A stretch of 64,000 nucleotides of DNA from Patescibacteria group bacterium. Its GTDB lineage: Bacteria > Patescibacteriota > Minisyncoccia > Phycocordibacterales > Phycocordibacteraceae. The notes under the pieces are model-generated. The model saw only the letters and a list, made by a program, of their open reading frames with translations, searched no databases and was not told where the DNA came from. Shown here piece after piece: positions 1-64,000 of the stretch; positions within the stretch are counted from its first letter, which is position 1, and each line of letters starts with the position of its first letter. The DNA lies in the NCBI GenBank assembly GCA_040390125.1, contig JAZJYZ010000001.1, positions 570,396 through 634,395 of the forward strand. Reading direction: 5' to 3'. Position numbers and translations under genes: made by a program.

Positions 1-219
1 TTTAGGAGCACGTCCTACTGCCATAACAGTTCCAGAAACTTTCGCACCCGAAACAGTTGGAGCACCAATAGAAGCCTCTGAACCGTTGTCGGTAAAAAGC
101 ACTGCATCAAAAGTGATTTTGTCATCCTTCTTGACGTCTGCAATTTTTTCAATCGTAATGATAGAGTTCTCTTTTACGAGATACTGCTTCCCTCCTGTCT
201 TTATAACCGCTATATTCAT
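1..219 (-). CDS. rplU: 50S ribosomal protein L21, 5' part (gene runs off the window start)
   Basis: Reverse translation from ATG at 219 gives MNIAVIKTGGKQYLVKENSIITIEKI..., matching the L21 N-terminal signature (AVIKTGGKQY). It is not in the ORF track because there is no stop in the window. Confidence 0.75.
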   Translation of the reverse strand, partial: MNIAVIKTGGKQYLVKENSIITIEKIADVKKDDKITFDAVLFTDNGSEASIGAPTVSGAKVSGTVMAVGRAPK

Positions 220-262
220 ATCGGAGTATCGTACCAAAAAACCCTTAAAAAGCAACATGAGA

Positions 263-345
263 AAGCTTCCAGGTTTCAGCTTTCAGCTTTCAGCTTTGGA
301 TTCAGAAAAAGCTGGCACCTGGAACCTGACAGCTGAAAGCTCTGT
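263..345. repeat. Heptamer-tiled imperfect palindrome: (AGCTTTC/AGGTTTC)n - loop - (AAGCTGG/CAGCTGA)n
   Basis: Left arm AGCTTCC AGGTTTC AGCTTTC AGCTTTC AGCTTTG, right arm AAGCTGG CACCTGG AACCTGA CAGCTGA AAGCTCT. It lies between rplU and the glmS 3' end. A separate perfect 12-bp hairpin (GTCGAATAGACG...CGTCTATTCGAC) at 344-375 overlaps the glmS stop. Confidence 0.5.
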
Positions 346-364
346 CGAATAGACGGCTTTGCGT

Positions 365-2185
365 CTATTCGACGGTTACTGACTTCGCAAGGTTGCGAGG
401 ACGGTCAACATTAAGTCCTTTGTCTGATGCAAAGTGATAGGCGAAGAGCTGGAGTGCAATGATAGAAAACACCACCGAGAGCTCTTCTGATGCTTTTGGA
501 ATGTAAATAACGTGGTCAGAAACCTCTCTTATTTTTTCATCACCCTCGGTTGCAATCGCAATCACCGGGCCTTTACGGGTGCGTATTTCTATCATATTGG
601 AAACAGTTTTTTCGTATACAGAATCTTGAGGAACAACGGCGACCGTTGGAAAGTTCTCATCTATCATCGCAAGGGGCCCGTGCTTCATCTCTCCTGCTCC
701 ATATCCTTCAGCGTGTACGTATGAAATTTCTTTAAGTTTCAGCGCACCCTCGAGTGCCGCTGGGTAGCTAAATCTACGCCCAATAAAAAGAAAATCCCGT
801 GAGTCTTTATATACGTCCGCAATTTTGTGTATCTCTTCGGACTGCTCTAATACCTTCTTTGCGAGATCTGGCAGGCTTCTGAGCGACTCTGCGAGCGCCA
901 TACCATCTTCCTTCGAGAGCGAACGAGTACGACCAAGGAAAAGTGCTACGAGCGAAAGAATAACTACTTGCGAAACAAGTGCTTTAGTGGAAGCAACTCC
1001 AATTTCAGGTCCTGCATGGTTATACACTCCGGCATCTGTTTCCCGGGCAATGGTGGAGCCTACGGTATTCACGATACCCAAAGTCAGAGCACCATGTCGT
1101 TTTGCTTCACGAATTGCCTCAAGTGTGTCGAGAGTTTCGCCAGACTGGGAGATTGCCAAGACGGCGGTGTTTGGCCTGATCACGGGCTTTCGATAGCGAA
1201 ATTCAGAAGCAAGCTCTACTTCAACAGGAACACCGGCAAGCGCCTCAATTAAATACTCACCAATGAGCCCTGCGTAGTAGGCGGTTCCACAGCCAACAAT
1301 AATAAGTCTGTCTATGTTTTGAAGTTCTTTTTCTACCGATTCAAGACCGCCAAGCTTTGCCTTACCCTCTTCAACGATGAGTCTGCCTCGAAGAGCATTT
1401 TCAATCACTTCAGGCGACTCCATCATCTCTTTCAACATAAAATGCGGGTAGCCTCCTCGTGAAGCCTCGCCCACATCCCACGTTATGGTTTCGGACGGGC
1501 GATCTACCTCACTTTCTGAAAGCGTTCGTACACGGTGCGTTGTGGGTGTGATAATCGCAACATCCCCATCGGAAAGGAACACCATTTTTTTTGTATGCTT
1601 CAAAATTGGAGTTGCATCAGAGGCAATAAAATTCTCTCCGTCCCCTAAGCCCACTACCACCGGGGAGCCCATGCGTGCAGTGATGATGGTGTCGGGCTCT
1701 TTTGCATACGAAATAAGAAGCCCATAGGTACCTCGAAGCTTCTTCAGAGTATCAATAACGGCATCTTCAAAATTGAGATTGTTTCCAAGTGCTCCTTCAA
1801 TAAGGTGTGCAATAACCTCGGTGTCCGTTTCTGATTTAAACGTATGACCTCCTGCCACAAGCTCTTCTTTAAGCTCACGAAAGTTCTCGATGATTCCGTT
1901 ATGGATTACAAACACGTCTCCGTCACAATCACCGTGCGGGTGTGCATTGATTTCATTCGGAGCTCCATGCGTTGCCCAGCGTAAGTGTGCTATTCCAGAA
2001 GTTGCCGAGTACTCTCCTTTCATTTTCTTAGTGAGTTCGGCAACAGCCCCTGGAGTTTTCACCACATCAAAGCCAGGCATGTATACACCCGCAGAGTCGT
2101 ACCCACGATACTCAAGCATTGAAAGACCCTCGAGAAGTATCGGGGATGCTTTTTTAGAGCCGGTATAGGCAAAGATTCCGCACAT
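365..2185 (-). CDS. glmS: Glutamine--fructose-6-phosphate aminotransferase (isomerizing)
   Basis: 606 aa with N-terminal MCGIFAY (Ntn amidotransferase Cys2) and two SIS domains; full-length GlmS architecture. Confidence 0.95.
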   Translation of the reverse strand: MCGIFAYTGSKKASPILLEGLSMLEYRGYDSAGVYMPGFDVVKTPGAVAELTKKMKGEYSATSGIAHLRWATHGAPNEINAHPHGDCDGDVFVIHNGIIENFRELKEELVAGGHTFKSETDTEVIAHLIEGALGNNLNFEDAVIDTLKKLRGTYGLLISYAKEPDTIITARMGSPVVVGLGDGENFIASDATPILKHTKKMVFLSDGDVAIITPTTHRVRTLSESEVDRPSETITWDVGEASRGGYPHFMLKEMMESPEVIENALRGRLIVEEGKAKLGGLESVEKELQNIDRLIIVGCGTAYYAGLIGEYLIEALAGVPVEVELASEFRYRKPVIRPNTAVLAISQSGETLDTLEAIREAKRHGALTLGIVNTVGSTIARETDAGVYNHAGPEIGVASTKALVSQVVILSLVALFLGRTRSLSKEDGMALAESLRSLPDLAKKVLEQSEEIHKIADVYKDSRDFLFIGRRFSYPAALEGALKLKEISYVHAEGYGAGEMKHGPLAMIDENFPTVAVVPQDSVYEKTVSNMIEIRTRKGPVIAIATEGDEKIREVSDHVIYIPKASEELSVVFSIIALQLFAYHFASDKGLNVDRPRNLAKSVTVE

Positions 2186-2230
2186 CTTAGATTTTGTTAG
2201 TGAACGTAGGTGAGCTTAAAAAATCTTAGA

Positions 2231-2285
2231 CCCTGTTAAAGCTGTGCTTCGCAGAGAGCTGTCTTACAGCGGATTTAACAGGGTG
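2231..2285. repeat. ORF-less inverted-repeat mini-element related to the GIY-YIG element ends
   Basis: CCCTGTTAAA (2231-2240) and TTTAACAGGG (2274-2283) form a perfect 10-bp inverted repeat around a 33-nt insert with two small hairpins. The ends match those flanking the GIY-YIG gene at 46359/46652. Confidence 0.45.
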
Positions 2286-2336
2286 ATACTACAATACTAC
2301 CTGAAAGAGGCGGGTTTGGTAACGAGTTTAGGACAA

Positions 2337-3389
2337 TTAATCCTCTTCCCGAGATGGGGCATCAATAACAGGCATGGCAATACCTGGAGCATCGCCCGTA
2401 ATACGCATCACATCCTTATCTATCTTCTTAAACTCCTTACCTGAATTGTTGAAATGATTGACCACCGTGCCGAGCGCATTTCCAAGCTTCGCATGATATT
2501 CCTCAAAGGTTTTGAGGTGTTTACCTAATTCCCCTACTCTCTGCACAATATCTTTTGCCTGTTCTTCAATTTGCATAGCACGAAGCCCCTGCAAAACCGT
2601 CTGCAAGTACGCAAGAAACGACGTTGGCGAGACAATGATGACTTTGTACCTCCCTGCCGCACGCTGAATAAGGTTCTCCGTGTCCTCAGTTACCGCACCA
2701 ATTTTATTAATAAGCAAATCATAATAAATAGCTTCGTGAGGAATAAACATAAACGCAAAATCCATAGTCCCTTCATTAGGGCGAATATATTTTGCTGTTT
2801 CTTGAATACGAAGCTTCAAATCATTTACAAATAGTTTTTCTAATCGTAACTTCTCCGATGGATCAGTAGCTTCGGTGAGACGGTTATAGTTTTCAAGTGA
2901 AAACTTTGAATCAATAGGAATAACTTTATCTTTTACAAACACGGCTGCATCTACAATTTCACCGTTACCGAAAGCATACTGCATTTGATACTGCCCTGGC
3001 GGAAGAACATTCTTCAGTAATGTTTCCAAGTAGTACTCGCCCAAAATACCTCTCTGTTTGGGATTCTTAAGAATGTCTTGCAGATTTTGAAGCTGGTCTG
3101 CAAACGAAACAACTTGCCTGTTAGTTTCATCAAGCTTCGTGAGGCGTTCCGTCACATCACGAATAATGCGGTTCGCCTCTGTTGCCTGATTCTGGGTCGA
3201 CTGCATCAAGTTTTGTGAGGTTTTATCAAGTCTGGCATCAAGTGTTCTGGAAAGTTCCGCAATCCGCTCGTTTATGAGCGAAACCCCCTCCCCTTGCCCA
3301 GTATCCTTTTTTCGAGAAAAGAAAAACACCAAAGCTCCTGCGTTGAGAAGCAAAAGAGCTATCACAAGAACAATAAGAAGTACCTCCAT
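2337..3389 (-). CDS. rmuC: DNA recombination protein RmuC family
   Basis: 350 aa with an N-terminal TM helix, a long coiled coil and a C-terminal RmuC nuclease-like domain. Confidence 0.75.
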   Translation of the reverse strand: MEVLLIVLVIALLLLNAGALVFFFSRKKDTGQGEGVSLINERIAELSRTLDARLDKTSQNLMQSTQNQATEANRIIRDVTERLTKLDETNRQVVSFADQLQNLQDILKNPKQRGILGEYYLETLLKNVLPPGQYQMQYAFGNGEIVDAAVFVKDKVIPIDSKFSLENYNRLTEATDPSEKLRLEKLFVNDLKLRIQETAKYIRPNEGTMDFAFMFIPHEAIYYDLLINKIGAVTEDTENLIQRAAGRYKVIIVSPTSFLAYLQTVLQGLRAMQIEEQAKDIVQRVGELGKHLKTFEEYHAKLGNALGTVVNHFNNSGKEFKKIDKDVMRITGDAPGIAMPVIDAPSREED

Positions 3390-3592
3390 TTCGTTGATTA
3401 TAACAGAGTGCAGGTGTATGCTCTTTTCATGGCTGAAGGTGTAGAAAAACCAGTACTAAACTCAACGGACCATATGTCTGAAAAGCACAGGAAGATTTTT
3501 ATTGGTTTATATCTTCTAGCTATGGCGGGTGTTCTGGTAGCTGGAACAGTTGCTAATTATTTGCACGCAAAGCCACATTCAAAGTAACCATT

Positions 3593-4045
3593 ATGCTCCA
3601 AGCTCAAATCAAAACAGACATGGTGGCAGCAATGAAGGCACGTGAAGCCCTCAAAGTTGAAGTGCTCCGTGGGCTTATGTCTGCCTGCACCAATGAACTC
3701 GTTGCCCTGAAACGCCTTCCTACAGACCAACTTGCTGACCAAGAAGTGCTGACAGTTATCCGTCGTGAAGTTAAAAAACGAAAAGATGCATTTGAACAAT
3801 TCACTAAAGGCAATCGTCCTGAACTAGCTCAAAAAGAAGAAGCTGAACGTGCAATACTCGAAGCATATCTTCCCGCAATGATGAGCCAAGATGATATTCG
3901 CAAGATTGCAGAAGCTAAAAAAATAGAAATGGGCGTCACCGATAAAAAAGAAGCCGGCAAATTTATGGGAGCTCTCATGAAAGACCTCCAAGGAAAAGCT
4001 GACGGTGCGGATGTTAAAGCGGTAATTGACTCACTTTTTGTATAA
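3593..4045 (+). CDS. GatB/YqeY domain-containing protein
   Basis: 150 aa; MLQAQIKTDMVAAMKAREALKVEVLRGL... matches the YqeY/GatB C-terminal domain family. Confidence 0.8.
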   Translation: MLQAQIKTDMVAAMKAREALKVEVLRGLMSACTNELVALKRLPTDQLADQEVLTVIRREVKKRKDAFEQFTKGNRPELAQKEEAERAILEAYLPAMMSQDDIRKIAEAKKIEMGVTDKKEAGKFMGALMKDLQGKADGADVKAVIDSLFV

Positions 4046-4077
4046 GCGTTTTATATAAGCGTCAGTAAGTAACCTGT

Positions 4078-4395
4078 ATGGGAGAAAGCGACAGTTGGTA
4101 CAAGGAGCACCACGACAGAAATCATCCTTTCATAACAATTGCTGACAAAATTCGAGGTATATATTTTATACGATGGGTTTTTATTAGTCGCTCTAAGGAT
4201 AAATTTGAACTAGCTAGAGAGTGGGCAAAGGAACAACATAAGTTACTGTTAAAAGCACAACACAGAAGAAAACAGAAAAAAAAGCCCGATATGTGGAAGC
4301 ACCGAAACCCGGAAAATATAGTGGGCGTAAAAACTAAGACAAGAGTCCGCACCGTGGTAGAGCAAGCACCTTCAGCATACATAAACGCTGAGTAA
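4078..4395 (+). CDS. Hypothetical basic protein
   Basis: 105-aa Lys/Arg-rich ORF, followed by a strong hairpin terminator. Confidence 0.35.
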   Translation: MGESDSWYKEHHDRNHPFITIADKIRGIYFIRWVFISRSKDKFELAREWAKEQHKLLLKAQHRRKQKKKPDMWKHRNPENIVGVKTKTRVRTVVEQAPSAYINAE

Positions 4396-4399
4396 GGCT

Positions 4400-4440
4400 C
4401 TGAAAAAATGAACGACTTACGAAGTCGTTCATTTTTTCAG
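4400..4440. terminator. Intrinsic terminator hairpin (19-bp stem)
   Basis: CTGAAAAAATGAACGACTT-acg-AAGTCGTTCATTTTTTCAG. The A/T runs sit inside the stem, so it could act in either direction. Confidence 0.6.
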
Positions 4441-4534
4441 AGGTTAATGGCAGATATACGATGTCTGCCATAGGGCTGTGTATCTTGTAACTATGTTGGG
4501 TTTCGTAAACCCAACATCAAAACACTGGGTAGGT

Positions 4535-5515
4535 CTATGCTTGTGTTTCTTTTCGGGATGCGAGGTAACATACTAGCCCAGCACTTTCTTGATGCTCGGG
4601 TTTCTTTGGGAAAAGAATTATTCCGTTCACTGATGAGTGCACCGGTATATTCCCTTGATACCCAATGATTTCACCTTTCGCTATGGGGGCGAACCCCTGG
4701 TCTTTCCCTTCCGCAAAGATAAATGGTCGATTCGCATCATACGGAACTGATGTCACCACTCTGTACTCAGAGCCCGATGGAGGAAGCTCCGGCAACACAC
4801 CCTCCACCATTCCTCGTTCAATGAGAATCGCACGAATGGCTTCAAACACAGGGATAGTATTTCGCATATCAGTTGCCTGTCCTGATTCGTAGCAAATGCC
4901 TACTTTCCCAAAATCATCTGCCACCTCATCAATAGAGCCTCCGCCACCTGAAACTATCCTTTCAGGATCAAGTACCACAGACTCTCGAGGAAGCCATTTG
5001 TAGACAGAGCTGTGCTCTTCATCTCCAAGTGCACACACAAACGCTGGCGAGGGCCTATTAGTTGAATGAAGGTCAATGACGATGTCCGACGAGCGAATTG
5101 CTTCTGTAATTTTTTGTGCACGACTCCCTTCCCATCCTTTATCTTCCCTACCCGAAAGAACTGAAGGTGTAAAAATTCTATTCAAGTCAATCCCTCCCGA
5201 TGCTGTTCGCTGGTCAGCCTCTATTGCACGTGTATTTCCAAGGGTAAGTTGTACTTCACCTGAAACAAGTTTCAAATCGCCATTCTCTAAACTTTGACGC
5301 ATCATGTCAGCAACAAGAACCCCGAGAACTTCATTTCCGTGCGTACCCCCGACAATAAGAATAGAAGGCCCTCGTCTTTCGCCAGAGTAGCGGAGTGTCT
5401 TTTCACCAAATGTACGGAGTGCTTCAAGAACACGCCCTCGGACTTCAGGTTCTCTATCTTCACCTGCAGTACTCATAGGTCTATTTTCGCGTCCATTTCT
5501 CATATGTTTTACCAT
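4535..5515 (-). CDS. Succinylglutamate desuccinylase/aspartoacylase (AstE/AspA) family zinc hydrolase
   Basis: 326 aa with GGTHGNE, DLNR and IDLHST motifs typical of the AstE/AspA family. Confidence 0.7.
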   Translation of the reverse strand: MVKHMRNGRENRPMSTAGEDREPEVRGRVLEALRTFGEKTLRYSGERRGPSILIVGGTHGNEVLGVLVADMMRQSLENGDLKLVSGEVQLTLGNTRAIEADQRTASGGIDLNRIFTPSVLSGREDKGWEGSRAQKITEAIRSSDIVIDLHSTNRPSPAFVCALGDEEHSSVYKWLPRESVVLDPERIVSGGGGSIDEVADDFGKVGICYESGQATDMRNTIPVFEAIRAILIERGMVEGVLPELPPSGSEYRVVTSVPYDANRPFIFAEGKDQGFAPIAKGEIIGYQGNIPVHSSVNGIILFPKKPEHQESAGLVCYLASRKETQA

Positions 5516-5759
5516 TTTTATGGGGTTGAATATATAAATTTCAAATAAAAAGAAAAACAGCCTCCTTCGAGGCTGTTTTGGAATCTTTACTTTTGAAATT
5601 TAAAAATCCACCGACAACCTCAAAAGAGGCTTCGCTTCACTGAACCCAAAACCGTCATTGATATGTATTCCATGAATATATAGTATGTATCGTTTTTATA
5701 CATGTGTCAATATATGTAAGACATACGATGTCTTACATATCCCAAAAAATCGACATTCT

Positions 5760-6290
5760 TTAAAATATGGAGAAAAGAAACGGCAGAGCGTACGAGTAGC
5801 TGAGATACGCACTCACAATGCCAATAAGGAGCCCTGCAATCATGTCGGAGGGATAATGCAACCCGGCAATAATACGTGCAATGGCAATGAGAGCGGTTGT
5901 GGCGAAAAATGCGACCCCGAGTAAAGGATTAAAGAAAAGAACAAACGTTGAAAGTGCAAAGAAAAAGAGTGCGTGCCCTGAGGGAAATGAAGGAGATTTG
6001 AGTTGAATGAACGGTTTGAGCGAGTGCGCTTTGAACGGTCGAGGCACGGGATGGAAAAATCTAATAAGGCTTCCAAAAACAAAGCGTGCCATGAGCCCTG
6101 CAATCAGAGCAGAGGCACATACAAGAATACTCTCTCTCAAGGGTGTCTGAACAAGGAAAAGGTACACCGGCAACGCCAGAGTAAGCGGATACGCAATATA
6201 GGAACCAAAAAACATAATCAAAAAATCCCCTAGCCTACTCTTGCGGGCAAGACTGTTGAGAGAGAAAAATACTTTTGTATCTAGATTCAT
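5760..6290 (-). CDS. PAP2 family phosphatase (membrane)
   Basis: 176 aa, multi-TM, with the SFPSGHA PAP2 motif. Confidence 0.75.
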   Translation of the reverse strand: MNLDTKVFFSLNSLARKSRLGDFLIMFFGSYIAYPLTLALPVYLFLVQTPLRESILVCASALIAGLMARFVFGSLIRFFHPVPRPFKAHSLKPFIQLKSPSFPSGHALFFFALSTFVLFFNPLLGVAFFATTALIAIARIIAGLHYPSDMIAGLLIGIVSAYLSYSYALPFLFSIF

Positions 6291-6508
6291 GAAAAGTTGA
6301 ACTTTTTTACCGGGAGCCTTTTTTATTTCTTGAATTTAAAATGCGGAAAACAATTTCATCCCAAACTTTATGCCATGTGGGAAGTTTGCCTAACGCATCG
6401 AAGACAGAGCCAAATACTGGCGGTGGCAGTTCACTCACCTACTCAGTATATCCTGAGGAAATAGCGGTACGCTCGAGCGACATACGATATAGTAGTAGAA
6501 AAGAGTGT

Positions 6509-8419
6509 ATGAAAAAGCCTTCTCTTACGTCTACTAAAAGCATGAAGACACATATCTACCTCGGAGCGTTAACCATTTCGCTGGCACTCGGTATTGCACC
6601 AAGTGCTTTTGGTGCTGAAATCAGTTATACGGACGTGCGAGAACGCATTGGTGATCAGGTGCTAGTGCGTCAGAGCGGATTTACTACAGAAAATTGGTAC
6701 AAATGTTTTATAAGTACACGAGCCTGCGAAGGAGTAGCTTCAAGTACCACACTCGCTGGCGCTCCTCTCGTTGACGGCTCCACTCGCTCTGTCTCCCCTG
6801 CTGGAACCAATACTCTTATCACTTCCTATCCTGCTCCTTCATATCAGGTGGTGCGACAACTCTTCTCACGAACTCCAGACGGTGCTACATCACTCATCGC
6901 AACCCTTCCCTCGTTCCCTGAAACTAAAAGAACACTCTGGACCAGTGATGCAAACGCACTACTTTTCATTACGGGAGGAAACGAAGTAAAAAAGTACGAC
7001 ATCAGCACAAACACCGTCTCTACAGGGGGCACTCTCCCACCAGGCGCTTCATGGCTCAGTGTTTCTCCTAATGGGCGTTACGTTGCTTTCTATATACCAG
7101 CAACGCAAACGAGGGGCACCCGCACATTCGGCATTTTGGACACGGTAAATCAGTCTATTCATACAAAAGTTGAAACACTGGGATACTGGGATCTTTTAAC
7201 GGAGGGCATTCGCATCTTTGCTTTCTCACCTGACTCAACCTCCCTCATCTATATTGACGACATTAAAAACCAACCAACGCTGTACCGTGTCACTCTCTCT
7301 TCCCTCAAAGCAGGCGGTGGCACATTCATCAGCCAAAGAATGTTCTCTCGTGAATACGCCGTTACGGATGTTTTTTGGAAAGACGCTGGCACAATATTTT
7401 TTACGGCAAACCGCGATAACCCGTACCAATATTCTCTGTACGAATATGTTTTGAAGAGCGGAGCACTCAAGAAGATTGCTGACAATGTTTCGTATGCCAC
7501 CCCCCTGCAGAAAGTTGGAAACGTCTATTTATTTGCTGAAGCAACTGAAACAGGCATTCGACCTAAAATCTACGATCCAAAAACTAAGGCACTCCAAACG
7601 CTCTCCGTACCTGCCGGCAACGCTCAAACTTCAAAAGGAAAAGTAGTAAAACTCAAAAGCGGACTCTCTGGAGTATTTCTTTTGGAATCAAGCAAGCACT
7701 CCGACACACTGCTTGTGTGGCTCCATGGCGGTCCCTACCGGCAAACGAGTGTCGGCTATCACCCATACATGAGCTACGGCGGGTATGACTGGATTCTGGA
7801 AAATGCCAGAAGCTCTAACGTTGGCGTCTTAAAACTCGACTACCCTGGGTCTGCCGGTTTCGGACGTCTATTTGCTGAATCTATCTCTGGCAAAGTGGGC
7901 GTGAAAGATGCCTTAGACACTAAGTCAGCAATCAAAGACTTCGCTGCTCGAAATGGTTATAAAAACATTTACGTCATGGGAAACAGTTACGGCGGATACT
8001 TAGCTCTGAAGCTTCTCACTGACACTCCTACTATGTACAAAGGAGCAATCTCAATAAACGGCGTTGCCGACTGGCTTACACTCCTCAGCAACCTCAACAA
8101 TTCCATATTCAACGTGCAGTTCGGAGGCCCCGTTGGAGAAGAAAATTATGCACTCCATGCAGATGCTTCTATCTACAACGGCATCGCCAATCTCACGACG
8201 CAAAAAGTAATCTTGGCGCACGGAGACAAAGACATGACCATCCCCTACTCGGAATCAAAAGGCCTCTCCATCGCCCTAGAGCTTATACACAAAGACGTTA
8301 CGCTTCTCACATTCGCCGGCGAAGATCATGTATACAAGAAGCCAGAGAGCTTCGAGACTTTATGTAAGGCAACACTCCAACTACTTGCTGTAACTGACAC
8401 TACAAAATGTGAACTGTAA
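6509..8419 (+). CDS. Secreted S9 family (prolyl oligopeptidase/dipeptidyl aminopeptidase-like) serine peptidase with N-terminal beta-propeller region
   Basis: The ORF opens at 6341, but the plausible start is ATG 6509 (MKKPSLTS... followed by a signal peptide). The C-terminal part has GNSYGGY (GxSxG), HGDKDMTIP and a His near the end. Confidence 0.75.
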   Translation: MKKPSLTSTKSMKTHIYLGALTISLALGIAPSAFGAEISYTDVRERIGDQVLVRQSGFTTENWYKCFISTRACEGVASSTTLAGAPLVDGSTRSVSPAGTNTLITSYPAPSYQVVRQLFSRTPDGATSLIATLPSFPETKRTLWTSDANALLFITGGNEVKKYDISTNTVSTGGTLPPGASWLSVSPNGRYVAFYIPATQTRGTRTFGILDTVNQSIHTKVETLGYWDLLTEGIRIFAFSPDSTSLIYIDDIKNQPTLYRVTLSSLKAGGGTFISQRMFSREYAVTDVFWKDAGTIFFTANRDNPYQYSLYEYVLKSGALKKIADNVSYATPLQKVGNVYLFAEATETGIRPKIYDPKTKALQTLSVPAGNAQTSKGKVVKLKSGLSGVFLLESSKHSDTLLVWLHGGPYRQTSVGYHPYMSYGGYDWILENARSSNVGVLKLDYPGSAGFGRLFAESISGKVGVKDALDTKSAIKDFAARNGYKNIYVMGNSYGGYLALKLLTDTPTMYKGAISINGVADWLTLLSNLNNSIFNVQFGGPVGEENYALHADASIYNGIANLTTQKVILAHGDKDMTIPYSESKGLSIALELIHKDVTLLTFAGEDHVYKKPESFETLCKATLQLLAVTDTTKCEL

Positions 8420-8430
8420 CAGGGAAGGTT

Positions 8431-8736
8431 CTAGAGAAAAGTCGAAAAGAAGAGACCTACAAGAAAAAGAACGGTGAAGCCAGCGAACGTTGCTACTGTT
8501 TTTACTAAGAGCTCTAGTGGGGCTTTCTTCTCCCCTTCTAAGTACAGCTTCACAGGCTGGTACCCAAACAAGCATGCCATCACGCACACCGAGAGAACGA
8601 AGAGCGAGAGGATGGCGATAGGAATCATCACACTTTCAGAAGGTCCAAAGGTCTTAGGAACGTAATACATGAACGATGCCACGAGAACTACATAGAGCGC
8701 TCCGGAGAGTGCGTTGAGAAAATAGTTTTTAGTCAT
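8431..8736 (-). CDS. Hypothetical 3-TM membrane protein
   Basis: 101-aa hydrophobic ORF at the downstream end of the putative metal cluster. Confidence 0.4.
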   Translation of the reverse strand: MTKNYFLNALSGALYVVLVASFMYYVPKTFGPSESVMIPIAILSLFVLSVCVMACLFGYQPVKLYLEGEKKAPLELLVKTVATFAGFTVLFLVGLFFSTFL

Positions 8737-8837
8737 AGATATAGTGTATACCGGATGAGAAGGCTGTATGGTTACAGAGATCTATACAACAAAACACACC
8801 TCTAGAGGTGTGTTTTGTTTCTAATGCCGTAGGTGTG

Positions 8838-9197
8838 CTATTGAGCGAACCAACTACTTCGCCAATCTTTCATCATCTGTATCTCCCCTTTTTGGGCAGT
8901 AATGATGTCGCCTCCGAGCTTTATGAGCTCTGGTCGCTTTGTACCCTTAAGGAGTGTTTCTGCCATCTCAACGGCTCCTTCGTGATGAATAATCATCTCC
9001 TCCAGAAAAGCTTTATCGAGTTCGTCTCCGCTTTTACCCGACAAACCCATTGTCATGCCGTTCATAGCACCGTGCATACTAGACATGTCGGACTGTACTT
9101 GGACTACTGGGCGACTTACTCCTACAAAGTAGCCAATCACAAGGCCGAGTATAAGAGTGAGAAGTCCAATGATAAGAGTGTTGTTTTTTATTTCCAT
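8838..9197 (-). CDS. DUF305 domain protein (metal-binding four-helix bundle, copper-resistance associated)
   Basis: 119 aa with an N-terminal TM helix and the EMIIHHEGAVEMA motif characteristic of DUF305. Confidence 0.7.
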   Translation of the reverse strand: MEIKNNTLIIGLLTLILGLVIGYFVGVSRPVVQVQSDMSSMHGAMNGMTMGLSGKSGDELDKAFLEEMIIHHEGAVEMAETLLKGTKRPELIKLGGDIITAQKGEIQMMKDWRSSWFAQ

Positions 9198-9237
9198 AGT
9201 TTTTTATGAGTGTAAATAATACAAAACAAAAAACTAT

Positions 9238-9639
9238 CTACGGTGCACGAGGACTTATACTACTTGCAAGAAAAAGCGATATTAGAAAATATGCATACGA
9301 ATCCCTTGAATGCAGAGAAGTGACGTGTTGTGTTGAAGTATCTGGTGGATCAAAAAGATGACGGAACAACATTGGTGCAAACAGTGTTGCAAAAAGGAGT
9401 GCTCCAAAAGTAACAAACTCAGGGGTAAGTCCCGCAAACAGTGTGTGCCATGAAGTGAGATGGGCAAAAATATTCATTTCACACAAGACCGCTTCGCCCG
9501 GCATAAACGGGCAATCGTCCATACTACCCATGCCGTGATGACTCATTCCCGCCATGGCAAGTGGTGCAAAAATGCCTACCAAAAGAAAAGTGAGGATAAG
9601 CAAAGCGGAGAGGAGCTGATTTTTAGACAAATTAAACAC
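9238..9639 (-). CDS. Membrane protein with Met/His-rich motif (MSHHGMGSMDDCPFMPG)
   Basis: 133 aa and multi-TM. The Met/His cluster resembles Cu(I)-binding Mets motifs. Confidence 0.5.
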   Translation of the reverse strand: MFNLSKNQLLSALLILTFLLVGIFAPLAMAGMSHHGMGSMDDCPFMPGEAVLCEMNIFAHLTSWHTLFAGLTPEFVTFGALLFATLFAPMLFRHLFDPPDTSTQHVTSLHSRDSYAYFLISLFLASSISPRAP

Positions 9640-9645
9640 AAAAGG

Positions 9646-10116
9646 TTAGTGATTATGGTGATCTCCTAAAACCGCATGACCTTTGCCTCGGGCTATGAGC
9701 CACCTATTAACGGGATATGCCGCAACTCCGGCAATGGCAAGACTGACGGCTAAACTCCCCCAAAACATGAAGGTAGTAAGTTCAGCATCCAGTGCACCTG
9801 GAATAAAAACCATTACCACGTTGTCCACAATTTCCATGGTCGTTATAGAAAGTGTGTCAGAAGCGAATGCGAGTCCTAGTGCCGTACCAAGTGCCATGCC
9901 AGAGCGTACAAGAGGCAAAAGCGTCAAAGAATATCCGAAGGCAAATGCCAAAGCAATCGCAATGAATATTGTGACTGCATTGCTAAGACCGAATGCCGTA
10001 CCAATAACCATACCGAAGACCTCACCTATGGCACATCCTGTGAGGCAGTGAAGCGTGGCACTGAAAGCAACCTTGTTCAAAGACGTATGTGCATGTGCAT
10101 GATGTGTATGTTCCAT
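9646..10116 (-). CDS. DUF4396 domain membrane protein with His-rich termini
   Basis: 156 aa. The N-terminus is MEHTHHAHAH and the C-terminus GDHHNH. The LHCLTGCAIGEV core matches DUF4396. Confidence 0.65.
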   Translation of the reverse strand: MEHTHHAHAHTSLNKVAFSATLHCLTGCAIGEVFGMVIGTAFGLSNAVTIFIAIALAFAFGYSLTLLPLVRSGMALGTALGLAFASDTLSITTMEIVDNVVMVFIPGALDAELTTFMFWGSLAVSLAIAGVAAYPVNRWLIARGKGHAVLGDHHNH

Positions 10117-10141
10117 AGTTGGAGATTCAAATCATTACGAA

Positions 10142-10303
10142 TTATCCTGCAACAGCAAGTGCGACGCCCAAGTAATACGGCCACACGACGACTGCCAACA
10201 CTCCTTCCCAGAAGCTCAAGTGCAAGTAGCCAATGGTGAAGAGCCAAGCCGCAATCCAGAATCCTCCTGAGAGTGTGTGATGTTCTATTTTTATTTTATC
10301 CAT
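10142..10303 (-). CDS. Small hydrophobic ORF (53 aa) leading the DUF4396 gene
   Basis: Reverse translation MDKIKIEHHTLSGGFWIAAWLFTIGYLHLSFWEGVLAVVVWPYYLGVALAVAG. It is below the ORF-track size cutoff, and coordinates are hand-derived. Confidence 0.3.
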   Translation of the reverse strand: MDKIKIEHHTLSGGFWIAAWLFTIGYLHLSFWEGVLAVVVWPYYLGVALAVAG

Positions 10304-10328
10304 ACTTTTAAGATGCATTACATACTAA

Positions 10329-10538
10329 TCATTGAGTAATAAGACGTTCCGGCACAATGAATGTTGCAACGATGTACGCAAGGACCCCTGGCACAAAGCC
10401 GGTAAAGATCACGACCAAGAGCCAGATGACTCGTATGAGCACAGGATCGATATCAAAATACTCCCCTACTCCACCGCAAATACCTGCGAGTACTTTGTCC
10501 GTGGAGCTTTTGTAGAGTCTTTTTGGTTTTGTGTGCAT
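10329..10538 (-). CDS. PspC domain-containing protein
   Basis: 69 aa; LAGICGGVGEYFDIDPVLIRVIWLL is the PspC domain signature, followed by a TM helix. Confidence 0.75.
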   Translation of the reverse strand: MHTKPKRLYKSSTDKVLAGICGGVGEYFDIDPVLIRVIWLLVVIFTGFVPGVLAYIVATFIVPERLITQ

Positions 10539-10579
10539 GGCATGAAGTATTATCTCTGAGGTAATAGTACACCTTCCAT

Positions 10580-10630
10580 GTATAAAATTTGCAAACCGTA
10601 ATTATTGACATTCTTGTTAAACGTATTATA
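10580..10630 (+). promoter_or_regulatory. Sigma-70-like promoter upstream of ORF 10639
   Basis: TTGACA ... TATTAT/ATATTT at about 17-bp spacing in an AT-rich leader. A similar TTGACAT...TACA arrangement recurs at 11150-11195 upstream of the paralog at 11199. Confidence 0.4.
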
Positions 10631-10638
10631 TTTTAAAA

Positions 10639-10902
10639 ATGCTAGAAGAAAACAGCAAACTAAGAAGATTACGGATTAGACTAGAACGTAGCAACGAAAG
10701 CGTTGGCGAGGGCCACGTTCGACAAGAAGCCGGTTGGATGGTTTGCGATGTAGTGGTTTCCGGACCAGAAGGCGAAAAGACATTAACCTTTCAGCCTGAC
10801 TCATCTAATCGATTAGACCGAATAGATAGGACTGGTCACGTATCTGGAAGACTGAGAGATGCTGCACTATTTGCTGCAAAAAAAGCTTTGGGAATTTTAT
10901 AA
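10639..10902 (+). CDS. Hypothetical small protein (paralog 1 of a duplicated pair)
   Basis: 87 aa. The C-terminal ...GRLRDAALFAAKKALG aligns with ...GILRAALLEAKKVFKG of ORF 11199..11483. A W/C/V.S.G.T..L.F core is shared. Confidence 0.5.
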   Translation: MLEENSKLRRLRIRLERSNESVGEGHVRQEAGWMVCDVVVSGPEGEKTLTFQPDSSNRLDRIDRTGHVSGRLRDAALFAAKKALGIL

Positions 10903-10934
10903 CAAAGATAGCAAGACAGTTCGTGAGATAATCA

Positions 10935-11138
10935 TTGAACGTGAGCGATGAAAAAATCATGCGTGCTCGAATTGAGCGTTTTTCGCTTTGGCTCGGCAAA
11001 CAACCTGCTTCAGTAGCTCGAGCAAGAGAGTTTTTAAGATTTATGCAAATTGATATGTCCCCCGATGAACTCGTTAGGGCTTTGCAATTAAAGCGAGATC
11101 CAAAGATGAATGCACACAAACAGTTCGAGATGTTTTGA
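10935..11138 (+). CDS. Hypothetical small protein between the two paralogs
   Basis: 67-aa ORF, same strand, no recognisable domain. Confidence 0.35.
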   Translation: MNVSDEKIMRARIERFSLWLGKQPASVARAREFLRFMQIDMSPDELVRALQLKRDPKMNAHKQFEMF

Positions 11139-11198
11139 AGTAAAAAATGTAACTCAAGTAACTTTTGACATCTTTAACAAATACATTACAGTACCCGA

Positions 11199-11483
11199 AT
11201 GAGTATCGACGGTAGATTCGCCCGTGGGCACATACCCTCCCCTGGTGCAACTTTAGAAAGAGGCGAAACCGTACAAGCTATCGGAAGATGGTGGCCGGAA
11301 GGAGCTGACAAATGTTGCACAATTCGTGTCACCAGTCGAGGTAGAACTGTAAATCTGCAATTTGTTCTTCGTCCCTTCTGGGACACCCCAAGACGAGTAG
11401 ATAATAATGGAAAAATGACTGACGGCATTTTGCGTGCCGCACTACTAGAGGCTAAAAAGGTTTTTAAAGGTAACTCTGACTGA
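11199..11483 (+). CDS. Hypothetical small protein (paralog 2)
   Basis: 94 aa, alignable to ORF 10639..10902, with its own TTGACA-type promoter upstream. Confidence 0.5.
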   Translation: MSIDGRFARGHIPSPGATLERGETVQAIGRWWPEGADKCCTIRVTSRGRTVNLQFVLRPFWDTPRRVDNNGKMTDGILRAALLEAKKVFKGNSD

Positions 11484-11509
11484 CCCACTGTCACTCAAAA
11501 GGCTACGTG

Positions 11510-12883
11510 TTATTTAGGACGAGCCACCACCTTCGCCTCTGTCACTTCTTCAAATCCCCACCGTCCGTGCAAACGGCCTAAGCCTGAGCGTTTGTAGCCA
11601 CCAAAAGGATTCATTGGTCGCACATAGCTCACGCCATTTATACTCACCATTCCAGTTTTGAGAGACGCACTCACTCTTTCTGCCTTTACCTTGTCCTTCG
11701 TGTACACATACGCACCAAGACCGTAGTCAGTATCATTCGCAAGTATTACTGCCTCTTCTTCGGTTTTGAATTTGATGATTGGAAGCACAGGGCCAAACAC
11801 TTCTTCCTGCCACACTCGCATGGTTGGAGTGATGTTAATGAGAAGTGTGGGCTCATAGTATGCACCAAGTAGCCCTGGCTGTTTGCCTCCTGTAAGTACA
11901 AAGGCACCCTTGCCTACCGCATCTGCCACTTGAAGCTCGAGGGTATTCAATTGTTGCTTGGAAGCCAAGGGTCCCATTGTTGTGGTCGGACTCATGGGAT
12001 CACCTAAGCGAACAAGGGTATCCAATCTTCCTTTGAGCATCTGCAACATCTTGTCCCACACATTTTCGTGCACCAACAAACGCTTCAGCGCATCACACGA
12101 CTGCCCTGCATTCAAGAATCGAGAATGATATATACTCCCCACTGCCACATCCAAGTCAGCATCTTCAAACACTATCCCTGGTGCAGAGCCCCCAAGTTCC
12201 ATCACAATTTTCTTCATACCCGCCCCTGCAGTGCGATACAAAGATTCGCCCGCAAGTGTGCTCCCGGTAAAACAAATGAGGTCTATATTTTGGCGTGCTA
12301 AAAGTGCACCCACAGGCCCTTTCCCATACACCTCACTAAAGACTCCGAGAGGTACACCGCTTTCTTTCAGTATCTTTTCAATGAGCTGTCCGCACAGGGG
12401 CACTTCTTCAGAGTGTTTAAAAACTACCGTATTGCCCGCAATCAAGTTCTGTCCACATCCCCAGACGAAATTTGATGCAGGATAATTCCATGGCACGATT
12501 ATACCCACAACGCCCCGAGGCTCACGGTACACAGTGTGAATCTCCTCGCTATTTTCATAGGTAACTTCAGGAGCGAGATATTTTGGAGCGTTATCCAAAT
12601 ACCAAGAAAAGTAGCGAAGCGCATCTTGCACGTCTTCCCTGCTCTCCTTGATAGGCATGCCCATCTCTTTGGTGGCAAGTGTGGCAAACTCTTCCGCCCT
12701 TGAGTTGAGGTTTTGAACGACTCTACGAAGGATTTCGGAGCGACCGGCAACTCCGAGAGCACGCCAGGCAGGGCTCGCATCTCTTGCAGCCTTTACTTTT
12801 GCGATTATCTCTTCTCCCGTTGAAATAGCGATTGAGCCTAGAATCGAGAAGTCATGCGGGCTCATGGAGCGGAAACGCTTCAT
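11510..12883 (-). CDS. NAD(P)-dependent aldehyde dehydrogenase
   Basis: 457 aa with FTGSTLAGESL, ELGGSAPGIVFEDAD and NAGQSCDA (catalytic Cys) motifs. Confidence 0.9.
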   Translation of the reverse strand: MKRFRSMSPHDFSILGSIAISTGEEIIAKVKAARDASPAWRALGVAGRSEILRRVVQNLNSRAEEFATLATKEMGMPIKESREDVQDALRYFSWYLDNAPKYLAPEVTYENSEEIHTVYREPRGVVGIIVPWNYPASNFVWGCGQNLIAGNTVVFKHSEEVPLCGQLIEKILKESGVPLGVFSEVYGKGPVGALLARQNIDLICFTGSTLAGESLYRTAGAGMKKIVMELGGSAPGIVFEDADLDVAVGSIYHSRFLNAGQSCDALKRLLVHENVWDKMLQMLKGRLDTLVRLGDPMSPTTTMGPLASKQQLNTLELQVADAVGKGAFVLTGGKQPGLLGAYYEPTLLINITPTMRVWQEEVFGPVLPIIKFKTEEEAVILANDTDYGLGAYVYTKDKVKAERVSASLKTGMVSINGVSYVRPMNPFGGYKRSGLGRLHGRWGFEEVTEAKVVARPK

Positions 12884-13004
12884 GAGGGGAATTATACGCT
12901 GGGGGTGAGAGAGGGAGTGGGTTTATTCACTGATGGTCTTTCCTCTAGGAGAAATGGTGATTGTTCGCATTTCCACATTCCCCTTACAAGATTGCATCGT
13001 TAGA

Positions 13005-15707
13005 TTAGTTTTCAGGATTAGGTGTTTCGTACAGCCCGTTCGCTGTGAGCACAGCTTTTAGCGTTTCCGGATCATCTTTTATCTCAAACCTCTGTTTGAG
13101 ACGTTCGTGATTCATAACCTCATTCCCACCCCAGAATGCGGCTTTAGCGAGGAGCTCCTTACTTACTTTTGCTCTTTTGGTGATTACCACTAAATCCCCC
13201 AAAGGAATATAGATATTGAAATTACCTTTGTCGTCCCACACAAACCAGTCTCTTGAATTCAAAACATCTTCATAAGAACGCCAGCCCTGTTGCAATGGAA
13301 AATTCTTCCAAAGTACCTCTAATGCCCTCGGGTGTCTTTCCAGTGTACGTGTTGCGGAGTTTCGCATTTGTTTAATACCTAACCGATCATCTTTTTTACC
13401 CGACCATGTCTGATATAAAACAAAGAACGGATGATCTTCTTTTGAGAAGATATCTTGTTTGCCATCAAAATACCTTTCTTTTACCTCACCAAAGACGTGT
13501 TTGATCGAACTTTTTATTTCTTCCTCGTATCCTTTACTTCTCAAGGTTTGCAAGGCGAAAGAAAGGCGTGCATGAACGCTACCAGAGCCCCTAGTGTTAT
13601 TCCCGAAAGAGTTGAGAATAGTAAGCTTCACGTAACTTTGAACATCTTTACTGTAAAATATCTCTTTCAAAAGATCCCAAACTTCTTTCAATTCTTCTGA
13701 CGGCTCTACAATTTGTGGCTCCTGCTCAATAATTGCTAGAGCAAGAAAGATAGCTCTGTAAATCGCATCCTGGTAAACAGAATCCCATTCAGTGTTTTTT
13801 TCTATTGAAAAAGCTTGATCCTTCTTTGTGGACTTGTGAATCAGTCGCCTAATAACTTCCCGAAGAGTCTCTAAAAGCTTTTCCTTGTTGTTAACTTGGC
13901 TTTGAGAAAGGAATCTTGCATACAAAGCCAATTCATCGCCCGGAAGAGCCTTTATAACAGAAGCCCCTTTTGAAATATGCTGATCGTAGATTTCGCGACT
14001 GATCCGATACGTACTCTTATTTTGAGGGGACTCCTTAGTAAAAGTGAGCCACTCTAGCATTTTTTCCGGATCAGAGGTTGAACGAGAATCCCAATACTTC
14101 TGTCTGCCTATGTCAGTCATTTCTGGTGAAGACGGAAATTCTATCCATCTATGAGCCACTAGAGTCAAGAGATCGCCTATATGTTTCTGTTTTTCTGCCG
14201 GTACATCAATACCCATTTCATGCTTTATCCAGCGAAAAATATCACTGATTTTTTCTTCCTGTAGATTTTTTCTATAAAAATACGATCGCATCCCTCCATT
14301 GTTGACGTACTCAGAATACGGACGTACATGTTCAATGGTTTTTCTTATAAAATCAATAAGATACGGAAATCGTATTTTGATGTACTCCAAAACAATTAAG
14401 TCAGCCAATCTAATTGGTAAGCCTAATTTTTTGTCTTCTGAAGAAAACATGGACAGGAAGAATCTAACCGAATTCATCGTTCTTACGAAAGCACGTGGAG
14501 TTTCATCTATAAACACACTAAGTGCAAACTGAAGGGCTGTTTTATCGTCTTCTTGAAAACTTCCATGCGGGAATGAGGAGATACCATATATCTCATGTGA
14601 CCCTACTTTCTTAATCTCTCTCTCCATCAGGCCTTGAGAATCAGTCATCTGATCAAACAAAGTTTTAATGAAAATCTGCTTTTGAAAGGTTGACGGGGTC
14701 GGAATAAAAATCTGAGTTCCTATACTCTTTGGATCATCAAATACAAATTTCCCGACTAGCGCCCCTTTTTCAGATACATTATTGGTTATCACGTCCTGTA
14801 AATCTCGTGGTGAGATGCAGAGAAGAAATACGATTTGTACTGGCAAACCGCCTCTGCCTTCATATTTGAAACGTTCAATAATTTCTATGACGCGATAGAT
14901 TTCCTCCAAATGAGCTCTCTCAAGCTCATCAACAACCACAATGAATTGTCTTTCAGAAAAAAGAGGGATGTTGCCGAAAAATTTTCCAACTCTCCGAGAA
15001 CAGAGTTGCGGATTATTTACCGGGTCCAAGTATTTGTCCCAGACCTTTGCTTTTGTGGGGAATAGTCCGATCCCGTTCAAAGTCAGAAAACGGATAAGTT
15101 CGGCGAATAAACCGTTCTTTGATTCTCTCAAAATAGCTTCCATGACAGGAAGTTGATCTGTCCAACCCAACCTGAAAGGATAGTTTTTTCCTATGGCTTC
15201 AAACCATCGTTCTTGAAAGAGCTTCTCAAAATCTTTTGTTTCGTTCGTTTCTGTGAGAGAAATGTAGCTGTATAACAATGAATCTTTCTTCATCTGCTCA
15301 ACGATCATCCTAGTCAGAGAAGACTTGCCACTGCCCATCTCACCAAAAATACCAACAACACTTACGTAGTCTTCAAGTTCCTGAATGCTTTTTGCATAAT
15401 TCTTTGAAGGAACTTTGAAGTCTAATAAATCTCGTCCAAGTCCAACCGACCAAGGGGAAAACCTAAAACCTCTGTAGGATAAGTTTTTATTGAAAATAGA
15501 TAATCCTGCCAGTGCAACTCCGAGGATAAAAAAACCTAGCAAGGTGATTTCAACTTCTGCGGTTATCCATTTCCCAATATAATGAACTCCCCAGAAGGTA
15601 AAGGTTATAAAAGTAAGTATTATGAAAAGAAGCCATGTTATAGAAAGGAAACGGTATTGTCTCCAAACGTATTTCAGTAAATCCAGAAGTCTCTTCATTA
15701 ACTCCAT
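13005..15707 (-). CDS. Membrane-anchored KAP-family P-loop NTPase (PifA/Tmn-like), 900 aa
   Basis: Two N-terminal TM helices, then Walker A GIFGEMGSGKSSL (KAP-type GxWGxGKS variant), Walker B FIVVVDELERAH (KAP-type hhhhDDLDR variant) and a large alpha-helical C-terminal region. Local AT content looks higher than in neighbouring housekeeping genes. Confidence 0.65.
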   Translation of the reverse strand: MELMKRLLDLLKYVWRQYRFLSITWLLFIILTFITFTFWGVHYIGKWITAEVEITLLGFFILGVALAGLSIFNKNLSYRGFRFSPWSVGLGRDLLDFKVPSKNYAKSIQELEDYVSVVGIFGEMGSGKSSLTRMIVEQMKKDSLLYSYISLTETNETKDFEKLFQERWFEAIGKNYPFRLGWTDQLPVMEAILRESKNGLFAELIRFLTLNGIGLFPTKAKVWDKYLDPVNNPQLCSRRVGKFFGNIPLFSERQFIVVVDELERAHLEEIYRVIEIIERFKYEGRGGLPVQIVFLLCISPRDLQDVITNNVSEKGALVGKFVFDDPKSIGTQIFIPTPSTFQKQIFIKTLFDQMTDSQGLMEREIKKVGSHEIYGISSFPHGSFQEDDKTALQFALSVFIDETPRAFVRTMNSVRFFLSMFSSEDKKLGLPIRLADLIVLEYIKIRFPYLIDFIRKTIEHVRPYSEYVNNGGMRSYFYRKNLQEEKISDIFRWIKHEMGIDVPAEKQKHIGDLLTLVAHRWIEFPSSPEMTDIGRQKYWDSRSTSDPEKMLEWLTFTKESPQNKSTYRISREIYDQHISKGASVIKALPGDELALYARFLSQSQVNNKEKLLETLREVIRRLIHKSTKKDQAFSIEKNTEWDSVYQDAIYRAIFLALAIIEQEPQIVEPSEELKEVWDLLKEIFYSKDVQSYVKLTILNSFGNNTRGSGSVHARLSFALQTLRSKGYEEEIKSSIKHVFGEVKERYFDGKQDIFSKEDHPFFVLYQTWSGKKDDRLGIKQMRNSATRTLERHPRALEVLWKNFPLQQGWRSYEDVLNSRDWFVWDDKGNFNIYIPLGDLVVITKRAKVSKELLAKAAFWGGNEVMNHERLKQRFEIKDDPETLKAVLTANGLYETPNPEN

Positions 15708-15828
15708 ATTCTCATATTACTGCGCAATCTGCCTTCTTACCCAAATGAAGTACTCATAAAATGAAGAAACGGAGTAAATCACCTTTTCTTAAGCCTCACG
15801 GGGAAACCAATCATGGCTCTAGTAATAC

Positions 15829-16386
15829 CTATTTTAAATACTGAAACGGCACCAAATCTACTTTAGCAAATAAACGCTGTGAACTAGATTCTTTTATCAT
15901 ACCCATTGAAGGTGCACCCGCAAAACCTATGTACTCAACCTCCTTTTTCTTTCCATTTCTAACATATTTAATTGCTGGAATCAGGTCGGTATCCGAACTA
16001 ATTACAATAGCAACATCATATAAATTGTCGGCCGCTCCTATGACTAAATCAACAGCTAACTTAACATCAACTCCTTTCTCTCTTATCTTTCCACTGTCGT
16101 ACATAATCTTCCCTGATTTCACCTCGAAACCCGATGTTCGCAAGGCTTCCAGAAACATCTGTTGTTTCTTTACACGATTTTCACCTTCAGATGTATTGTC
16201 ATAATTTTTAACAATTCCAACATAGTATCTTTTAGATACTAAATCTCTTGCTCCAACAATATGTGAAATAAATGCCGAATGATCGAACTTCTTTCCAAGT
16301 TCTGGGAGTCCGAAGGCTTTCAATCTATTGTAAGTATTACTACCATCAATATAAACAGCGACTCTCTGTTTTTTATTGAATATCAT
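15829..16386 (-). CDS. NYN domain (LabA-like, PIN-fold) ribonuclease
   Basis: 185 aa with VAVYIDGSNTY (first acidic motif) and VISSDTDLIPAIKYVR (SxDxD motif), both NYN/DUF88 hallmarks. Confidence 0.8.
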   Translation of the reverse strand: MIFNKKQRVAVYIDGSNTYNRLKAFGLPELGKKFDHSAFISHIVGARDLVSKRYYVGIVKNYDNTSEGENRVKKQQMFLEALRTSGFEVKSGKIMYDSGKIREKGVDVKLAVDLVIGAADNLYDVAIVISSDTDLIPAIKYVRNGKKKEVEYIGFAGAPSMGMIKESSSQRLFAKVDLVPFQYLK

Positions 16387-16561
16387 TAGACCATCATATC
16401 AAAAGAAACCACCCCTGCCCGAAGGACAGAGGTGGTGAGGTTAGAAATATATTTTACCACTATATGAAATATTTTACTAGAGACTATGTGAATAGCCCAC
16501 AAGGCATCTCTATTTTGTCTTTAGTGTCCATGAAATGGGGTCAGCCACCATTTCTCACGGA

Positions 16562-16913
16562 TTAGCCACCATCTTTACGTGTATGAACAGCTATATTTTC
16601 AATTTTTCCTATAGGGGGAGATAAACGAGCACGAGAAGCATAGTGTTTTGCAACGGGGAAAGGAAAAACAAACCTCGAATCCGTTTTTACGTCAGTAAAT
16701 CGATTATTGCCCTCGAGAAAATGAGCTACCTCGTGAGCTTTACGAAACACAGTGTCTAAAAAGAGATAATCAAAAAAAATATGTGCAGTGCTCCCTTCAA
16801 TTTCTAGAGTGCTTTCTTCTCTGCCTGGAAACAAATTCTTTACTTGTGCTTCTATCGTTGATTTCATGAGGGGTTTATTATACATATCTTTTATACTTAA
16901 GTCAAAACACATT
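16562..16913 (-). CDS. Small HExxH-motif protein (possible ImmA/IrrE-like metallopeptidase fragment)
   Basis: The ORF track starts at a TTG (17002) inside a hairpin-rich region, so the start is more likely ATG at about 16913 (MCFDLSIKD...). It contains FRKAHEVAHFLEG. A hairpin plus T-rich tail follows at 16405-16440. Confidence 0.35.
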
Positions 16914-17192
16914 TTCTGACAAGAAAAATGGTGACGGGCACCATTTCTTAAACCTTGCGGGGAAACGGCAAGTTTTGGGGTCACTTGTGGCCCACAACTC
17001 AAAACTTTGCCGTCGCAGAGTATTTAAATACTCTGCTTGGGGTCACTTGTGGTCATCCGTCACTAAGTATTTTGTTTCGGAAACTCACAAAATACTAAGT
17101 GCGCTCGACCCCGCCTCGCCCGTCGCAGGCGACATGGCTCCGGCTGTCACAAAGTCAAAAAAATGCCGAGCAGTCGGCATGTTTTTGTACTT

Positions 17193-17213
17193 TGTGACCC
17201 CACGGAGAATCGC
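17193..17213 (-). repeat. Direct repeat of the tRNA-Glu 3' end (18/20 nt identical over T-loop to acceptor), att-like
   Basis: The reverse complement of 17193-17213 is GGCGATTCTCCGTGGGGTCAC, against tRNA ...TCGATTCCCCGTGGGGTCAC. It has the same orientation as the tRNA and lies 130 bp from its 3' end. Confidence 0.45.
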
Positions 17214-17343
17214 CTCTCGTCGTTGCTACGACTCGAAACCTACGGTCGCTCTTCGCTCCCTGCGGCCCGCGGTTCGATTCCCAGCTGGAGTATTCTCCAG
17301 ACACAAGAAAACGCCCGCTTCTGAAGCGGGAATTTTTCTTGTG

Positions 17344-17418
17344 TGGTGACCCCACGGGGAATCGAACCCCGATTCCATCCTTGAGAAGGATGTGTCCTAA
17401 CCGTTAGACGATAGGGCC
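17344..17418 (-). tRNA. tRNA-Glu (anticodon CUC), CCA encoded
   Basis: Folded by hand: acceptor GGCCCUA/UGGGGUC, D-stem GUCU/GGAC, anticodon stem CAUCC/GGAUG with loop UUCUCAA, T-arm CGGGG-UUCGAUU-CCCCG, discriminator A, CCA. A hairpin terminator follows at 17311-17340. Confidence 0.85.
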
Positions 17419-17611
17419 AGTTTAAATAGCTTACAGCTTTCAGGTGCCAGCTTTCAGCTTAAAATACAGCATCCAAGAGGTTTTCTCAATCCCCCACCCT
17501 CACCACTTCTTATTTTTCTATTCCAACTTGGTTATAGTATCAAGTTGGAAAGAAAAAGAAGTTAGTTTTTCTTATAATCCCTTCAGATCCGAGATGAAGA
17601 GAACTAGCTTC

Positions 17612-17962
17612 TCATTCCACAACTACAAGATGAGGTCTTTTGGGAGGTTTGGTCGGAGCGGGTTGAGATGCTTTTCTTGCTTCATCTGCTCTATCCTCTC
17701 TTCCCTCCTCTATCACACCTAACCTAGACATGACCTTTCCAATATGCTCAAACTCTTTTACAAGCGCCCCTCGCTTTCCCGATGTATTTGCACCCAAGGC
17801 TCGCTGAATCAAATTGGATAACCGTAGAGTATTCCTTGCGGATAGATGATCTGTGCGGTTGAGGATTATTTCGATATCAGCAAATGCCGCATCATTCAAC
17901 CACTCTACGAACTCTCTCGCTTCGCTTAATTTGTCCTCAAGTCTTTCTCTTTTTATTACCAT
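17612..17962 (-). CDS. Hypothetical protein flanked by heptamer-type inverted repeats
   Basis: The ORF opens at 18007, with a plausible start at MVIKRERLED. It has no clear domain and is bracketed by inverted heptamer arms at 17431-17460 and 18078-18112. Confidence 0.4.
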   Translation of the reverse strand: MVIKRERLEDKLSEAREFVEWLNDAAFADIEIILNRTDHLSARNTLRLSNLIQRALGANTSGKRGALVKEFEHIGKVMSRLGVIEEGREDRADEARKASQPAPTKPPKRPHLVVVE

Positions 17963-18116
17963 TTCTTTGATAAGTAGGATACCTACTATGTGTCCATAAT
18001 AAAACAAAAATATAAAATGTCAAAGAAATCTAACCTGGGGTATTACGCAAAGCAAATAACTTCTCCCTCCTCCCCAAAAGCTGGAAGCTGACAGCTGGAA
18101 CCTGAAAGCTTATCTT

Positions 18117-19418
18117 TCACCCTCTCGACAGCCACTCCGCATCTTGGCGGACAAGGAAGTCTTTCGCTCGCTCGGGTTCTAGCATGAGAGATTTCACGAT
18201 ACGCTCCATACGCATCGATTGAGAACCTTTGACTAAAATCACGTCGCCAGGCTGAACCATAGACACAAGTGCTACTCCGGCATCGGCTCCCCTCTCACAC
18301 TCGAGAATAGTATTCTCCGCCATACCGGCTTCACGTGCACCTTCAGCAACGTTTTTTGTGCGAACTCCAACGGTGACTAATGTATCTGCTGATTGCGGAA
18401 CCAATGCGCCAATGCGACGGTGTTCATCAACCGAAAAGCTTCCAAGCTCCAACATGTCAGCCAACACAGCAATACGCCTGCCTGTCCGTGGAATGTCTGA
18501 AAGTGCAGAGAGGGCCTCTTCGGTGGCGACAGGAGATGCGTTGTACGTGTCATCAATAATGACAGACCCTCGAATGCCCGGGATCAACCGCATGCGACCA
18601 CTTGGAGGTTCATGTTTCTGGAACGTGAGGCAAGCGTCTTTCAAAGGAACACCAACACCTAGTGCAACACCTATTCCTGCCAACACTGAATACACATGAG
18701 AGCGACCAGCGACATCAGGAATAAATACTGCTCCTTGGTCGCCCTGGTATGTAACAGTGAAAGAAACGCCAGTGGGCATTCCATCTTTCTCAGTTGGATG
18801 GAACGAGCTTGCTTTGAGCTCGGCGTCATCTCCAAAACCAAATGTGATTCGCTCTACTCCATTTTTTGTTGTCGCAGAGCGAACATGCTCGTCGTCCGCA
18901 TTACCAACAAAAACGCCGCCCTCTTCAAGCCACCCCGCAGGGGCAAGCTCTTCTTTTATGACTTCTTCGGGAGATGCATAAAACTCCACGTGCACAGAAA
19001 TGTCAGGAAATCGTGTGGCAACTACTACATCAGGCTTCAGCCATGCAAGAGATTTAGTAATATCCCCTGGCCTGTCTGCTCCCACTTCAATAATTAACCA
19101 CTTTGGATACGGGGCATTCAGAATAATGAGTGACACGCCGTCCACAAGATTTCTCATCCACTGAAAGAGGTTTGACCAACCGTTAGGAACGCCAAGTACG
19201 GTCAAGGGAACGCCAATGTCGCTATTAAAACTCTTTTCACTTCGTCGAACAAAAAAAGAACTTGAAAGTGCCGTATAGATTGCATCTTTTGCAGAAGTCT
19301 TACCCACGCTTCCTGTAACGGCAATAATTTTTGGACGATACTTCTTCAGCACCAGTTTTGCCTCTAGTGTCAAAAGCCATACAATGCCGTGACGAAAAAG
19401 TTCTTTGAGATTGTGCAT
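18117..19418 (-). CDS. murF: UDP-N-acetylmuramoyl-tripeptide--D-alanyl-D-alanine ligase
   Basis: 433 aa with the Mur ligase P-loop KIIAVTGSVGKTSAKD and the MurF-type NSDIGVPLTVL motif. Confidence 0.88.
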   Translation of the reverse strand: MHNLKELFRHGIVWLLTLEAKLVLKKYRPKIIAVTGSVGKTSAKDAIYTALSSSFFVRRSEKSFNSDIGVPLTVLGVPNGWSNLFQWMRNLVDGVSLIILNAPYPKWLIIEVGADRPGDITKSLAWLKPDVVVATRFPDISVHVEFYASPEEVIKEELAPAGWLEEGGVFVGNADDEHVRSATTKNGVERITFGFGDDAELKASSFHPTEKDGMPTGVSFTVTYQGDQGAVFIPDVAGRSHVYSVLAGIGVALGVGVPLKDACLTFQKHEPPSGRMRLIPGIRGSVIIDDTYNASPVATEEALSALSDIPRTGRRIAVLADMLELGSFSVDEHRRIGALVPQSADTLVTVGVRTKNVAEGAREAGMAENTILECERGADAGVALVSMVQPGDVILVKGSQSMRMERIVKSLMLEPERAKDFLVRQDAEWLSRG

Positions 19419-19463
19419 ACGAAATGATCTAGAGTTTTCAATTACACGTACCGACCCTCACAT

Positions 19464-21203
19464 CTACTCGCCACTTGGGGTACGGTCCGGAGGAATTTCA
19501 TAATAGTTTATCAGAAAATGCACAGTATTCATGAACGGCTGAGTCCACGTCTCTGAGGCATACTGTGCTCCCTTAGGATACACCGCAAAAAAGAACACGA
19601 GAAACTTCGGTTCATACGCAGGAAAATAGCCAAAAAATGAATGGAGATACCTGTCCGTGTAATATCCACGAGCGTCGGGCCTAGCAATTTGTGCTGTTCC
19701 AGTTTTTGCAGCAATACTGTAGTCAGTCATTTTCGCCCTACCACCTTGGAGAGCATCATCCACAACAGTGACAAGCATTCGAGTAATGATTTCATCACTC
19801 TCTTTACTGATGGCCTGCACGGGCGGGCTCCATCCAAGTTTTTTATTTATGCCACCGCCATAGCGAAGCTCAACGCCCACATGTGGAGCCGGCACCACAC
19901 CACCGTTTGCCAACGTTGCGAGTGCTCGAGCCATCGCAACCGGAGTAATGGCAATTCCCTGCCCGAACGAAGCGGTAGCATACTCAACGGCACGAGGGCT
20001 TTCCAGGTTACTCACCAAGGGAGATGCTTCGTTCGGCAAATCAATACCTGTTTCACTGGCGATGCCAAACTTTTTTAAATACTCAGCAAATTTTGTTGTA
20101 CCCATTCTTTTGACGACGAAAGAAACGCCCGTATTGAGTGATTGATTCAATACTTCTTGCATAGGAACAACACCACGAGCTTTGTGGTCGTAGTTGTTGA
20201 TACGTGAACCATCAAGAATAAGAAATCCTTTGTCGTCATAGGTGGTGGTCGGGGTGACGGCACCAGAATCAATGCCTGCAGCCATAGTGATTGCTTTCAT
20301 TGTGGAGCCGAATTCATACACACGCTCTACAAGCGGGTTTGCGAATGCATTTGGGTCTGCGTTTTTGAAATCGTTCAAATCAAAACCCGGACGTGATGCC
20401 ATAGCTACAATGGAGCCGGTTTTGGGATCCATAATGATGGCGCCCACGGTATCGGAGTGCCAGGCTTCATCATATTTTTTGAGAACGTCTTCCAAAAATT
20501 GTTGCACGGACGGCTCGAGAGAGGTTACAAGATCAGCGCCAGGCTCCACAGTGTCGGGAGAAAATTTCGCACGAATGTTTGTAAAGAGATCCGCAAAGAA
20601 ATTCACATACAATCCGCCATCTGCACGTGAGAGTGCGCCATTGTAATAACGCTCTAACCCATACTGACCAGCAACACTTTTACCATCTGCACCAAAACCC
20701 AAAAATCCAATAGTTTGTGCCCCAAGAGTTTTTCCTGGATAGAAACGCCAATGCGATGCCAAAACCTGTACTCCTGGTATTTTTAACGCAGAAATAGCAT
20801 CTCCCGTTTCTGTAGACACCTGCTTTGCAATTTCTGCATAGACACTCTCTTTCTTCGAGGCTTTTTCAAGAAATATGGACTGATCAAGTTCAGGTAGGAA
20901 CTCTTTGAGGGTATTAAATGTGCCCCGGGCATCCGCAAGGCGGGACGGATTGAGAACAATTGTGTAGCCCGCAGCTATAGTAGCGGCGGAAAGAGGAGCG
21001 CCGTCCTTCGTGGTGAAGAGAATACTACCTCTATCTATTTGGTTGGTGCTTTGTTGTACGTATTGGCCCTCTGCTTTGAGGCGGTATTCCTTACCGTGCA
21101 CAACTTGTAGAAAGTATAATCGCACGAGCAATATAAGTGCGATAGCTATGAGGGAGAGCGCAATGAGACGTATGCGAAAAGCAAACTTTGACTTAGCGGT
21201 CAT
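19464..21203 (-). CDS. ftsI: Penicillin-binding protein (FtsI-type class B transpeptidase)
   Basis: 579 aa with an N-terminal TM helix and the SxxK (STMK), SxN (SLN) and KTGTA motifs, in dcw-cluster context. Confidence 0.88.
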   Translation of the reverse strand: MTAKSKFAFRIRLIALSLIAIALILLVRLYFLQVVHGKEYRLKAEGQYVQQSTNQIDRGSILFTTKDGAPLSAATIAAGYTIVLNPSRLADARGTFNTLKEFLPELDQSIFLEKASKKESVYAEIAKQVSTETGDAISALKIPGVQVLASHWRFYPGKTLGAQTIGFLGFGADGKSVAGQYGLERYYNGALSRADGGLYVNFFADLFTNIRAKFSPDTVEPGADLVTSLEPSVQQFLEDVLKKYDEAWHSDTVGAIIMDPKTGSIVAMASRPGFDLNDFKNADPNAFANPLVERVYEFGSTMKAITMAAGIDSGAVTPTTTYDDKGFLILDGSRINNYDHKARGVVPMQEVLNQSLNTGVSFVVKRMGTTKFAEYLKKFGIASETGIDLPNEASPLVSNLESPRAVEYATASFGQGIAITPVAMARALATLANGGVVPAPHVGVELRYGGGINKKLGWSPPVQAISKESDEIITRMLVTVVDDALQGGRAKMTDYSIAAKTGTAQIARPDARGYYTDRYLHSFFGYFPAYEPKFLVFFFAVYPKGAQYASETWTQPFMNTVHFLINYYEIPPDRTPSGE

Positions 21204-21233
21204 CTTTATATTCTAGCGTATGAAGCAACTATT

Positions 21234-21333
21234 AGCTGTCAGGTTTCAGCTTTTCAAACAGCTGTCAGGTTTCAGCTGTCAGCTTTCAGCTTTGAATGCA
21301 AAAGCTGGCACCTGGAAGCTGGAAGCTGGAAGC
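21234..21333. repeat. Heptamer-tiled palindromic intergenic element (8 left units, 5 right units)
   Basis: ...AGGTTTC AGCTTTTCAAAC AGCTGTC AGGTTTC AGCTGTC AGCTTTC AGCTTTG - aatgca - AAAGCTGG CACCTGG AAGCTGG AAGCTGG AAGCTC, between ftsL-like and ftsI. Confidence 0.5.
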
Positions 21334-21363
21334 TCTACTTTCTACCTTCTACCTTCTACCTTC
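21334..21363. repeat. Tandem heptamer microsatellite (CTACCTT x ~4)
   Basis: TTTCTACCTTCTACCTTCTACCTTCC, immediately at the 3' end of the ftsL-like ORF. Confidence 0.5.
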
Positions 21364-21736
21364 CATTATTGAACGAAACAACACTTGATTTACTAACGAA
21401 TGTTGGATTCTTTACCGCAACGTAGCCAAGCGAGCGGGCGTAGGGCTCCGTAAATGTTTGAGTCTTTGCTAAGTATGCGGTTTCAAGATTAGCCACTTCG
21501 GCTGAAGCACGTGAAGCACTACGAACAAGCTCACGGTGTGCTGCGACATGAACAACTGAGGAAAACAAGAAATACACGTACAGAATGGCAAGGAGCACAA
21601 ACCCTACTCCAACTAAAACAACCGCACGGCGTTCAAGTGGGTGTGCGTAGGCAAATATTCCTCCCTGATTTCGGCTTCCAAAAGGCAGAGATCCTTGGAT
21701 GTCTGGTATTTTTTTACTGTGTCGATTTTTATTCAT
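21356..21736 (-). CDS. FtsL-like cell division membrane protein
   Basis: The ORF opens at 21901 but overlaps rsmH. Taking the start at ATG 21736 (MNKNRH...) leaves an 8-nt overlap with the rsmH stop. It has a single TM helix plus a coiled coil, at the position of ftsL in the dcw cluster. Confidence 0.5.
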   Translation of the reverse strand: MNKNRHSKKIPDIQGSLPFGSRNQGGIFAYAHPLERRAVVLVGVGFVLLAILYVYFLFSSVVHVAAHRELVRSASRASAEVANLETAYLAKTQTFTEPYARSLGYVAVKNPTFVSKSSVVSFNNGR

Positions 21737-22688
21737 GGTTGTGTGTTTTATTTTTTTCAAAAATTCTGAGCTTGGCACTTCTGGCACGAGGATTTTTCTT
21801 TCGCTCGCCCTCGCTCGGTATAATGGGTTTTTTTGTAATACGTACTCCTTTGTCAGCATCCTCTGCTTCACGAAATGCCTGTTTAGTAATCCGATCTTCA
21901 AGGCTATGAAATGAGATGACTGCGAGTCTTCCGCCCGGTGCTAAGAGTGCTAGTGCCTCTTGGAGGGCTTCTCTGAGTGCACCGAGCTCATCATTCACAG
22001 CAATACGCAGTGCCTGGAACGTTCGTGTTGCAGGATGAATCTTTCCTCGTCTATAAAAACCAGGAACCGCTGAAGAAATAATGTCTGCGAGCTGTTTTGC
22101 TGTTTCTATTGTGTGTTTTTTACGTTCTTCAACAATCACCCGAGCAATGCGTCCTGAAAATTTCTCTTCTCCGTATTCTTTGATGATTCTTGCAATCTCT
22201 TCTTCATCCCAATCTTTAATAATGTCTTTTGCGGTATACAAATGATTATCGTCAGAGCCAAGTGTCATCAAAAGTGGTTCGTCGCTCTTAAATGAAAGTC
22301 CCCTGCCTCCTGCAAGTTGCTCTGAGTGCCAGCCTAAATCGAACACGATTCCTTCAGCACTCGTAATACCTGCGTCTTCTGCAAGAGTTTTAATATTGCG
22401 AAAGTTTCCCTGCACATAAATAATTTTTCCAAGGGCATCAGCCAAACGCTCTCTTGAGAGTTTTAGCGAATTTTCATCAACGTCCAAAACTAACAAAGTC
22501 CCCTTCTTCCCTACTATGTGTGAAATCTTTTCTGAGTGACCTCCTGTGCCTACCGTTGCATCAATCGCAGTTGCTCCAGCTTTCAATTCCAAACCATCAA
22601 CTGTTTCATCTAAAAGAACAGTGGAATGAGTACTGAGTTCAGAGTTTAGAGTTCCAAGTTCTGAGTTTTCTCTGAGTGTTTTTTTCAT
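21729..22688 (-). CDS. rsmH: 16S rRNA (cytosine1402-N4)-methyltransferase
   Basis: 319 aa with DATVGTGGHSE SAM-binding motif, adjacent to mraZ. Confidence 0.92.
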   Translation of the reverse strand: MKKTLRENSELGTLNSELSTHSTVLLDETVDGLELKAGATAIDATVGTGGHSEKISHIVGKKGTLLVLDVDENSLKLSRERLADALGKIIYVQGNFRNIKTLAEDAGITSAEGIVFDLGWHSEQLAGGRGLSFKSDEPLLMTLGSDDNHLYTAKDIIKDWDEEEIARIIKEYGEEKFSGRIARVIVEERKKHTIETAKQLADIISSAVPGFYRRGKIHPATRTFQALRIAVNDELGALREALQEALALLAPGGRLAVISFHSLEDRITKQAFREAEDADKGVRITKKPIIPSEGERKKNPRARSAKLRIFEKNKTHNHE

Positions 22689-22700
22689 ATTCCTTTTCTT

Positions 22701-22736
22701 AAAGCTGGAAGCCGAAAGCTGTAACCTGAAAGCTTT
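22701..22736. repeat. Single-arm heptamer element (AAGCTGG AAGCCGA AAGCTGT AACCTGA AAGCTTTT)
   Basis: Right-arm-type units only, between mraZ and rsmH. It could pair long-range with the surplus left-arm units at 21234-21290. Confidence 0.4.
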
Positions 22737-23197
22737 TATATGACACCTATTTCTCCAAGCTTCGCAGCCATCGCATCTCCTTGCGACTCAATCTGCTCTT
22801 TGTAAGATGCCCAGCGTTTCTTATCCCACACTTCAATGCGGTCATTCACACCTGCAAGTACGACATCCGTTTTGAGAGTCGCAAAATCTTTCAGATAGTC
22901 AGGAATGAGAATGCGTCCTGCGGAATCAACATCAGCCTCCACGGCACCTGCAAGCATGAAGCGATTAAATCCTCGTGTATCAGATGAACCTATAGAAAGT
23001 TGACTAAACTTCTCAGCAAGTTTTTTCCACGACGTTACTGAGAAAACAAAAAGACAATGGTCGAGACCTCGAGTAACGATAACTGTCTTGCCAAGTTCTT
23101 TACGAAAGCGAGCCGGAAGTGAAAGGCGTTTTTTTGGATCAAGCGTGTGTTGGTATTCGCCAATGAGCATGAAAATAAAGGGGATTTTGTGGCTCAA
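22736..23197 (-). CDS. mraZ: Transcriptional regulator MraZ
   Basis: 153 aa with FIGEYQHTLDPKKRLSLPARFR; duplicated MraZ fold, first gene of the dcw cluster. Confidence 0.9.
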   Translation of the reverse strand: MSHKIPFIFMLIGEYQHTLDPKKRLSLPARFRKELGKTVIVTRGLDHCLFVFSVTSWKKLAEKFSQLSIGSSDTRGFNRFMLAGAVEADVDSAGRILIPDYLKDFATLKTDVVLAGVNDRIEVWDKKRWASYKEQIESQGDAMAAKLGEIGVI

Positions 23198-23317
23198 AAC
23201 TTATATGCCACTTTGTCCCACTTACTTCCTATTATATGACACTGTGCCCCACTTTATGTTTACTTATCCCCACTTCGACTCCCAGGGGTCGCTCAGTGTA
23301 AACACTTGGAACAGCCA

Positions 23318-23346
23318 GGCGATGCCTCATCGGATCCGCAGGGATC
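23318..23346 (+). ncRNA. Two-hairpin structured motif, copy A (GGCGATGCCTCATCGGATCCGCAGGGATC)
   Basis: Hairpin 1 is CGATG-cct-CATCG and hairpin 2 GATCC-gca-GGATC. Two further copies at 35319-35347 and 53131-53159 show a compensatory stem change. Confidence 0.4.
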
Positions 23347-23524
23347 ATTTAGTGTTTAGTGGCTAACGTTTAGGGAATACCCTAATCAAATTCGGAGGGA
23401 ACATTTAGAGAAAAACAAACTCTGAAAAACCCTAAGGTTTCGCCTTAAGGTGTTTAATGCTAGGGTTTAGGCGACACTTCTGATGCTTCATCCCCTGTCG
23501 AGGGTTTTTAGTGAGAAACACATT

Positions 23525-23552
23525 TCAAAAAAACCGCCTAAGGCGGGTAATT
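23525..23552 (+). terminator. Intrinsic terminator (CCGCC-taa-GGCGG + T-run)
   Basis: AAAAAAACCGCCTAAGGCGGGTAATTTT. Confidence 0.5.
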
Positions 23553-23573
23553 TTAGGCTATTTTCTAGTCTAA

Positions 23574-23804
23574 TTATTCTGCCTTGCGGGGGAAAAGTGG
23601 CTCAATCCTGGCCCTCGGCGCTTCAAATTCTGGAAGTTTTTCTGCAAGGAAAAGTGCCCCTTTCCCCACAAGTAAATGGAGAAAAGAATCAAGAGTCCTT
23701 CCTTTGATCCAAGCCACCAGGGAATCATCCATTCTGCGTTCAGCAAAAGCTCGAACCTTTTCTGAAGGAGTCTTTTGAAACTCTTGTCTATATCTTTCAG
23801 TCAT
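23574..23804 (-). CDS. Hypothetical small protein (uncertain)
   Basis: 76-aa ORF in an otherwise hairpin-rich non-coding stretch. A competing opposite-strand ORF exists. Confidence 0.25.
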   Translation of the reverse strand: MTERYRQEFQKTPSEKVRAFAERRMDDSLVAWIKGRTLDSFLHLLVGKGALFLAEKLPEFEAPRARIEPLFPRKAE

Positions 23805-23823
23805 CGTGCCTATGTTAAGTCTT

Positions 23824-23985
23824 TATTGTTCTTCAGGGTCATCTAGAATGACATGTCCTGGGATCACATCTCCTACTCTTAGTGGATGTACCACATCTTT
23901 CTTTTCCCCCTTTGGGACAACGGTACGTCCAGGAACTGGATGATCAGGCTCAAGCATTCTTTCTACTCTTTCTATTCTCGCCATA
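23824..23985 (-). CDS. Hypothetical 53-aa ORF (uncertain)
   Basis: MARIERVERMLEPDHPVPGRTVVPKGEKKDVVHPLRVGDVIPGHVILDDPEEQ, directly downstream of lysK. No obvious SD, and it is below the ORF-track cutoff. Confidence 0.25.
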
Positions 23986-24033
23986 GATTTTTTGATTTGA
24001 GTACAAGCATAATAATCCTACTATCAACAGATA

Positions 24034-25629
24034 TCAAGAAACCTCTTTGAGTCGGGAAATAACGAACTCTCTATCCAAAACACTAAGGAACCATCCTACT
24101 TTTGGTCCGTGGTCTTTACCTAAGAATGCTTGGTAAATTGCTCCGAAGAAAGCTTTGGGTTCTATTGCGTGTCGTTTTCGTATTTCATGAATTTCTGTGT
24201 GAAGGGCTAACCCGTCGAGCTTTTCATGACTCTCTATAAAACTAAGAAGATCAGCAAGTGCCTTTTTCTGCTCGGCAGATACATTCTTTGCGGAGTCAGG
24301 AACACTGTTTGTCGCAAGTGAAAACTTAAATTCGTCAGATGCTGATTTTTCTAACCAAATTTTTGCGTACTTGGCTCGAAGCTCAAGCTCTTCTCTATCA
24401 AGTGAAGTGATAGCTTCCCCTTTCAATCGAAGAATCTCAGACTCTAAATCAAGGTGTGGCATCTGTACAAGAAATGCCACTTGCGAAAAACGTGGAAGAA
24501 ATCGTTTCTTTTCTTTGAGCACTGCCCGCTCAGACGGAGCATGAATGTATTCAAAAAGCCTTGAGTCGTCGTCCACAACACCACTCCAGTATTTTTCTGC
24601 AAGCGTGTCGTACGTATCAAAGAGCACGGGAATAGTATCGCCCGCCGGGTCGAAGTTAATTTGTTGATTCATGTCTTTACCAAACAATGCAAGTCTGAAA
24701 ATTGTAGGAGGAAGCAAATCTACAACTTCTTTGGCAGAAGCTCCCTGACCTTTTGATGATGCCATCTTCTTTCCGCCCACAAGAAAAAATTCATTTGATA
24801 CTCCAAACGGTTCTGGATATTCAAACACTTCTTGTGATATGCGCCTCGCAACATCACGGGAGCCCCCTTTGGAATAATGATCCTTGCCACCTCCCTCAAC
24901 ATCAACACCAACAACTTTCCATTTCGCTGCCCAATCGAGTTTCCATAATAATTTTGCGTTTCCGTTGTACGGAGAGATAGAACCGGAATGCCCACATCCT
25001 TCGGTCCATTTCACTGCCGTAGGGTAACAAGCGTAGGTTACTTTCTCGCCGTCAAAGGCTGTCACTTTCGTTGTGCCAACCTTGCCACAGTTCTCGCAGA
25101 TGACCTGTATAGGAAACCAGTCAGCCGGACGAGGGGTGCCATACATCTCTTCATAGATCTTCCGAACAGTAGCTATTTTATCAAGTGCCATCTTGATTGG
25201 CTCATTCATTTTTCCAGAAAGATAGAGTTCGCTTGCACGATAAAACTCTGGAGTAAAGCCGGCATCATGAATCGCTTGAATGTATTCGACTGCGAAATAC
25301 TCTGCGAAATTGGAAGCTACAGCTGGGTCAGGCGATGGAATATTCAAAAGCGGTTTCCCCATGTGCTCTTTATAGACCGATTCATCTAAGTACACCGGAA
25401 GCCCGTCCATCGGGTCAAAATCATTTATCTCGTACTTAAAAACATTTGGGACACCTGCTTCTGTAAGACGCTCTGAAATGGCGGCATGAAGTGCCAAGGC
25501 TCTCATAGAGCCAACATGCACTCTGCCTGAGGCAGTTTTTTCATCACGAACGATGAGCGTGTCACCCGACGCTATTTTTTCTTTGAGCAATGTTTCTATT
25601 TGTCCGTATACCCTATCAAGCCAGAACAT
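24034..25629 (-). CDS. lysK: Lysine--tRNA ligase, class I (archaeal-type)
   Basis: 531 aa with an HVGSMR HIGH-like motif and KMASSKG (KMSKS variant). The C-terminal FLSVLDREFVISRLKE resembles class I LysRS. Confidence 0.85.
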   Translation of the reverse strand: MFWLDRVYGQIETLLKEKIASGDTLIVRDEKTASGRVHVGSMRALALHAAISERLTEAGVPNVFKYEINDFDPMDGLPVYLDESVYKEHMGKPLLNIPSPDPAVASNFAEYFAVEYIQAIHDAGFTPEFYRASELYLSGKMNEPIKMALDKIATVRKIYEEMYGTPRPADWFPIQVICENCGKVGTTKVTAFDGEKVTYACYPTAVKWTEGCGHSGSISPYNGNAKLLWKLDWAAKWKVVGVDVEGGGKDHYSKGGSRDVARRISQEVFEYPEPFGVSNEFFLVGGKKMASSKGQGASAKEVVDLLPPTIFRLALFGKDMNQQINFDPAGDTIPVLFDTYDTLAEKYWSGVVDDDSRLFEYIHAPSERAVLKEKKRFLPRFSQVAFLVQMPHLDLESEILRLKGEAITSLDREELELRAKYAKIWLEKSASDEFKFSLATNSVPDSAKNVSAEQKKALADLLSFIESHEKLDGLALHTEIHEIRKRHAIEPKAFFGAIYQAFLGKDHGPKVGWFLSVLDREFVISRLKEVS

Positions 25630-25744
25630 GTGAGCATACTAACAGAGTAAAAGCTGATTTGCTTGTGAAAATAAGTACCACGTATTAATAGTTTGCAAAT
25701 ACTTGACTTTTATTTAATTTACAATATAATATATCTAACCAATA

Positions 25745-25905
25745 TGTCAGCAGAAGCCACAATAATACGCCAGACTCAAAAAGTAGGAGACATAGAACTT
25801 CCACCCCCTATGGACGTGGTTATAAAATTTTTCGGTTCTGTCTTTACGCTCTTTTTGAAAAATACTGCAAGCCTGCTCGCAGCACCTATCACTTCCAGCA
25901 AATAA
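25745..25905 (+). CDS. Hypothetical small ORF (uncertain)
   Basis: About 53 aa from MSAEATIIRQ, followed by the bidirectional terminator AAAAGAGCCCTT-caa-GGGCTCTTTT (25921-25950). Confidence 0.25.
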
Positions 25906-25977
25906 TCCAACATAATTAAAAGAGCCCCTTCAAGGGCTCTTTTAATTATGTGGAGGTTTACCTTATAAGGTAAAAAC

Positions 25978-26286
25978 TCATTTAACTTTACGATCCAAGA
26001 TGGCAATGGTGCGTATGGTCTGAAGCGGTATAGGAAATTCGTCGATGACGATTCCATGGAATGCACCACTTCGACCATACGAAACTCGACAAACCCCTTT
26101 AGTTTCTTTTATTGTGTTTGTTCTATCAACAATATGGCGAACATAGAGCACGTCACCACTCTCTATACGAGTTCCCTGTATGAAGCCATGAGCTCGCTCT
26201 CTTCTTTCTTTCGCAAGTGCCCGGGCACGTGCAAACCTAGCGAGTCTGTCAGTTTTTAAAAAACCACTACCCACAACCTCTGTCAT
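25978..26286 (-). CDS. Hypothetical protein co-transcribed with greA
   Basis: 102 aa, starting 3 nt after the greA stop. No recognised domain. Confidence 0.4.
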   Translation of the reverse strand: MTEVVGSGFLKTDRLARFARARALAKERRERAHGFIQGTRIESGDVLYVRHIVDRTNTIKETKGVCRVSYGRSGAFHGIVIDEFPIPLQTIRTIAILDRKVK

Positions 26287-26289
26287 ACA

Positions 26290-26835
26290 CTAAGAAATCT
26301 CGATGACGGTATATTCTTGTCTTCCGTTTGGAGTTGAGAATGTGAATGTTTCGCCCTTCTTCTTACCCATCATAGCTTCACCTAGTGGAGAGAGGTGTGA
26401 AATTTTATTCTCACGCATGTTTGCCTCTTCACTTCCCACAATGGTGTAGGAATGATCACTCTTATCACCCTTTTTGCGTATTTTAATTGTGGAGCCAAAG
26501 CCCGCTGTTCCCTTTTTCTTTTCTGAAATGATGACGGCTGATTTTACAAGGTGTTCAAGCCTGCGAATGCGTTCTTCCGTTGCGGCCTGGAGTTCTCTCG
26601 CTGCTTGATACTCTGCATTTTCAGATAAATCACCAAGAGAACGAGCGTACTCAAGCCCTTCTGCGATTTCCCTTCGAGCGACGGTAATTAAACGCTCAAG
26701 CTCTGCTTTTAATTCATCAAATTTTTCTTGAGAGAGAAGATTTTGTTCTTCTGTTTGGTCGCCTTTGGCACGTGCTTTCATACTGGTATGCGTCATTGTA
26801 TCCTCCATTGTCGAAACGTCAAATCGACACAACAA
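26290..26835 (-). CDS. greA: Transcription elongation factor GreA (with N-terminal extension)
   Basis: 181 aa with the GDLSENAEYQAARE coiled-coil motif plus a C-terminal FKBP-like domain. Confidence 0.85.
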   Translation of the reverse strand: MLCRFDVSTMEDTMTHTSMKARAKGDQTEEQNLLSQEKFDELKAELERLITVARREIAEGLEYARSLGDLSENAEYQAARELQAATEERIRRLEHLVKSAVIISEKKKGTAGFGSTIKIRKKGDKSDHSYTIVGSEEANMRENKISHLSPLGEAMMGKKKGETFTFSTPNGRQEYTVIEIS

Positions 26836-26855
26836 GCTTCCGGGTTTAATTAAGT

Positions 26856-26934
26856 AGCTTTCAGCTTCCAGCTGTCAGCTGCCAGCTTTTATGAAATTAA
26901 AGCTGAAAGCTATAACCTGACAGCTGACAGCTCA
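26856..26934. repeat. Heptamer-tiled palindromic intergenic element
   Basis: AGCTTTC AGCTTCC AGCTGTC AGCTGCC AGCTTTT - atgaaatta - AAGCTGA AAGCTAT AACCTGA CAGCTGA CAGCTCA, between the mrdA 3' end and the greA start. Confidence 0.5.
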
Positions 26935-26950
26935 GAGTTAGAAGCTTTGA

Positions 26951-28672
26951 CTACTTTGTCATTTCCGGTCTTTCGGCAACCACGAAACGGAGCACCTCTC
27001 CCATTACTGAAGGTGCTCCTTGAAGAGTACCTGCTTTCGCACGCTCCATCACAACTGCAAACGCATACTTTGGATTCTCATACGGGAAAAACCCTACAAC
27101 GAGAGAATTTGTAAATTCTTTATGTGCACCAATTTCAGCGGTGCCCGTCTTTGCACCAGCGTGCACCCCGGGAACTGCGAGTGCTTGCGCAATACCTTCC
27201 GTCACTGCCAGTCGCATACCCTCCCGCACCACACGAAGATTGTCCGCACTCACTGCAACTCTTTCATGTAATCCTGTTTTTCCTGCTTCTATGACGGGAG
27301 TTACGAGCGTGCCCCCGTTTGCAATAGATGCAATTGAATGGACTAACTGCATGGGCGTAACTTGAAAACCGTATTGCCCAATCGCCGTGTGGTACGTGTT
27401 TCCAAGAAACCACCGCTCTCCATCAAACATGTTTGCCTTCCATTCCGGATTTGGAATTGTACCGAACTCTTCGCCAGCTATGGGTGCACCTGTCTCCTTT
27501 CCAAAACCAAACATGCGCATATACTTTTCAATTGCCGCAATTCCTAAGCCCGGCTGATCTTTGTAGCCCCCTCCTACTGCATAGAAATAAACATCAGAAG
27601 AAACTGCAATGGCATGCCTCACATCAGTCCAACCGTTCGCTCTCCAGTCTTTGAAGATGGTAGGTTTAGTAGGATCATAGGGATTAGGAATCGAAATGGA
27701 GCCAGTCGATAAAATTTGTTTATCAGGTGTGATAATTCGCTCTTGCAGGGCTGCGCTTGCTACGAACGGCTTCACAACGGAGCCTGGGGTATAAAGCCCA
27801 GAAACTGCCCTATCAAGAAATGGGGAACGGTCACTCGTTAAAAATTTTGCAACAGATTCTTTAGGGGTACCGCTCGACATCACTTCAGGATCAAACGATG
27901 GATAACTTACTACTGCAAGAAGTTCGCCAGTCTCTATATCCATAATCACACCAGACCCTCCACGCCAACCCGACTCCTCTGATCTATTGGCTATTGCCCC
28001 ATACAATGCTTCTTGTATTCCAGCATCAAGCGAAAGATGAATATCGGCTCCTGCTTCAGCAACACGCACCATGCTTCCTGACACTGTGTCCCCTTGTGCA
28101 TTGGTCTCTGCAATTTGAAGCCCGTTAGTACCTGCGAGTGCCGTGTTGTATAGAGATTCAATACCAATGACGCCTTCAGTTTGCTCTTGATACCAGTAGC
28201 CATTTTGATCGGCTTTCGGATACGAAACATATCCAACTACAATTGCACCAGCAGAACCCAGAGGGTAGTCTCGTGTCGTAAAAGCACTCTGCTCGTTTTC
28301 CTTGCTATCCACCGTCGAAGAAGCTACGGGGAGCATGTGCAGTGTATTTGATGCAAGTACCACACCATTCCGATCCGTAATAAGCCCACGATCAGCAATA
28401 ATAATTGAGTGTGCAAGCCGGTTTGCTTCAGCACGGGCTACGAGAGGAGCATACTGCATAACCTGCAAATTAATTAATGCCCCCGCAAAGATAATACCTA
28501 CCAGTACAACGAGTGCAAAAAACCCACGGAAGGCATTAGCGCCTACCGGTCTTTCAATTCTTCCTTCCAAACGTGAAGTGTCGAATGCAGGCAAGTTTGC
28601 AGAATCAATAAGGATTTCGTCTGGTTCGATTTCTTGATAGCGACGTCTACGATTGAAAAAGGCACGATGCAT
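26951..28672 (-). CDS. mrdA: Penicillin-binding protein 2 (elongation-specific transpeptidase)
   Basis: 573 aa with an N-terminal TM helix and SVVK (SxxK), SSD and KTGTAE motifs, directly downstream of mreBCD. Confidence 0.88.
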   Translation of the reverse strand: MHRAFFNRRRRYQEIEPDEILIDSANLPAFDTSRLEGRIERPVGANAFRGFFALVVLVGIIFAGALINLQVMQYAPLVARAEANRLAHSIIIADRGLITDRNGVVLASNTLHMLPVASSTVDSKENEQSAFTTRDYPLGSAGAIVVGYVSYPKADQNGYWYQEQTEGVIGIESLYNTALAGTNGLQIAETNAQGDTVSGSMVRVAEAGADIHLSLDAGIQEALYGAIANRSEESGWRGGSGVIMDIETGELLAVVSYPSFDPEVMSSGTPKESVAKFLTSDRSPFLDRAVSGLYTPGSVVKPFVASAALQERIITPDKQILSTGSISIPNPYDPTKPTIFKDWRANGWTDVRHAIAVSSDVYFYAVGGGYKDQPGLGIAAIEKYMRMFGFGKETGAPIAGEEFGTIPNPEWKANMFDGERWFLGNTYHTAIGQYGFQVTPMQLVHSIASIANGGTLVTPVIEAGKTGLHERVAVSADNLRVVREGMRLAVTEGIAQALAVPGVHAGAKTGTAEIGAHKEFTNSLVVGFFPYENPKYAFAVVMERAKAGTLQGAPSVMGEVLRFVVAERPEMTK

Positions 28673-28738
28673 AGATACTACTATACGTACGAAAGGGGTG
28701 AATGAAAACCCTACTTTAGACAGGTTCTTAGATGAGTT

Positions 28739-28996
28739 CTATTCCGAGAGCGTTCGGTGCAGATACCATGACAAACCTACAAGAATTAAAAAAAGCGCTG
28801 TATAGAGATACTGGAATCCCCAAAGCGGTGCCATGGGCGCACCAAACAAAACATCCATTAGTACACCACCAAGAATAAGAGTGATGTACGCTTGGAAAAG
28901 ACCAATAAGAACGATGCCAATGAGTACCGTGAGCCACCAATTCGCTACAACAGCGCTCATGAGAAATGCGACCGTAAGGCAAAGACGTAGAGTCAC
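28739..28996 (-). CDS. mreD: Rod shape-determining protein MreD-like (short)
   Basis: 85-aa polytopic membrane ORF between mreC and mrdA. The start is uncertain. Confidence 0.4.
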   Translation of the reverse strand: MTLRLCLTVAFLMSAVVANWWLTVLIGIVLIGLFQAYITLILGGVLMDVLFGAPMAPLWGFQYLYTALFLILVGLSWYLHRTLSE

Positions 28997-29754
28997 GGGG
29001 TCGAAATAATTCGAATAAAATCAAGTTCCGCAAAAGAAAATGGCAATGCAACCCGAACTTTTTGCGACACGTCACGTGCCTCAAAAGCAACACTCTGAAC
29101 AGTACCTAAAATTAAGGATTCAGTTCCGGGGAACCGCACAACATCGCCAACTACCACTTCCACACCCTGTGGCACAGAGAGTTCAAATGCACCACCACCC
29201 AAACCCTTCGCCACTGCGACCGCAGAAGGCTCGCCTAAAATAACATCTGCCGAGACACCTGCACTCGAAAACAAACTCACTACTGCGGTTGTAGTGTCTG
29301 CCGTGATTACACGCCCTAAAGCGACTCCTTCATACACCGCCATATCATTTTGATGTACTCCACTATCCTGCCCTATATCGATAATAAGCGTATCGTAATT
29401 AGTTTGAGGAGGTCGTGCGATAACACGACCCGTGCTCCCTGAAGAAACTGCTCGAGCTCCTACAGATTTTCTTAAGTTTTCATTTTCACGAACAAGAAGA
29501 CTGTACAGTAGTGATTGATAGGCAATGCGATTCAAATCGGCATCCGCAACACTCAAACGTGCGATGAGTGCATCTTTTGAAAGTGCACTGTACTCTCCAC
29601 TCGTTACACGAGGCGCTACTATAGTTTCAAAAATTCCCCGAGCGTATGAGCCAATATTCGAACCGAAAAAAAATAGAAGGACTAAACATCCAAGCGCAAA
29701 AGCGCCTAGAAGTAGACGAAGAAACCAATTAGAATCCTGCGAGCGCCCCATCAT
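28993..29754 (-). CDS. mreC: Rod shape-determining protein MreC
   Basis: 253 aa with an N-terminal TM helix, coiled coil and beta-rich C-terminal half, overlapping mreB by 26 nt. Confidence 0.7.
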   Translation of the reverse strand: MMGRSQDSNWFLRLLLGAFALGCLVLLFFFGSNIGSYARGIFETIVAPRVTSGEYSALSKDALIARLSVADADLNRIAYQSLLYSLLVRENENLRKSVGARAVSSGSTGRVIARPPQTNYDTLIIDIGQDSGVHQNDMAVYEGVALGRVITADTTTAVVSLFSSAGVSADVILGEPSAVAVAKGLGGGAFELSVPQGVEVVVGDVVRFPGTESLILGTVQSVAFEARDVSQKVRVALPFSFAELDFIRIISTP

Positions 29755-30790
29755 CGTCGTCTACTAATACTGAGCGATATTTTGCAACGTCTTCAAGAAC
29801 AATTCCGGTACCTCGAACCACAGTAGTCAGTGGGTCGTCTACGACATGAATCGGTACTTTAAGCTCGGCCGCTAACAATTCAGGGAGTCCACGCAAAAGC
29901 GCCCCTCCACCGGTAAGAAAAATACCAAGACGCATAACATCCGAAACGACTTCAGGAGGTGCCGTTTCAATAACCTCTTTTATAGCTTCAACAATAGAAG
30001 AAACTGACGAACCAATTGCCTCACGTATGTCTGCATCTGTAATGACAATTTCACGAGGCAACCCCGTAACGAGGTCACGCCCACGAATGTGTGTCTCTAA
30101 CGCCACAGGAAGTTTAAGTGCAGAGCCTACTGCAACCTTGACGTCCTCAGCCGTTCGCTCGCCTATCAGTATTTTAAATTCACTGCGTATATAGCTTGCA
30201 ATGTCATCATTCAACACATCTCCTGCAATACGAATATTCTTTGCACGCACAATGCCACCCAAAGACATCAACGCAATGTCGGTTGTACCTCCTCCAATAT
30301 CAACGAGCATGCTTCCAACGGCACTCTCAACTGGAAGCCGTGCTCCCAAAGCTGCCGCCATTGGCTCTTCAATAATGAACACTTCACGTGCACCCGCATT
30401 CCTCGCAGCGTCTCGGACAGCACGAATCTCTACATTCGTAATGCCTGATGGCACACCAATGACCACTCGAGGCCCCAGTGGCATGCGTTCCGTGTGCGCC
30501 TTCTGCAAAAGATATGTGAGCATTTCTTCAGTCACTTCGAAATCAGAAATTACACCTTCAACGAGAGGCCGAACAGCAACAATGTGCGTCGGTGTTCTGC
30601 CTATCATGTCTCTTGCCGCTGCACCGACCGCAACTACCTGCCCCGTTTTTTGATTCAACGCAACAACCGATGGTTCGGTAATAACAATGCCCTTGCCTTT
30701 AAGATAGACGAGGGTGTTGGCGGTGCCGAGATCGATGCCAATGTCCTTCGAGAACCGTTCAGTTATTTTTCGAGGGATTCTAAAAGCCAT
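29729..30790 (-). CDS. mreB: Rod shape-determining protein MreB
   Basis: 353 aa; IGIDLGTANTLVY and the actin-like ATPase motifs. Confidence 0.92.
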   Translation of the reverse strand: MAFRIPRKITERFSKDIGIDLGTANTLVYLKGKGIVITEPSVVALNQKTGQVVAVGAAARDMIGRTPTHIVAVRPLVEGVISDFEVTEEMLTYLLQKAHTERMPLGPRVVIGVPSGITNVEIRAVRDAARNAGAREVFIIEEPMAAALGARLPVESAVGSMLVDIGGGTTDIALMSLGGIVRAKNIRIAGDVLNDDIASYIRSEFKILIGERTAEDVKVAVGSALKLPVALETHIRGRDLVTGLPREIVITDADIREAIGSSVSSIVEAIKEVIETAPPEVVSDVMRLGIFLTGGGALLRGLPELLAAELKVPIHVVDDPLTTVVRGTGIVLEDVAKYRSVLVDDDDGALAGF

Positions 30791-32033
30791 ACTCTCCGGT
30801 TAAAAGTGCATCCGTTGTAATCATATTGACTTTTCCATCGGTGCGTCTGGTAATTTCTACTGCATCTGGAGTTGCGCTCTTCCCAATGACCACACGATAC
30901 GGAATTCCTAAGAGCTCTGAATCTGCAAACTTCTCACCTGCACGCACATCCCTCTCGTCATACAAGACTTCCACGCCCGCTTTCAATAAATCCATATAGA
31001 GAGAGTCCGCAAACGCTCGTACCTCTGCGTTACCCTGAGAAAGCTCAATGAGGTGAATCTTAAATGGAGCAATTGATTCCGGCCATACAATTCCTTTTGC
31101 ATCCGAAAGAACTTCCACCACGGTACCCATGAGCCGTGTAATGCCAATACCGTACGAGCCCATAACTACGGGTTTTTCAACTCCGTCTTCATCCTTGAAC
31201 GAAAGACCGAGGGGTACTGAGTAGCGAGTGCCGAGTTTAAAAATATTTCCGACCTCTATTGATTTCTTTTCAACCAATACGTTTCGATCAAGACTGAGCT
31301 CTTGCAACACCTCGTCCGTGAACACCTCTTTATTCACGGCTATCTTTTTCTCCATGTCGATATAAATAGTGTCCTCACCAACGTCTGAAACAGTTTGAAA
31401 TTCGTGACTCCATTTGCTGAATACTCCGCCCGTTGCAAAGGTAAGGTACGTTGAGTCCCCAATACCTACACGGCGATATACGTTTTCATACGCAACACCT
31501 ATATCGGTATAAAACTGATTCAAATCTTCTTCTGTGCGGGAAAAGGAGTAGAGATCTTTCATAAGAAATTCCCTGCCCCGCATGATGCCACCTTTCGCAC
31601 GAAGTTCGTTGCGGAATTTTGATTGAATGTGGTAGGTGTAAAGTGGCAAGTCACGATACGAGTGAACGTGATTTGTCATGATTCTCGTCCACGGTTCTTC
31701 ATGACTAAATGAAAGACCGAGTGCAGTGCCATTTGAAAGTTCAGTCTTTAACCACGCATCCACATTGTCTTCACTCCATCTATCTGTTTTTTTCCAAATT
31801 TCAGGATCCTGCAACACTGACACCAAGCCTTCTTGGGCCCCGAGTGCATTCATTTCTTCGCGAACAATATTGGAAATCTTATTGAGCACACGAAGTCCAA
31901 GCGGAAGAAAACTGTACACACCAGCAACCTCTTTATGGATATAACCTCCTCGAATGAGAAGCTCAGCGTTCCTAGACACTTCGTCCTTCGGGGCGTCTTT
32001 ACGGGTTTTGGTGAATAGATGTGATTGTTTCAT
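30780..32033 (-). CDS. proS: Proline--tRNA ligase (short form lacking INS editing domain)
   Basis: 417 aa; the N-terminus FTKTRKDAPKDEVSRNAELLIRGGYI...LPLGLRVLNKISNIVREEM matches class II ProRS. Confidence 0.88.
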   Translation of the reverse strand: MKQSHLFTKTRKDAPKDEVSRNAELLIRGGYIHKEVAGVYSFLPLGLRVLNKISNIVREEMNALGAQEGLVSVLQDPEIWKKTDRWSEDNVDAWLKTELSNGTALGLSFSHEEPWTRIMTNHVHSYRDLPLYTYHIQSKFRNELRAKGGIMRGREFLMKDLYSFSRTEEDLNQFYTDIGVAYENVYRRVGIGDSTYLTFATGGVFSKWSHEFQTVSDVGEDTIYIDMEKKIAVNKEVFTDEVLQELSLDRNVLVEKKSIEVGNIFKLGTRYSVPLGLSFKDEDGVEKPVVMGSYGIGITRLMGTVVEVLSDAKGIVWPESIAPFKIHLIELSQGNAEVRAFADSLYMDLLKAGVEVLYDERDVRAGEKFADSELLGIPYRVVIGKSATPDAVEITRRTDGKVNMITTDALLTGEYGF

Positions 32034-32111
32034 TTCACCTCACAGTATAGCTAATAAAGCCTTACTCCAAAACTAGCGTTTTGAAGAGCTGATGTAGGGG
32101 TTATAAGATAC

Positions 32112-33173
32112 TCAGCCAATAAAGAGGTAGTCGTAATGCACAAGGGCACGTCCGCCTTTTTTGCCCAGAAATTCGGTTGCACTTACAGCATCATATTGAG
32201 CAATGCCGGCGCCGATTTTCTTTTTTGCTCGATTTCTGATTTCAATAACATCACCTTTTTTGAAGTCGCCTTCGACTTTTGTAATGCCCACAGGAAGCAA
32301 ACTGGCAAACTCACCCGACATAAGCACTTCCTCCGCACGTTCGTCCACGTACACAGCACCCGCCCCGAGCCCTTCGGAATTAGATAAACGACGTTTGATT
32401 GCAGAAATTTTACGGTCAGGAATAAACCGGGTACCAAAAACACGCCCCTCGGCTATATCAATGACGACATTCTTTTTCTTGCCGTTTGCCACAAACACTT
32501 CAATCCCTTGTGTCATCAACCTTCTGGCTATTTCAAATTTTCTTTTCATTCCTCCCCTACCCCCTTGAGATTTCGCATCCGTGATGTGAAGCGCAAGTGA
32601 CTCTGCAGTTTCAAGAGTAACTTCCGGTATAACTGGGCCGTCAATCCCCGTCCCCTCAAGAATGCCGTCAACGCTCGAAAGCATGATAACGAGGTCGGCA
32701 TTTATTTGGGATGCCACAAGACCCGCAAGCTCGTCGTTATCGCTGAAAGAAAGTTCGTGATGTGCAATAACATCATTTTCGTTGACGATAGGCACGATGG
32801 ATTCCCGAAGGAGATTTTCAAAGCACGCTTTCATGCTGGCGTAGTGATTTCTATCTCTAAAATCCCCCTTGGTGACTAACACCTGTGCCGAAGCGTATCC
32901 ATGTTCTGCAAAAAGCTTGGCATAGAGAGACATCAAACCCACCTGCCCCACGGAGGCATACACTTGTCTATTGGTTGAATCTTCAGAACCGCCCAAATTG
33001 GAAACGATACTTCGCCCAACTGCTACAGCTCCAGACGTTACAACAACTGTATCAACTCCACGTTCACGTAACCCAATGACCTGCTGTACGAGATCACGCA
33101 CCACTCCCTCCACAAGATTGCCTGCATCGGTGATGACACCAGTTCCTATTTTTATAACAATTCTTTTATACAT
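32112..33173 (-). CDS. proB: Glutamate 5-kinase (with PUA domain)
   Basis: 353 aa; MYKRIVIKIGTGVITD amino-acid-kinase N-terminus and a C-terminal PUA-like region. Confidence 0.9.
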   Translation of the reverse strand: MYKRIVIKIGTGVITDAGNLVEGVVRDLVQQVIGLRERGVDTVVVTSGAVAVGRSIVSNLGGSEDSTNRQVYASVGQVGLMSLYAKLFAEHGYASAQVLVTKGDFRDRNHYASMKACFENLLRESIVPIVNENDVIAHHELSFSDNDELAGLVASQINADLVIMLSSVDGILEGTGIDGPVIPEVTLETAESLALHITDAKSQGGRGGMKRKFEIARRLMTQGIEVFVANGKKKNVVIDIAEGRVFGTRFIPDRKISAIKRRLSNSEGLGAGAVYVDERAEEVLMSGEFASLLPVGITKVEGDFKKGDVIEIRNRAKKKIGAGIAQYDAVSATEFLGKKGGRALVHYDYLFIG

Positions 33174-33190
33174 ACTGTTCTGATCTAAAT

Positions 33191-34015
33191 TTATGCCTTT
33201 CGTGTTTTTTTAATTTTTAGGTGTCCCTGTTTGAGGGCTCGCACAAAACCTTGATGCACACCGGAGCGCTTCAAGCTTGTAAGTATTGCTTCGGTAATGC
33301 CCCCTTTTGTTGCAACTGATTCCATTAATTGCTGAGGCGACATGCGAGATGCTTCCAAGTAGGCGCTCGTGCCTTTAAAGGTGTGTGTTGCCAAAGCAGT
33401 AGCGGTATCTTTTGAAAGCCCTAGGGTCTGCCCAGCGGTTAGAACAGCTTCAATTGCATACGCAACTACTGCAGGTCCAGAACCAGAAACAACGGTGAGA
33501 ATCTCAAGTTCAGATTCTTTCTGTACCTCAAGCACAAACCCTAGGCCTTGGAGTACGTACTTCAACTGAGAAAGGTCTCTCACTGAAATCCTACTCCCAA
33601 ACAATCCAATGACTCCTTGATTCTCTGCAATAGGAATGTTGGGCATGATTCGAGCAAAAGAAACACTCGAGCTTTTAGTTTCTTGTCTCAAATCTTCTAT
33701 GGTCACTCCCGCAGCAAGAGAAATGATGAGTCGTTTTTTGCTTGCATCTTTTATCTCTTTCAATACCGTGCCAATGCTCCCTGGCTTCACGGCAAGAAAT
33801 ACCCATTCTGCATGTGCTGTAGCTAGAACATTGTCGGCGGTAACAGTAATGCCAAGTTTTTTGAGATGAGCAATGTGTTGTACCTGTGAGTCGCTTACCG
33901 TCAATTGAGACGGACGCACTCGAGCACTTCGCACAAGCCCGAGAGCTAATGCACTCCCAATGTGTCCTCCACCAATAATGGCTATTTTTTTATCAACGGA
34001 TCTGACCTTTTCCAT
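33191..34015 (-). CDS. proC: Pyrroline-5-carboxylate reductase
   Basis: 274 aa; IAIIGGGHIGSALALGL Rossmann motif and a ProC-like C-terminal half. Confidence 0.88.
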   Translation of the reverse strand: MEKVRSVDKKIAIIGGGHIGSALALGLVRSARVRPSQLTVSDSQVQHIAHLKKLGITVTADNVLATAHAEWVFLAVKPGSIGTVLKEIKDASKKRLIISLAAGVTIEDLRQETKSSSVSFARIMPNIPIAENQGVIGLFGSRISVRDLSQLKYVLQGLGFVLEVQKESELEILTVVSGSGPAVVAYAIEAVLTAGQTLGLSKDTATALATHTFKGTSAYLEASRMSPQQLMESVATKGGITEAILTSLKRSGVHQGFVRALKQGHLKIKKTRKA

Positions 34016-35225
34016 ACACTTCCCATTTATAGGTTGTTAATTCTTTTAAGCCGACCGGCCCTCGTGCGTGCAACTTCGAGGTCGAAATACCCATTTCGGC
34101 TCCAAAGCCAAACACGTAACCGTCATGAAGTCGTGGCGAACAATTGATGAAAATTGCAGCAGCATCGACTGCGTTCACAAACGCACGCTGAACTGTTTTA
34201 TTTTTTGCAATAATTCCTTCAGAGTGACGCTTCGTGTGTGCGTTCACAAAAACACCCGCTTCCACCACATCGCTCACCACTTTTATGGTAACGGAGAGTC
34301 CAAGAAATTCTGTATCCCAATCACTGGCGGTCGCACGCTTTGTGCCCGCAAGCGTATGCGACGCATCGTCCCCAAGCACCGTAACACCATTTTTCTCAAG
34401 AGCACGGACGATGTGCGGCACAAATTTTTGAGCAATGTTCTTATGTACAAGAATAGTGTCTAAAGAATTACATGCTGAGGGTTTGGTAATTTTTGCATTG
34501 ATGAGTATCTTCTCTGCCATATGAAGGTCTGCACTCTTGTCTACATAGATTCTTGCACCTCCCGCCGCATGAGCGAGCACCGGAATCGTTGAAGCATTCA
34601 TGACGGCTTTCACCATCTGGTATCCACCTCGAGCAATCACCAAATCAATAAAATCATTTTGTGTTAAGAGATCATTCGTTACCGCACGCTCCGAAGAGGA
34701 GATGAAATGCACAGATTCTTCAGGAAGTTTCGATTTTTTCAACGCAATACGAATGCACTCATAGAGCACTTGGTTTGTAGAAAGTGCTTCAGAGCCACCT
34801 TTAAGAATGACTGCGTTCCCAGACTTCACGGCTAACGTAGCGACGTCTATAGTTACTTCCGGCCTGGCTTCGTAAATAACCATTAAGACCCCCAAAGAGG
34901 TACGAACTTTTTTAAAGAGTACTCCACCTGCTCCCTTTCTTTGTTCTATTGTTTCACCGAGACCACTCTTCAACTTCTCTACGTCACGAATTTTTTCCAC
35001 TAGATGCCGTACGCCCTTTTCATCCAGAGTAAGCCGTTCAATGAATGCAGAAGAAAGAGCATTACTGCGAGCACGAGCAAGATCTTTTTCGTTTGCTAGC
35101 AAAATCTTTTTTGTATTTTTCTTCACTGCCACAGACAAGTAGCGCAAAAACCTATTGCGCTCAGCTTCGCTTGCACCAGCAAGAGTCAGAGATGATTCAC
35201 GTATTTTTTTGAGATTGTTTTTCAT
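33993..35225 (-). CDS. proA: Gamma-glutamyl phosphate reductase
   Basis: 410 aa, ALDH-superfamily ProA. It overlaps proC by 23 nt. Confidence 0.9.
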   Translation of the reverse strand: MKNNLKKIRESSLTLAGASEAERNRFLRYLSVAVKKNTKKILLANEKDLARARSNALSSAFIERLTLDEKGVRHLVEKIRDVEKLKSGLGETIEQRKGAGGVLFKKVRTSLGVLMVIYEARPEVTIDVATLAVKSGNAVILKGGSEALSTNQVLYECIRIALKKSKLPEESVHFISSSERAVTNDLLTQNDFIDLVIARGGYQMVKAVMNASTIPVLAHAAGGARIYVDKSADLHMAEKILINAKITKPSACNSLDTILVHKNIAQKFVPHIVRALEKNGVTVLGDDASHTLAGTKRATASDWDTEFLGLSVTIKVVSDVVEAGVFVNAHTKRHSEGIIAKNKTVQRAFVNAVDAAAIFINCSPRLHDGYVFGFGAEMGISTSKLHARGPVGLKELTTYKWEVYGKGQIR

Positions 35226-35318
35226 AGCGATTTCTTTAGAATAACACCATTATCTTGGGACAAAATAAATGCCCCTATCTCCGAACGGAGGCAGGGGCGA
35301 GGAATATCAGGGTACCTT

Positions 35319-35347
35319 GATCCCTTCGGATCCGATGAGGCATCGCC
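35319..35347 (-). ncRNA. Two-hairpin structured motif, copy B, in the proA leader
   Basis: Minus-strand reading is GGCGATGCCTCATCGGATCCGAAGGGATC. A hairpin with T-tail follows at 35266-35300 (GCCCCTGCCTCCGTTCGGAGATAGGGGC atttatttt), 40 nt before the proA start. Confidence 0.4.
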
Positions 35348-35581
35348 TTTTTTTGTTCTCCGCGCTCCTGTCTTCCGACTGACACGCTTTAGGAGTTTTT
35401 CACGGTTTCCTTTTCCGTCACACTTATATCCTCGAGGGAATTTCGTGTGCAGCTCGTCTGGCTGGGTACCAAACTCAAACGCTTTTATTCAACTCTTTAA
35501 ATCGTAACAAATGATGAAGATTTGTCAAGCGTTAGCAATGCCATCTCTTTGCTCTCACTGCACACAAACAAATAAAAACAA

Positions 35582-36670
35582 TCAACTGACGAGTTTAAAT
35601 ATATCGTGCGCAGTAACAACGAGCATGAGGAGGATGAGAAGCCCAAATCCAGCAATATTGAGCCCGTCAGCAACACGGGCAGGAATCTTGCGTCGAGAAA
35701 TTGTTTCAACAAAAAGAAATGCCAGTCGGCCACCGTCGAGCGCAGGAAACGGAAGTAGGTTCACAATTGCCAAGTTCATTGAAATGAGTGCAGCGAGCGA
35801 GAGAATTGAACCAAGCCCAAACCCCGATGCGTCCCCCACTAAAGAAACAATACCCACGGGTCCCGTAATGGTTGAGATATCAGCAGAGAGTGTAAAAGCT
35901 TGGCCGATGAGTGTTCCTAGTCCAATCAGTATTCCCTTCGTTTCTGTGAAGGTGTCAGTGACTCCTGCAATAAATGCCTTTTCAATAGGTAGTGTTAGTG
36001 TCCCAACGAGCGCAGGTGCAATGCCGATAACGAGCCGTTCTGGATTTTCAGGATCAACACCTTTAATAGGCGTAACAGTAAACTCCGTCTGCACACCGCC
36101 CCGAAGAACTCCTACCGTAAGAGGACCTTCTGCCTCTTTTATGGCAGTGAGGACATCTTCAGGCTTCTCTATCTTTGTTTCAATGCTATTTGAGGAAATA
36201 GAAACAATCTCATCCCCTGCTTTGATACCTGCAGTAAAAGCGGGACTGCCTGCGAGTACCTGCACGGCACGCACATGGGGATTCTGTATATATTCTGCAT
36301 TCTCTGTGCCTCCAACAAGAGCGGGAATACCTACCATGAGAGCGGAAGTAGCGAGTATGAGACCTAAGACAAGATTAGAAAATGGCCCTGCAAACAGAGT
36401 CGCTGCCTGAAGAATTTTTGGGCGTCTTGCAAACGCTCGAGGATCGTCTAACCCAGCATCGTCTTCACCAACAATCTTTACAAATCCACCAAACGGTAAT
36501 GCATTAATTGTGTATTCTGTTTCTCCAATTTTCTTCCCCCACAACTTTGGAGGAAATCCAAGACCGAACTCTGGCACTTTCATACCAGAAAGTTTCGCAA
36601 CAATTAAGTGTCCAAATTCATGCCCAACGATGAGGGCAACAAGCATGATGATGAAAATGAGTATGGACAT
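35582..36670 (-). CDS. rseP: RIP metalloprotease RseP (site-2 protease)
   Basis: 362 aa; HEFGHLIVAK (HExxH) in the first TM helix, a PDZ region and C-terminal TM helices. Confidence 0.85.
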   Translation of the reverse strand: MSILIFIIMLVALIVGHEFGHLIVAKLSGMKVPEFGLGFPPKLWGKKIGETEYTINALPFGGFVKIVGEDDAGLDDPRAFARRPKILQAATLFAGPFSNLVLGLILATSALMVGIPALVGGTENAEYIQNPHVRAVQVLAGSPAFTAGIKAGDEIVSISSNSIETKIEKPEDVLTAIKEAEGPLTVGVLRGGVQTEFTVTPIKGVDPENPERLVIGIAPALVGTLTLPIEKAFIAGVTDTFTETKGILIGLGTLIGQAFTLSADISTITGPVGIVSLVGDASGFGLGSILSLAALISMNLAIVNLLPFPALDGGRLAFLFVETISRRKIPARVADGLNIAGFGLLILLMLVVTAHDIFKLVS

Positions 36671-36678
36671 ATGAGTAG

Positions 36679-36750
36679 GTGTCAGGTTACAGGTTCTAGC
36701 TTTCAGCTTGTAATTCTAACCTAGAACCTAGCACCTAGCACCTAAAACCT
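36679..36750. repeat. Heptamer-tiled palindromic element (AGGTTMY / ACCTAGM variant)
   Basis: AGGTTAC AGGTTCT AGCTTTC AGCTTG - taattcta - ACCTAGA ACCTAGC ACCTAGC ACCTAAA ACCTC, between frr and rseP. Confidence 0.45.
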
Positions 36751-37287
36751 CTAAGAAGCCAACTCGATTTCTTTTTTCTCAGTAGCAACTTCAAGCTTGC
36801 CATTCACCTCGTCTACTATTTTTTGTACTTCGCCTTTTAATCGCTTTGCCTCATCATCGCTCACGTCATCTTTCTCGATGTCCGCAATCGCCTTTGTTCT
36901 AAGTGTTCGAAGTTGAATGCGTGCCTCCTCTAATTTTCCACGCACCAATTTTATAAGCTGATGACGACGCTCTTCAGTGAGCATTGGGAACGACACACGA
37001 ATACCTTTATCATCAGAGCCTGCCGACACTCCTAAGTCCGCAACTACGATAGCCTTCTCAATTGCTTTTACCTGTTCCCTATCCCATGGATTCACATATA
37101 AGGTGCGTGCATCTTCAATGGTGATGTTTGCAACCTGATTCAATTTCATGCGGGAACCGTAGACTTCGATGAAAACACCATCAAGGAGCGTGGGCGTTGC
37201 TCGTCCCGTTCGCAAGGTCGACATTTCTCCCATGAGCCAATCAACTTTCTCGAGTGCTACTTTTTTGAATGCGTTTAGATCGTACAT
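36751..37287 (-). CDS. frr: Ribosome recycling factor
   Basis: 178-aa RRF fold sequence. Confidence 0.9.
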   Translation of the reverse strand: MYDLNAFKKVALEKVDWLMGEMSTLRTGRATPTLLDGVFIEVYGSRMKLNQVANITIEDARTLYVNPWDREQVKAIEKAIVVADLGVSAGSDDKGIRVSFPMLTEERRHQLIKLVRGKLEEARIQLRTLRTKAIADIEKDDVSDDEAKRLKGEVQKIVDEVNGKLEVATEKKEIELAS

Positions 37288-37342
37288 CTAGGGCAATTGT
37301 ACCAAACTTTCTGAGAGCGCACAGTGTTAGAATATACATACT

Positions 37343-38488
37343 ATGACAGCGATGAATCACAAAAGGCTCCGCACATGGATAGAAATAGACCGACAAGCCA
37401 TAAAACACAATTACAAACTCTTTCGCTCCCTCATACCCAAAAGCACAAAACTCCTCAGCGTCGTCAAATCAAATGCATACGGGCATTCGCACATCGACTT
37501 CTCAAAGGAAGTTGAAACACTGGGTATTGATTACATTGCCGTAGATTCTATCGTCGAAGGACTATCGCTCCGAAAGAGTGGCGTACGTCGCCCGATTCTT
37601 GTGTTAGGACATACGCTCCATGTACGCATCAAGGATGCAGGACCGGCGGACATACGAGTTGCTGTTTCGAGCATTACTCAACTACACCAACTTAAAAAAG
37701 AAATATACAAACGACCAGTTAAAATTCATATCAAAGTAGACACAGGTCTTCACCGACAAGGATTCACACTCTCTGACCTCGGTGCAGTGCGTGAATTTTT
37801 GAAATGGAATAAAAAAACAAAGCGAGTGATAGTAGAAGGACTCTTTACTCACTTTGCACAAGGGAAGGATCCTCTGCACCCTGGCTACACAAAAAAACAG
37901 TTGAAAGAATTTGATGTGTGGGTGCAAGAATTCCATGCTCTTGGAATACACCCTATACTTCACACCGCAGCTACAGGCCCAACACTTGTATTCCCCGAAT
38001 CGCATTTCGATATGGTTAGAATTGGCATTGGTCTCTACGGTATATGGCCAGATGAAAAAACAAAGAAACAGCTCGAAAAAAAATACACACTGAAACCCAT
38101 TCTTTCGTGGAGGGCAGTCGTCTCTGAAGTAAAAAAACTTCCGAAAGGAAGCTTCATTGGCTATGACTCAACGGAAACTTTAAAGCGAGCAAGTACCGTG
38201 GCCGTCTGCCCTATCGGCTACTGGCACGGATTTCCACGAGCACTCTCGTCACACGGACACGTTCTTATTAACGGGAAACGTGCGAAAGTTTTGGGACGAG
38301 TTTCTATGGATATGATTTCTGTTGATGTAACAGGAATTAAAAACGTAAAAGTCGGGAGCACCGCAACTATTATAGGGAAAGACGGAAAAGACGAACTAAA
38401 AGCAGAAGACATTGCTGACTCAATGAATGCATCCGCATACGAACTCCTAACCCGCATCAACCCACTCATCAAGCGTATCTATATCTAA
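37343..38488 (+). CDS. alr: Alanine racemase
   Basis: 381 aa; VVKSNAYGHSH PLP-lysine motif and a C-terminal beta domain. Confidence 0.9.
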   Translation: MTAMNHKRLRTWIEIDRQAIKHNYKLFRSLIPKSTKLLSVVKSNAYGHSHIDFSKEVETLGIDYIAVDSIVEGLSLRKSGVRRPILVLGHTLHVRIKDAGPADIRVAVSSITQLHQLKKEIYKRPVKIHIKVDTGLHRQGFTLSDLGAVREFLKWNKKTKRVIVEGLFTHFAQGKDPLHPGYTKKQLKEFDVWVQEFHALGIHPILHTAATGPTLVFPESHFDMVRIGIGLYGIWPDEKTKKQLEKKYTLKPILSWRAVVSEVKKLPKGSFIGYDSTETLKRASTVAVCPIGYWHGFPRALSSHGHVLINGKRAKVLGRVSMDMISVDVTGIKNVKVGSTATIIGKDGKDELKAEDIADSMNASAYELLTRINPLIKRIYI

Positions 38489-38518
38489 ACTACAAAGAGC
38501 TGTCAGCTTTCAGGTTCT

Positions 38519-38540
38519 GTGCTACACCCGGGTGTAGCAC
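38519..38540. repeat. Perfect 22-bp palindrome GTGCTACACCCGGGTGTAGCAC (copy 1), nested inside a heptamer element (arms 38498-38518 / 38569-38598)
   Basis: An identical 22-mer recurs at 42404-42425. Confidence 0.6.
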
Positions 38541-38767
38541 ATTTGGAGAAGTTTGCAGTTTGGTAACTAGAAGCTGAAAGCTGGCAGCTGAAAGCTTGAA
38601 TTCCTAGAGCTTGCCTAAAAACCCGCGGTACCCAAGCCGAAACCTTTCATTTTCGTCATGAGACATGAGTCGGAGCCCGCAATGTACGGAGAGTACATTG
38701 CGGGCGAGACGAAATGTCGAGTAGAAAATGAAAGATTTCTAGGCAGGGGGAGGTTTTTAGGCAAGCT

Positions 38768-39457
38768 CTATATACGGGTGCGAGGAAGAGTGACGGCGAG
38801 GTGCCCGAGAACGGCTTTCACTGACGAGCCTTGCTGGCGCATATATCCTTGTGCATCCAATAGGTCACGAAGTGCTTGCGGTGAAGCTCCTTTTGTATGC
38901 ACTTGTTCCAGTAGTTCTTTTACAAATGCCCTCACTGGCAAACGATCTTGGGTCTTTGTGATGTACCCAGTTATTTTCTCCACCATTTTTGAACGCTCTT
39001 CAAAAGTTGCGGAAAGAAACTCTCGTGCTTCTTTTTTTGCATCTTCGTCATCCGAAAGCATGTGTGCGTCAGAAACTGAAACGGCAACGGCCCTCGACTG
39101 AAGTGTTGGCAACGCATGCCCGAGTGCATCAACTGAAAAGAAGAAAATAGTATTGCCAGTCGCCTCTTCAACAACTTTGAGAAGTGCATTTTGAGCTTCG
39201 GTAGTGGCTCGACTAAAGGTGACCACTAAGTATTTCCAATCTTTAAGAGGTTTCAAAGAAGCGTAGGAAGAAATTTCACGTGCGTTATCAACGGAAAGCT
39301 CAGTGAAAGAAAGTACAAGGACGTCCACATTGCCTGCAGTCTTTACACCCCTTGTTTCAAGCATTGCTAAAACCTCAGATGCCCCTTTGCCAGAATTTCC
39401 TACAACAAGATACGCATGATGTAACTCCTTCGTGTGGGCAAGTTCAGAAACTTTCAT
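38768..39457 (-). CDS. holB: DNA polymerase III delta' subunit-like (short AAA+ clamp-loader subunit)
   Basis: 229 aa; HAYLVVGNSGKG degenerate P-loop, QNALLKVVEE and LPTLQSRA (SRC-like) motifs. Confidence 0.65.
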   Translation of the reverse strand: MKVSELAHTKELHHAYLVVGNSGKGASEVLAMLETRGVKTAGNVDVLVLSFTELSVDNAREISSYASLKPLKDWKYLVVTFSRATTEAQNALLKVVEEATGNTIFFFSVDALGHALPTLQSRAVAVSVSDAHMLSDDEDAKKEAREFLSATFEERSKMVEKITGYITKTQDRLPVRAFVKELLEQVHTKGASPQALRDLLDAQGYMRQQGSSVKAVLGHLAVTLPRTRI

Positions 39458-39781
39458 TCTTTAATTCTACTACCTTTTCAATTTTTTTATTTCCTGAAGA
39501 AAGCGATTTGATAAATCAAAAATTCATGTTGTAACCTTTAATGCAGTTTAGAGGTTCTATGTATGTAAAGGTCGAATTTTATAAACTGATCTTAATATCA
39601 AAAAATATGGGGGAAGGAAAAAAGTATTTTATGAAGGCCGGTTTAGACTTTGTACCAAACGAGCCTGGAAAATTATTGTGTTGGCATAGTTGGGTAAAAT
39701 TTAACTTCCGTGGGTTTGGAATATGCCAGAAACGTTGCACAAAATGCGGGAAGGTGACCGAACATGTCCCAGGGATGTAAG

Positions 39782-40798
39782 CTACCTCCGCTTCGTCGTC
39801 ATCGTTTTTTTGTAGGTCTCCAAGTGGTCGAGTGCAATGCCAGTTCCTTTTGCAACACAAAACGCTGCCTCTTCTGCAAGCACCGCACTCACACCAGTTC
39901 GACGAAATACCAACTCTGGTAAATGGCGAAGCTGTGATGTTCCGCCAGTCATAATAATTCCTTTATCAATGATGTCAGCGGCAAGCTCGGGTGGAGTTTC
40001 CTGAAGCACAGTTCGGACGGCCTTTATCATCTCCCGGAGTTCCCTTGAGATTGCACGCACAATTTCATTCGTAGAAACAGTAGCAGTTCTTGGCAAACCT
40101 GAAAGCAGATCACGCCCCCTAATTGCCATCGAAAGTTCTTCTTCAACGGGCACTGCGGAGCCGATGCCAATCTTAATATCTTCAGCAGTTTTATCACCAA
40201 TGGCAAGGTTGTAGGTTTTCTTTATGTAGTCGGCAATTGCCTGATCAATACGATTTCCTGCACACTTCACAGAAGTAGAAGCAACGATACCTCCTAAAGA
40301 AATCACCGCAACATCGATAGTGCCTCCCCCAACATCTGCAATCATGTGTCCCCGTGGTTCATGAATAGGAATGCCTGCACCAATGGCTGCGAGTATCGGC
40401 TCTTTAATCACGTATGCATTTCGAGCACCTGCTTTGAGTGCTGCTTCAACGACAGCACGACGCTCTGTTGAAGTAACACCGGCAGGAACAGAAACGATCA
40501 CGTCGGGTTTGAAAAGGTTCCATGCTCCTAAGGATTTTTTAATGTAGTAGCGGAGCATTGCTTCGGTAACACGGTAATCAGCAATAACACCGTCTTTCAT
40601 GGGCCTATATGCAATTATTGAATCAGGGGTTCTGCCAACCATCTCTTTTGCTTCAGAGCCTATCGCCAAAATTTTACGATCATGCACTGACACAGCAACA
40701 ACGGACGGCTCGTTCAAAACAACACCGTATCCAGGTACATACACTAGTGTAGTTGTGGTACCGAGATCAATTCCGAGTTTGGGAGAAAAGAATGACAT
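39782..40798 (-). CDS. MreB/Mbl-family actin-like protein (second paralog)
   Basis: LGIDLGTTTTLVY; the ORF opens at 40828 and the probable start is MSFFSPK at about 40798. Confidence 0.8.
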   Translation of the reverse strand: MSFFSPKLGIDLGTTTTLVYVPGYGVVLNEPSVVAVSVHDRKILAIGSEAKEMVGRTPDSIIAYRPMKDGVIADYRVTEAMLRYYIKKSLGAWNLFKPDVIVSVPAGVTSTERRAVVEAALKAGARNAYVIKEPILAAIGAGIPIHEPRGHMIADVGGGTIDVAVISLGGIVASTSVKCAGNRIDQAIADYIKKTYNLAIGDKTAEDIKIGIGSAVPVEEELSMAIRGRDLLSGLPRTATVSTNEIVRAISRELREMIKAVRTVLQETPPELAADIIDKGIIMTGGTSQLRHLPELVFRRTGVSAVLAEEAAFCVAKGTGIALDHLETYKKTMTTKRR

Positions 40799-40892
40799 GG
40801 CGAATAATTGTAGCAGATGGAGCTCCAAACCCGATTCTTGACAGTACCCTTTCAGTATTGTTAAGTATGAAGATTGAAATTAATTTTAAAGC

Positions 40893-41285
40893 TTGTGTAT
40901 GGCAAAATTTGAAAAGGATCCAATAGACAAATCTGTACAATGGGCAAAATCAGCACGCAATCTTCAGCGACTTATGGTTGGCGCTACGGCATTAGCTGTA
41001 CCCGGTGTCCTCATTGCCGACTACGTTTCTACGTATGTTACCGGACAGCCAACTGGATTGAAGGAAATGGCTATAGATTTTGCAACAGCTAATCCAGAAA
41101 AAAGCCTCGCTGTGGGTGCCGGTGCAGTAGCTACGTATGGAGCAGTGGGTTTCATTAAAAAGATCCTTATGGAACAAGCGTATAGTGAAATAGTGAACGG
41201 GTGTAGTAATGGCTGGCTTTCGATATTAAAAGAAGAGGGTATCCCCAGATATCCTAATACTTGGAACCCGTGGCAGAAACCGTAA
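40893..41285 (+). CDS. Hypothetical protein
   Basis: 130 aa, first of five same-strand small ORFs. No recognised domain. Confidence 0.35.
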   Translation: MCMAKFEKDPIDKSVQWAKSARNLQRLMVGATALAVPGVLIADYVSTYVTGQPTGLKEMAIDFATANPEKSLAVGAGAVATYGAVGFIKKILMEQAYSEIVNGCSNGWLSILKEEGIPRYPNTWNPWQKP

Positions 41286-41400
41286 AGTTCATGTAGCTAC
41301 ACTAAGGTCCAAGATTGATATAGATGCCAAAACTTGACAAATATATCTATTGGAGTACAATACACTTTGAGTTAATTTTGCTAAAATAAACAAAAATCAT

Positions 41401-41658
41401 ATGTCAGAAACTGGAATAGAGACTGTGCACGTACCGGAACCGAAGAATCATCTAGGAATGACTAGAAGGGATTGGGATGCAATAAATGATGAGCCGACGG
41501 ATGGCGGTGAGAAAAGAGCGTGGGGAGCTCCATGGTTTGATTACCAACCAGACAAAAAAGAAGTCAAAGAAACGTCTGCATCAAAAAAACCAGGATGGGG
41601 CATGCTATTGCTTGGAATGCTTATAGCAAACCGAATGAAAGGACATCAGAAACACTAA
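41401..41658 (+). CDS. Hypothetical tail-anchored small protein
   Basis: 85 aa, polar N-terminal part and a single C-terminal TM helix (GWGMLLLGMLIANRMKGHQKH). Confidence 0.4.
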   Translation: MSETGIETVHVPEPKNHLGMTRRDWDAINDEPTDGGEKRAWGAPWFDYQPDKKEVKETSASKKPGWGMLLLGMLIANRMKGHQKH

Positions 41659-41676
41659 AACTATGGGGTTATTTAA

Positions 41677-41868
41677 ATGCGAAAAAAAATACCTATGCTT
41701 CCAGAGCCACCAATACCGAAAGTGAATTTACGGGACGGACTTTGGAATAGGATTTTACCAGATATCTTCCATATTCCCCCTCAAAAGCCAGGCGGGGAAA
41801 GCGTAGAACCTATAGATACCCCGATGAATCCATTGGATCAAAAGGTGCCTTTTGAAATGCACCTCTAA
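41677..41868 (+). CDS. Hypothetical Pro-rich small protein
   Basis: 63-aa ORF. Confidence 0.25.
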   Translation: MRKKIPMLPEPPIPKVNLRDGLWNRILPDIFHIPPQKPGGESVEPIDTPMNPLDQKVPFEMHL

Positions 41869-41875
41869 ATAATCT

Positions 41876-42322
41876 ATGTCCGAACGAGGAGAAACATTCT
41901 TTGGAGAAAGAGATCCACATCCTCGTGAAGCTTCTGTTGAGCGCCAACTAGAAATTCCAGCAAAAACCCTTCCTCGCATGAATGGTGAGCCTGCAGGTAC
42001 CCACGTGTCACGCCTTCCCCATCAAGAACCATCCGTTATCTTTGTTAGCTCTCGAACTAACGGAGAAACAGTCAAGGTTAAAAGAGGCCTTCTCAGTAGT
42101 GCTGGACACGGAGTACTTCGCCTTGTTGCGGCTCCTGTTGGGGCAGCACTGTTCGCAACTGGAATTCTCACAGAAGTGACCCTCGTTGCCGGACTTCGAC
42201 TTGTCGGAGGAGTCCTTACAACTCCGCAGGAAATTCTCGCTGCAACAGCGGCGACAGCGATAGTGGGAGGAATAGCACTGCTCGACTTTGCAACCGGAAG
42301 AAAGAAAAAATTCGTTTTTTAA
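41876..42322 (+). CDS. Hypothetical tail-anchored protein (paralog a)
   Basis: 148 aa; RLVAAPVGAALFATGIL aligns with RVLALPVGVASSAQGFL of ORF 42493. Both have a C-terminal TM helix plus a basic tail. Confidence 0.45.
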   Translation: MSERGETFFGERDPHPREASVERQLEIPAKTLPRMNGEPAGTHVSRLPHQEPSVIFVSSRTNGETVKVKRGLLSSAGHGVLRLVAAPVGAALFATGILTEVTLVAGLRLVGGVLTTPQEILAATAATAIVGGIALLDFATGRKKKFVF

Positions 42323-42403
42323 AGATAGCAGGCATCAATGACCGCCAACCCCAACACCCGCAAGGGTGTTTTTGATTTGATATATCAAACCACTCTCATT
42401 ATT

Positions 42404-42425
42404 GTGCTACACCCGGGTGTAGCAC
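42404..42425. repeat. Perfect 22-bp palindrome GTGCTACACCCGGGTGTAGCAC (copy 2)
   Basis: Identical to 38519-38540, between the two tail-anchored paralogs. Confidence 0.6.
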
Positions 42426-42492
42426 AATTTACTTTTCCCGTTATAGAAATTGACAAAAGAATCGTACGGAGTACAACATCAAAAGAAAGATT

Positions 42493-42966
42493 ATGAAAAT
42501 TGGACACCAAGAAGCAGCCTTGAGAGAAACCCTCCCCAAAATCCCATTCGAAAGAAAACGCCGACCGCCACCACTAGAAGGCTTGAGGGTAATTGCGACT
42601 CCTGAGTACGTCCCGAACTTTGTCCATACTGTCTTTCCCGCACCAACCGCAAAAGCTCGCTTCATAAGTAATACGTTCAACCCGAAGGAAACTATTCAAC
42701 CTAAGAAAAAGAACCCAGTGATGCGGGTGCTCGCTTTGCCTGTGGGAGTGGCAAGTAGTGCACAAGGTTTTCTGAACGTAGAATCCAGCATCATAGGCAC
42801 GTCAGCCGGCATATCTCTCGGTGCTGAGAGAGGTGAGATGGTAGATGCACTTTTTGGAATCGCATCTCAAAGCCACATCGTGCAAACACTTCTTATTTCA
42901 GGCATAGCTCTGTTGGGTTTGGGTGGGTATCTTGTACGATTCAGTTTAGGAAAGAGAAAACGATAG
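42493..42966 (+). CDS. Hypothetical tail-anchored protein (paralog b)
   Basis: 157 aa, paralogous to ORF 41876..42322. Confidence 0.45.
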   Translation: MKIGHQEAALRETLPKIPFERKRRPPPLEGLRVIATPEYVPNFVHTVFPAPTAKARFISNTFNPKETIQPKKKNPVMRVLALPVGVASSAQGFLNVESSIIGTSAGISLGAERGEMVDALFGIASQSHIVQTLLISGIALLGLGGYLVRFSLGKRKR

Positions 42967-43009
42967 GCGTTAAGGCTTTCCAAAATCCAAAACAAATATC
43001 TTGGATTTT

Positions 43010-44284
43010 TTAATTTCTAGAAATTGAAAGCCCTACTGCCGCTAGTCTTTTTTCAATAGCCTCGTATCCCCTATCCATCAAGTGAGCGTTGCCCACGTGC
43101 GAGGTGCCGTCTGCAATAGCGGCGGCGAGAATGTACGCAAGACCAGCACGAATGTCAGGACCATCAATGTCACGTGCTTTGAGTAATGTTTTCCCTTTCA
43201 CGGTAGCTCGATGAGGATTTACTACGGCAATCTTTGCACCCATACTCACCAGCTCTGTTGTGTAGTTCAATCGTCCATTAAAAATAGTTTCAACTACCGT
43301 ACTCTCCCCCTCCGCTTGAGTGAGCGCCACCATCATGGGTGCTTGTGCGTCTGTGGGAAAACCAGGGTACTCATGCGTGCGTAACTTAATGGGGTTCAGA
43401 GTTTCAGGGGCAGAAACAGTTATTGAGTCTTTTTCAACACGCAAGGGAACACCCATCATGCGAAGCACCTCAAGAACTGCATCCAAATGTTCTGGAACAA
43501 TCCCCGTTACAGTAAGCCCATTTCCCGCAATGGCACCGAGAGCAAGAAATGTTGAGGCTTCAATACGGTCAGGGATGATGCGGAAAGCTGAAACAGGAGG
43601 AGTGAGAGTGGAAGGGTGAATGACGACTGTAGGAGTGCCGACGCCTTCAATCCTCGCTCCACAGGAAATCAAAAATTCAGCGAGTGCAACAATCTCTGGC
43701 TCCATTGCACAATTTTTCAACGTAACAGGAGCTTTTGCGAGAGTCGCCGCCATCATGAACGTTTCTGTTGCAGTTACTGAAACAATTCTGAAAAAGATTT
43801 CTCCCCCCGACAATCCACCAGGTGCGGAGAGAGTGTAAGAATCGGCAGTTTCAGAGTAGTTCGCACCCAGCTTTTGAAAACCTGAAATAAAAATATCAAT
43901 GGGTCTCTCGCCAATGACGTCTCCGCCAGGATGTGGAAATGTAACACTACCTAAACGTGCAAGAAGTGGCCCGATCAACACCACACTCGCACGCATTGAT
44001 TTTGCAAGTGTCTGGTCGAGAACACTTCCCGACAAACTTTTTGCGCTCACGGTAAGCTCGCTTCCCGTGTGAGTCACAAAGGCACCAAGCCCCTCTAAAA
44101 TTCGACTCATGGAAGTAACATCTGCGATGTTAGGTACATTAGTGAACTTCGACTCCCCTTCGATGAGAGCCGAAGCCGCCATTACCTTAAGTACGTTATT
44201 TTTTGCACCAAATACAGGAATTGAACCTTTAAGGCTCTTCTTCCCAGCCAGCCCTTCAATGGTAAATACGTTCTTCGAAGCCAT
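43010..44284 (-). CDS. murA: UDP-N-acetylglucosamine 1-carboxyvinyltransferase
   Basis: 424-aa EPSP-synthase-fold MurA with a typical N-terminus. Confidence 0.9.
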   Translation of the reverse strand: MASKNVFTIEGLAGKKSLKGSIPVFGAKNNVLKVMAASALIEGESKFTNVPNIADVTSMSRILEGLGAFVTHTGSELTVSAKSLSGSVLDQTLAKSMRASVVLIGPLLARLGSVTFPHPGGDVIGERPIDIFISGFQKLGANYSETADSYTLSAPGGLSGGEIFFRIVSVTATETFMMAATLAKAPVTLKNCAMEPEIVALAEFLISCGARIEGVGTPTVVIHPSTLTPPVSAFRIIPDRIEASTFLALGAIAGNGLTVTGIVPEHLDAVLEVLRMMGVPLRVEKDSITVSAPETLNPIKLRTHEYPGFPTDAQAPMMVALTQAEGESTVVETIFNGRLNYTTELVSMGAKIAVVNPHRATVKGKTLLKARDIDGPDIRAGLAYILAAAIADGTSHVGNAHLMDRGYEAIEKRLAAVGLSISRN

Positions 44285-44311
44285 TGAAGCCTATTGTACA
44301 CGAAGCGAGCT

Positions 44312-44383
44312 AGAAGGTTCTAGAGTTTAGATGCTAGCTTTTCCTACCAAAAGCTGGAAGCTGACAGCTGAAACCTGTAAGCT
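44312..44383. repeat. Heptamer-tiled palindromic element in the murA/priA divergent region
   Basis: ...TAGAGTTTAG ATGCTAGC TTTTCC - taccaa - AAGCTGG AAGCTGA CAGCTGA AACCTGT AAGCT. Confidence 0.45.
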
Positions 44384-44389
44384 AATATC

Positions 44390-46324
44390 ATGTTCATCGT
44401 CCGAGTCATACCTATCGCACGTGGGATTTTTACGAATCATTTGACATTCTTCTCTCGTGAAAACATACCGGAAGGAATGGTAGTCACCACCACTGTTCGT
44501 GGCCGTACAATTCCAGCACTCGTGATTGAATCTAAAGATGTCCGAGAAGAAAAACTTGATCTTCGAAGTGCTGGTTTCGCATTAAAGAAAATTTCCGCAA
44601 AAGCAAAACCAAAACGCATCCTCACCAGTGCGTTCATTAATGCCACAAAAGATGCGGCACTCTGGCACGGGGTGCATGAGAGCGTCATGTTTGCTGCACT
44701 CACATCGACTACACTTTTTAATGCTTCTGCAAAATTAGAATCCGCAGAAGATTTTCCTGAAAAAGAGACTGGGGCACACGAACCTGGTGTGCGGGCAGAC
44801 CTTCTGGTACTCCAAGCAGAAAAAGAAGAACGTGTGCGTACCTACCGGAATTTAGCGCGTGAATCATTTGCCAGGGGTGAATCGGTCATGATTATCGTAC
44901 CAACAGTAATCGAAGCCGAGCAGATGGAGCAAAATCTGAAACGTGGCATAGAAGAACACGTACTCCTCTTTACCAGCGAAATCACAAAGAAAAAATTGAT
45001 TGAAAACTGGAATAGCTCCGTAACGAACAAAAAACCAGTCTTGATTATTGGTACTGCATTTGCACTTTCCATACCTCGAGGAGACATAGGCACCATAGTT
45101 GTGGAGCGTGAAAGTGCTAGAGGATACCGAGGATTCTCTCGTCCACATGTGGATGTTCGTAGATGCGCCGAATCTCTCTGCAGAAGAATGGGTATACGGT
45201 TCATTCTTGCGGATTTTCCACTTCGCATCGAAACAAGGTACCGAGTAGACGCACATGAAATGGACGAACTTGCCCGCTCCCAAGCAAGGCCAAGCACCCG
45301 TGCAAACGTACAGATAGTGGACACCAGAAAAAAAGAAATAACGCTTGAGCAAACGTCAAAAACAAAACCGAAACGCACCTTCGCCACGCTCACCGACGAA
45401 ACGAAAGAAAAAATAGGTCACGAAATACAGAGAGGTGGGCGAGCAATTGTATTTGCAGCGAGGCGTGGTATTGCTCCACTGACCGTCTGCAACGACTGCG
45501 GAACTCCAGTCACTGACCCGGATACCGGCGTTCCTATGATTCTTCACAAAACTGAAAACGGAAATGTATTCATGTCACACCGCAGTGGAGCGACACTGCC
45601 GTCAGAGACCCCGTGCAAGACATGCGGAGGATGGAATTTGGTAACGTTGGGTGTAGGAGTCGAACGTGTGGAAAGTGAGCTTGCAAAAACATTTCCCAAC
45701 TCTCCCCTCATCACATTCACAAAAGACAGCGCACCAACGCATAAAACAGCAAAAAAACTTGCAGAAGAATTCTTCTCTACGGAAGGCTCCATACTCGTGG
45801 GAACAGAGCGGATGTTGCCATACCTCAAAGAGTCAGTAGCGATCGCCGTGGTAGCTTCGGTTGACAGCATGCTCTCCATTACTGCCTGGAGGGCACACGA
45901 GCACACACTCTCCATACTCTTTTACCTCCAAGAACATGCGGAACTAGAATTTATTGTTGAAACAAGAAAACCCGAAAGCGAGGTGATGAAGGCGTTCATG
46001 TCCGGGAACCCTGCTGATTTTTACCGTGCCGATATTTCGGAGCGAGAACAATACGGCTATCCACCATTTACCACATTCCTTGGCCTCCTCTGGAAAGGAA
46101 CAAAAGCACAGGTTGAGAAAAAAAGCCTCTACATCACAGAACTTTTTTCAGATACCGACTTAGTGGGCCCTCTCTCTCCTGTTGCTATAGGCAAGAGCGA
46201 ATGGCAAGCGAGGGCGGTGATTCGAGTAGAGAGGAAGAAGTGGCCAGACACTCTTCTTGCGGAACGTCTCCGTGCCCTACCGCCAGATATAGAAGTGACG
46301 GTAGATCCGGATGAGATAGTTTAG
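44390..46324 (+). CDS. priA: Primosomal protein N' (PriA) homolog with degenerate Walker A/B
   Basis: 644 aa with PriA-like layout and a Cys4 zinc region (CNDCG...CKTCGG). The Walker A position reads LVLQAEKEERVRTY instead of GxxGSGKT, and the DEEH box position reads VVERES. Confidence 0.7.
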   Translation: MFIVRVIPIARGIFTNHLTFFSRENIPEGMVVTTTVRGRTIPALVIESKDVREEKLDLRSAGFALKKISAKAKPKRILTSAFINATKDAALWHGVHESVMFAALTSTTLFNASAKLESAEDFPEKETGAHEPGVRADLLVLQAEKEERVRTYRNLARESFARGESVMIIVPTVIEAEQMEQNLKRGIEEHVLLFTSEITKKKLIENWNSSVTNKKPVLIIGTAFALSIPRGDIGTIVVERESARGYRGFSRPHVDVRRCAESLCRRMGIRFILADFPLRIETRYRVDAHEMDELARSQARPSTRANVQIVDTRKKEITLEQTSKTKPKRTFATLTDETKEKIGHEIQRGGRAIVFAARRGIAPLTVCNDCGTPVTDPDTGVPMILHKTENGNVFMSHRSGATLPSETPCKTCGGWNLVTLGVGVERVESELAKTFPNSPLITFTKDSAPTHKTAKKLAEEFFSTEGSILVGTERMLPYLKESVAIAVVASVDSMLSITAWRAHEHTLSILFYLQEHAELEFIVETRKPESEVMKAFMSGNPADFYRADISEREQYGYPPFTTFLGLLWKGTKAQVEKKSLYITELFSDTDLVGPLSPVAIGKSEWQARAVIRVERKKWPDTLLAERLRALPPDIEVTVDPDEIV

Positions 46325-46382
46325 AAAAATAAGAAGCGTAAGCGACTATATTTTTGTTAACCCCGTTAAATCCTTTCAAATC

Positions 46383-46658
46383 ATGAGTACGTTCTGCTAT
46401 GTATACGTCCTCCGATCAAAGAAAGATGGCAAATTCTATACGGGATATACCCAAGATTTGAAAGGACGATTTGAGGCGCACCAAAAAGGACGAGTAGGTT
46501 CAACACAAAATCGCAGACCGTTTACGCTTATTTACTCCGAGGCGTGCCTGGATCGTCGGGATGCAATGAAAAGGGAGCGCTATTTGAAAACTCACCACGG
46601 CAAGTTATTCTTACATAGTCGCCTCAAATCGTATTTAACAGGGTGTAAGATTCAGTAA
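46383..46658 (+). CDS. GIY-YIG nuclease family protein (URI domain, 91 aa)
   Basis: YVYVLRSKKDGKFYTGYTQDLKGRFEAH fits the GIY...YxG...R...E pattern. The gene lies between inverted-repeat ends AACCCCGTTAAAT (46359) and ATTTAACAGGGTG (46634). Confidence 0.8.
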   Translation: MSTFCYVYVLRSKKDGKFYTGYTQDLKGRFEAHQKGRVGSTQNRRPFTLIYSEACLDRRDAMKRERYLKTHHGKLFLHSRLKSYLTGCKIQ

Positions 46659-46689
46659 AACGTATGAGCGAATATGAATAAGCTGAACG

Positions 46690-46757
46690 TAACCCCGTTA
46701 AATCCCGCCAAGCGGGACGCTCGAATGCGAGCGTATTTAACAGGGTGTAAGATTTCC
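46690..46757. mobile_element. ORF-less derivative of the GIY-YIG element (MITE-like)
   Basis: TAACCCCGTTAAATCC + 27-nt two-hairpin filler + GTATTTAACAGGGTGTAAGATT. It carries the same 5' leader and the same ORF 3' end as the full copy, immediately downstream of it. Confidence 0.55.
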
Positions 46758-46787
46758 TAACTCGCTTCGCTCGCAACAAAATCTAAC

Positions 46788-47333
46788 ATGATTGACCCAA
46801 TTGTTCTCAAAGGCGCAAAAATCCTCAAACAAAAAATGAAGGAAGTACCAAAAAGCCTTTTTGGTACGGCAGAGCTTAGGGACATCATTGCTCGTATGTC
46901 TCTCTCCTTAAGAGACACCAAACATGGTGTTGCCATAGCCGCAAATCAAATAGGTATTCCCTACCGCATTTTCGTCGTACGTGGATTCGTACTCGAAAAC
47001 AAAGAGAGGAATGACCCAGCAACATTGACGGAGGACGATGAAGACAGAGCATTCATTAATCCTAAAATCGTCAAAATTTCCAGGAAAAAAGAACTCATGG
47101 ATGAAGCGTGTCTTTCTGTACCAGAGTTTCACGGCACCATAAAGCGAGCACTTCAAGCAACAGTTCGTGCATACGACATTGAAGGGATCCGCTTTGAGCG
47201 AGGCGGTAGCGGACTTTTAGCACAAATCTTTCAGCATGAAACCGACCACCTCGAAGGAATTCTCTATGTAGACAAAGCAGTAGAAGTACTTAAAGTGAAA
47301 GAAGAGAGCGAGATACAAAAAGAAGAAAAATAA
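46788..47333 (+). CDS. def: Peptide deformylase
   Basis: 181 aa with GVAIAANQIG, EACLSVP and QHETDHLEG motifs. Confidence 0.9.
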   Translation: MIDPIVLKGAKILKQKMKEVPKSLFGTAELRDIIARMSLSLRDTKHGVAIAANQIGIPYRIFVVRGFVLENKERNDPATLTEDDEDRAFINPKIVKISRKKELMDEACLSVPEFHGTIKRALQATVRAYDIEGIRFERGGSGLLAQIFQHETDHLEGILYVDKAVEVLKVKEESEIQKEEK

Positions 47334-47390
47334 AAACACACGAGCCCTATACGATTAATCGTATATGGCTGGTAACTCGTTGAAAATTGC

Positions 47391-48263
47391 ATGGCACAAA
47401 AAATACAAAAAAGTAAACTACGGATAGTATTTTTTGGAACCCCAAACTTTACTACCTTCGTACTTGATGAACTTGAAAGTGCTGGGATTCTTCCAGCACT
47501 TATTGTGACAGTTCCTGATAAACCCGCTGACCGTGGACTCGCACTCAAAGCATCTCCCGTTAAAATCTGGGGCGAGGAGCGAAACATCGATGTGCTTCAG
47601 CCTGAGAGATTAGACTCGTCAGACCCATCGGCGGATACCATTTTAAACAGCGAGTGGGATATGTTTATTGTTGCAGGATATGGAAAACTGTTACCGGCGT
47701 CCCTTCTCTCAATTCCCAAGCATGGCACGCTGAACGTGCACCCATCTCTCTTACCTAAATTCCGTGGCCCTTCGCCTATCGAAACTCAAATTTTGTCAGA
47801 CGCAAAAGAAGTAGGTGTCTCCATTATTCTTCTCGATGAAGAAACTGATCACGGCCCCATACTTGCACAAGCTTCCATCACTCCCGAGCCGTGGCCATTC
47901 AGAAGAAACATGCTTGAGGACTTGCTGTGGCACGAGGGGGGTAAACTGCTTGCCGAGTCGATTCCACTCGTTGTGGACGGCTCACTTACGGCAGAGCCAC
48001 AAAATCACACGGAAGCCACCTTCACCCCTAAACTAAAAAAAGAAGACGGGCTTATTGATCTCACGGCCGATGCGTACCAAAACTATCTCAAATTCTGTGC
48101 CTATGAAGGCTGGCCGGGCACGTACTTTTTCGTAACACGAGGAGATAAAGACATACGTATCAAAATTATTGATGCAAAATACGAGGATGGCACATTCACC
48201 CCAACTCGCATCATCCCCGAAGGAAAAAAAGAAATGGACTATTCAGACTTCGAGCGTCCTTAA
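47391..48263 (+). CDS. fmt: Methionyl-tRNA formyltransferase
   Basis: 290 aa; formyltransferase N-domain plus a C-terminal Fmt domain, downstream of def. Confidence 0.9.
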   Translation: MAQKIQKSKLRIVFFGTPNFTTFVLDELESAGILPALIVTVPDKPADRGLALKASPVKIWGEERNIDVLQPERLDSSDPSADTILNSEWDMFIVAGYGKLLPASLLSIPKHGTLNVHPSLLPKFRGPSPIETQILSDAKEVGVSIILLDEETDHGPILAQASITPEPWPFRRNMLEDLLWHEGGKLLAESIPLVVDGSLTAEPQNHTEATFTPKLKKEDGLIDLTADAYQNYLKFCAYEGWPGTYFFVTRGDKDIRIKIIDAKYEDGTFTPTRIIPEGKKEMDYSDFERP

Positions 48264-48309
48264 TCCCCAATTCTTAAGATATTTCGAATAAACCCCCTGT
48301 ATAGTATAA

Positions 48310-48365
48310 AATCACGACCGTGATTTTATACTATACAGGGGTTTTCGCATTCCACAGTACAGTTC
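48310..48365. terminator. Bidirectional terminator, 23-bp perfect-stem hairpin
   Basis: AAACCCCCTGTATAGTATAAAATCACG-ac-CGTGATTTTATACTATACAGGGGTTTTCG. A second hairpin CCCGAGAT-ttca-ATCTCGGG + T-run lies at 48418-48450. It sits between convergent fmt and ORF 48461. Confidence 0.65.
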
Positions 48366-48460
48366 ACTTCACATTCCACAAAAATAAAACACTGGAATGA
48401 CATCAGGTGTTTAAAAAATCCCGAGATTTCATCTCGGGATTTTTTTAATAAATGTTTTTC

Positions 48461-48784
48461 TTAAGAATTATCGGGACCGAAAACTCGATTTAATGCTCCT
48501 GCAAACACTGTGCCCAAAATCTGATTTGCATCTAAAGGTTGACCCGGTCTTTCGCTACCTTTCCCTCTTTTTACCACTCCACTGTAAATGCCAACACGAT
48601 ACTTTCTCGGGATAGAATTTCTAGTACGTCTTACGCGATAAAAAGGTTCATCGTTTTTACTGTCACTGTCAAATACCATTCTTTCTTTAACAACAGCCGG
48701 CTGCCAATCATTTGGAAAGTCCTTAACCCAGACTCTTGCTCCTGGAGCGAACTCATTTCCTCCTAAACCTTCTTTTCTCGGCAT
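48461..48784 (-). CDS. Hypothetical protein
   Basis: 107-aa ORF, no recognised domain. Confidence 0.35.
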   Translation of the reverse strand: MPRKEGLGGNEFAPGARVWVKDFPNDWQPAVVKERMVFDSDSKNDEPFYRVRRTRNSIPRKYRVGIYSGVVKRGKGSERPGQPLDANQILGTVFAGALNRVFGPDNS

Positions 48785-48844
48785 AATTTGAACTTTACGT
48801 TAAGGTTTCAATTATAGATATTTTAAGTAAAAAAGCAAGGAGGG

Positions 48845-50167
48845 TTATAAATATTCTCTTGTTAGGTTGCGAATGCCATTGTTTGTAACGAGTACATCGT
48901 CTTCAATGCGAACGCCTCCGTAGGGAGCAATGCGGTCGATGAGTTCCCAGTTGAAGTGTGTGGATGTAGTACCGCTTCGGTGGGGGTGGAGGAGCATTTC
49001 TATAAAATATACTCCTGGCTCTACCGTGAACACCTGCCCTTCTTTTATTACATTTGTGTTTCTAAGCTCTGGAGTTTTCTTACTTCCTACGTCGTGAACC
49101 TGAAGTCCGAGCATGTGTCCTACACCGTGCGGAAAAAATACTTTGGTAAGCCCCAGCTTCACAGCTTCTTTTCCATCAACCGTGAGAATGCCGAGTGAAA
49201 AAAGTAAGTTTCCAATTTTGAGGTGTGCTTCTTTCTGTAGCTCTTCAAAGGAGAGTCCTGGCTTCACTAACGCACATAGTTCTTGCTGTAATTCTTCAAC
49301 CCCCTGAAGAAGTGCGGTGAAAAGTGAATCGACGTGCGGTGCTACAAATGTACGTGTGACATCCGACGCATACCCGAGACAGCTCGCTCCTGCGTCAAGA
49401 AGGAGTGACGCACCATTTCGCACCTCTCTCCGCTTGCCTTGATAATGCAGAGTCGCACCTTTTTCATTCAACGCCACAATAGTTTCATATGGTAATTCCC
49501 TTTCCACACAAGCGACTGCCTTCATATATGCTTGATGAATTTCAAGCTCCGATGCACCAGCAAGAAATACTTCACGAGCACCCTTGTGTCCCACCGACGC
49601 AATCCTATTTGCCTCGCTAATACAGGCAATCTCATACGGGGTCTTATGACTCCTCTCGATATCCAAGCGAGCGAGGAGCTCTTTCGGGTTGACACAATCC
49701 TTCCCAATCCCTTGTTTTTTTATCTCTTCCGAATTATCTCCAACATACGCAATTCTTCCAATGTTGGGTTTCGTAAACCCAACATTGAGTTCTTTCCAGG
49801 CGGAGTCGGCAGTGGATACTTCAATAAGTTCAAACTCGGAAAGCCAAAAAGATTTACCCTGAGCACTGTCGAACGGGTCGGCAAGAGAGGCTTGCTCATG
49901 CCAATAATCATCAAGCTTCACGCAAATGAGGGTAGGCTTTACATCCGGTCGTATTAAAAGAAAATTACCCGGTTCGTTTAAGGGAGCCCAGTGAGCGAAA
50001 TGCGGGTACGTACGAAACGGAGCATCCTGGTCATCAGCGAAGTAGCGAAGAGGGGTGCCTGAATAGATAATGAGTGCATCAAACCCCGTCGCTAAAAGTG
50101 CATCTTCTGTTTGTCGTTGTCGCTCACTAATGTGAGCAGAATAGAGAGAAAGAATCTCGTCTTTCAT
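48845..50167 (-). CDS. Xaa-Pro aminopeptidase/dipeptidase (M24B family)
   Basis: 440 aa; HGVGHMLGLQVHDVG and a pita-bread fold metal-ligand pattern, with an N-terminal creatinase-like domain. Confidence 0.85.
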   Translation of the reverse strand: MKDEILSLYSAHISERQRQTEDALLATGFDALIIYSGTPLRYFADDQDAPFRTYPHFAHWAPLNEPGNFLLIRPDVKPTLICVKLDDYWHEQASLADPFDSAQGKSFWLSEFELIEVSTADSAWKELNVGFTKPNIGRIAYVGDNSEEIKKQGIGKDCVNPKELLARLDIERSHKTPYEIACISEANRIASVGHKGAREVFLAGASELEIHQAYMKAVACVERELPYETIVALNEKGATLHYQGKRREVRNGASLLLDAGASCLGYASDVTRTFVAPHVDSLFTALLQGVEELQQELCALVKPGLSFEELQKEAHLKIGNLLFSLGILTVDGKEAVKLGLTKVFFPHGVGHMLGLQVHDVGSKKTPELRNTNVIKEGQVFTVEPGVYFIEMLLHPHRSGTTSTHFNWELIDRIAPYGGVRIEDDVLVTNNGIRNLTREYL

Positions 50168-50538
50168 GAACCACCAAATCCTCGGAAAAAATCTTTCACT
50201 TTTGCAGCACCACGACGCACGAGGTCACGCTTTCGTCCTATTTTCTTTCTAAGTTCAGCTCTAGCTTCCGCCACAGCAACCTCTATAGCCTTATGCATAG
50301 TTTCTCGTGTTGCTTCTGAGCGAACAAAACCACCCGGATACTGCAAATTGATTTCTGCACGATATACCTCGCCTGTTTTCTGACCACCAACGCTCGTACC
50401 AAGCTCAATATCAACAAGAGATTCATCTTTAGAATTAATGAGCTGCTCAAACTTGCGTGCTTTGCTTTCAACGAATTCACGGAGCTCACTGGTAAGAACA
50501 ATAGAGCCTGACGTTTTAAGATTTATTTGCATACCCAT
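50164..50538 (-). CDS. hpf: Ribosome hibernation promoting factor / RaiA family
   Basis: The ORF opens at 50619 and the probable start is MGMQINLK. The sequence is YfiA/HPF-like. Confidence 0.8.
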   Translation of the reverse strand: MGMQINLKTSGSIVLTSELREFVESKARKFEQLINSKDESLVDIELGTSVGGQKTGEVYRAEINLQYPGGFVRSEATRETMHKAIEVAVAEARAELRKKIGRKRDLVRRGAAKVKDFFRGFGGS

Positions 50539-50800
50539 ATACTTGTAGCATTTTAACTCGTAAATGATGCCCTCGGATAATGTGGACTGCTTTCTCCGGC
50601 AAACCAAGATGCCGAGCAACGAGTGCTATCGCACGTGCATTCGCTCTATTGCCCTCTGCAGACTCCTTAACACTAACCTCCAGTGTCCTCCGCTTACCTT
50701 CATACACACCTTCCTTTTTACTATCCGGTGTAACACGGATACGGATAAGGACGGGTTCAGTGGGGGCGTTCATATCGTCCAATAAGCTCCGCAGACTCAA
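50516..50800 (-). CDS. DUF167 (YggU) family protein
   Basis: 94 aa; IRIRVTPDSKKEG...LEVSVKESAEGNRANARAIALVARHLGLPEKAVHIIRG matches the DUF167 pattern. Confidence 0.6.
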   Translation of the reverse strand: MSLRSLLDDMNAPTEPVLIRIRVTPDSKKEGVYEGKRRTLEVSVKESAEGNRANARAIALVARHLGLPEKAVHIIRGHHLRVKMLQVYGYANKS

Positions 50801-51233
50801 GTACGTGCCCGTGTATTGCCCTTTCGACCTCTACTCGTGTCGCCCCCTCGAAAAGTTCAAGCATTCGATCAAGTGCATAGAGTTTGAAGAAATACCTGTG
50901 CTCCCGATCGGGCGGGCACGGTCCCAAGTAAGAAGCACTTCCATGGGTATTGTTTCCTTGAATACCCGGTGGAGTCGCACCATCTTCAATCTCTACCGCC
51001 CCACTAGCTGGGGACGGGATATCAAAGACTACCCAATGATCGATGACGTCGACATGAAGTCTATCCTTTACCGACTGAGGAATGTCGGGGTCGTCCATAA
51101 TGAGCACGAGCGATTTGGCACCCTCTGGGGTTCCACGGAAAGAAAGTGCAGGACTCGTGTTCTCGCCGTCGCAGGTGTACGCCTGAGGAATGAGGGCATT
51201 TTCTTTAAAACGTGTGCTGGAGATTGTAAGCAT
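50757..51233 (-). CDS. YbhB/YbcL family Raf-kinase-inhibitor-like (PEBP) protein
   Basis: 158 aa with the GPCPP...HRYFF PEBP signature. Confidence 0.8.
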   Translation of the reverse strand: MLTISSTRFKENALIPQAYTCDGENTSPALSFRGTPEGAKSLVLIMDDPDIPQSVKDRLHVDVIDHWVVFDIPSPASGAVEIEDGATPPGIQGNNTHGSASYLGPCPPDREHRYFFKLYALDRMLELFEGATRVEVERAIHGHVLESAELIGRYERPH

Positions 51234-51334
51234 AATCCGATGAACCTATTGTAACCTTTGAATACTAAAATCGAACAGGTCGCAAAAGCGACCTGTTCGA
51301 TTTTTAGAGCCTAGAACCTCTGCTTGTGTTACTT

Positions 51335-52114
51335 TCAGAAGTTAAAATGGAAACGATTCTTGAAAGATTCGAATCTCTCTCTGAACGTTTTGTGTCCATT
51401 TATATCCTCACGCACTATCGTGATTTTGGTAGCAGTGAACGTTTTTGTGCTTACATCATACGTGCCTGCAACTTTTGCTTTGTCGTTCGCGAGTATTGCT
51501 CCGAATGCAAGAGCAACATCGCCATTAGTTATGACCGAGTTCGTTGCAAGTTTTACAGTGATGACACCTTCAGAACCACCAGTTGCAAGTGTGAACTTAA
51601 GATTCGGAGTATCGATACTCTGTACAGTGCCCGCAAACGCTACTGGCTTTACGCCTGTACCTGAGTTTGACCAATCTTTAACTGACTTAGCGTCAACAGT
51701 AAGCCCTGAAGTGCTTGTGTTAAGCATACCTCCGAAACTTATGTAATCACCAACAGCAATGCGAGAAAGCACAGTGGAACCGTCTTCCCGATGTGCGAAT
51801 TTAGTATCTGCACTGGTTCGTATGCTCCATGAGAGCACAGTGGAGCCAAATGCTGTTTGCGCATTGATAACTGAACCGGATACGCTCGTGACTTTTGCAC
51901 CACGAACCATCACTTGCCCATTGTCATCAATGCGGACTTCTAATGTCGAGCCGACGCTACGATGGTCTGATTTTTTTTCCCTATCATTATTATCGTTATC
52001 ATTGTTAGCAGAAGCAAGCAGGGGCGCTATAAATAAAGCACTTACTGCAAGAACTGCTATAGAGAGGAAAATACCGAGACGAGATGAAAGAGTGTACATA
52101 ATTAAGATGTGCAC
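51335..52114 (-). CDS. Secreted hypothetical protein (Asn/Asp-rich linker, beta-rich repeats)
   Basis: 259 aa with a signal peptide/TM and an NNDNDNND low-complexity stretch. Confidence 0.45.
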   Translation of the reverse strand: MHILIMYTLSSRLGIFLSIAVLAVSALFIAPLLASANNDNDNNDREKKSDHRSVGSTLEVRIDDNGQVMVRGAKVTSVSGSVINAQTAFGSTVLSWSIRTSADTKFAHREDGSTVLSRIAVGDYISFGGMLNTSTSGLTVDAKSVKDWSNSGTGVKPVAFAGTVQSIDTPNLKFTLATGGSEGVITVKLATNSVITNGDVALAFGAILANDKAKVAGTYDVSTKTFTATKITIVREDINGHKTFRERFESFKNRFHFNF

Positions 52115-52219
52115 GCATGTGCGTGTCTATTAAGGTTAACGGCCTGATACCAGACCTAATTCTTATGACGTACGAGCCCTTCTGATCTTACTCAAAACAC
52201 TCTATTCTATACACAGTAC

Positions 52220-53077
52220 TTACTGCACTGCCTTAATATCAGCAAGAAGACTCTCAGTTGCTTTCCGTGATGCTTGCGCAAAGTCCGCTCCACTCGATGC
52301 AAAAATAATTCCTCGAGATGAGTTTATGATGAGCCCTTTTCCATTTTGATCTCTACCTGCCAACACTGCTTTTTCTACATCGCCCCCTTGTGCACCAATT
52401 CCAGGAACAAGTATCGGCATGTCAGGAGCGAGTGTGCGCATTGTTGCAAGCGTCTCGGGACTCAGACCACTTCCGACGAGTCCACAGTTACCATGAGTAT
52501 TCCACGTAACTGTGGTGCGAACCACTTTTTCCCAAAGGTGTTCACCTCCATCAAGAACACTGTTCTGAAAATCGCCTGCACCAGGGTTCGAAGTTTTTGC
52601 AAGAACAAAAATTCCTTTATCCTTTCTTTCGAGAAATGGCTCCAGTGCATCGTGCCCAAGATACGGATTGACGGTAACAGCGTCCGCACCAAGCTCATCA
52701 AAGACAGCTCGAGCATACGCTTCACTCGTTGAACCAATGTCAGCACGCTTGGCGTCAAGGATTACAGGGATGCCATCATAGTGCTCTTTGATGTAGCTAA
52801 TGGTCCGCTTTAAAGCACGCATCCCTGCTTCCCCTTCAGCTTCATAAAAAGCGATGTTTGGTTTATACGCGCACACAAGGTCTGCGGTCGCATCTATTAT
52901 TTCAGAGTTAAAAACGAATAGCAGTTCTTCAACAGAGGGATTTTCTTTCTTGAGGACTTCAGGAATTCCTGAAACAACTGGGTCAAGTCCAACGCAAACC
53001 ATTCCAATCTGCGACCAGCGATTTTGTAGTTTTTCGGTAAACGTTGTGTTCTTCATGTAAGAACCATAATACTGCAC
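52220..53077 (-). CDS. pyrF: Orotidine 5'-phosphate decarboxylase (type 2)
   Basis: 285 aa; DAKRADIGSTSEAY (DxKxxDI) and TIM-barrel OMPdecase motifs. Confidence 0.82.
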   Translation of the reverse strand: MQYYGSYMKNTTFTEKLQNRWSQIGMVCVGLDPVVSGIPEVLKKENPSVEELLFVFNSEIIDATADLVCAYKPNIAFYEAEGEAGMRALKRTISYIKEHYDGIPVILDAKRADIGSTSEAYARAVFDELGADAVTVNPYLGHDALEPFLERKDKGIFVLAKTSNPGAGDFQNSVLDGGEHLWEKVVRTTVTWNTHGNCGLVGSGLSPETLATMRTLAPDMPILVPGIGAQGGDVEKAVLAGRDQNGKGLIINSSRGIIFASSGADFAQASRKATESLLADIKAVQ

Positions 53078-53130
53078 TCACGATTAAAACAAAAACCCGC
53101 CTCAGGCGGGTTTTTGTTTTGGAGCTTCCT

Positions 53131-53159
53131 GTTCCCCACGGAACCGATGAAGCATCGCC
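53131..53159 (-). ncRNA. Two-hairpin structured motif, copy C, in the pyrF leader
   Basis: Minus-strand reading is GGCGATGCTTCATCGGTTCCGTGGGGAAC. The second stem GTTCC/GGAAC is a compensatory variant of GATCC/GGATC. A terminator CCCGCC-tgag-GCGGG + T-run follows at 53095-53120. Confidence 0.4.
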
Positions 53160-53174
53160 TATACCCTGCTCAAG

Positions 53175-53432
53175 TTACTTCATATGTGGAGAGACGAGCT
53201 TCGTCATCTCAAACATAGTCACTTCACCCTTGCCACCGAACAATACTTTTAGCTTTTCATCCGCCAAGATGTTTCTCTTGTTCTTCGGATTCTGGAGGTC
53301 ATGCTTCTTGATGTACACCCATATCTCCTTCACCACTTGGGAACGAGCCATGGGACCTTTTCCCACGACGGCTTCAAGCTCTGGAGACAAAGTGAGAGGC
53401 TTCAATAAAGCCGCATTTGCTGTTCTAACCAT
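53175..53432 (-). CDS. SWIB/MDM2 domain protein
   Basis: 85 aa; LSPELEAVVGKGPMARSQVVKEIWVYIKKHDLQNPKNKRNILADEKLKVLFG matches the SWIB domain. Confidence 0.8.
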   Translation of the reverse strand: MVRTANAALLKPLTLSPELEAVVGKGPMARSQVVKEIWVYIKKHDLQNPKNKRNILADEKLKVLFGGKGEVTMFEMTKLVSPHMK

Positions 53433-53535
53433 ATATATAATTAATTATTGTAAAACGAATCCTAGAGCCCAGTATATACCATATAGAGCTCCCTTATCCC
53501 CAGGTGCCTTAGAACCTGCCCTGGAATCTTCTTTC

Positions 53536-54462
53536 TCATGCCTTTTGGCTTAAAAACAGTACTCCTGCACACATAGGCACAAAAGCGAGCACCTGCCAGA
53601 GACTAGGAGTGTCTGCAAGTAAAAAATAGGCTCCTATGAGGGTAACGATAGGGGCGATAGTTGCAAGTGCGTTTGCTTTAGCAATATTGATGCGGTGTAT
53701 TCCCTCTATCCAGAGAATCTTACTCAAACCAAAAATGAAAAACCCATTCACGAGGAGTAATAGAAGCAACCCTCCTGAAGGAATAACAAGCGAGCGTGCA
53801 CCAAACAGATATGCGAGTCCAAAAATAACGGGGACGCTAGCAAGACTCCGCACAAACATAATGCTCTCACTTGAAACTCGTGTACGGGCACGACGTTGGA
53901 ATAAATTACCGAACGGTGCAATGAACGAGGCAACCACAATCAAAAGGTCACCCGTCCTAAACGAATGAACATTGGGGTACAACACTATACCTGCGCCCAC
54001 GAGCATTAATATGGCTCCTATAATGTGCGACCGTGCTATGTATTCTTTACGCAAGACATTAAAAAGACAGAAACTAAAGAAAGTTTCTGAAAGTGCAATG
54101 ATGGATGCATTTCCAGGGCTCGTATACGTCAACCCAAAAAAGAACAAGACGTAGAAGAGTACGCCAATAATAAGAGTCGTCCAAAGCATGTCCGGCAATG
54201 CCTCAGCATTCAACACATCACCCCATTTCTTGCGAACAGTGAGGAGGATGGCAAAAAATATCGACGCAAAAAATGCACTCCACCCCAAGGCAACCATTGC
54301 AGGCATGAAGGCAATAGAAAGTACGGTAACGACAGGAAAGACCCCCCACAATAGTGCTTCACCAAAAATATACAGCTCCCCTTTCCTTTCTTCTTTCATG
54401 AATGCTAAGCGTGCGTTATTTCGCCAAAGAATGCGTAAGGCTCTTGCTTTTCGAGTGCCCAA
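53536..54462 (-). CDS. DMT/EamA-family transporter
   Basis: 308 aa, about 10 TM helices in two EamA-like halves. Confidence 0.65.
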   Translation of the reverse strand: MGTRKARALRILWRNNARLAFMKEERKGELYIFGEALLWGVFPVVTVLSIAFMPAMVALGWSAFFASIFFAILLTVRKKWGDVLNAEALPDMLWTTLIIGVLFYVLFFFGLTYTSPGNASIIALSETFFSFCLFNVLRKEYIARSHIIGAILMLVGAGIVLYPNVHSFRTGDLLIVVASFIAPFGNLFQRRARTRVSSESIMFVRSLASVPVIFGLAYLFGARSLVIPSGGLLLLLLVNGFFIFGLSKILWIEGIHRINIAKANALATIAPIVTLIGAYFLLADTPSLWQVLAFVPMCAGVLFLSQKA

Positions 54463-55046
54463 CGTTGATTGCCATAATCAAAATGCCACCACTCACTTGG
54501 ATACACCACAAACCCTTCAGCTTCAAGAGCCTCACGAAGCATTTTTCTATTGCGTGAAGCATCGTCATTACATGGATGGGTGTCAAAATAAAACGGCTCT
54601 GCTTCTAAACCAAAATGGTCAAATGGTGTGCCCATATCGAGTTCCCTCCCGTCTCCATCCACAAGCGTAAGGTCAACGGTGCCACCAGTCGCATGATGCG
54701 GAATGCGAAGAGGATCTTTTGCATTACTCACATACGTTTCAACTTCGGCTTTGAGCAGTCCCTCACTCCAATCAGGATGAGCTAATTGGAGTGTATTCCA
54801 AAATCGTTCGTACAGAGCATCCTGCACAGTGCGCGTTCGATATGCATCCCAAATTTTCAAACGGTACCGTGCGATTGTGCGTTCGGCACGTAGAAGTTTC
54901 TCAACTACCGATTTTCTTAAAAACATTCGAGGCTCTCTAGAAATGCCTTCCTGAAAATATACAGGCTCAAGAACAAACGGGAAGCCCGCAAGATCAACTA
55001 ACGGGTCGCCATTTTCATGTATTGGTACAACATTTAAAGAGTCCAT
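54405..55046 (-). CDS. D-alanyl-D-alanine dipeptidase (VanX/DdpX, M15D)
   Basis: HATGGTVDLTLVD (HxxGxAVDL) and EWWHFD motifs. The ORF opens at 55124 and the probable start is MDSLNVV. Confidence 0.8.
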   Translation of the reverse strand: MDSLNVVPIHENGDPLVDLAGFPFVLEPVYFQEGISREPRMFLRKSVVEKLLRAERTIARYRLKIWDAYRTRTVQDALYERFWNTLQLAHPDWSEGLLKAEVETYVSNAKDPLRIPHHATGGTVDLTLVDGDGRELDMGTPFDHFGLEAEPFYFDTHPCNDDASRNRKMLREALEAEGFVVYPSEWWHFDYGNQRWALEKQEPYAFFGEITHA

Positions 55047-55097
55047 TGCATCGCTATTATACCTAGTATATACAGATCGGAATGATAGGATTCCTTT

Positions 55098-55811
55098 ATG
55101 GAATCCGTTTTTGATAGCAATCAAAAGAATCTAGCAAAATCTGCTGGTGCTTTGCTTGAAAATACTATTGCCGAACATGGAGGTCAGCCATTGCTTATTC
55201 TGGTATCTGCAGGTTCGGCACTCCAGGTGCTGGCAGACGTAACGGTGCCTGAAAACACTTCTCACATAACACTCGGCGTGTTGGACGAACGATTCACAAA
55301 AGACGTAGCGGAAAATAATTTTTTACTCCTCACACAAACATCTTTCTATCGAGATATCGTGCAAAGGGGCGGACATACAATTGACACCAGTAAATACTTC
55401 GAAAGGGTCGAGGATCTTGCTGAGATGATGGACAATTCCTGGAGAACATGGATTGAAAAGAACCCGGATGGTCATGTAGTGGCAACCTTCGGTATGGGAG
55501 CAGATGGCCACACTGCAGGCATAATGCCTTACGCAGAAGACGCAGGGATGTTTGAGATACTTTTTGAAGATGAGAGGAGATTTGCAGTTGGCTACGATGC
55601 GCGTGGCAAAAATGCGATTCCACTTCGTGCAACTGCTACGCTTCCCTTTTTGCGTGCACACATTGACGTAGGAATTGGCTACGTCACTGGGGTTGAAAAG
55701 AAATCGGTTCTGGAACGACTGCTCGGAGAGCACGGCACCGACGCAGAAACCCCTTCACGGATCTTTCGAGATATACAGAATTTCACACTGTTCACCACTA
55801 TTGCAAGTTAA
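55098..55811 (+). CDS. 6-phosphogluconolactonase / glucosamine-6-phosphate isomerase family
   Basis: 237 aa; GMGADGHTAG motif and a NagB/Pgl fold. Confidence 0.72.
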   Translation: MESVFDSNQKNLAKSAGALLENTIAEHGGQPLLILVSAGSALQVLADVTVPENTSHITLGVLDERFTKDVAENNFLLLTQTSFYRDIVQRGGHTIDTSKYFERVEDLAEMMDNSWRTWIEKNPDGHVVATFGMGADGHTAGIMPYAEDAGMFEILFEDERRFAVGYDARGKNAIPLRATATLPFLRAHIDVGIGYVTGVEKKSVLERLLGEHGTDAETPSRIFRDIQNFTLFTTIAS

Positions 55812-56361
55812 GAACCTTAAGCGTGATATTATTTTTCTAAAGATATATTAGAAGATATAAAATAAATTTTAATACTATGGACGTTTTAAATGGATTCCTT
55901 CAAGCTCTCGTTTCACTTGTCATATACGTCTTTAACCTTCTCATGCAGTTCGCTCTATACTTCATGTCACTTGTCACTACGAGCGCACAAGACATTCTCA
56001 CAGGGGTGCATTTTTAATTTCTCCCTCAGGCTATCAGAGATATTTCTTCATCATTTATTCACCTGAGAGATGGTGTAATTAAGCTATAATTCATTAACTA
56101 ATATATCCATGGATTCAGAAATCGACCTCGCTGCGGAGCACGCAGACGAAGAAGCCAGACAAGCCGAAGAGAAAGCTCGACTAGCACACGAAGCCGCAGC
56201 TGCGGAACATGAAAGGTTGGCTGAAGTAGAAAGGCAAAAAAGCGTTTCGTAGCACCTGACTTATGACTTAGCTCACGACTTCCAATAATTTTTGCACACG
56301 ACGTGAACTCTTCGCTGGAGGACTATGTTCAATCTGGAAACTCAAGACCACTAGAAACCTT

Positions 56362-56886
56362 TTAGTCGTTTGCAAGCTGTTTGCCTAGCTCATCTTCTAT
56401 CACATCGCTCTCTAAACTCTTCAACATGTCTTTAAGATCTGCGTCTTTAGAAATATCAATGCCGTTCTTTTCAAGAAGAAGAGTTTGCAGGTAAATTAAC
56501 TTCGTAATCTCGCTTTCAGCGTAGGTGTTGATGTAGAGCTCCACTTCTTCTCGAAGTTCGGCAATTTTAGTTTCTCGATTTTGTGAGATAAGCACAATGA
56601 TTGCAAGAAAAATCGCCTCAAGCGAAACCACCATGGTGAGAAGCCCGAATGGAAATGGGTCTGGTGTAGGGATACCTGAAAACATGCCGGAGTTCCATAC
56701 AATCCACACAAGAAAGAACACTGCGTTAAGTACGAGAAAGAAAACAGTACCGAACGATTCAGTCAGGAAATCTGCAATTTTATCAACGACAGTTCTTTTG
56801 GCGTTAGCACGTGCTTTAAAGCTCTGAATGGCACGTCGCCTTCGTGAGACTTTCTCTCGGCTAAAAGTAGGCTTGGTAGGATTCAT
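56362..56886 (-). CDS. DUF1003 family membrane protein
   Basis: 174 aa; two TM helices with the FDPYPF-like PDPFPFGLL and SQNRE motifs. Confidence 0.65.
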   Translation of the reverse strand: MNPTKPTFSREKVSRRRRAIQSFKARANAKRTVVDKIADFLTESFGTVFFLVLNAVFFLVWIVWNSGMFSGIPTPDPFPFGLLTMVVSLEAIFLAIIVLISQNRETKIAELREEVELYINTYAESEITKLIYLQTLLLEKNGIDISKDADLKDMLKSLESDVIEDELGKQLAND

Positions 56887-56951
56887 TGGATATATGATAG
56901 CAGGCTACACGAAACAGATTGTCGTATTCCATGGGATGAGTATGGTATCAC

Positions 56952-57293
56952 GTGGAAAATGCTACACTCCTCAATGCTTCAACTATGGATAGAAAAAGAA
57001 CAGAGGGCTCCAGAGAGAACGTGGAGATAAAAACCGTTAAAGACGCCTATCTTGAATCTAGAGGGACGTCCCCAGGTGAAAGAGCGCTAGAATCCGTCAT
57101 CGATCAGTTTCAAGAAAACCCAAACTCACCTGCCCTGAAAAGATTCAAGCAGGATGGATATTATTTCTTTTTTGGTACTGTCAGCGGAAATTACGTAACA
57201 TGCTTGCATCGAGCCGGGCAAAAGCTTGACCGTATGGCAACGTGGCTCGGAGCTCCTTGGAAAAAAGATTTTTACGTCGTTGGTTCAGAGTAA
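56952..57293 (+). CDS. Hypothetical protein
   Basis: 113-aa ORF overlapping the next small membrane ORF (57242..57562). Confidence 0.3.
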   Translation: MENATLLNASTMDRKRTEGSRENVEIKTVKDAYLESRGTSPGERALESVIDQFQENPNSPALKRFKQDGYYFFFGTVSGNYVTCLHRAGQKLDRMATWLGAPWKKDFYVVGSE

Positions 57294-57590
57294 AATGGAA
57301 GTATAATTCCCCTATGCACTGGCAAGATATCGTTCTCTCAATCGGACAATATATTTTCGTCCTTGCTCTCCTCCCTTCTGTATTCGGGAAAGATAAACCT
57401 GCGCTTTCTTCGAGTTTGCTCACGGGCAGTGTTCTTGCGGTTTTCAGTGCGGTATATGCAACACTCAATCTGTGGAGCTCCGCAGTCGCCTCTGCAATAG
57501 TTGCAGGAGTATGGTTTATTTTGGCGTGGCAACAGTACAGAAAGAAAAGAAATAGTACATAGAACTTGAGGTAAGTGTTATAATTCCACC

Positions 57591-57995
57591 ATGAATAATA
57601 AACTAATTACCCTACTTATTGGTGTCATTCTTGTTGCGAGCGTCGGAGGGCTAGTCCTTTGGCAGAAAAATACTAAAAGCACTGCGCAAACAAGCGATAC
57701 CGCAACAACTCAAAACACTGAAACACCTGCTCAAACCCCGGAGGTACAAACTCAGCCAAGTGGCATTACAGGTGCAGATGTTGCCAAACACGCCTCAAGA
57801 AATGACTGCTGGTCAACTATTAATGGGAATGTGTACGACCTAACGAGCTGGATTCCCAATCATCCCGGAGGCGAGCAAGCAATACTACAGCTATGTGGGA
57901 AAGACGGTTCGGCAAAATTCAATGGTCAGCACGGTGGAGCTGCAAAACAAGCAGGAATTCTTGCTGGTTTCAAGATTGGAATTTTAGTTCAATAG
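57591..57995 (+). CDS. Membrane-anchored cytochrome b5-like heme-binding domain protein
   Basis: 134 aa; N-terminal TM helix, then ...NDCWSTINGNVYDLTSWIPNHPGG...H..., the cytochrome b5 fold signature. Confidence 0.72.
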   Translation: MNNKLITLLIGVILVASVGGLVLWQKNTKSTAQTSDTATTQNTETPAQTPEVQTQPSGITGADVAKHASRNDCWSTINGNVYDLTSWIPNHPGGEQAILQLCGKDGSAKFNGQHGGAAKQAGILAGFKIGILVQ

Positions 57996-58001
57996 ATTTT
58001 T

Positions 58002-58364
58002 ATGACACGAGTGCAGTTTGGGGTACTGGTATTGCGTCTTGGACTTTCGGCGGTATTTCTTTGGTTTGGGTTCTCACAACTTATGGATGGAATCGCTTGG
58101 GTTGCCTGGGTACCGGAATGGGCAGTAAACCTGCTTCATTTACCACCAGCTATGATAGTCCTTGGAAACGGATTGTTTGAAGTAGTATTTGGAACCTTAC
58201 TTGCCATTGGATTGTGGACGCCATATATCGCACTCATTCTTGCGCTTCACTTGGCGGTTATTACTTTCGATATTGGACTTACCGCAATCGGCGTACGGGA
58301 CTTCGGACTCACCATTGCAACTATTGCACTAGCGCTTTTGGCAAAGAAAGACAAAGTAGTCTAG
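58002..58364 (+). CDS. DoxX-family membrane protein
   Basis: 120-aa polytopic membrane protein, DoxX-like. Confidence 0.6.
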   Translation: MTRVQFGVLVLRLGLSAVFLWFGFSQLMDGIAWVAWVPEWAVNLLHLPPAMIVLGNGLFEVVFGTLLAIGLWTPYIALILALHLAVITFDIGLTAIGVRDFGLTIATIALALLAKKDKVV

Positions 58365-58380
58365 AGTTTTGAAACGGGTC

Positions 58381-59424
58381 CTAGAGACTAGCGTGGACAA
58401 GCGACACCTTTGTGCCTGTCGGTAAACTTTCTTTTTTAATACTCGCCTGCAATGAATTGGCCAGTGCTCCAATAATGCTTGTGCCAAGTCCAGGGCGGTT
58501 TGCGGTCGCTTCTTCATCCAATTGCCCAACACCGTTGTCCTGAATACTCAGTGTCCAGCCAGATGTATCTGAGCTATACGTCACTACAATTTTGCCGGGA
58601 CGACCATTTGTAAATGCGTGTTTTATGGCATTGATAACGAGCTCCGTGGTAATGAGCCCAAAGCTCACTGCCGTATCTGAAGAGACCGAGCCTTCACTTG
58701 CATCCACCTCAATGGTTATGGGTTTTCTGCCACCAATCATCGAGCGAGCTAAGCTTTGACAGAGTGCAGTTAAGTATTTTGCCACTACAATCTCTTCACC
58801 ATGGCCAATAGGGTCAAGCTGTTGCTGAACTGTTGCGATAGACATGATGCGTTCGTGTGCGTCTTCAAGGTGTGCTCGACTTTCTTTAGAGTCAACCATC
58901 TCAGCCTTCAGCACAAGGATGCTGGCAATAAGTTGCAAACTGTTTGCAATACGATGTTGCATTTCTTTGAGAAGTAAATCCTTCTGCGTCATGAGCTTTT
59001 CCCTTTCAGTTTCGAGTGCACGCTGATCCGTCACATCAAGAATAGAAAGAAGCATCTTCTTTCTATTGTTTTCATACCGTATCTCACGAGCATTCACCAT
59101 CATCGTTCGCTGTCCGAAAAAAGGAAAATCGTGCTCCACTTCATACCCCTTCACTACCGTATGTGTTGGAATGACTTGCTCAAGAAGAGTACGTAGTTTG
59201 GGAATATTCCATTGCCCGCCCGCGATGTCATAAAACATCTTCTCATTGGTATTCTCATGAGTAAGATCAAACTTTTTATAGAATGCATGACTTGCAACAA
59301 TCACACGCAAATCTTCATCAAGAACGATAAGTGGCTCGTGAATGGTATCAATAATCGCTTGCGTCAAAATATGACCATCCTTTGGGTCACTCAGTGGATC
59401 AAAAATGTGTGCACTGGAGCTCAT
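58381..59424 (-). CDS. Cytoplasmic PAS-domain sensor histidine kinase (HisKA_2 type)
   Basis: 347 aa; a PAS region, then HRIANSLQLIASIL (HisKA_2 H-box) and a HATPase_c region with DNGVG and G-boxes. No TM helix. Confidence 0.85.
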   Translation of the reverse strand: MSSSAHIFDPLSDPKDGHILTQAIIDTIHEPLIVLDEDLRVIVASHAFYKKFDLTHENTNEKMFYDIAGGQWNIPKLRTLLEQVIPTHTVVKGYEVEHDFPFFGQRTMMVNAREIRYENNRKKMLLSILDVTDQRALETEREKLMTQKDLLLKEMQHRIANSLQLIASILVLKAEMVDSKESRAHLEDAHERIMSIATVQQQLDPIGHGEEIVVAKYLTALCQSLARSMIGGRKPITIEVDASEGSVSSDTAVSFGLITTELVINAIKHAFTNGRPGKIVVTYSSDTSGWTLSIQDNGVGQLDEEATANRPGLGTSIIGALANSLQASIKKESLPTGTKVSLVHASL

Positions 59425-59528
59425 AATTCAATGGTATACCCATTTGCTACGAAAGCGAGGAGTTTTTTGAGCAGGCAGACTTACCCTTTTGCATCCCAAA
59501 CGCTTTGAAAACAATGGAATTTCGCACG

Positions 59529-60212
59529 TTAGACCACCAGACGATACCCCACACCACGAACGGTTTCAAAGTGAGCTGAATTACTTGCTCCATGGAGTTT
59601 TTTACGCAAATTTTTCATGTGCACATCAAGCACATTGCTGTAGGTCAGTGCATTAAAGTCCCACACTTTGTCTGAAAGTTGTTCACGTGTGAATACTTCA
59701 CCAGGCCTCCGTAGAAAACATTCGAGAAGTGCATACTCCTTCAATGTTAAAGAAATCTCAATGTCTCCAATGCATACCCGATGCAAACTTGTGTCTATCG
59801 TAATATCACCGACGGTCTGGACAACCTTTTTGGAAACTGCAGGTCGCCTCGACACTGAAGCAACGCGAGCAATAAGCTCCGCTGCTGAAAATGGCTTAAC
59901 AACATAATCGTCTGCACCAGAATTCAGTAGATCAACTTTCGATTTTGTATCTCCCTGGCCAGTAAGAATAATTATAGGAGTAGTCACGCCTTCAGCTCTA
60001 GCAGTCTTAGTCAACGTTTTGCCATCCATGCTCGGCAAATCGAGGTCAAGAATTATTACATCGTAATCCTGGTGATACAAACGTATACGGGTTTGCGCCT
60101 CCACGCCATCCGTAAGTAAATCAGTAGAAAAGCCCTTGAGTTCAAGTATCTTCTTAAGATTTTTTCCGAGCTCTGGCTCGTCCTCAATAATAAGTAAACG
60201 CATACAGACCAT
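59529..60212 (-). CDS. OmpR-family response regulator
   Basis: 227 aa; a REC domain (IIEDE...DLDLPSMDG) plus a winged-helix trans_reg_C domain. Confidence 0.9.
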   Translation of the reverse strand: MVCMRLLIIEDEPELGKNLKKILELKGFSTDLLTDGVEAQTRIRLYHQDYDVIILDLDLPSMDGKTLTKTARAEGVTTPIIILTGQGDTKSKVDLLNSGADDYVVKPFSAAELIARVASVSRRPAVSKKVVQTVGDITIDTSLHRVCIGDIEISLTLKEYALLECFLRRPGEVFTREQLSDKVWDFNALTYSNVLDVHMKNLRKKLHGASNSAHFETVRGVGYRLVV

Positions 60213-60320
60213 ACTACTCTACTTCTACCTACATGAAGAAAACATGAAGAACGTGAGAATCAAGTAAAACAAAACCCGCATAATGCGGGTTTTGTTTAGA
60301 ATGCTTTTTTAATTTTTTTA

Positions 60321-60545
60321 CTACTGAGTAGAGGCGTCTCCTGTAGCGTTCGGTGTCACCGGGTTTGGCACCGTCACATTTATGTTTGTTGTGCCTGGTG
60401 TCTTCTCTCCCCCACTAAAAAATCCATTCTGATATAAGACTATGCCACCAACGACAAGTGCAATAATAACCACTAAGGCGACGACCCATCCTGCCGATCC
60501 ACCGTCATTATTGTTTCCCGGAGTATTTACAATTGTATCTGCCAT
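60321..60545 (-). CDS. Small membrane protein
   Basis: 74 aa with a single TM helix. Confidence 0.35.
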   Translation of the reverse strand: MADTIVNTPGNNNDGGSAGWVVALVVIIALVVGGIVLYQNGFFSGGEKTPGTTNINVTVPNPVTPNATGDASTQ

Positions 60546-60613
60546 AAAAAATATTTATATAAATGAATAAATGCTCTCTTAGCATATCCCGTACTAAATG
60601 AAGAAGGGGTGAA

Positions 60614-61882
60614 TTAAAGGTTTGTTTTTAACAGAAGCCGGGCGCCTATGAACGTCAGAGCCGACGAGAACGCCAACAAATAAAGACCAGCGACTAGCAT
60701 TTCCTTTTCACTATGAAGCAAGGTGATAATCCCAAGAAATATTACTCCAATCAACATTCGCCAGAACCATAACGATAGATCTCGCAATATCATTGTGGCG
60801 TAAAAATCAGAGTTCTCTCGACCCATGGACTCCATGGTTTTTAAATCGGTCACATGAATAGAGACACGCAAGAGCGGTGCCACGATGCTCTCAATGATTG
60901 TGTAGACAACTAAAGCTATAAATGTGAACACCGCCCCAAACCAGACGGTAGTAAGTACCATGATTAGTGTCATGATTCCAAAAATGAGCAAGCGGTTTTC
61001 TGATGTACGATGATGAGCAACCATAAGCACACATACAGCCGAGAATAATCCCAAGAGTGTGCTGAAAATGCCAACATTCAGTGCTGACCCAAGGATGAAG
61101 AGCACCACTAAAGAAGGTACGATGTTTTGCAAGATGTCATGAAAGGCACCACCGGAGAGATATATTTGTGCAATTTGATTTTTCCTGTTTGAAAGAAAGT
61201 GCCACAAGTCGGCCAATCGTATAGGGGCTGGGCGATAATCGGCGAGTGCAGAAAAGCAAAAGAAGCCGAGGAGATAAAATACCGGAGTGATAATGAAAAG
61301 CAAAGTTAGGTTACCTATATGGAAAACCATACCAGAAATCCAAATCAACAAAGTCGCTAGCGCAGGACCGAGGAATGAAAAAACCTGACTGCCGGCTGAC
61401 AAGAGTGACGAATAGAAATCTCGCTCTTCATCCTTCGTTTGTGAGAGTTCAAACGTATGAACCGTGAGCCAGAAAAGCCCGTTCCCTATTCCTAGAAAAG
61501 TCATCGCTATGCAAGCTGCTATCATGCTTGTGCCAGAAATCAGCACAATGAAGCCAAGCGTCATAACCACGAAGCTTGCTGCAAATCCTTGCTTTATATT
61601 GCGACGCCAGCGACTGGCAAGATATCCAAAAACACAAAAACCAACCATCGTGCCGGTGTTGAATAGCATTGATGCAACGACATTGAAAAAAACACTTGTA
61701 AATCTCTCGTAGAGGAATATCTGGGTGAAGATTCCCGTTACACTGCCGGTAAAGGTGAATATCCAGAATAGGAAAACCAACGAGCGGACAGGCGGACGCA
61801 GACCTTTGAAACGAGCAAGAGTTTTTTGAAACATGCTAAGAAAAGCGGAGGTTTGGCCATTCGTCTTCAAGTTTTGAGACAA
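60614..61882 (-). CDS. MFS transporter
   Basis: 422 aa, about 12 TM helices. Confidence 0.7.
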   Translation of the reverse strand: MSQNLKTNGQTSAFLSMFQKTLARFKGLRPPVRSLVFLFWIFTFTGSVTGIFTQIFLYERFTSVFFNVVASMLFNTGTMVGFCVFGYLASRWRRNIKQGFAASFVVMTLGFIVLISGTSMIAACIAMTFLGIGNGLFWLTVHTFELSQTKDEERDFYSSLLSAGSQVFSFLGPALATLLIWISGMVFHIGNLTLLFIITPVFYLLGFFCFSALADYRPAPIRLADLWHFLSNRKNQIAQIYLSGGAFHDILQNIVPSLVVLFILGSALNVGIFSTLLGLFSAVCVLMVAHHRTSENRLLIFGIMTLIMVLTTVWFGAVFTFIALVVYTIIESIVAPLLRVSIHVTDLKTMESMGRENSDFYATMILRDLSLWFWRMLIGVIFLGIITLLHSEKEMLVAGLYLLAFSSALTFIGARLLLKTNL

Positions 61883-63500
61883 GAAAGTCGCCCGACACTC
61901 TTTCAGGAAATATTACGTAATCAGCTCCCGCCTCTTTGAGAGTCTGCTCCTGGCCAGCATCCACTGTTCTAACAACAATCTTAGCTTTCACTTTTTTTAT
62001 CCGACATGCATCCAAAAGTGCCAAACTATCTCTCATCCCGCTTGCGGTCGAAACGATGAGATGTGCAGTATCAAGTTGCAGGGTATCCATTATCTCTGGG
62101 TCGCTCACGTCGCCATAAAGCGTGTGGTACCCCTGGTCTCTAAGGCGTCGAACAGTCGTAGGGTTGTAATCGAGCACCAGTGTTTCTATGTTCGCTTTTT
62201 TCAAATATTCGATGACTGCCTTCCCCACCCGGTCTGCACCAATAACAACCACGTGGTTGTTAAGTGCAGGAAGAACCGTATCAGGAAGCATGTCGACCGC
62301 TTCCCGACTTTGAAATCGAGCGACAAGAGGTTTCATGAATCTATAGATAAACTCCGAGTGATTAATGAGTACGGATGAAATCATAATGGAGAGCACCGCA
62401 GAGCCAGCAATAACGGCGAGCGCTGACTCAGAAGCAAAGCCGTGCTCCACGGCGAGAAGCACAACAATCAGTGAAAACTCCGATACCTGAGTCATGTTGA
62501 GAGAGGTATGGAAAAGAGTGCGTTTTCGGAATTTGAAAAAACTTAATCCCACAAGATACGCAAAAGGCTTCACGGAGAGTGCGAGAATCGTAAACCCAAT
62601 AATCATCGGCAAAGAGTCCATAATGCCTCCGAGGTCGACTTGAGAACCGATGTATATAAAGAACAATGCAACAAAAAAATCCCTGATTGGTTTTACCTTA
62701 GCCTGAATCTGAATTTGATACGGAGAAGAAGCAAGCGCAACGCCCGCAAGGAATGCACCAATAACCACAGAAAAACCTGCTAACACCGCCACGGAAGTAA
62801 AAATAAAACACCAAGTAATCGCCGTTAAAAACAACAACTCGATAGATTTTGCAACTCCGTTAAACAATGTAGGTAGAACGTAGCGAGATATAAGAAATGC
62901 CACACCAATCAATGCACCTGCTTTGATTGCGAAGACCATAAGAGGCATCAACACTGCCGTACTAAATCCGTAGGAGATGATGTTTTCCGTAATGGCAACC
63001 ATCGCAATAATGGCGACCAAGTCTTCTATGAGCAAGATGCCTATGGAGAGCTTTCCGTAGAGAGATGCGGTGTCACGCTTTTCAGAAAGCATCTTCACGA
63101 TGACAATCGTAGAAGCAAATGCGAGTGCAATACCCAAGACACCAGCTTCTATTGCCGGAAAACCGAAAAGTGTTGCAAGAGCAAAACCAGCCACTGAAGA
63201 GAGAGCAATCTGAAAAAGAGTTGCAAAAATAATCGGACGACCCAAAGAGCGAATTTCGCTCAAATTGAGTTCCATCCCAATCAAAAACAAAACAAAGGCA
63301 ATGCCTATCTCAGGCAGTGTATGGAGAATAGTTGCACCCGAAAGGCTGAGCGCAGACAGTGCAACTCCCGCCAAGAGATACGCCATAACCAAAGGTAGCC
63401 GAAACCGCATCGCCACATACCCAATGACGCAGGCAAGCGAAAGCATGACGGCAAGCTCTACAAACACACTATCCATGTAGAGGATTATACTCTGAACCAA
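61836..63500 (-). CDS. Monovalent cation:proton antiporter (CPA2/Kef-type) with C-terminal RCK/TrkA-N domain
   Basis: 554 aa; a polytopic Na_H_exchanger-like core, then the Rossmann motif NHVVVIGADRVGKAV. Confidence 0.85.
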   Translation of the reverse strand: MVQSIILYMDSVFVELAVMLSLACVIGYVAMRFRLPLVMAYLLAGVALSALSLSGATILHTLPEIGIAFVLFLIGMELNLSEIRSLGRPIIFATLFQIALSSVAGFALATLFGFPAIEAGVLGIALAFASTIVIVKMLSEKRDTASLYGKLSIGILLIEDLVAIIAMVAITENIISYGFSTAVLMPLMVFAIKAGALIGVAFLISRYVLPTLFNGVAKSIELLFLTAITWCFIFTSVAVLAGFSVVIGAFLAGVALASSPYQIQIQAKVKPIRDFFVALFFIYIGSQVDLGGIMDSLPMIIGFTILALSVKPFAYLVGLSFFKFRKRTLFHTSLNMTQVSEFSLIVVLLAVEHGFASESALAVIAGSAVLSIMISSVLINHSEFIYRFMKPLVARFQSREAVDMLPDTVLPALNNHVVVIGADRVGKAVIEYLKKANIETLVLDYNPTTVRRLRDQGYHTLYGDVSDPEIMDTLQLDTAHLIVSTASGMRDSLALLDACRIKKVKAKIVVRTVDAGQEQTLKEAGADYVIFPERVSGDFLVSKLEDEWPNLRFS

Positions 63501-63528
63501 ACTCCCTGAATACCTATATACTTAAGGT

Positions 63529-64000
63529 ATGAAAAAAGGAACATGGATTGTGCTTGGTATCGGGATACTCGTTGCGACAGGGGCTTTTGTAATTACGAAG
63601 CAGGCAGAAGCACCAACTGTGGGTACGGATGTACAAACAACCTCCCCTTCCGAATTACTTAAGGGTGCAAATTTCACGGTTCCCGATTCTGATGTTTCTG
63701 TTAGCCTGGTAAACGGTGAAGCAACTTTTCCAAACGGGAACATTCTACTGCTAGACACTCTCACAGCGGAGTGGAAAAAAGATGAACGAAAAGATTTGGT
63801 CGCAGTGTTTGCAGTCAATACTGGCGGTACAGCGAGCTTTCTTTACCTTGTACTGTTTGATGTGAACGGAGATATACTCACAAAAAAATCAGAAGGTTTT
63901 CTTGGCGATCGCATCAACATAACTCACGTTGGTATAGGAGAGTTAGTGCATGGAGGGGCAGATTACCGGGTCACTGTACAAACCCTTGAGCGCAAAGAGA
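63529..64000 (+). CDS. Hypothetical exported protein, 5' part (runs off the window end)
   Basis: MKKGTWIVLGIGILVATGAFVITKQAEA... The frame is open to 64000. The listed minus-strand ORF 63522..63818 is its shadow. Confidence 0.5.
   Translation, partial: MKKGTWIVLGIGILVATGAFVITKQAEAPTVGTDVQTTSPSELLKGANFTVPDSDVSVSLVNGEATFPNGNILLLDTLTAEWKKDERKDLVAVFAVNTGGTASFLYLVLFDVNGDILTKKSEGFLGDRINITHVGIGELVHGGADYRVTVQTLERKE

Follow-up and report, generated by a model that had tools for sequence, protein, structure and literature searches.

The question raised by this locus was whether its intergenic heptamer arrays are constrained as long stems or as arrays, and what could read them. The arrays, which have an AG[C/G]T core, occupy eight loci (numbered E1 to E8) between 264 and 44383 in a 64-kb stretch of DNA (the window) from a Patescibacteria/Parcubacteria MAG (CPR, ultra-small bacteria). 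The locus coordinates of a first-pass annotation, which had described a lineage-specific heptamer grammar, all held to within 1-4 nt, and the tiling lay far above shuffled sequence: a period-7 scan of the window for AG[CG]T returned 23 runs of three or more units, where Markov shuffles gave an expectation of 0.05. In the window, runs of at least four [CT]AG units numbered 13 (0.04 expected), and [CT]AG stood at four of five consecutive period-7 positions 18 times (0.33 expected). Period 7 was also reported at each locus by Tandem Repeats Finder, independently of the motif scans, and no array was present in the remaining 44.4-64 kb.

Overlapping opposite-strand reads, which arise from the self-complementary AGCT core, were excluded, and 17 arm-level runs were retained from the period-7 AG[CG]T scan; exactly five units were present in 11 of them and more than five in none. 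The degenerate unit was AG-S-T-K-N-Y, with A, G and T invariant at heptad positions 1, 2 and 4. The commonest arm was exactly five heptads (35 nt; E1, E2, E3, E5, E6 and E8), E4 being a single arm and E7 having 3 + 4 units, and usually two convergent arms enclosed a centre of 4-10 nt. Two arm types were distinguished by their terminal units (type A, ...KCC AGCTTTT; type B, ...AGCTTTC AGCTTTG), and every complete element combined one of each. Distances from the sites were 0-23 nt to the preceding stop codon and 4-30 nt to the following start or promoter. In this small sample (8 window loci and ~20 arrays in relatives), the arrays are a clade-restricted intergenic family whose basic block is a 35-nt five-heptad array. 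They are not CRISPR, as already annotated, and are not the classical terminator of the host, since terminators with a GC stem and T-tail are present elsewhere in the window.

E1 consists of a type-B arm (AGCTTCC AGGTTTC AGCTTTC AGCTTTC AGCTTTG; 264..298, + strand) and a type-A arm (AGCTTTC AGCTGTC AGGTTCC AGGTGCC AGCTTTT, read on the - strand; 307..341) that follows the glmS stop (365) by 23 nt. At E2, the type-B arm (17428..17462, +) has a conserved tRNA-Glu promoter-like block on one side and tRNA-Glu itself (17344-17418, - strand) on the other, and the type-A arm (AGCTTTC AGGTTCC AGCTGTC AGCTTCC AGCTTTT; 18076..18110, -), with 1 nt different in the relative L019, follows a murF-like stop (18117) by 6 nt. 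The 613-bp inter-arm stretch (17463..18075, -) holds the conserved block (TTGAGA-17-TATTTT) and an inserted cassette made up of a promoter-like TTGACA-16-TATTAT (18023-17996), an orphan ORF of 116 aa (ATG 17962, stop 17612, - strand) and a hairpin. The cassette is present in this genome only and absent from L019, L020 and L021, so that the 600-bp bracket proposed earlier at 17431/18112 resolves into two arms parted by a conserved tRNA-Glu promoter block and a genome-specific orphan cassette.

At E3, the ftsI-proximal type-B arm (21260..21294, +) is preceded by a partial B-arm duplication of 26 nt (AGCTGTC AGGTTTC AGCTTTT CAAAC; 21234..21259, +) found in this genome only, and faces a type-A arm (21300..21334, -) with 3, 5, 5 or 6 units in relatives; in L020 this site carries a TAGCGTT array and an insertion instead. 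A second heptamer family, (TAGAAGG)x3 TAGAAAG on the gene-sense strand (21331..21363, -), adjoins E3, and the stop codon of the putative ftsL ORF falls within it. E4, a single type-A-like arm (22701..22734, -), separates the mraZ stop (22736) from the rsmH start (22688) and is replaced by TAG-type heptads in L020. The pairing suggested earlier between 22701 and surplus units at 21234-21254 is not supported, because the surplus is the local 26-nt duplication missing from relatives and the arm at 22701 is single in all relatives compared. E5, inverted in orientation relative to the other elements, has a type-A arm (26856..26890, +) between the mrdA stop (26951) and a greA promoter-like site (26822-26795), and a type-B arm (26898..26932, -); its orthologous site has a single arm in L012, CCAAG-type arrays in L014 and L020, and nothing in L022.

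In E6, a B-like, AGGT-rich variant arm (36677..36711, +) lies 6 nt from the start codon (36670) of a - strand gene, and the second arm (AGGTTTT AGGTGCT AGGTGCT AGGTTCT AGGTTAG; 36716..36750, -) adjoins the frr stop codon (36751). The 3-unit arm of E7 (38498..38518, +) lies 9 nt past the alr stop (38488), and a DNA pol III delta-like gene (38768-39457) converges on its 4-unit arm (38569..38596, -). The 50-nt centre of E7 contains a perfect palindrome, GTGCTACACCCGGGTGTAGCAC (38519..38540), which is unrelated to the heptads and has an identical second copy at 42404-42425. E8 lies in a divergent intergenic region, with a degenerate arm (AGCTAGA AGGTTCT AGAGTTT AGATGCT AGCTTTT; 44308..44342, +) 23 nt from an aroA-like start (44284) and a type-A arm (44349..44383, -) with 6 nt between its end and the ATG at 44390.

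In relatives at 71-80% coding DNA identity, arrays were found in identical intergenic positions; in a more distant relative, L022, the elements were absent. A lineage-specific heptamer grammar is supported. Invariant columns made up 91-100% of kept arms in orthologues, compared with 36-47% of third codon positions in ftsI and rsmH and 69-76% in mraZ. The ftsI-proximal arm of E3 had 91% invariant columns over four genomes (ftsI third positions 36%, second positions 94%), and the mraZ|rsmH arm was identical at 35/35 positions in three genomes (L012, L014 and the window; third positions 47-76% invariant). Single arrays are as conserved as protein-coding sequence. At orthologous loci one arm was kept while its partner had 3-6 units, was lost, or was swapped for another heptamer family; in E3, the loop and the units next to it in each arm were invariant across four genomes.

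Arm complementarity was 24.8/35 within loci and 26.3/35 between loci; paired cells amounted to 79.6% compared with 80.1 +/- 1.4 when partners were shuffled, and 339/500 shuffles scored at least as high. The covariation score equalled that of the shuffles, and paralogous arms showed no covariation. Predicted hairpins were bulged (-18 to -49 kcal/mol), with z-scores from about -2 down to -5.6 apart from +0.2 for a single strand of 44302-44389, and dinucleotide shuffles of AGCT-rich loci also folded well. Two inverted arrays of the same grammar placed side by side have hairpin potential automatically. Long stems as the selected feature are not supported: at orthologous loci arm complementarity was not conserved, an outcome that the annotation had named as telling against its reading; its alternative of binding arrays is still tenable. 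From the invariance of kept arms relative to third codon positions, we infer that the constrained unit is the single array and not the stem.

Our tentative preference is for arrays that serve as periodic docking sites for a putative oligomeric nucleic-acid-binding factor. Each array would be a platform on which an oligomerising, sequence-reading factor docks with one subunit per 7-nt register, about five subunits per array. The arrays occupy the stretch that separates a gene's end from the promoter or start codon of the following gene. The target could be double-stranded DNA, as for the RHH heptad operators of omega of pSM19035, or the transcript, as for HutP, which reads XAG triplets at 7-nt intervals. 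In L012 an array 5' of mraZ has a U-tailed terminator on one side and the mraZ promoter on the other, so that it could act at the DNA level. A periodic reader predicts the 7-nt period, the invariant A, G and T and the sharp five-unit mode. Neither the exact five units nor the absence of longer runs is expected of a plain stem or of plain slippage. The docking reading is also favoured by arrays rewritten in another heptamer family with position, boundaries and unit number kept, as downstream of murF, where L020 and L021 have five TAG-type heptads with the same boundaries (AGCGTCT AGTGTCT AGCGTTT AGTGGTT AGGTTTT). Arrays appear to turn over by gaining or losing units through heptamer slippage and by being exchanged wholesale for another heptamer family. 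Against docking, the 'variable' heptad positions are also conserved, which a reader of AG.T only would not need; at least two or three heptamer families coexist in one genome; and the variable distance from the ftsI-proximal E3 arm to the -10-like box (~10, 17 and 43 nt) argues against a fixed operator geometry. RHH, HutP, TRAP and transposase domains were absent from the scanned subset of window ORFs, and no reader protein was identified among them.

Arms were always arranged convergently, with short centres (4-10 nt) in 5/8 loci; together with the invariant loop and inner units of E3, these features are more naturally explained by a hairpin. A REP/BIME-like RNA hairpin, in which the upstream message would carry at its 3' end a bulged stem-loop acting as an exonuclease barrier, an attenuator or a stop-start bridge for translational coupling, is unlikely. 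All complete elements can fold, a 7-9-bp apical stem with a symmetric internal loop recurs, and the placement just past stops and shortly before starts or promoters fits. The arms do not covary, however; orthologues that keep one arm can dispense with or replace its partner; single arms exist and are conserved; and folding does not consistently favour either strand with respect to transcription direction. The 7-nt periodicity and five-unit length are left unexplained, and the organism already has ordinary U-tailed terminators.

We regard as rather improbable a selfish, non-autonomous REPIN- or MITE-like element in which the arms would be terminal inverted repeats of transposase-binding subrepeats and the short centre a cargo site that is empty except in E2 and E7. 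Copies with common position-specific arm consensuses (A and B) suggest copying from a master element; arms always converge, centres hold inserted DNA (the 613-bp stretch with its gene cassette, the 22-nt palindrome), orthologous arms are either identical or wholesale replaced, and L022 has no elements. On the other side, target-site duplications were absent at all 8 loci, no transposase or RAYT was found in the scanned window ORFs, viral contigs held no copy, and clean presence/absence polymorphism was lacking, the same sites being occupied in genomes with only 36-43% invariance at third codon positions of ftsI and rsmH. Locus-specific arm sequences are under purifying selection, and compensatory evolution between arms, as reported for REPINs, was absent.

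The lead hypothesis of the first-pass annotation, RNase III processing stalks at which polycistronic mRNAs would be divided into segments, is given a low probability. Several elements do lie between co-directional genes, and E5 and E7 can form uninterrupted helices of ~16 bp in shifted registers. In-register pairing, by comparison, leaves ~2 unpaired positions per heptad and mini-helices of 4-5 bp, complementarity is neither covarying nor conserved in orthologues, one element is found between divergent genes, and a tRNA promoter lies upstream of one arm. The premise is itself weak: a -10-like TANNNT box stood 6-8 nt before the ATG in 16/38 genes, ftsI included, and Shine-Dalgarno motifs were nearly absent, so that many 'operon' genes probably have their own leaderless transcripts; many genes flanking the elements appear to carry such a -10 box. 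Functionless heptanucleotide microsatellites (LSSR/STRR type) generated by replication slippage are very improbable and, for the conserved arms, strongly disfavoured, for although E3 has changed in unit number (3-6) with a 26-nt local duplication, other heptamer families occur nearby and heptanucleotides are reported as the most abundant long-SSR class in most genomes examined (Mrazek 2007 via PMC4679880), the arrays are degenerate rather than perfect repeats, peak sharply at five units, and are 91-100% invariant in kept arms compared with 36-76% at third codon positions (binomial probability for the E3 arm ~1e-8, our own estimate).

The arrays were compared with known systems. Their architecture is the same as that of the uncharacterised class 3 predicted global regulator binding sites of Geobacter metallireducens (8 five-heptad pairs in a 4-Mb genome; PMC2700814, Additional file 9, Aklujkar et al. 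2009), which are likewise five tandem degenerate heptads in opposite-strand pairs (~75-100 bp; I302, 42 + 41 = 83 bp), intergenic including inside an operon (one pair between proB and proA), with a CAGNNNN 5' arm and an NNNNCTG 3' arm. The unit differs (MTYCTGA there, [AC]A[GC]CTG[AG] here), as does the phylum; the authors proposed IHF/HU as the binder. Conservation and arm independence were measured here only, class 3 sites being compared by architecture.

Function of the RHH protein omega/ParB of pSM19035 needs at least four contiguous 7-bp heptads in either orientation, with one dimer per heptad (PMC9499535). These operators and centromeres resemble the present arrays in their contiguous units, direct or inverted, but are plasmid-borne and few, with 7-10 contiguous heptads in mixed orientation, no central gap and a known partner protein. 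HutP recognises the A and G of XAG motifs that are spaced 7 nt apart and grouped in two clusters (PMC2425495), and HutP/TRAP RNA sites share the NAG triplets at fixed spacing with free spacers; the HutP clusters lie on either side of a stem, and hairpin formation and binding are in competition. HutP sites are 3 + 3 same-orientation motifs in one leader RNA of one operon, whereas the second arm here is the complement of the first and owes its NAG solely to the self-complementary AGCT core; the scanned window ORFs yielded no HutP or TRAP homologue.

Like the REP/BIME and REPIN sequences of Enterobacteria and Pseudomonas, the elements are interspersed imperfect palindromes (~35-80 nt) found both in intergenic spacers and within operons; they can stand alone or form inverted pairs drawn from two subtypes (Y/Z there, A/B here), and orthologous sites retain them. 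A REP is its own palindrome with a conserved GTAG head, whereas arms here are tiled with heptads and are not palindromes in themselves; a RAYT was not seen, and compensatory evolution of arms is absent. Heptanucleotide repeats are also known as cyanobacterial STRR and as TAACTGA of Beggiatoaceae, Cyanobacteria and Bacteroidetes (MacGregor 2015, PMC4679880), for which S1, Csp or CsrA was proposed as a post-transcriptional reader and none found. They too are 7-nt units confined to intergenic DNA, often few nt 5' of start codons in Shine-Dalgarno-poor genomes or regions, but are direct repeats of one exact heptamer with a single inverted case reported, unlike the degenerate AG.T-core units, five-unit length and usually convergent pairs described here.

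Tandem heptamers of the AGCTTTC, AGCTGTC, AGGTTTC, or AGCTGCC type, followed beyond a short centre by their complements (GAAAGCT and the like), were present at all eight regions in which the first-pass annotation had described them, here designated E1 (264-341), E2 (17428-18110), E3 (21234-21334), E4 (22701-22734), E5 (26856-26932), E6 (36677-36750), E7 (38498-38596), and E8 (44308-44383). Their expected enrichment over shuffled sequence was also found in the 64-kb window: AG[CG]T at every 7 nt in at least three units occurred on both strands in 23 runs, compared with 0.05 expected from first-order Markov shuffles, and all 23 period-7 runs fell within intergenic spacers. For [CT]AG at every 7 nt in at least four units, 13 runs were observed and 0.04 expected, and a looser 4-of-5 criterion (18 observed, 0.33 expected) returned the same loci only, with no array between 44.4 and 64 kb. 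Period 7 was assigned at every locus by Tandem Repeats Finder, with degenerate units (70-95% matches) and an array length peaking at five. The length of one arm, that is, of one array, is nearly always exactly five contiguous heptads (five 7-nt sites, 35 nt), and among relatives the A arm of E3 ranges from 3 to 6 units. Heptad positions 1, 2, and 4 are invariant (A, G, and T, respectively), position 3 is C or G, and a complete element consists of one A arm (AGCTTTC AGSTNNC AGCTGTC AGSTKCC AGCTTTT) and one B arm (ending in AGCTTTC AGCTTTG). Each arm is a direct heptad array in which self-complementarity is limited to the 4-nt AGCT core. By our own estimate from the gene map, arrays occupy about one in seven intergenic spacers over the first 44 kb, including those of the dcw cluster. 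On the material compared (64 kb of this genome and approximately 150 kb of relatives), the heptad arrays are a genuine family, with statistically overwhelming enrichment, and constitute a functional-looking non-coding element in a Parcubacterium.

The gene setting comprises glmS, the dcw cluster (mraZ, rsmH, an ORF read as ftsL, ftsI, and a murF-like ligase gene), mrdA, greA, frr, an aroA-like gene, and tRNA-Glu on the minus strand, and alr on the plus strand; the arrays lie between the end of one gene and the next promoter or start. A Logan contig from SRR26324623 was 100% identical to window positions 20569-23346. Canonical terminators with a GC stem and a T tail were located by a terminator scan elsewhere in the window (17330-17314, 23546-23534, 25951-25910, and others), and no GC-rich stem with a U-tract was found at any heptad element; therefore, the elements are not the organism's standard terminators, in agreement with the earlier view that they are not classical intrinsic terminators. 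Shine-Dalgarno motifs precede only 4 of 46 gene starts examined in the window. Among 38 gene starts, a -10-like TANNNT hexamer ends 6-8 nt 5' of the ATG in 16, against a background of about one gene or fewer at most other offsets and a secondary peak of 4 at 3 nt, as in TAGAAT-6-ATG at ftsI, TACAAT-7-ATG at frr and the aroA-like gene, and TATAAT-7-ATG at 2337-3389. This pattern suggests that leaderless transcription is pervasive in this genome, and many genes, including ftsI, frr, alr, and the aroA-like gene, probably have promoters of their own that yield leaderless mRNAs. The idea that the arrays supply Shine-Dalgarno or -35 sequences was rejected because their spacing to the ATG and to the -10-like box is inconsistent. 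MraZ-operator-like repeats (GTGGGG/GTGGGA boxes approximately 20-25 nt apart, window 23200-23290) lie upstream of mraZ, adjoin a -10-like box, CATATAAT, and are kept in the relatives L012 (5030-5110) and L020.

Orthologous sites were compared in four Parcubacteria with coding DNA identity of 71-80%, namely L012, L014 (the same genome as L021), L019, and L020. Between ftsL and ftsI (E3), the ftsI-proximal arm is kept across orthologues, and the other arm has 5 units in the window, 6 in L012, 3 in L014, and 5, with other units, in L019, with (TAGCGTT)n in its place in L020 together with an insertion of approximately 70 nt. Between mrdA and greA, the full palindrome of the window corresponds to a single arm in L012 and to CCAAG-type heptamer arrays in L014 and L020; in L022 (67% identical) no array was found, including at this site. 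Downstream of the murF-like gene, the window carries AGCTTTC AGGTTCC AGCTGTC AGCTTCC AGCTTTT followed by GGGGAG, with one base different in L019, and L020 and L021 carry AGCGTCT AGTGTCT AGCGTTT AGTGGTT AGGTTTT before the same GGGGAG. Between mraZ and rsmH (E4), TAGGGGT TAGAGGG TAGCGTT TAGAGAA replaces the CAG-type arm in L020. Upstream of mraZ, a CAG-type five-heptad array stands between a U-tailed terminator and the mraZ promoter in L012, TAG-type arrays stand in L014 and L020, and the units in the window are degenerate. In Parcubacteria further removed (FtsI 49-50% identical), five-heptad arrays occur singly, are made of other units, and lie 4-12 nt from start codons, one of them directly 5' of a gene judged from its translated sequence to be ATP synthase subunit c-like. 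Wholesale replacement, in which position, boundaries, and unit number are preserved, is thus a second evolutionary mode, and the constants are positional persistence, 7-nt periodicity, and about five units, while the unit sequence varies.

Heptamer families besides AGCT coexist in the window at 21331-21363, approximately 23347-23375, and approximately 23440-23472. The stop codon of the ORF read as ftsL falls within the first, (TAGAAGG)n, and the degenerate units upstream of mraZ are of CTAAA/TTTAG type and align with the clear TAG-type five-heptad arrays of L014 and L020. A further period-7 array (GAGTTCA-type, about 5-6 units) was seen at 22623-22667 within the first 20 or so codons of the annotated rsmH 5' end, where the relatives' sequence is unrelated and invariance among the four genomes falls to 0.15; the explanation is either in-frame expansion of a heptamer array or an rsmH start that actually lies further downstream.

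What is conserved is the single arm. Across four genomes, 91% of columns (31/34) are invariant in the ftsI-proximal arm of E3, compared with 36%, 43%, and 69% of third codon positions in ftsI, rsmH, and mraZ, respectively, and 94% of second codon positions in ftsI. The single E4 arm is 100% invariant (35/35) across three genomes, in which the third-position values are 40% for ftsI, 47% for rsmH, and 76% for mraZ. By our own estimate, the invariance of the E3 arm has a binomial probability of approximately 1e-8 under the third-position rate. The arrays, their "variable" positions included, are therefore under purifying selection, and these 35-nt non-coding arrays are about as strongly conserved as second codon positions.

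The facing arms had been interpreted as long stems, and hairpins are indeed predicted (folding energies of -18 to -49 kcal/mol; z-scores of about -2 to -5.6, with one E8 strand at +0.2), in bulged form with a 7-9-bp apical stem, a symmetric internal loop, and serial 4-5-bp helices. Mean arm complementarity is 24.8/35 within a locus and 26.3 +/- 3.7 between loci, or 10.0/20 and 11.4/20 when variable positions only are considered. In the alignment of seven elements with a full 35-pair stem, 79.6% of cells are paired, compared with 80.1 +/- 1.4% after partners have been reassigned at random among sequences (a value at least as high in 339 of 500 shuffles), and the covariation score is 0.125 versus 0.117 in shuffles. 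The invariant AG.T/A.CT columns account for all of the pairing, and each heptad usually leaves about two positions without a partner. Arm complementarity, whose absence among orthologues the first-pass annotation had listed as refuting its proposal, is not conserved at ftsL/ftsI and mrdA/greA. Within-locus complementarity, covariation, and orthologues thus all argue against selection for pairing, and the palindromic form probably just follows from two arrays facing each other. G-U wobble by strand was tried as a sign of a transcribed stem and discarded, since strand energies showed no consistent difference relative to gene direction. REP-like RNA hairpins are an unlikely explanation. REP/BIME sequences are the best functional analogue, but the arrays differ from them in two defining features: every REP repeat forms an imperfect palindrome of 20-40 nt by itself, whereas the arms here are direct heptad arrays, and REP doublet arms evolve as a unit, whereas here there is no covariation and one arm is kept while the other changes.

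A selfish element of REPIN or MITE type would fit the A/B arm consensus, the always convergent arrangement, and the insertions within centres. Inverted arms, as in MITEs, are present, but the flanking target-site duplication of MITEs is absent (the flanks of six complete copies share none), no transposase was seen (no RAYT/Y1 among the window ORFs scanned), presence and absence are not clean, and the purifying selection is locus-specific; this origin is distinctly unlikely.

RNase III stalks that segment polycistronic RNA are quite improbable, and the probable leaderless promoters at many genes weaken the premise of long polycistronic RNAs to be segmented. An RNase III substrate would have approximately 20 bp or more of near-continuous dsRNA; the arms form 4-5-bp helices broken in every heptad when paired in register, and helices of about 16 bp arise in E5 and E7 when the register is shifted. 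Two long-range pairings put forward in the first-pass annotation were not supported. At E2, the arms at 17431 and 18112 do flank ORF 17612-18007, but the intervening DNA (17463-18075) holds a promoter-like block (TTGAGA-17-TATTTT, conserved in all relatives between the two arm positions, directly upstream of tRNA-Glu) and an inserted orphan cassette (a TTGACA-16-TATTAT promoter-like site, a 116-aa ORF, and a downstream hairpin). The cassette with its ORF is missing between the orthologous arms in L019, L020, and L021, and the centre in L019 is only 46 nt without an ORF. Since the tRNA-Glu promoter-like block was kept and the cassette inserted, E2 is not a long-range stem around a gene. The bracketed ORF, annotated at NCBI as a hypothetical protein, was rejected as a candidate mobility or binding protein (no Pfam or NCBIfam match; its own entry the sole database match). 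Likewise, the arm at 22701 (E4), which was to pair with surplus units at 21234-21254, is single in every relative, and the surplus is a 26-nt duplication private to this genome. The centre of E7 (38498-38598) contains an unrelated perfect 22-nt palindrome, GTGCTACACCCGGGTGTAGCAC, at 38519-38540, which occurs twice in identical form (0 copies expected); the other copy, at 42404-42425, is in a terminator-like context. Neutral slippage, whose products are ruled out for the E3 and E4 arms by purifying selection, is highly improbable.

The elements were further compared with known systems. The claim that they are not CRISPR stands, the units being contiguous 7-mers without spacers. Rfam 15 at gathering score over the 64 kb matched tRNA-Glu only and nothing at the arrays, a pattern scan of viral contigs gave no match, and a literature search found no such elements in CPR bacteria. 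Heptanucleotide repeats are a known class, including Mrazek's long simple sequence repeats (LSSR), cyanobacterial STRR, and TAACTGA of Beggiatoaceae (PMC4679880). Head-to-tail 7-nt units, occurrence above chance, and non-coding location are shared by the LSSR/STRR class and the window arrays. The TAACTGA repeats occur a short way 5' of start codons where Shine-Dalgarno sites are scarce (PMC4679880), a start-codon-proximal placement in Shine-Dalgarno-poor DNA that is also seen here. The nearest counterparts on record are the "class 3 predicted global regulator binding sites" of G. metallireducens. The 2009 genome paper lists eight pairs, in which each site has five tandem heptanucleotides (MTYCTGA) and the two sites lie on opposite strands, approximately 83 bp overall, with one pair between proB and proA (PMC2700814). 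They resemble the present arrays in having five heptads per site, pairing on opposite strands, a size of approximately 80 bp, intergenic location, and a CAGNNNN arm first and an NNNNCTG arm second, but differ in the unit, MTYCTGA there and [AC]A[GC]CTG[AG] here on the same strand, with only CTG(A/G) in common. The unusual five-times-seven architecture is thus common to both; no functional characterisation of the Geobacter sites after 2009 was found in the literature.

An exact-pattern scan of species-representative genomes gave 18 matches in 16 MAGs. Three of these were Parcubacteria/Paceibacterota (L012, with the orthologous ftsL/ftsI element, and L014 and L019, with matching arrays at the same sites). 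Four non-Parcubacteria match sites that were read (L002, L003, L006, and L016) were short hairpins with about two units per arm, and coverage of the remaining nine non-Parcubacteria loci was limited to automated scans for period 7 and YAG. Heptamer arrays also occur in unrelated phyla picked out by the scan (L009 47-261, in a Desulfobacterales MAG, L005, and L011), among them a long palindrome in which about 12 TAGTGGT/TAGTTGT units face their complements, so CPR bacteria are not the only carriers of inverted arrays tiled from heptamers.

Each array may be a docking platform for a putative oligomerising factor, a tentative reading to which we give somewhat less than even credence, and one heptad would then be read per factor subunit along the array. 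This proposal is based on the 7-nt AG.T grammar, the five-unit preference, arm independence, the constraint on single arrays, family replacement at fixed sites, and the location from gene end to next promoter or start. The RHH protein omega (ParB of pSM19035) binds to 7-bp heptads that are contiguous and may face either way, with a minimum requirement of four (PMC9499535), to which the five contiguous heptads per arm are comparable. HutP recognises A and G within XAG motifs 7 nt apart (U498, U505, and U512); the motifs form two clusters with a stem between them, HutP binding and hairpin folding compete with each other, and TRAP is similar (PMC2425495); the NAG triplets at constant spacing with free spacers that these proteins read have a counterpart in [CT]AG at every 7 nt here. 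No RHH domain and no Pfam match to HutP or TRAP was found in the window ORFs scanned. A DNA reading would be favoured by the L012 array between terminator and mraZ promoter, by other arrays near promoters, and by the palindromic AGCT core, and an RNA reading by several arrays tight against stop or start codons, by the short centres, and by the conserved E3 loop. Conservation of the variable heptad positions, coexistence of heptamer families in one genome, and the unfixed distance from the arm to the ftsI -10-like box count against any simple reader. A "universal YAG core" across phyla (Parcubacteria CAG/TAG, Geobacter CAG, Beggiatoa TCAGTTA, and STRR, with links to primase CTR and RelE codons) was dropped as evidence because a random heptamer has YAG on one strand in approximately 40% of cases (own estimate) and because several families are without it (CCAAG-type in L014 and L020, and Geobacter GGGACCG).

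A broader joint reading, which we regard as unlikely to hold as a whole, would be that the five-heptad 35-nt module binds a putative oligomeric DNA or RNA factor and acts as a regulatory or insulating layer across the genome, separating neighbouring genes that in this Parcubacteria clade are packed, Shine-Dalgarno-poor, and largely leaderless, that the same kind of module (Geobacter class 3) arose or spread in unrelated phyla, and that family replacement reflects co-evolution with reader specificity. CPR/Patescibacteria have tiny genomes with few recognisable regulators, and to our knowledge almost none of their non-coding elements have been studied experimentally. A reader protein, should there be one, would be a candidate global regulator in an organism seemingly without Shine-Dalgarno-based initiation; if none exists, the arrays would be a clean case of conserved non-coding sequence with a misleading palindromic look.

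A restriction-modification link of AGCT was rejected, as AGCT occurs outside the arrays at close to the expected frequency (observed/expected 0.94). CGCG is strongly under-represented in the window (16 observed, 115 expected; ratio 0.14), and GGCC (0.50), GATC (0.58), and GCGC (0.60) are likewise low, possibly reflecting restriction-modification pressure. At 13005-16386, a 900-aa KAP-family P-loop NTPase adjoins an NYN-domain (RNase-like) protein; L021 matches the window on both sides of this interval and not inside it, and the interval may be a defence or accessory island.

Follow-up and report, generated by a model that had tools for sequence, protein, structure and literature searches.

Single-gene defences built on a membrane KAP NTPase, namely EF_KAP and three metagenomic KAP ORFs (PLoS Biol 2026; PMC13552941), carry transmembrane (TM) helices and C-terminal regions without a known domain, and they restrict phages, for which Walker B and the C-terminal region are each required. 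PifA, the KAP-family protein through which the F plasmid excludes T7, reportedly has no TM helices (PMC13001434). A 2023 preprint (10.1101/2022.08.21.504612) counted Tmn among the KAP NTPases; the protein has since been assigned to the YobI family, its two TM helices being inserted within the P-loop domain (PMC13001434). In type III toxin–antitoxin (TA) systems (ToxIN, CptIN and TenpIN), a non-coding RNA and a terminator lie immediately upstream of an endoribonuclease gene (PMC3401426). HEC-09, a candidate with an NYN domain that occurs within Hma systems, failed to protect against any of the phages with which it was challenged (10.1101/2024.01.29.577857).

Here we analysed a locus from a Patescibacteria (Paceibacteria-like) genome within a 64,000-nt stretch of DNA (the window), in which genes for a KAP NTPase and an NYN-domain RNase and a small gene, ORF3, lie beside tRNA-Glu (Table 1). 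The positions of the ORFs and the tRNA agree with the original prediction of three consecutive minus-strand genes, which had been read as one defence module. Our data point to a different picture: the region downstream of the MurF–tRNA-Glu junction is probably a recombination-prone variable slot, in which the KAP gene, the NYN unit and ORF3 stand side by side as three independent units. We base this independence on the lack of KAP–NYN–ORF3 synteny, the unlike sizes and conservation of the KAP and NYN families and a swap of cargo in a syntenic relative, L114.

Table 1. Features of the tRNA-Glu locus, in window coordinates.
Feature	Coordinates	Strand	Basis or detail
tRNA-Glu(CTC)	17344..17418	-	ARAGORN; Rfam tRNA 58.9 bits; 98.6% identity to syntenic L114
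Hairpin-dense spacer	16955..17345	.	tRNA-like fragments, perfect palindromes; repeats D15, I9, I12, I14
Partial duplicate of tRNA-Glu 3' end and its downstream hairpin	17175..17212	-	38-nt repeat D3
ORF3 upstream region	16877..16966	-	tRNA-3'-like 12-mer, hairpin GAAATGGTG..CACCATTT, then TTGACT-17-TATAAT promoter
ORF3, 101 aa	16562..16867	-	84% DNA identity to L114, same position
Variable cargo segment (NYN unit and KAP)	12942..16557	.	blastn synteny breakpoints versus L114 at 16558 and 12941
11-nt inverted-repeat arm GAGAAATGGTG	16546..16556	-	ORF3-side cargo edge; 2 nt from synteny breakpoint
Promoter region of NYN element	16445..16500	-	DnaA-box-like TATTCACA; extended -10 TGgTAAAAT
RNA-sized element, ~45 nt	16399..16444	-	CUAACCUC, 13-bp hairpin (ACCACCUCUGUCC/GGGCAGGGGUGGU), U-tract; terminator scan
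NYN-domain RNase, 185 aa	15829..16386	-	Pfam NYN 73.8 bits (cut-off 24.2)
Element upstream of KAP	15767..15807	-	homologous to ORF3-upstream element, 28 nt, 86% (D4)
KAP-family P-loop NTPase, membrane-anchored, 900 aa	13005..15707	-	TM aa 20-38 and 54-72; Walker A 122-129; Walker B 256-263
11-nt inverted-repeat arm CACCATTTCTC	12949..12959	-	ALDH-side cargo edge; 8 nt from synteny breakpoint
Aldehyde dehydrogenase (ALDH)	11510..12883	-	Pfam Aldedh; 92% aa, 85% DNA identity to L114

Cargo and flanks at the tRNA-Glu locus

The tRNA-Glu(CTC) gene, the sole tRNA gene within the window, is a native and conserved anchor, and the order MurF followed by tRNA-Glu was found in most of 80 CPR (metagenome) loci. 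At its distal end the variable slot is flanked by ALDH, which is conserved. L114 keeps MurF, tRNA-Glu, ORF3 and ALDH around a cargo of its own, a different 5.0-kb segment of four genes (GC 0.372 versus 0.449) that stands where the NYN and KAP genes stand here and includes one gene with a TIR-like PADLOC match.

The composition of the three genes is foreign. GC is 0.38–0.40 at 13–17 kb compared with ~0.45 in the rest of the window, so that an AT richness originally judged by eye holds up when computed by window and by gene. Among the 55 window ORFs of at least 120 aa, the three lowest GC values belong to the NYN gene (0.357, z = −5.0), ORF3 (0.382, z = −3.7) and the KAP gene (0.393, z = −3.1); the NYN gene also has low GC3.

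The partial duplicate of tRNA-Glu is an att-like scar. The 12-mer CCGTGGGGTCAC occurs only in this duplicate and in tRNA-Glu itself (0.08 expected), and on L099, another contig from CPR, the 3' end of tRNA-Glu matches the duplicate at 19/19 nt. The hairpin-dense spacer has a minimum free energy of −175.4 versus −121 ± 5.7 kcal/mol (z = −9.6), and no similarity was found between it and the L114 spacer. The islet contains no integrase gene.

ORF3 is a member of a rare orphan family and belongs to the conserved flank, not to the cargo; only two true relatives were found among 1.8 billion representatives. It was first listed as a 146-aa frame starting at a TTG (16562–17002, minus strand), but most likely starts at the ATG at 16867, because this codon comes just after the TTGACT-17-TATAAT promoter and the closest homologue, P0176 (101 aa), aligns from that Met. 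The region upstream of ORF3 is conserved in L114. An ImmA-like peptidase had been suggested on the strength of its HEVAH motif; this and any other metallopeptidase assignment were rejected, as the Pfam HMM search returned no match and the only two relatives have KVMAN or HQVAS in place of the motif.

The NYN gene and its hairpin element

The NYN protein is a member of a large and strongly conserved CPR family with more than 1,300 homologues, the best 120 of which are 64–80% identical to it. D14, N17, D107, D132 and D134 are invariant, and the catalytic residues are all intact. An HMM match to the PADLOC candidate HEC-09 (68.9 bits) was set aside because it reflects the shared domain only: both proteins have an NYN/PIN-like domain with conserved aspartates, whereas HEC-09 carries an extra HTH-like part at its N terminus and the NYN protein here lies outside any Hma system.

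A new finding of this analysis is a nearly invariant promoter–hairpin–terminator element (~45 nt) that precedes every NYN gene examined (12 lineages). The model CM R1 scored 53–69 bits at 11/11 NYN loci and gave no further significant match across 1.53 Mb, and an NYN–ASCH locus (L127) gave an independent match at 44 bits; Rfam contained no match. This exclusive linkage makes the NYN gene an RNA-plus-RNase unit of its own. In alignments of 9 and 11 loci, the promoters have a −35 TTGnnn, a 17-nt spacer and TGTATAAT, with TT(A/T)TCCACAG upstream. The hairpin has an invariant stem and a variable loop, and 97.9% of the cells in its alignment are paired; two pairs carry compensatory changes that come from one or two divergent lineages, the signal being mostly sequence conservation. 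Between the terminator and the NYN ATG, every locus has a second promoter-like −10 box.

We propose that the strong promoter would fire into an invariant ~45-nt RNA consisting of a 5' tail, the 13-bp hairpin and a U-tract terminator, while the second −10 box would serve a putatively leaderless NYN start. The RNA would most likely control NYN, acting as a leader or decoy for autoregulation, which the RNase binds or cuts, or else as an RNA antidote.

A possible reading, to which we give less than even weight, is that Paceibacteria-type CPR use NYN as a resident housekeeping enzyme for RNA processing, that the hairpin is simply a 5' leader or attenuator for autoregulation, of the kind seen at rnc and rne, and that KAP lies next to NYN by chance. 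The high protein identity extends over many CPR classes, some loci lie among core genes (ribosomal proteins, rpoA, a PPDK–enolase cluster), and an invariant stem with a variable loop fits a protein-binding site. There is also about one copy for each CPR genome equivalent of sampled DNA (2 copies in ~1.3 Mb), a density equally in keeping with a housekeeping RNase and with a mobile unit. However, the NYN gene has no conserved synteny, sits within a segment missing from the same site in a close relative and is the lowest-GC gene of the window; the extra promoter-like box at every locus also speaks against this reading.

We consider it unlikely that the hairpin RNA and NYN form a type III-like TA pair, mobile among CPR, in which the small RNA neutralizes or titrates an RNase toxin and which may serve abortive infection or island stabilization. 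Such a pair would be in keeping with the exclusive linkage, with a conserved promoter and a terminator ahead of the nuclease gene as in type III layouts (PMC3401426) and with the intact catalytic residues. It would also fit the variable neighbours of NYN, which are often TA genes (HicAB, ParE, Phd, AbiEii, Zeta and Fic), and a GC below that of the flanks in the window and at 4/4 other loci. By contrast, type III systems have a tandem repeat array and a ToxN fold, whereas the unit here has a single hairpin, a separate promoter for the nuclease and an NYN fold of putative toxicity. The very high protein conservation and roughly one copy per genome look more like housekeeping, no NYN copies were found on viral contigs, and we found no published precedent of an NYN toxin with an RNA partner.

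The membrane-anchored KAP NTPase

The 900-aa protein matches Pfam KAP_NTPase at 42.7 bits (cut-off 20) over residues 100–417, so that both the KAP and the NYN assignments of the original prediction are supported by HMMs. The motifs on which it drew (GEMGSGKSS and VVVDELERA here, YIDGSN and SSDTDLIP in NYN, HEVAH in ORF3) were all recovered in the translations, and the membrane anchor it had named was located in two hydrophobic N-terminal helices. No TM segment lies between Walker A and Walker B. The structure comprises the ATPase core and an α-solenoid (residues ~430–900), with no nuclease, protease or other enzymatic effector fold.

Proteins of the EF_KAP class likewise join a KAP NTPase domain to TM helices and to a long C-terminal region without a known domain, all encoded by one gene. 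The likeness is one of architecture; EF_KAP has one N-terminal TM helix and one inside the domain, whereas both are N-terminal here. Members of either group lie near serine recombinases and further defence or mobile genes, although the recombinases near the present family are large serine recombinases, none of which occurs in the window, and the present protein comes from a CPR bacterium. PifA shares the KAP-type P-loop and ranks first among the PADLOC matches of 20 of the 36 family members, yet its match to this protein spans ~50 residues around Walker A (30 bits) and the C-terminal regions are unrelated; beyond this weak match, PADLOC returned none for the family. Tmn had been invoked as a KAP-family likeness, which its move to YobI (PMC13001434) and the position of the TM helices, inside its P-loop domain and N-terminal to the domain here, no longer favour, and PADLOC gave no Tmn match for the protein. 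Tmn is nonetheless a single-gene membrane P-loop NTPase with α-helical, solenoid-like cytosolic arms, and the common layout suggests a membrane-level output. For RdrA (RADAR) and STAND/AAA+ ATPases (ORC/Cdc6, NLRs, Avs, BrxC), only a core of ~220–280 residues aligns, and the present protein differs in being membrane-anchored and in having no partner deaminase or effector gene.

About 55 homologues were found, at most 55% and mostly 30–37% identical, with a patchy spread over CPR, Rickettsiales, Bdellovibrionales, Omnitrophota, Elusimicrobia and Endomicrobia MAGs. Their GC is lower than that of the flanks in 17/17 loci, and their neighbourhoods contain serine recombinases, tyrosine integrases, type I/II restriction–modification (R-M) genes, an SLFN helicase and YoeB, with no recurrent neighbour family across the loci. 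We infer that the protein is a new, solitary and horizontally acquired member of the single-gene membrane KAP class with a putative anti-phage role, in line with its original labelling as a defence-type gene. Its cytosolic α-solenoid would most likely be a sensor or scaffold. On the model of PifA and of the single-gene KAP systems assayed in Enterococcus, NTP binding and hydrolysis could switch the conformation or oligomeric state of the protein at the membrane and thereby block phages or other incoming DNA.

The protein might instead be a membrane scaffold or signalling NTPase, for instance one that small-genome symbionts use at the cell surface or in contact with a host. The patchy spread over the lineages listed above, the absence of an effector domain and the α-solenoid, a generic protein-interaction scaffold, would suit such a role, but we think it improbable given the low GC relative to flanks at every locus, the recombinase, R-M and TA genes among the neighbours, the different cargo, including a TIR-like gene, in its place in a close relative, and the experimental defence phenotype of a like architecture (PMC13552941).

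Relationship among the three genes

Across 28 KAP loci, NYN is adjacent to the KAP homologue in 0/28 and ORF3 is present in 0/28, and the sole close NYN copy lies 6 kb away (L002); no KAP gene adjoins NYN in the other NYN contexts examined. The closest KAP homologue (P0002, 55%) shares the coding sequence only, with different neighbours. The original idea of an abortive-infection module, in which the membrane NTPase is the sensor of infection, the NYN RNase is the effector that it licenses and ORF3 is an ImmA-like peptidase, could draw on three adjacent, same-strand, low-GC genes, on the inverted repeat that brackets NYN and KAP and on an upstream element common to ORF3 and KAP, but is largely refuted by these synteny data and appears very improbable, as the closest KAP homologue lacks both partners, ORF3 flanks different cargo in L114 and its HExxH is not conserved, NYN has its own conserved regulatory element, and KAP, NYN and ORF3 each have their own −10 box directly at the ATG.

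With three independent units as the preferred reading, the 11-nt inverted repeat at both edges of the NYN and KAP segment indicates that these two genes may have moved at least once as one piece, and co-function of the pair in this genome is therefore conceivable. The elements upstream of KAP and ORF3 each lie ~100 nt ahead of the ATG, and both share TTCCCCGYRRGG with the tRNA 3' end.

The tRNA-Glu locus and its exchangeable cargo

The window lies within a 749-kb contig of a Patescibacteria (CPR) metagenome-assembled genome. After division and cell-wall genes (PBP, MurF), its minus strand carries a 131-aa open reading frame (ORF), tRNA-Glu(CTC), a 391-nt spacer, ORF3, the NYN gene, the KAP gene and an aldehyde dehydrogenase (ALDH) gene. 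The original prediction had joined ORF3, NYN and KAP into one candidate defence module of a KAP-family NTPase, a NYN RNase and a HExxH-bearing, possibly ImmA-like peptidase. All motifs it quoted were found in the translations of the three genes, and its impression of an AT-rich stretch was borne out by windowed analysis: GC drops to 0.38-0.40 over 13-17 kb, and KAP, NYN and ORF3 are the three lowest-GC genes among the 55 ORFs of the window (z -3.1 to -5.0). The three genes are real and foreign-looking. The module is not supported, as its members do not co-occur in the loci of relatives, whether approached from the KAP, the NYN or the MurF side.

Coordinates of the features discussed (positions without a locus name are window positions; L-numbers denote fetched loci of relatives)
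Feature	Location	Strand	Remark
tRNA-Glu(CTC)	17344-17418	minus	sole tRNA of the window
ORF3	16562-17002	minus	as listed
NYN	15829-16386	minus	185 aa
KAP	13005-15707	minus	900 aa
Window cargo	12942-16557		3.6 kb, NYN and KAP
Inverted repeat GAGAAATGGTG/CACCATTTCTC	16546-16556 and 12949-12959		11 nt; bounds the NYN and KAP cargo
TTCCCCGYRRGG copies	in tRNA; upstream of ORF3; upstream of KAP	minus	att-like
tRNA-Glu/ORF3 spacer	16955-17345		about 8 near-perfect hairpins in a chain, MFE z -9.6; holds the tRNA-Glu 3'-end copy
Inverted T-arm-like 15-mer	17268-17282		in spacer
Perfect 16-mers TTGGGGTCACTTGTGG	16975 and 17037		in spacer, two copies
22-nt palindrome	17015-17036		in spacer
Second variable slot	17612-18007; L114:6588-7388		between MurF and tRNA-Glu
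Alternative cargo	L114:8373-13233		four genes
Cargo gene, 177 aa	L114	minus	weak NMN-transporter-like match
Cargo gene, 294 aa	L114		TIR-like PADLOC match, E 1.6e-7
Cargo genes, 510 and 567 aa	L114		no matches
NYN-upstream element, whole (promoter to U-tract)	16399-16500	minus	
NYN-upstream element, RNA-sized part	16399-16444	minus	hairpin also called by terminator scan
DnaA-box-like motif	~16486-16497	minus	
Element copies	L030:5934-5978; L031:5941-5985; L117:4945-4991; L119:4937-4983; L122:4940-4984; L123:3934-3979; L124:3933-3977; L125:3937-3983; L002:18298-18344; L100:19955-19999; L127:3915-3961		
AAA_33/Zeta_toxin-type kinase	L031:4932-5801; L122:5555-6067; L125:4897-5589		next to or near NYN
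NYN-ASCH fusion	L127:4001-4864		

Flank and cargo could be told apart with a syntenic Paceibacterota contig, L114, which was reached through an ORF3 homologue and not through the MurF scan. Window and contig share the order RsmH, FtsL, PBP, MurF, tRNA-Glu, ORF3 with its promoter and, later, ALDH and DUF305, with identities of 78% for MurF and 92% for ALDH (amino acids), 98.6% for tRNA-Glu and 84% for ORF3 with its promoter (DNA). Between ORF3 and ALDH they have no sequence in common: the NYN and KAP genes occupy this interval in the window, and 5.0 kb with four other genes (GC 0.372 versus 0.449) occupy it in L114, where they may constitute an uncharacterised defence system. Because L114 keeps ORF3 beside different cargo, we regard ORF3 as flank and NYN and KAP as exchangeable hotspot cargo. 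The second variable slot holds the 131-aa ORF, which has no family match, in the window and an inositol-monophosphatase-family gene in L114. No close relative with an empty site was reached via MurF, for which the best metagenome relatives were at most 57% identical. The placement of tRNA-Glu(CTC) directly downstream of MurF is widely conserved on CPR metagenome contigs (L034-L113). Very little is known about phage resistance in these bacteria; since the cargo of the slot past MurF and tRNA-Glu is KAP and NYN here but a TIR-like gene set in L114, the slot offers a practical bait for CPR defence genes.

Searches of Pfam, NCBIfam and PADLOC gave no match for ORF3, and only two true relatives were found among 1.84 billion representatives: P0176, which is 76% identical and encoded on L114, and P0178. 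As the HEVAH of ORF3 reads KVMAN in the former and HQVAS in the latter, the proposal that it is an ImmA/IrrE-type (M78) metallopeptidase fails. Its homologues measure 101 and 100 aa, and just 5' of the correspondingly shorter frame lies a near-consensus promoter; together these place the true start of ORF3 at the ATG at 16867. A further match, P0177, was discarded; this 1,402-aa protein consists of 20 perfect 70-aa tandem repeats, which inflate the summed HMMER score, matches through an FPFP motif only and is probably an assembly artefact.

Like tRNA-linked islands, the locus adjoins a tRNA, contains a direct repeat of its 3' end, deviates in composition and varies in content between relatives; it lacks the integrase at the tRNA-proximal end, with no integrase or recombinase ORF between 11.5 and 18.1 kb. 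We read it as a decayed tRNA-linked hotspot. The direct repeat, 38 nt long and 152 bp downstream of tRNA-Glu, duplicates the 3' end of the tRNA together with the hairpin that trails it; over a 19-nt core it matches the tRNA-Glu 3' end of another CPR genome exactly. Three copies of the 12-mer TTCCCCGYRRGG are present in the 64 kb, always on the minus strand, when 0.04 copies would be expected for this pattern, which was chosen after its sites had been seen. A 28-nt element, 86% identical between the two genes, also precedes both ORF3 and KAP, about 100 nt 5' of each ATG. The arms of the inverted repeat lie within 2 and 8 nt of the synteny breakpoints, and given this repeat NYN and KAP could have moved once as a single piece. 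A related hairpin, GAAATGGTG..CACCATTT, lies upstream of ORF3 and is kept in L114. The hairpin-rich spacer is not conserved in L114, and its fragments recur nowhere else other than at tRNA-Glu 3' ends.

In a rough scan, an SD-like tetramer preceded just 3 of 56 window ORFs, and in many ORFs, ALDH, KAP, NYN and ORF3 among them, a TANNNT box ended 4-10 nt ahead of the ATG; initiation in this genome appears to be largely leaderless or SD-independent.

The KAP NTPase and its neighbours

The domain claims of the original prediction held for both cargo proteins. KAP matches Pfam KAP_NTPase (PF07693) with 42.7 bits (cut-off 20) over residues 100-417, covering profile positions 4-289 of 293, and contains Walker A (GEMGSGKS, residues 122-129) and Walker B (VVVDELER, residues 256-263) motifs. 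Residues G122, G125, G127, K128, S129, D260, E261 and R264 are the same in all 36 homologues aligned. The transmembrane (TM) helices, two in KAP and two to four across its homologues, all lie N-terminal to Walker A, and neither KAP nor its homologues have a hydrophobic segment between Walker A and B (residues 129-256 in KAP). The protein has the alpha-helical or superhelical accessory region of the family, and its AF2 model is confident (pLDDT 82.6). A sequence search of KAP and NYN against solved structures returned nothing useful.

PADLOC matches of KAP to PifA, QatA and PDC families were confined to the P-loop, and assignment to these families was rejected; the PifA match (30.1 bits) spanned only residues 93-142, against a 720-position profile, and thus falls short of full-length similarity. 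Sources diverge as to whether the TM helices of KAP proteins sit inside the domain or outside it, the 2004 Aravind paper reportedly differing on this from PMC13001434. Tmn, cited as a KAP protein in the original prediction and called a KAP NTPase in an earlier preprint, is now assigned to the YobI family, with TM helices within the P-loop domain (PMC13001434). Membership of KAP in the Tmn group was rejected on TM topology: Tmn has two TM helices within the P-loop domain, whereas KAP has none between residues 129 and 256 and carries its helices N-terminal to Walker A.

No recurring partner of KAP emerged at the loci compared. About 55 homologues were found in 5.8 billion sequences, the top match being 55% identical and the majority 30-37%. 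In 28 loci with KAP relatives taken from GTDB genomes, tblastn found a close NYN copy once (L002, 6 kb away from KAP) and two distant NYN-like matches several kb from KAP, and no match to ORF3. All-against-all clustering of three genes per side gave no recurrent partner, the clusters comprising KAP fragments, near-relative synteny and one serine-recombinase cluster of five members. The closest homologue, P0002, has four small unrelated genes upstream and only its coding sequence in common with the window. From the other side, NYN has more than 1,300 homologues, the best 120 of which are 64-80% identical and spread over many CPR groups; nine further loci fetched through them lacked KAP and had unrelated neighbours. 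Across 80 MurF-anchored CPR loci (951 kb), KAP and ORF3 were absent and NYN was seen once, 8 kb off the tRNA. Proximity to a tRNA is not a general trait of the KAP family, with a tRNA within 5 kb at about 7 of 26 loci, close to the expectation from tRNA density.

The family bears signs of mobility. Its genes are lower in GC than their flanks at all 17 loci (mean gap 6.9 points), and its distribution is patchy, covering CPR, Omnitrophota, Elusimicrobia, Rickettsiales, Bdellovibrionales and some Gammaproteobacteria. Found nearby are, among others, large serine recombinases, tyrosine integrases, type I/II restriction-modification (R-M) genes, an SLFN helicase and YoeB. Of 77 neighbour proteins, which also include integrases and R-M proteins, 4 have a Resolvase domain; these are large rather than small serine recombinases, and none lies in the window. 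No KAP relatives were found on IMG/VR contigs, and a PHROG match was trivial. At four loci (L014, L017, L018 and L020) the KAP homologue is broken up into two or three neighbouring ORFs; these may be frameshifted pseudogenes or assembly errors, and split genes would be in keeping with accessory-gene turnover.

Single-gene TM-KAP NTPases with C-terminal regions of unknown function restrict phages, and both Walker B and the C-terminal region are required (PMC13552941). KAP is therefore most readily classed as a new member of these TM-KAP single-gene defences, and it is a plausible solo defence gene. Judging by PifA and by EF_KAP, one of the validated proteins, its solenoid would act as a sensor that drives an NTP-dependent switch and an output at the membrane. 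A mobile TM-KAP family with a conserved alpha-solenoid would carry this class into ultra-small bacteria, and KAP would offer a compact case for how an NTPase lacking an enzymatic effector stops infection at the membrane.

An RNA element upstream of NYN genes

NYN matches Pfam NYN (PF01936) with 73.8 bits (cut-off 24.2), and its catalytic residues D14, N17, D107, D132 and D134 are unchanged throughout 36 sequences. It also matches PADLOC HEC-09 (68.9 bits), which reflects the shared domain alone. HEC-09 conferred no phage protection when tested, according to its source paper, and no Hma genes lie nearby, so we rejected NYN as a HEC-09 defence system.

The more original result of the analysis is an RNA element linked to NYN. 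When the 200 nt 5' of NYN were aligned for nine loci whose flanks are unrelated, and then for 11 loci with L002 and L100 added, a near-invariant element about 45 nt long, made up of a promoter, a 13-bp hairpin and a U-tract, emerged directly upstream of every sampled NYN of the family. At most loci it is preceded by a DnaA-box-like TT(A/T)TCCACAG. There follow a -35 TTGnnn, a 17-nt spacer, TGTATAAT and about 8 nt, then CUAAC(CU/AG)C, the hairpin ACCACCUCUGUCC/GGGCAGGGGUGGU with a variable loop and the U-tract, and finally, 6-9 nt ahead of the NYN ATG, a second -10-like box. The stem and its T-tract lie 15-40 nt 5' of this ATG. Pairing is preserved in 97.9% of the alignment cells, with compensatory changes at two pairs and one-sided, pairing-preserving changes at four. 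A covariance model recovered the 11 NYN loci, each with 53-69 bits, and found nothing else significant in 1.53 Mb, the next-best match (24 bits) being the reverse strand of a training site; outside the training set it detected the element upstream of a NYN-ASCH fusion (44 bits, E 7e-9). No Rfam family matches the element, and a search of viral contigs found no copy. It is an unannotated, highly conserved RNA motif tied to a single RNase family, and because it sits upstream of NYN only in the sequence searched, we treat NYN as an autonomous unit of RNA element and RNase.

Judged from sequence, the element is a candidate small RNA or leader controlling the NYN RNase. It may serve as an autoregulatory leader or as a decoy, with NYN in a housekeeping role, a reading to which we give appreciable but less than even weight. 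By eye, the hairpin RNA has no convincing complementarity to the NYN 5' coding region. That the RNA is instead an antidote paired with NYN, as in type III toxin-antitoxin (TA) systems, seems unlikely: a terminator does lie between the RNA locus and the endoribonuclease gene, as in those systems, but type III antitoxin RNAs come in tandem repeats, whereas a single hairpin unit was found in 12 of 12 loci. Equally unlikely is the broader idea that the RNA directly neutralises or programmes NYN, making the pair of NYN toxin and single-hairpin RNA a new TA or immunity module, type III-like and widespread in CPR bacteria; we found no literature linking NYN to an RNA partner or RNA antitoxin. If true, KAP would be a second, independent defence gene of the same hotspot, alongside the NYN-RNA module.

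The sole recurring P-loop neighbour of NYN is an AAA_33/Zeta-type kinase, present at three loci; in L122 its gene overlaps the NYN stop codon. NYN and this kinase may form a recurrent pairing. The DnaA-box-like motif lies directly 5' of the -35 in the window and in L125, L002, L100, L123 and L127, and is inverted in L030, L031 and L124; a regulator may bind there. Certain NYN-family proteins (P0152, P0164, P0169; locus L127) carry a fused ASCH (PF04266) RNA-binding domain at the C-terminus, and the fusion on L127 keeps the upstream hairpin element.

Follow-up and report, generated by a model that had tools for sequence, protein, structure and literature searches.

In this Patescibacteria (Paceibacteria-like) genome, the hairpin-dense block beside the tRNA-Glu(CTC) gene appears to be that end of an additive genomic island which lies next to the tRNA. 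We assign this reading a probability of roughly 0.6; among other support, its layout matches that of published additive islands with partial tRNAs (10.1101/2020.12.28.424599). According to this model, DNA units would have recombined repeatedly into the T-loop of the tRNA gene with a breakpoint at T55|C56, each unit bringing a new 3' end for the tRNA together with a hairpin of terminator type and a structured non-coding module, and some also a single gene, usually of defence type; each event would shift the earlier tRNA 3' end and its followers further downstream. Read outward from the tRNA in the window (the whole 64,000-nt stretch of DNA that was analysed), the order would be a cargo-less 130-nt unit, a 19-nt tRNA end fused to a 145-nt module, further hairpins, and the single-gene cassettes ORF116a, NYN and KAP, with a decayed tRNA-end-like repeat and hairpin before ORF116a and before KAP (Table 1). 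A site-specific recombinase acting in trans would presumably catalyse these events, and the module with its inverted target copy would be the recombination site of the element rather than debris. A direct repeat, flank homology to insert-free loci, recurrence, the structure of the module and replacement of the cargo in a congener are all observed; the lack of a recombinase, a far end without a tRNA-like repeat and the degeneracy of some units count against the island. An earlier note on this DNA had proposed repeated integration at the locus, in agreement with the displaced 3' end, the occurrence of such fragments at 11 of 98 tRNAs and the degenerate units before ORF116a and KAP.

Table 1. Features of the tRNA-Glu(CTC) locus, in window coordinates, from the tRNA outward.
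Feature	Position	Strand	Remarks
Intact tRNA-Glu(CTC)	17344-17418	-	ARAGORN; Rfam tRNA 58.9 bits
Insert E_A between tRNA and displaced 3' end	17213-17343	-	130 nt
Bidirectional terminator in E_A	17311-17340		Terminator scan; hairpin itself 17314-17330
Hairpin CTGGAG-n4-CTCCAG in E_A	17285-17300
Inverted T-arm copy GGTTCGATTCCC	17271-17282	+	tRNA positions 51-62, exact, spans breakpoint
Displaced tRNA-Glu 3' end, CGATTCtCCGTGGGGTCAC	17194-17212	-	tRNA positions 55-73, 18/19 identical
Structured module CE	17059-17201	-	Alignments A2, A3, A4; model R1
SL1	17147-17197	-	tRNA-end TCAC paired with downstream GTGA
H1, inner hairpin of SL1	17163-17180		ATGCCGA-GCAG-TCGGCAT with A and T runs; conserved loop CTGC
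SL2	17113-17144	-
GGGGTCGAG box	17102-17112	-
SL3	17061-17101	-	CACTTAGT...ACTTAGTG; 15-nt arms at 93% (repeat I16)
Distal hairpin block	16965-17058	-	Two 15-mers, palindrome, long hairpin
15-mer TGGGGTCACTTGTGG, two copies	16976-16990 and 17038-17052	+
Perfect palindrome AGAGTATTTAAATACTCT	17019-17036
Long hairpin	16965-17013
Degenerate tRNA-3'-end-like unit before ORF116a	16926-16964	-	TTCCCCGCAAGGTT at 16951-16964
Terminator-like hairpin AAATGGTG-n5-CACCATTT with T-run	16926-16947	-	Follows TTCCCCGCAAGGTT unit
ORF116a	16562-16912	-	Orphan small protein; cassette shared with congener L110
Weak third copy of unit and hairpin before NYN	16532-16561	-	D2 and I3 repeats
Terminator before NYN	16408-16436
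NYN-domain nuclease gene	15829-16386	-	Pfam NYN 2.7e-20; PADLOC HEC-09 1.1e-19
Degenerate tRNA-3'-end-like unit before KAP	15767-15805	-	TTCCCCGTGAGGCT at 15792-15805, then hairpin remnant
KAP-family P-loop NTPase gene	13005-15707	-	900 aa; Pfam KAP_NTPase 5.6e-11

The intact tRNA gene, placed by both ARAGORN and Rfam where the earlier note had it, is the conserved neighbour downstream of a Mur-ligase gene in 48 Patescibacteria loci and shares 98.6% identity with the tRNA of congener L110; the stretch running from C56 in the T-loop to its 3' end was, we infer, brought in by the most recent insertion. The displaced 3' end, seen earlier as an 18/20-nt copy at 17193-17213, lies in the orientation of the tRNA and forms a direct repeat that marks the breakpoint T55|C56 (BLAST E = 0.003 over the whole 64-kb window and 3e-4 over the 6-kb neighbourhood), and the similarity reaches 38 nt at 74% once the following hairpin and T-run are counted (repeat D4). 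The identity block starts 2 nt inside the T-loop and not at the stem-loop boundary. This start does not fit the textbook core of a tyrosine integrase, which is bound at the stems and has the 7-nt loop as its overlap. The plus-strand copy GGTTCGATTCCC is present as described and extends to 15 nt at 93% (17268-17282, repeat I18); taken alone it is borderline (E = 0.2, chance expectation 0.18), but it becomes credible because relatives repeat the same layout. All the sequences quoted in the earlier note are in fact present, with coordinates right within 1-2 nt, including its hairpins at 17019-17036, 17061-17101, 17163-17180 and 17314-17330.

The insertion itself is seen by comparison with related Patescibacteria loci (numbered with the prefix L). 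The segment 17059-17212 aligns with L017 13044-13183 and L104 5955-6109, and model R1 matches L006 12545-12692; in all three genomes E_A is missing, and the intact tRNA-Glu abuts the module directly, running on into what in the window comes after the fragment. These loci represent the state without the insert. Because the fragment and some 145 nt match the DNA following an intact tRNA-Glu in three genomes, the comparison supports an insertion of about 150 nt, with a new tRNA 3' end and terminator, at T55|C56. The unit, bordered on one side by the restored tRNA 3' end and on the other by the fragment, contains no ORF with a family match and is not a copy of adjacent DNA. Its right arm of about 55 nt ends in ...ACGACGAGAGG and resembles, by eye only, the right arms of L008 and L010 (GTTTCGA...ACGAGACGAGG). 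Inserts of comparable layout are found in L028 (196 nt), L049 (261 nt), L034 (168 nt), L066 (about 200 nt) and L008, where the insert measures 2016 nt and carries GmrSD. Model R1 gives only sub-threshold matches on the 130-nt insert, and likewise on 16913-17058, and membership of both in the module family rests on comparison by eye. Excision of the unit would join tRNA position 55 to CGATTCTCCG...AAAGTAC, and a circular or tandem form would join ...ACGACGAGAGG to CGATTCCCCGTGGGGTCACCA.

The hairpins next to the displaced fragment had been taken for scars of integration. To judge from the alignments, however, 17059-17201 is a conserved structured module whose structure is under selection, and the two best of those hairpins are its SL1 and SL3. 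Compensatory changes occur in 14 of 36 pairs among four sequences (alignments A2 and A3); in alignment A4, 93% of cells pair (shuffles: 63%), with a covariation score of 0.526 where slid controls give 0.05-0.09. The hairpin-dense block is not a set of scars, nor is this stretch a random one. Model R1, seeded with the window and three relatives, scores 135 bits for 17059-17201, a sequence that is itself in the seed alignment, and finds further members in L028, L006, L014, L008, L038 and L010. A member of the CE family, as defined in this analysis, has three stem-loops and sits immediately 3' of a tRNA end or tRNA fragment. The first contains H1 with the loop CTGC, a G-N-C/G-N-C closure marks SL2, and SL3 is found together with a GGGGTCG box; 17059-17201 has all of these. 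Modules of the family adjoin tRNA-Glu, Ser, Tyr and Val genes, and its members, like other inserts at such tRNAs, hold inverted copies of the resident tRNA 3' end. The block as a whole (16913-17343, 431 nt) folds at -187 kcal/mol, compared with -133 +/- 5.9 for shuffles (z = -9.1). With Rfam 15, only the tRNA scores in 16300-18200, all else falling far below threshold. The ORF at 16975-17349(+), which overlaps the block, has no protein family match, and we rejected a reading of the block as coding sequence.

The earlier note had conceded that fragment copies lying within a conserved non-coding RNA would speak against integration, and this is partly the case here, the last 8 nt of the displaced tRNA fragment belonging to SL1. 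It is also conceivable that no mobile element is involved in the short units: the module would be a host non-coding RNA or a tRNA 3'-trailer and terminator passed on with the tRNA, and the fragment and the inverted pieces would stem from local partial duplication and from template switching at quasi-palindromes around the terminator hairpin; we consider this quite unlikely. Modules follow tRNAs immediately and in the same orientation, SL1 takes in the last bases of the tRNA, the structure is under selection, and on the tRNA-sense strand G-U cells exceed A-C cells (18 versus 7, in an alignment fitted to the model), points that may be counted in favour of such an RNA. Moreover, in L018 (Ala) and L110 a single long palindrome, nearly perfect, runs through tRNA end, terminator and inverted copy, as template switching would produce, and L079 has a simple 34-nt tandem partial duplication. 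These points are set against a foreign GmrSD gene between perfect repeats in L008, a module that is missing from L110 and present in hosts with only 41-48% Mur-ligase identity, a 130-nt insert that copies nothing nearby, and the same T-loop breakpoint in different tRNAs. In the window, moreover, the T-loop piece has an inverted copy but the acceptor piece has none, although the extension of a palindrome would have to copy the latter first, and where the antisense copy is split a foreign hairpin sits between its two segments.

Recurrence in the phylum supports the additive island. Direct 3' fragments accompany the 11 tRNAs mentioned above (98 tRNAs in 84 Patescibacteria loci), nine of them at 68-270 nt downstream, and inverted copies of the resident tRNA 3' end lie 38-90 nt downstream of eight tRNAs, the window's included, with a ninth in L014 at +234; direct or inverted copies together concern tRNA-Glu, Ser, Tyr, Val, Ala and Gly. 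Fragments occupy equivalent positions in L008, L028 and L049 (Glu), L010 (Ser) and L014 (Tyr), and in L028 the module follows the displaced fragment as it does in the window. C56 is the first base of the fragment at five of the eight junctions examined (the window; L008 and L028, Glu; L010, Ser; L014, Tyr). Single defence-type genes accompany some of these sites: in L008 the insert, bordered by the tRNA and by a perfect 19-nt fragment, contains one GmrSD / HEC-06 gene, and in L017 a HEPN AbiU2 gene lies just past the module. Inserts devoid of cargo are far commoner than those bearing it, which counts against the island. In a genome scan, synteny was kept upstream of the tRNA and lost downstream of it in 80 of 80 relatives.

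The same observations could also point to mobile cassettes of a new kind, lacking a classical element-encoded integrase and using a folded or RNA-guided site at tRNA T-loops, an idea we regard as possible though unlikely. In its folded variant, the inverted copy would pair with the element's own tRNA 3' end, as in attC or the single-stranded attP of CTX phage; in its guide variant, the inverted copy would be an RNA guide as in IS110 bridge RNAs. In either variant a host or distant recombinase would stack single-gene cassettes. An integron-like platform of Patescibacteria, with units at the T-loops (perhaps also the D-loop) of several tRNAs and the enzyme encoded elsewhere, is likewise a tentative proposal that we consider improbable; its small units would comprise a tRNA 3' end, the multi-hairpin module and an inverted target copy matched to the resident tRNA, some of them with one defence gene. 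The inverted copies span the breakpoint and match the resident tRNA, the longest inverted match averaging 12.6 nt to the resident tRNA compared with 6.7 nt to other tRNAs. Antisense acceptor and T segments flank a CTGC-loop hairpin on a conserved scaffold in L008, L028, L010 (Ser) and L014 (Tyr), and L110 has the same antisense split around a hairpin with a different loop. Free covariation of the stems with fixed loops and boxes fits single-strand hairpins and not protein-bound duplex palindromes, the cargo consists of single genes with a repeat and hairpin before each, and no integrase lies nearby. Yet no enzyme was found either, the crossover falls at the end of the paired region and not at its centre, as it would in the target loops of bridge RNAs, and the GTTC-type and GAAC-type boxes are inside-out relative to attC. 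Many modules are separated from the tRNA by terminators, so it is not certain that these are transcribed; the G-U excess of only 18 to 7 comes from that same fitted alignment; and, by eye, the right end of the element lacks complementarity to the sequence in which the inverted copy continues.

Three scans of viral contigs for motifs of the module returned nothing or chance matches only, a further point against the cassettes. The 19-mer of the module has three matches in metagenomes, of which L104 is the sole true member; loose regular expressions for the module returned only noise and were discarded. The exact 35-mer of the tRNA has no match in JGI metagenomes. The tRNA 3' 21-mer matches viral contigs 17 times: 14 matches are phage tRNA-Glu genes, nearly all with a TTC anticodon, and the remaining three look, by eye, like the ends of other tRNA-like genes, leaving no attP among them. 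As a side observation, Logan contigs end at 17236, at 17374 and, in two samples, at tRNA position 45; strain heterogeneity together with a k-mer shared with another tRNA-Glu gene would give the same contig ends.

Rolling-circle (HUH, IS91- or Helitron-like) or single-strand (IS200/IS605-like) transposition into the GTTC hairpin of the T-loop, with the subterminal hairpins as end signals, is a far-fetched explanation in our view. IS91 inserts next to GTTC or CTTG, and the breakpoint here falls in a hairpin loop, within its GTT|C; a hairpin and then a short ...GAC or ...TAC close the right ends, and 5' fragments in L006, L020 and L066 stop after the D-loop GGTTA(G). No HUH or Y1 transposase was found near any unit, however, and it is site-specific integration, not such transposons, that typically leaves a 19-nt direct repeat by which the tRNA is restored.

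Further from the tRNA, the distal hairpin block could be either a continuation of the module or the decayed remains of an older unit; it has no counterpart in L110, and the stretch beside SL3 partly aligns with L028, L017 and L104 (GACCACAAG versus GACACAAAG or GACCACATAG). Two copies of TGGGGTCAC in this block had been ascribed to the tRNA. Both are present, at 16976 and 17038 and not at 16978 and 17037, but a tRNA origin is not supported: the 9-mers match the tRNA at chance level (E = 12 each, with some 20 other 9-mer matches in the window), they are the core of the exact 15-nt direct repeat TGGGGTCACTTGTGG, and the stretch that aligns to the first copy in relatives reads GACACAAAG or GACCACATAG, which is not tRNA-like. 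Next come the degenerate units, in which a tRNA-derived TTCCCCGYRRGG and a hairpin recur. The unit before ORF116a corresponds by position to L110 9903-9958, which has AATTCCCGTGGGGTTT and the same hairpin. The unit before KAP is identical to the tRNA at 11 of 12 positions over TTCCCCGTGGGG, with a 9-nt exact match in the orientation of the tRNA, and resembles the ORF116a unit at 86% over 28 nt (repeat D5; alignment A5). It should be noted that the pattern counting units before ORF116a, NYN and KAP was derived afterwards from these degenerate units themselves.

The cargo genes differ in how far they are shared. ORF116a likely starts at M16, downstream of a promoter-like site at 16905-16877 that scores 11/12; it has no family matches and only two relatives among 5.8 billion proteins. 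A possible paralogy of the two 116-aa ORFs flanking the tRNA was considered, and none was found. The NYN gene resembles HEC-09 / LabA and is missing from L110. The KAP gene, which matches PADLOC PifA in its P-loop region only (4.7e-8), is the distal cargo of a low-GC islet in which GC falls to 36-41%, and KAP homologues in other Patescibacteria adjoin large serine recombinases near tRNAs. Congener L110, at 75-85% DNA identity, has the same flanks (Mur ligase and aldehyde dehydrogenase), tRNA and ORF116a, and is 84% identical to the window over 16558-16954; it differs over 16955-17346 (the modules) and 12942-16557 (the cargo), where four unrelated genes, one of them TIR-like, occupy the position of KAP and NYN. 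The content thus differs between shared flanks, as the earlier note had suggested checking, and horizontal variability of the islet is supported by this difference and by its low GC. The bounds given there fare less well: the islet is variable, but the variable segment defined against L110 (12942-16557) begins after ORF116a (16558) and is not bounded by the tRNA. The far end (about 12942-12975) lacks a tRNA-like repeat in both the window and L110, in keeping with the missing far att repeat reported before. A 25-nt hairpin at 12949-12973 (D1) resembles those of the units, but no tRNA-like segment precedes it and it was dismissed. Since the shared ORF116a lies nearer the tRNA than the unshared cassettes, cassette replacement or homologous exchange is needed to account for the arrangement, and the position of ORF116a is the opposite of a simple newest-is-nearest chronology.

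A recombinase was sought throughout. No recombinase domain of any class was found by Pfam in the 29 window ORFs, including KAP, NYN, ORF116a and ORF116b, and no recombinase or transposase lies beside the inserts in L008, L017, L020, L023, L034, L049, L066 and L079; nor did the nearby integrase pseudogenes that the earlier note had advised looking for turn up.

Patescibacteria have genomes of roughly 1 Mb in which few mobile elements are recognised, and little is understood of the ways in which they gain and swap defence genes. A compact route is suggested by this locus and at least ten comparable tRNA loci, namely that small, mostly single-gene units are stacked at T-loops, each with a tRNA end and a conserved folded module of its own. 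If the module is a recombination determinant, it could represent a new, possibly reprogrammable, attachment-site architecture, a programmable device and not a scar, and could serve as a practical marker of flexible islands in uncultured ultra-small bacteria. If it is not, the locus would still be a clear tRNA-proximal additive defence island in the phylum.

Several known systems share part of this organization. As in intrinsic terminators downstream of tRNAs, 17314-17330 and 17163-17180 are G+C-rich, have T-runs, follow tRNA 3' ends and both score as bidirectional terminator-like sites; unlike such terminators, H1 in relatives has no T-run, keeps its CTGC loop and is embedded in a larger conserved structure. 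An IS110-type element has a DEDD recombinase gene beside a non-coding RNA with target-binding and donor-binding loops. Here the two antisense segments on either side of H1 look like a guide loop, but the crossover is placed at their end instead of their centre, and no DEDD recombinase gene lies near any unit. Integron cassettes depend on the IntI integrase with attI and on attC sites with the cores RYYYAAC ... GTTRRRY, the core measuring 7 nt. With attC and the attP of CTX phage the units share single-gene cassettes, a structured, palindromic site that is poorly conserved in sequence and has covarying stems, the absence of a recombinase inside the cassette, and an inverted core copy that could rebuild a duplex site. 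They differ in that no IntI, attI or tyrosine recombinase was found (the last among the tested ORFs), the repeat is 14-19 nt of tRNA and not a 7-nt core, the order of the boxes GTTCGAT and ATCGAAC is reversed, and the platform is a tRNA gene and not attI or dif. CIMEs, which measure kilobases, derive by deletion from known ICEs whose integrases are known. Like them, the units have att-type repeats on both sides, contain no recombination genes (17213-17343 being an instance) and are stacked in tandem at one tRNA-type site; unlike CIMEs, they have no known parent element or integrase.

The closest likeness is to tRNA-borne islands. With the islands of Williams 2002 and Islander (PMC4383910), the locus shares a regenerated, intact tRNA with a displaced 3' direct repeat, a T-loop crossover, anomalous GC, content that varies between relatives by replacement as well as unoccupied sites, and several repeats at one tRNA; it differs from them in having no integrase gene in the 29 window ORFs or the flanks of eight related loci, in the small size of most inserts (130-260 nt), in an identity block that starts from C56, in the multi-hairpin module and in the inverted target copy. 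The Tycheposon islands of Prochlorococcus (10.1101/2020.12.28.424599) likewise lie in a streamlined host genome, grow at the tRNA-proximal end, carry partial tRNAs with degenerate remnants and adaptive or defence cargo, and are most heterogeneous next to the tRNA. Their hallmark genes (a lineage-specific tyrosine recombinase and a replication module) were not found here, and integrase, primase and helicase genes are all lacking from the islet; the units are also much smaller, and the structured module has no described counterpart among them. Taken together, we regard the locus as a defence island of a known kind, built from a hitherto undescribed, integrase-free structured module.

ARAGORN and Rfam agree on a tRNA-Glu(CTC) as the sole tRNA of the 64-kb window, and a BLAST search of the window with this gene returned three classes of match. 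The first is a co-oriented copy of its 3' end, present as the earlier note had described, and the second is an inverted piece of the T-arm (see table). The third comprises the two TGGGGTCAC 9-mers, which had also been counted as tRNA-derived; these are at chance level, because each has E = 12 and stands alongside about 20 further 9-mer matches, and as tRNA matches they add nothing. An exact 15-nt direct repeat (16976 and 17038) is built around them.

tRNA-Glu(CTC) lies near the same Mur-ligase gene in 48 related loci, in most of them immediately downstream of it, and synteny is kept 5' of the tRNA and lost 3' of it in every relative. A profile of the window's block picked up homologues of the fragment and about 145 nt beyond it (17212 to 17059) in three settings: likewise behind a displaced fragment in locus L028, running straight on from the intact tRNA in L017 and L104, and in L006, where model R1, the covariance model of the module, puts the module immediately 3' of the intact tRNA. 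L017, L104 and L006 stand for the state without insert; compared with them the window has acquired about 150 nt, made up of three parts, with the breakpoint at T55|C56 of the T-loop. The co-oriented fragment is thus a displaced tRNA end, as originally proposed, its flank matching that of the loci without insert. The tRNA gene is inverted relative to the Mur-ligase gene in L003, L004, L005, L006, L010, L028, L041, L046, L048, L066-L068 and L070, and in L028 the entire tRNA-insert-fragment-module segment is directed back at the Mur ligase; this orientation suggests recurrent inversion at the locus.

Features of the tRNA-Glu locus and of comparison loci (window positions unless a locus is named)
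Feature	Position	Detail
Cell-wall/division cluster end	tRNA 5' side	MraZ, MraW, a PBP, Mur ligase (18117-19418)
tRNA-Glu(CTC)	17344-17418(-)	
Co-oriented copy of tRNA positions 55-73	17194-17212	19 nt, 18/19 identical; BLAST E = 0.003
Inverted copy of tRNA positions 51-62	17271-17282	12 nt; BLAST E = 0.2
Gained part 1		fresh copy of tRNA positions 56-76
Gained part 2	17314-17330	terminator
Gained part 3		about 100 nt more, inverted T-arm piece included
Unit before ORF116a	16951-16964	TTCCCCGCAAGGTT
ORF116a	16562-16912	tRNA 3' side
NYN nuclease	15829-16386	PADLOC HEC-09 model match
Unit before KAP	15792-15805	TTCCCCGTGAGGCT
KAP NTPase	13005-15707	900 aa; PADLOC PifA match confined to P-loop
Aldehyde dehydrogenase	beyond KAP, tRNA 3' side	
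Homologous to L110	22999-18132	
Homologous to L110	tRNA	98.6%
Homologous to L110	16954-16558	terminator, promoter, ORF116a; 84%
Homologous to L110	12941-11510	aldehyde dehydrogenase; 85%
Non-homologous to L110	17346-16955	L110 counterpart: 218-nt set of terminator, split antisense module, two degenerate fragments
Non-homologous to L110	16557-12942	NYN and KAP vs four unrelated L110 genes, one TIR-like
Further module member	inside L028 insert	covariance model, E = 3e-9
Further module members	after tRNA-Glu in L006, L008, L010	covariance model
Further module member	after tRNA-Tyr in L014	covariance model
Further module member	after tRNA-Ser in L010	covariance model
Further module member	after tRNA-Val in L038	covariance model
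Module-type units	L010 12891-13260; L014 5262-5700; L018 5169-5480; L038 5888-6100; L069 5254-5560	
5' tRNA fragments	L006 12913-12933; L020 12086-12108, 20145-20190; L023 13006-13023; L066 17308-17329; L018 near 3890-4000	
KAP-homologue loci with large serine recombinases	L107 4529-5998; L108 404-2137	

ORF116a is closely related to one protein (76% amino-acid identity), encoded on L110, a congener contig that shares the flanks and is 75-85% identical in DNA sequence. Between the homologous segments neither the module region nor the cargo is homologous, so both are replacement polymorphisms between close relatives, and the horizontally variable islet suspected earlier is right in outline, NYN and KAP being replaced in L110 between shared flanks. 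The window's module model does not match the 218-nt set of L110. Logan contigs L001 and L082 correspond to window 17374-20598 and 8790-17236, and L112 starts at L110 9668; the two different organisms, assembled from separate samples, each show a break at tRNA-Glu position 45, and the window's organism shows another at 17236. Variation between strains beyond the tRNA 3' end may account for these breaks, as may a k-mer that a second tRNA-Glu gene has in common with this one.

The hairpin block (16913-17343, 431 nt), in which every hairpin named by the earlier note is present, is more stably folded than dinucleotide shuffles (z = -9.1); Rfam has no matching family here apart from tRNA, and the ORF overlapping the block is without a protein-family match. 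From an alignment of window 17059-17201(-) with L028, L017 and L104, RNAalifold predicts three stem-loops, with compensatory changes in 14 of 36 pairs among only four sequences. In SL1 the last tRNA bases, TCAC, pair with a downstream GTGA and enclose an inner hairpin, H1 (the earlier note's ATGCCGA-GCAG-TCGGCAT), whose CTGC loop is fixed and whose stem is freely variable; SL2 has covarying G-N-C/G-N-C closing pairs, and in SL3, the earlier note's ACTAAGTATTTTGT hairpin, the closing C-G pair becomes T-A in two relatives. The covariance model built on these four sequences found further members, and in the 14-member alignment, whose fitting to the model biases the figures towards structure, 93% of cells pair vs 63% in shuffles and the covariation score is 0.526 vs 0.05-0.09 with slid partners. 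These compensatory changes and members show that the core of the block, previously read as integration scars, is a conserved structured module, which as a building block appears to be undescribed. On the tRNA-sense strand, 18 G-U vs 7 A-C cells are weak evidence for RNA.

In the modules of L008, L028, L010 (Ser) and L014 (Tyr), an antisense acceptor strand and an antisense T stem-loop flank H1; L110 is split likewise, but the hairpin between has a different loop. N6-CAA-CTGC-TTG-N6 hairpin units lie behind tRNA-Ser, tRNA-Tyr, tRNA-Val and tRNA-Glu in other genomes, some as two tandem units, and CTGC-loop hairpins with stems of at least 7 pairs number only 22 in the 2.7 Mb scanned, about half of them beside tRNA genes or fragments. 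The tRNA-Ala of L018 has instead a contiguous 19-nt antisense 3'-end copy, then an SL2-type scaffold.

The arrangement recurs at other tRNAs. Of 98 screened in 84 Patescibacteria loci, 11 have co-oriented 3' fragments downstream (9 at 68-270 nt, 1 at 24 nt, 1 at about 2 kb), 8 have their own 3' end copied in inverted orientation 38-90 nt downstream (a ninth at +234), and 7 have 5' fragments upstream; tRNAs with fragments or inverted copies include Glu, Ser, Tyr, Val, Ala and Gly. C56 is the first base of the fragment in 5/8 junctions inspected, and the inverted copies match the resident tRNA, with the longest exact match averaging 12.6 nt to its own 3' end vs 6.7 nt to other tRNAs. The L008 insert, 2016 nt between tRNA-Glu and a perfect 19-nt fragment, carries one GmrSD/HEC-06 gene. 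The 5' fragments (position 1 to about 18-29) are co-oriented with the intact gene and precede it by 40-300 nt; for tRNA-Glu in L006, L020 and L066 they end right after GGTTA(G) of the D-loop, and in L006 an H1-type hairpin with a CTGC loop follows. The pattern resembles the same process mirrored onto the 5' side of the tRNA.

GC content is 36-41% across about 13000-16700 vs 45-50% in the flanks. The Mur ligase, 48% identical to its best species representative, places the organism in Patescibacteria/Paceibacteria. A short unit with a AAATGGTG...CACCATTT-type hairpin precedes ORF116a and KAP, and a third, weaker one precedes NYN; the ORF116a unit is the positional counterpart of AATTCCCGTGGGGTTT in L110, where more such fragments, at 9852 and 10360, flank the ORF116a homologue. 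Only three copies of the degenerate unit pattern exist in the window, one of them the tRNA itself, all co-oriented within 1.6 kb at or downstream of the tRNA; as the pattern was derived from the counted copies, the count is illustrative only. Neither the window nor L110 has a tRNA-like repeat at the far islet boundary (~12942-12975). At that edge, 8 nt outside the congener-shared block, lies a hairpin-like 25-mer, GAGAAATGGTGATTGTTCGCATTTC (12949-12973), 72% identical to the terminator hairpin ahead of ORF116a (16923-16947), with no tRNA-like segment beside it.

On the tRNA 5' side, a 690-nt segment before the Mur-ligase gene (17428-18110) encodes an orphan 116-aa ORF (17612-17962) and is bounded by 26-33-nt inverted repeats of CAGCTTTCAG-like units (17428-17460/18077-18110, 92% complementary); relatives with the tRNA directly after the Mur ligase are without it. 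This repeat type is a dispersed short repeat, since it also occurs at two other intergenic sites of L110 (4079-4113, 5459-5502). Elsewhere the window has two MreB paralogues (29729-30790, 39782-40828) and, at 32112-35225, three adjoining proline-biosynthesis-like genes: glutamate 5-kinase with a PUA domain, pyrroline-5-carboxylate reductase and an aldehyde-dehydrogenase-family protein that may be ProA-like. Patescibacteria are generally regarded as missing most amino-acid biosynthesis.

Serial site-specific integration at the T-loop is the best-supported reading. Each integration would bring a replacement tRNA 3' end with terminator, module and sometimes a gene, older units would be shoved away from the tRNA by newer ones, and cassettes would subsequently be replaced or lost. 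A purely local origin, from a host RNA by duplication or template switching, is disfavoured because of the foreign cargo in the L008 insert, the patchy distribution of the module, and the window's inverted T-loop piece, unaccompanied by the acceptor piece, which would have to be copied ahead of it in palindrome extension. The window's module occurs in hosts with a Mur ligase only 41-48% identical and is missing from the congener, a pattern more easily reconciled with a mobile unit than with a host RNA that is inherited vertically. No recombinase was found in the islet, among the 29 window ORFs scanned or adjoining any insert examined. KAP homologues in other Patescibacteria adjoin large serine recombinases in defence-gene islands near tRNA-Gln and tRNA-Asn, and the recombinase gene of L108 extends, on the opposite strand, over the 3' half of tRNA-Asn. 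No displaced tRNA fragment was found within the L107 and L108 sequences examined, and these recombinases, without a link to the module family, offer a suggestive hint at the enzyme.

A textbook tyrosine-integrase attP differs from what is seen here: the target is matched by an inverted copy that reaches across the breakpoint, the module stems covary freely, and cargo-less units predominate. Because these traits are untypical, there is room for the module being a folded single-strand or guide-type recombination site, an idea we consider rather unlikely. Serial integration at the T-loop, with older units displaced, is also what likens this locus to the published tRNA-proximal additive islands of streamlined genomes. 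The earlier note was accordingly right in outline on repeated integration events, as on displaced tRNA ends and a variable islet, and its reading of the block as scars and of the 9-mers falls away; the locus is of a known kind, a tRNA-anchored additive defence island.
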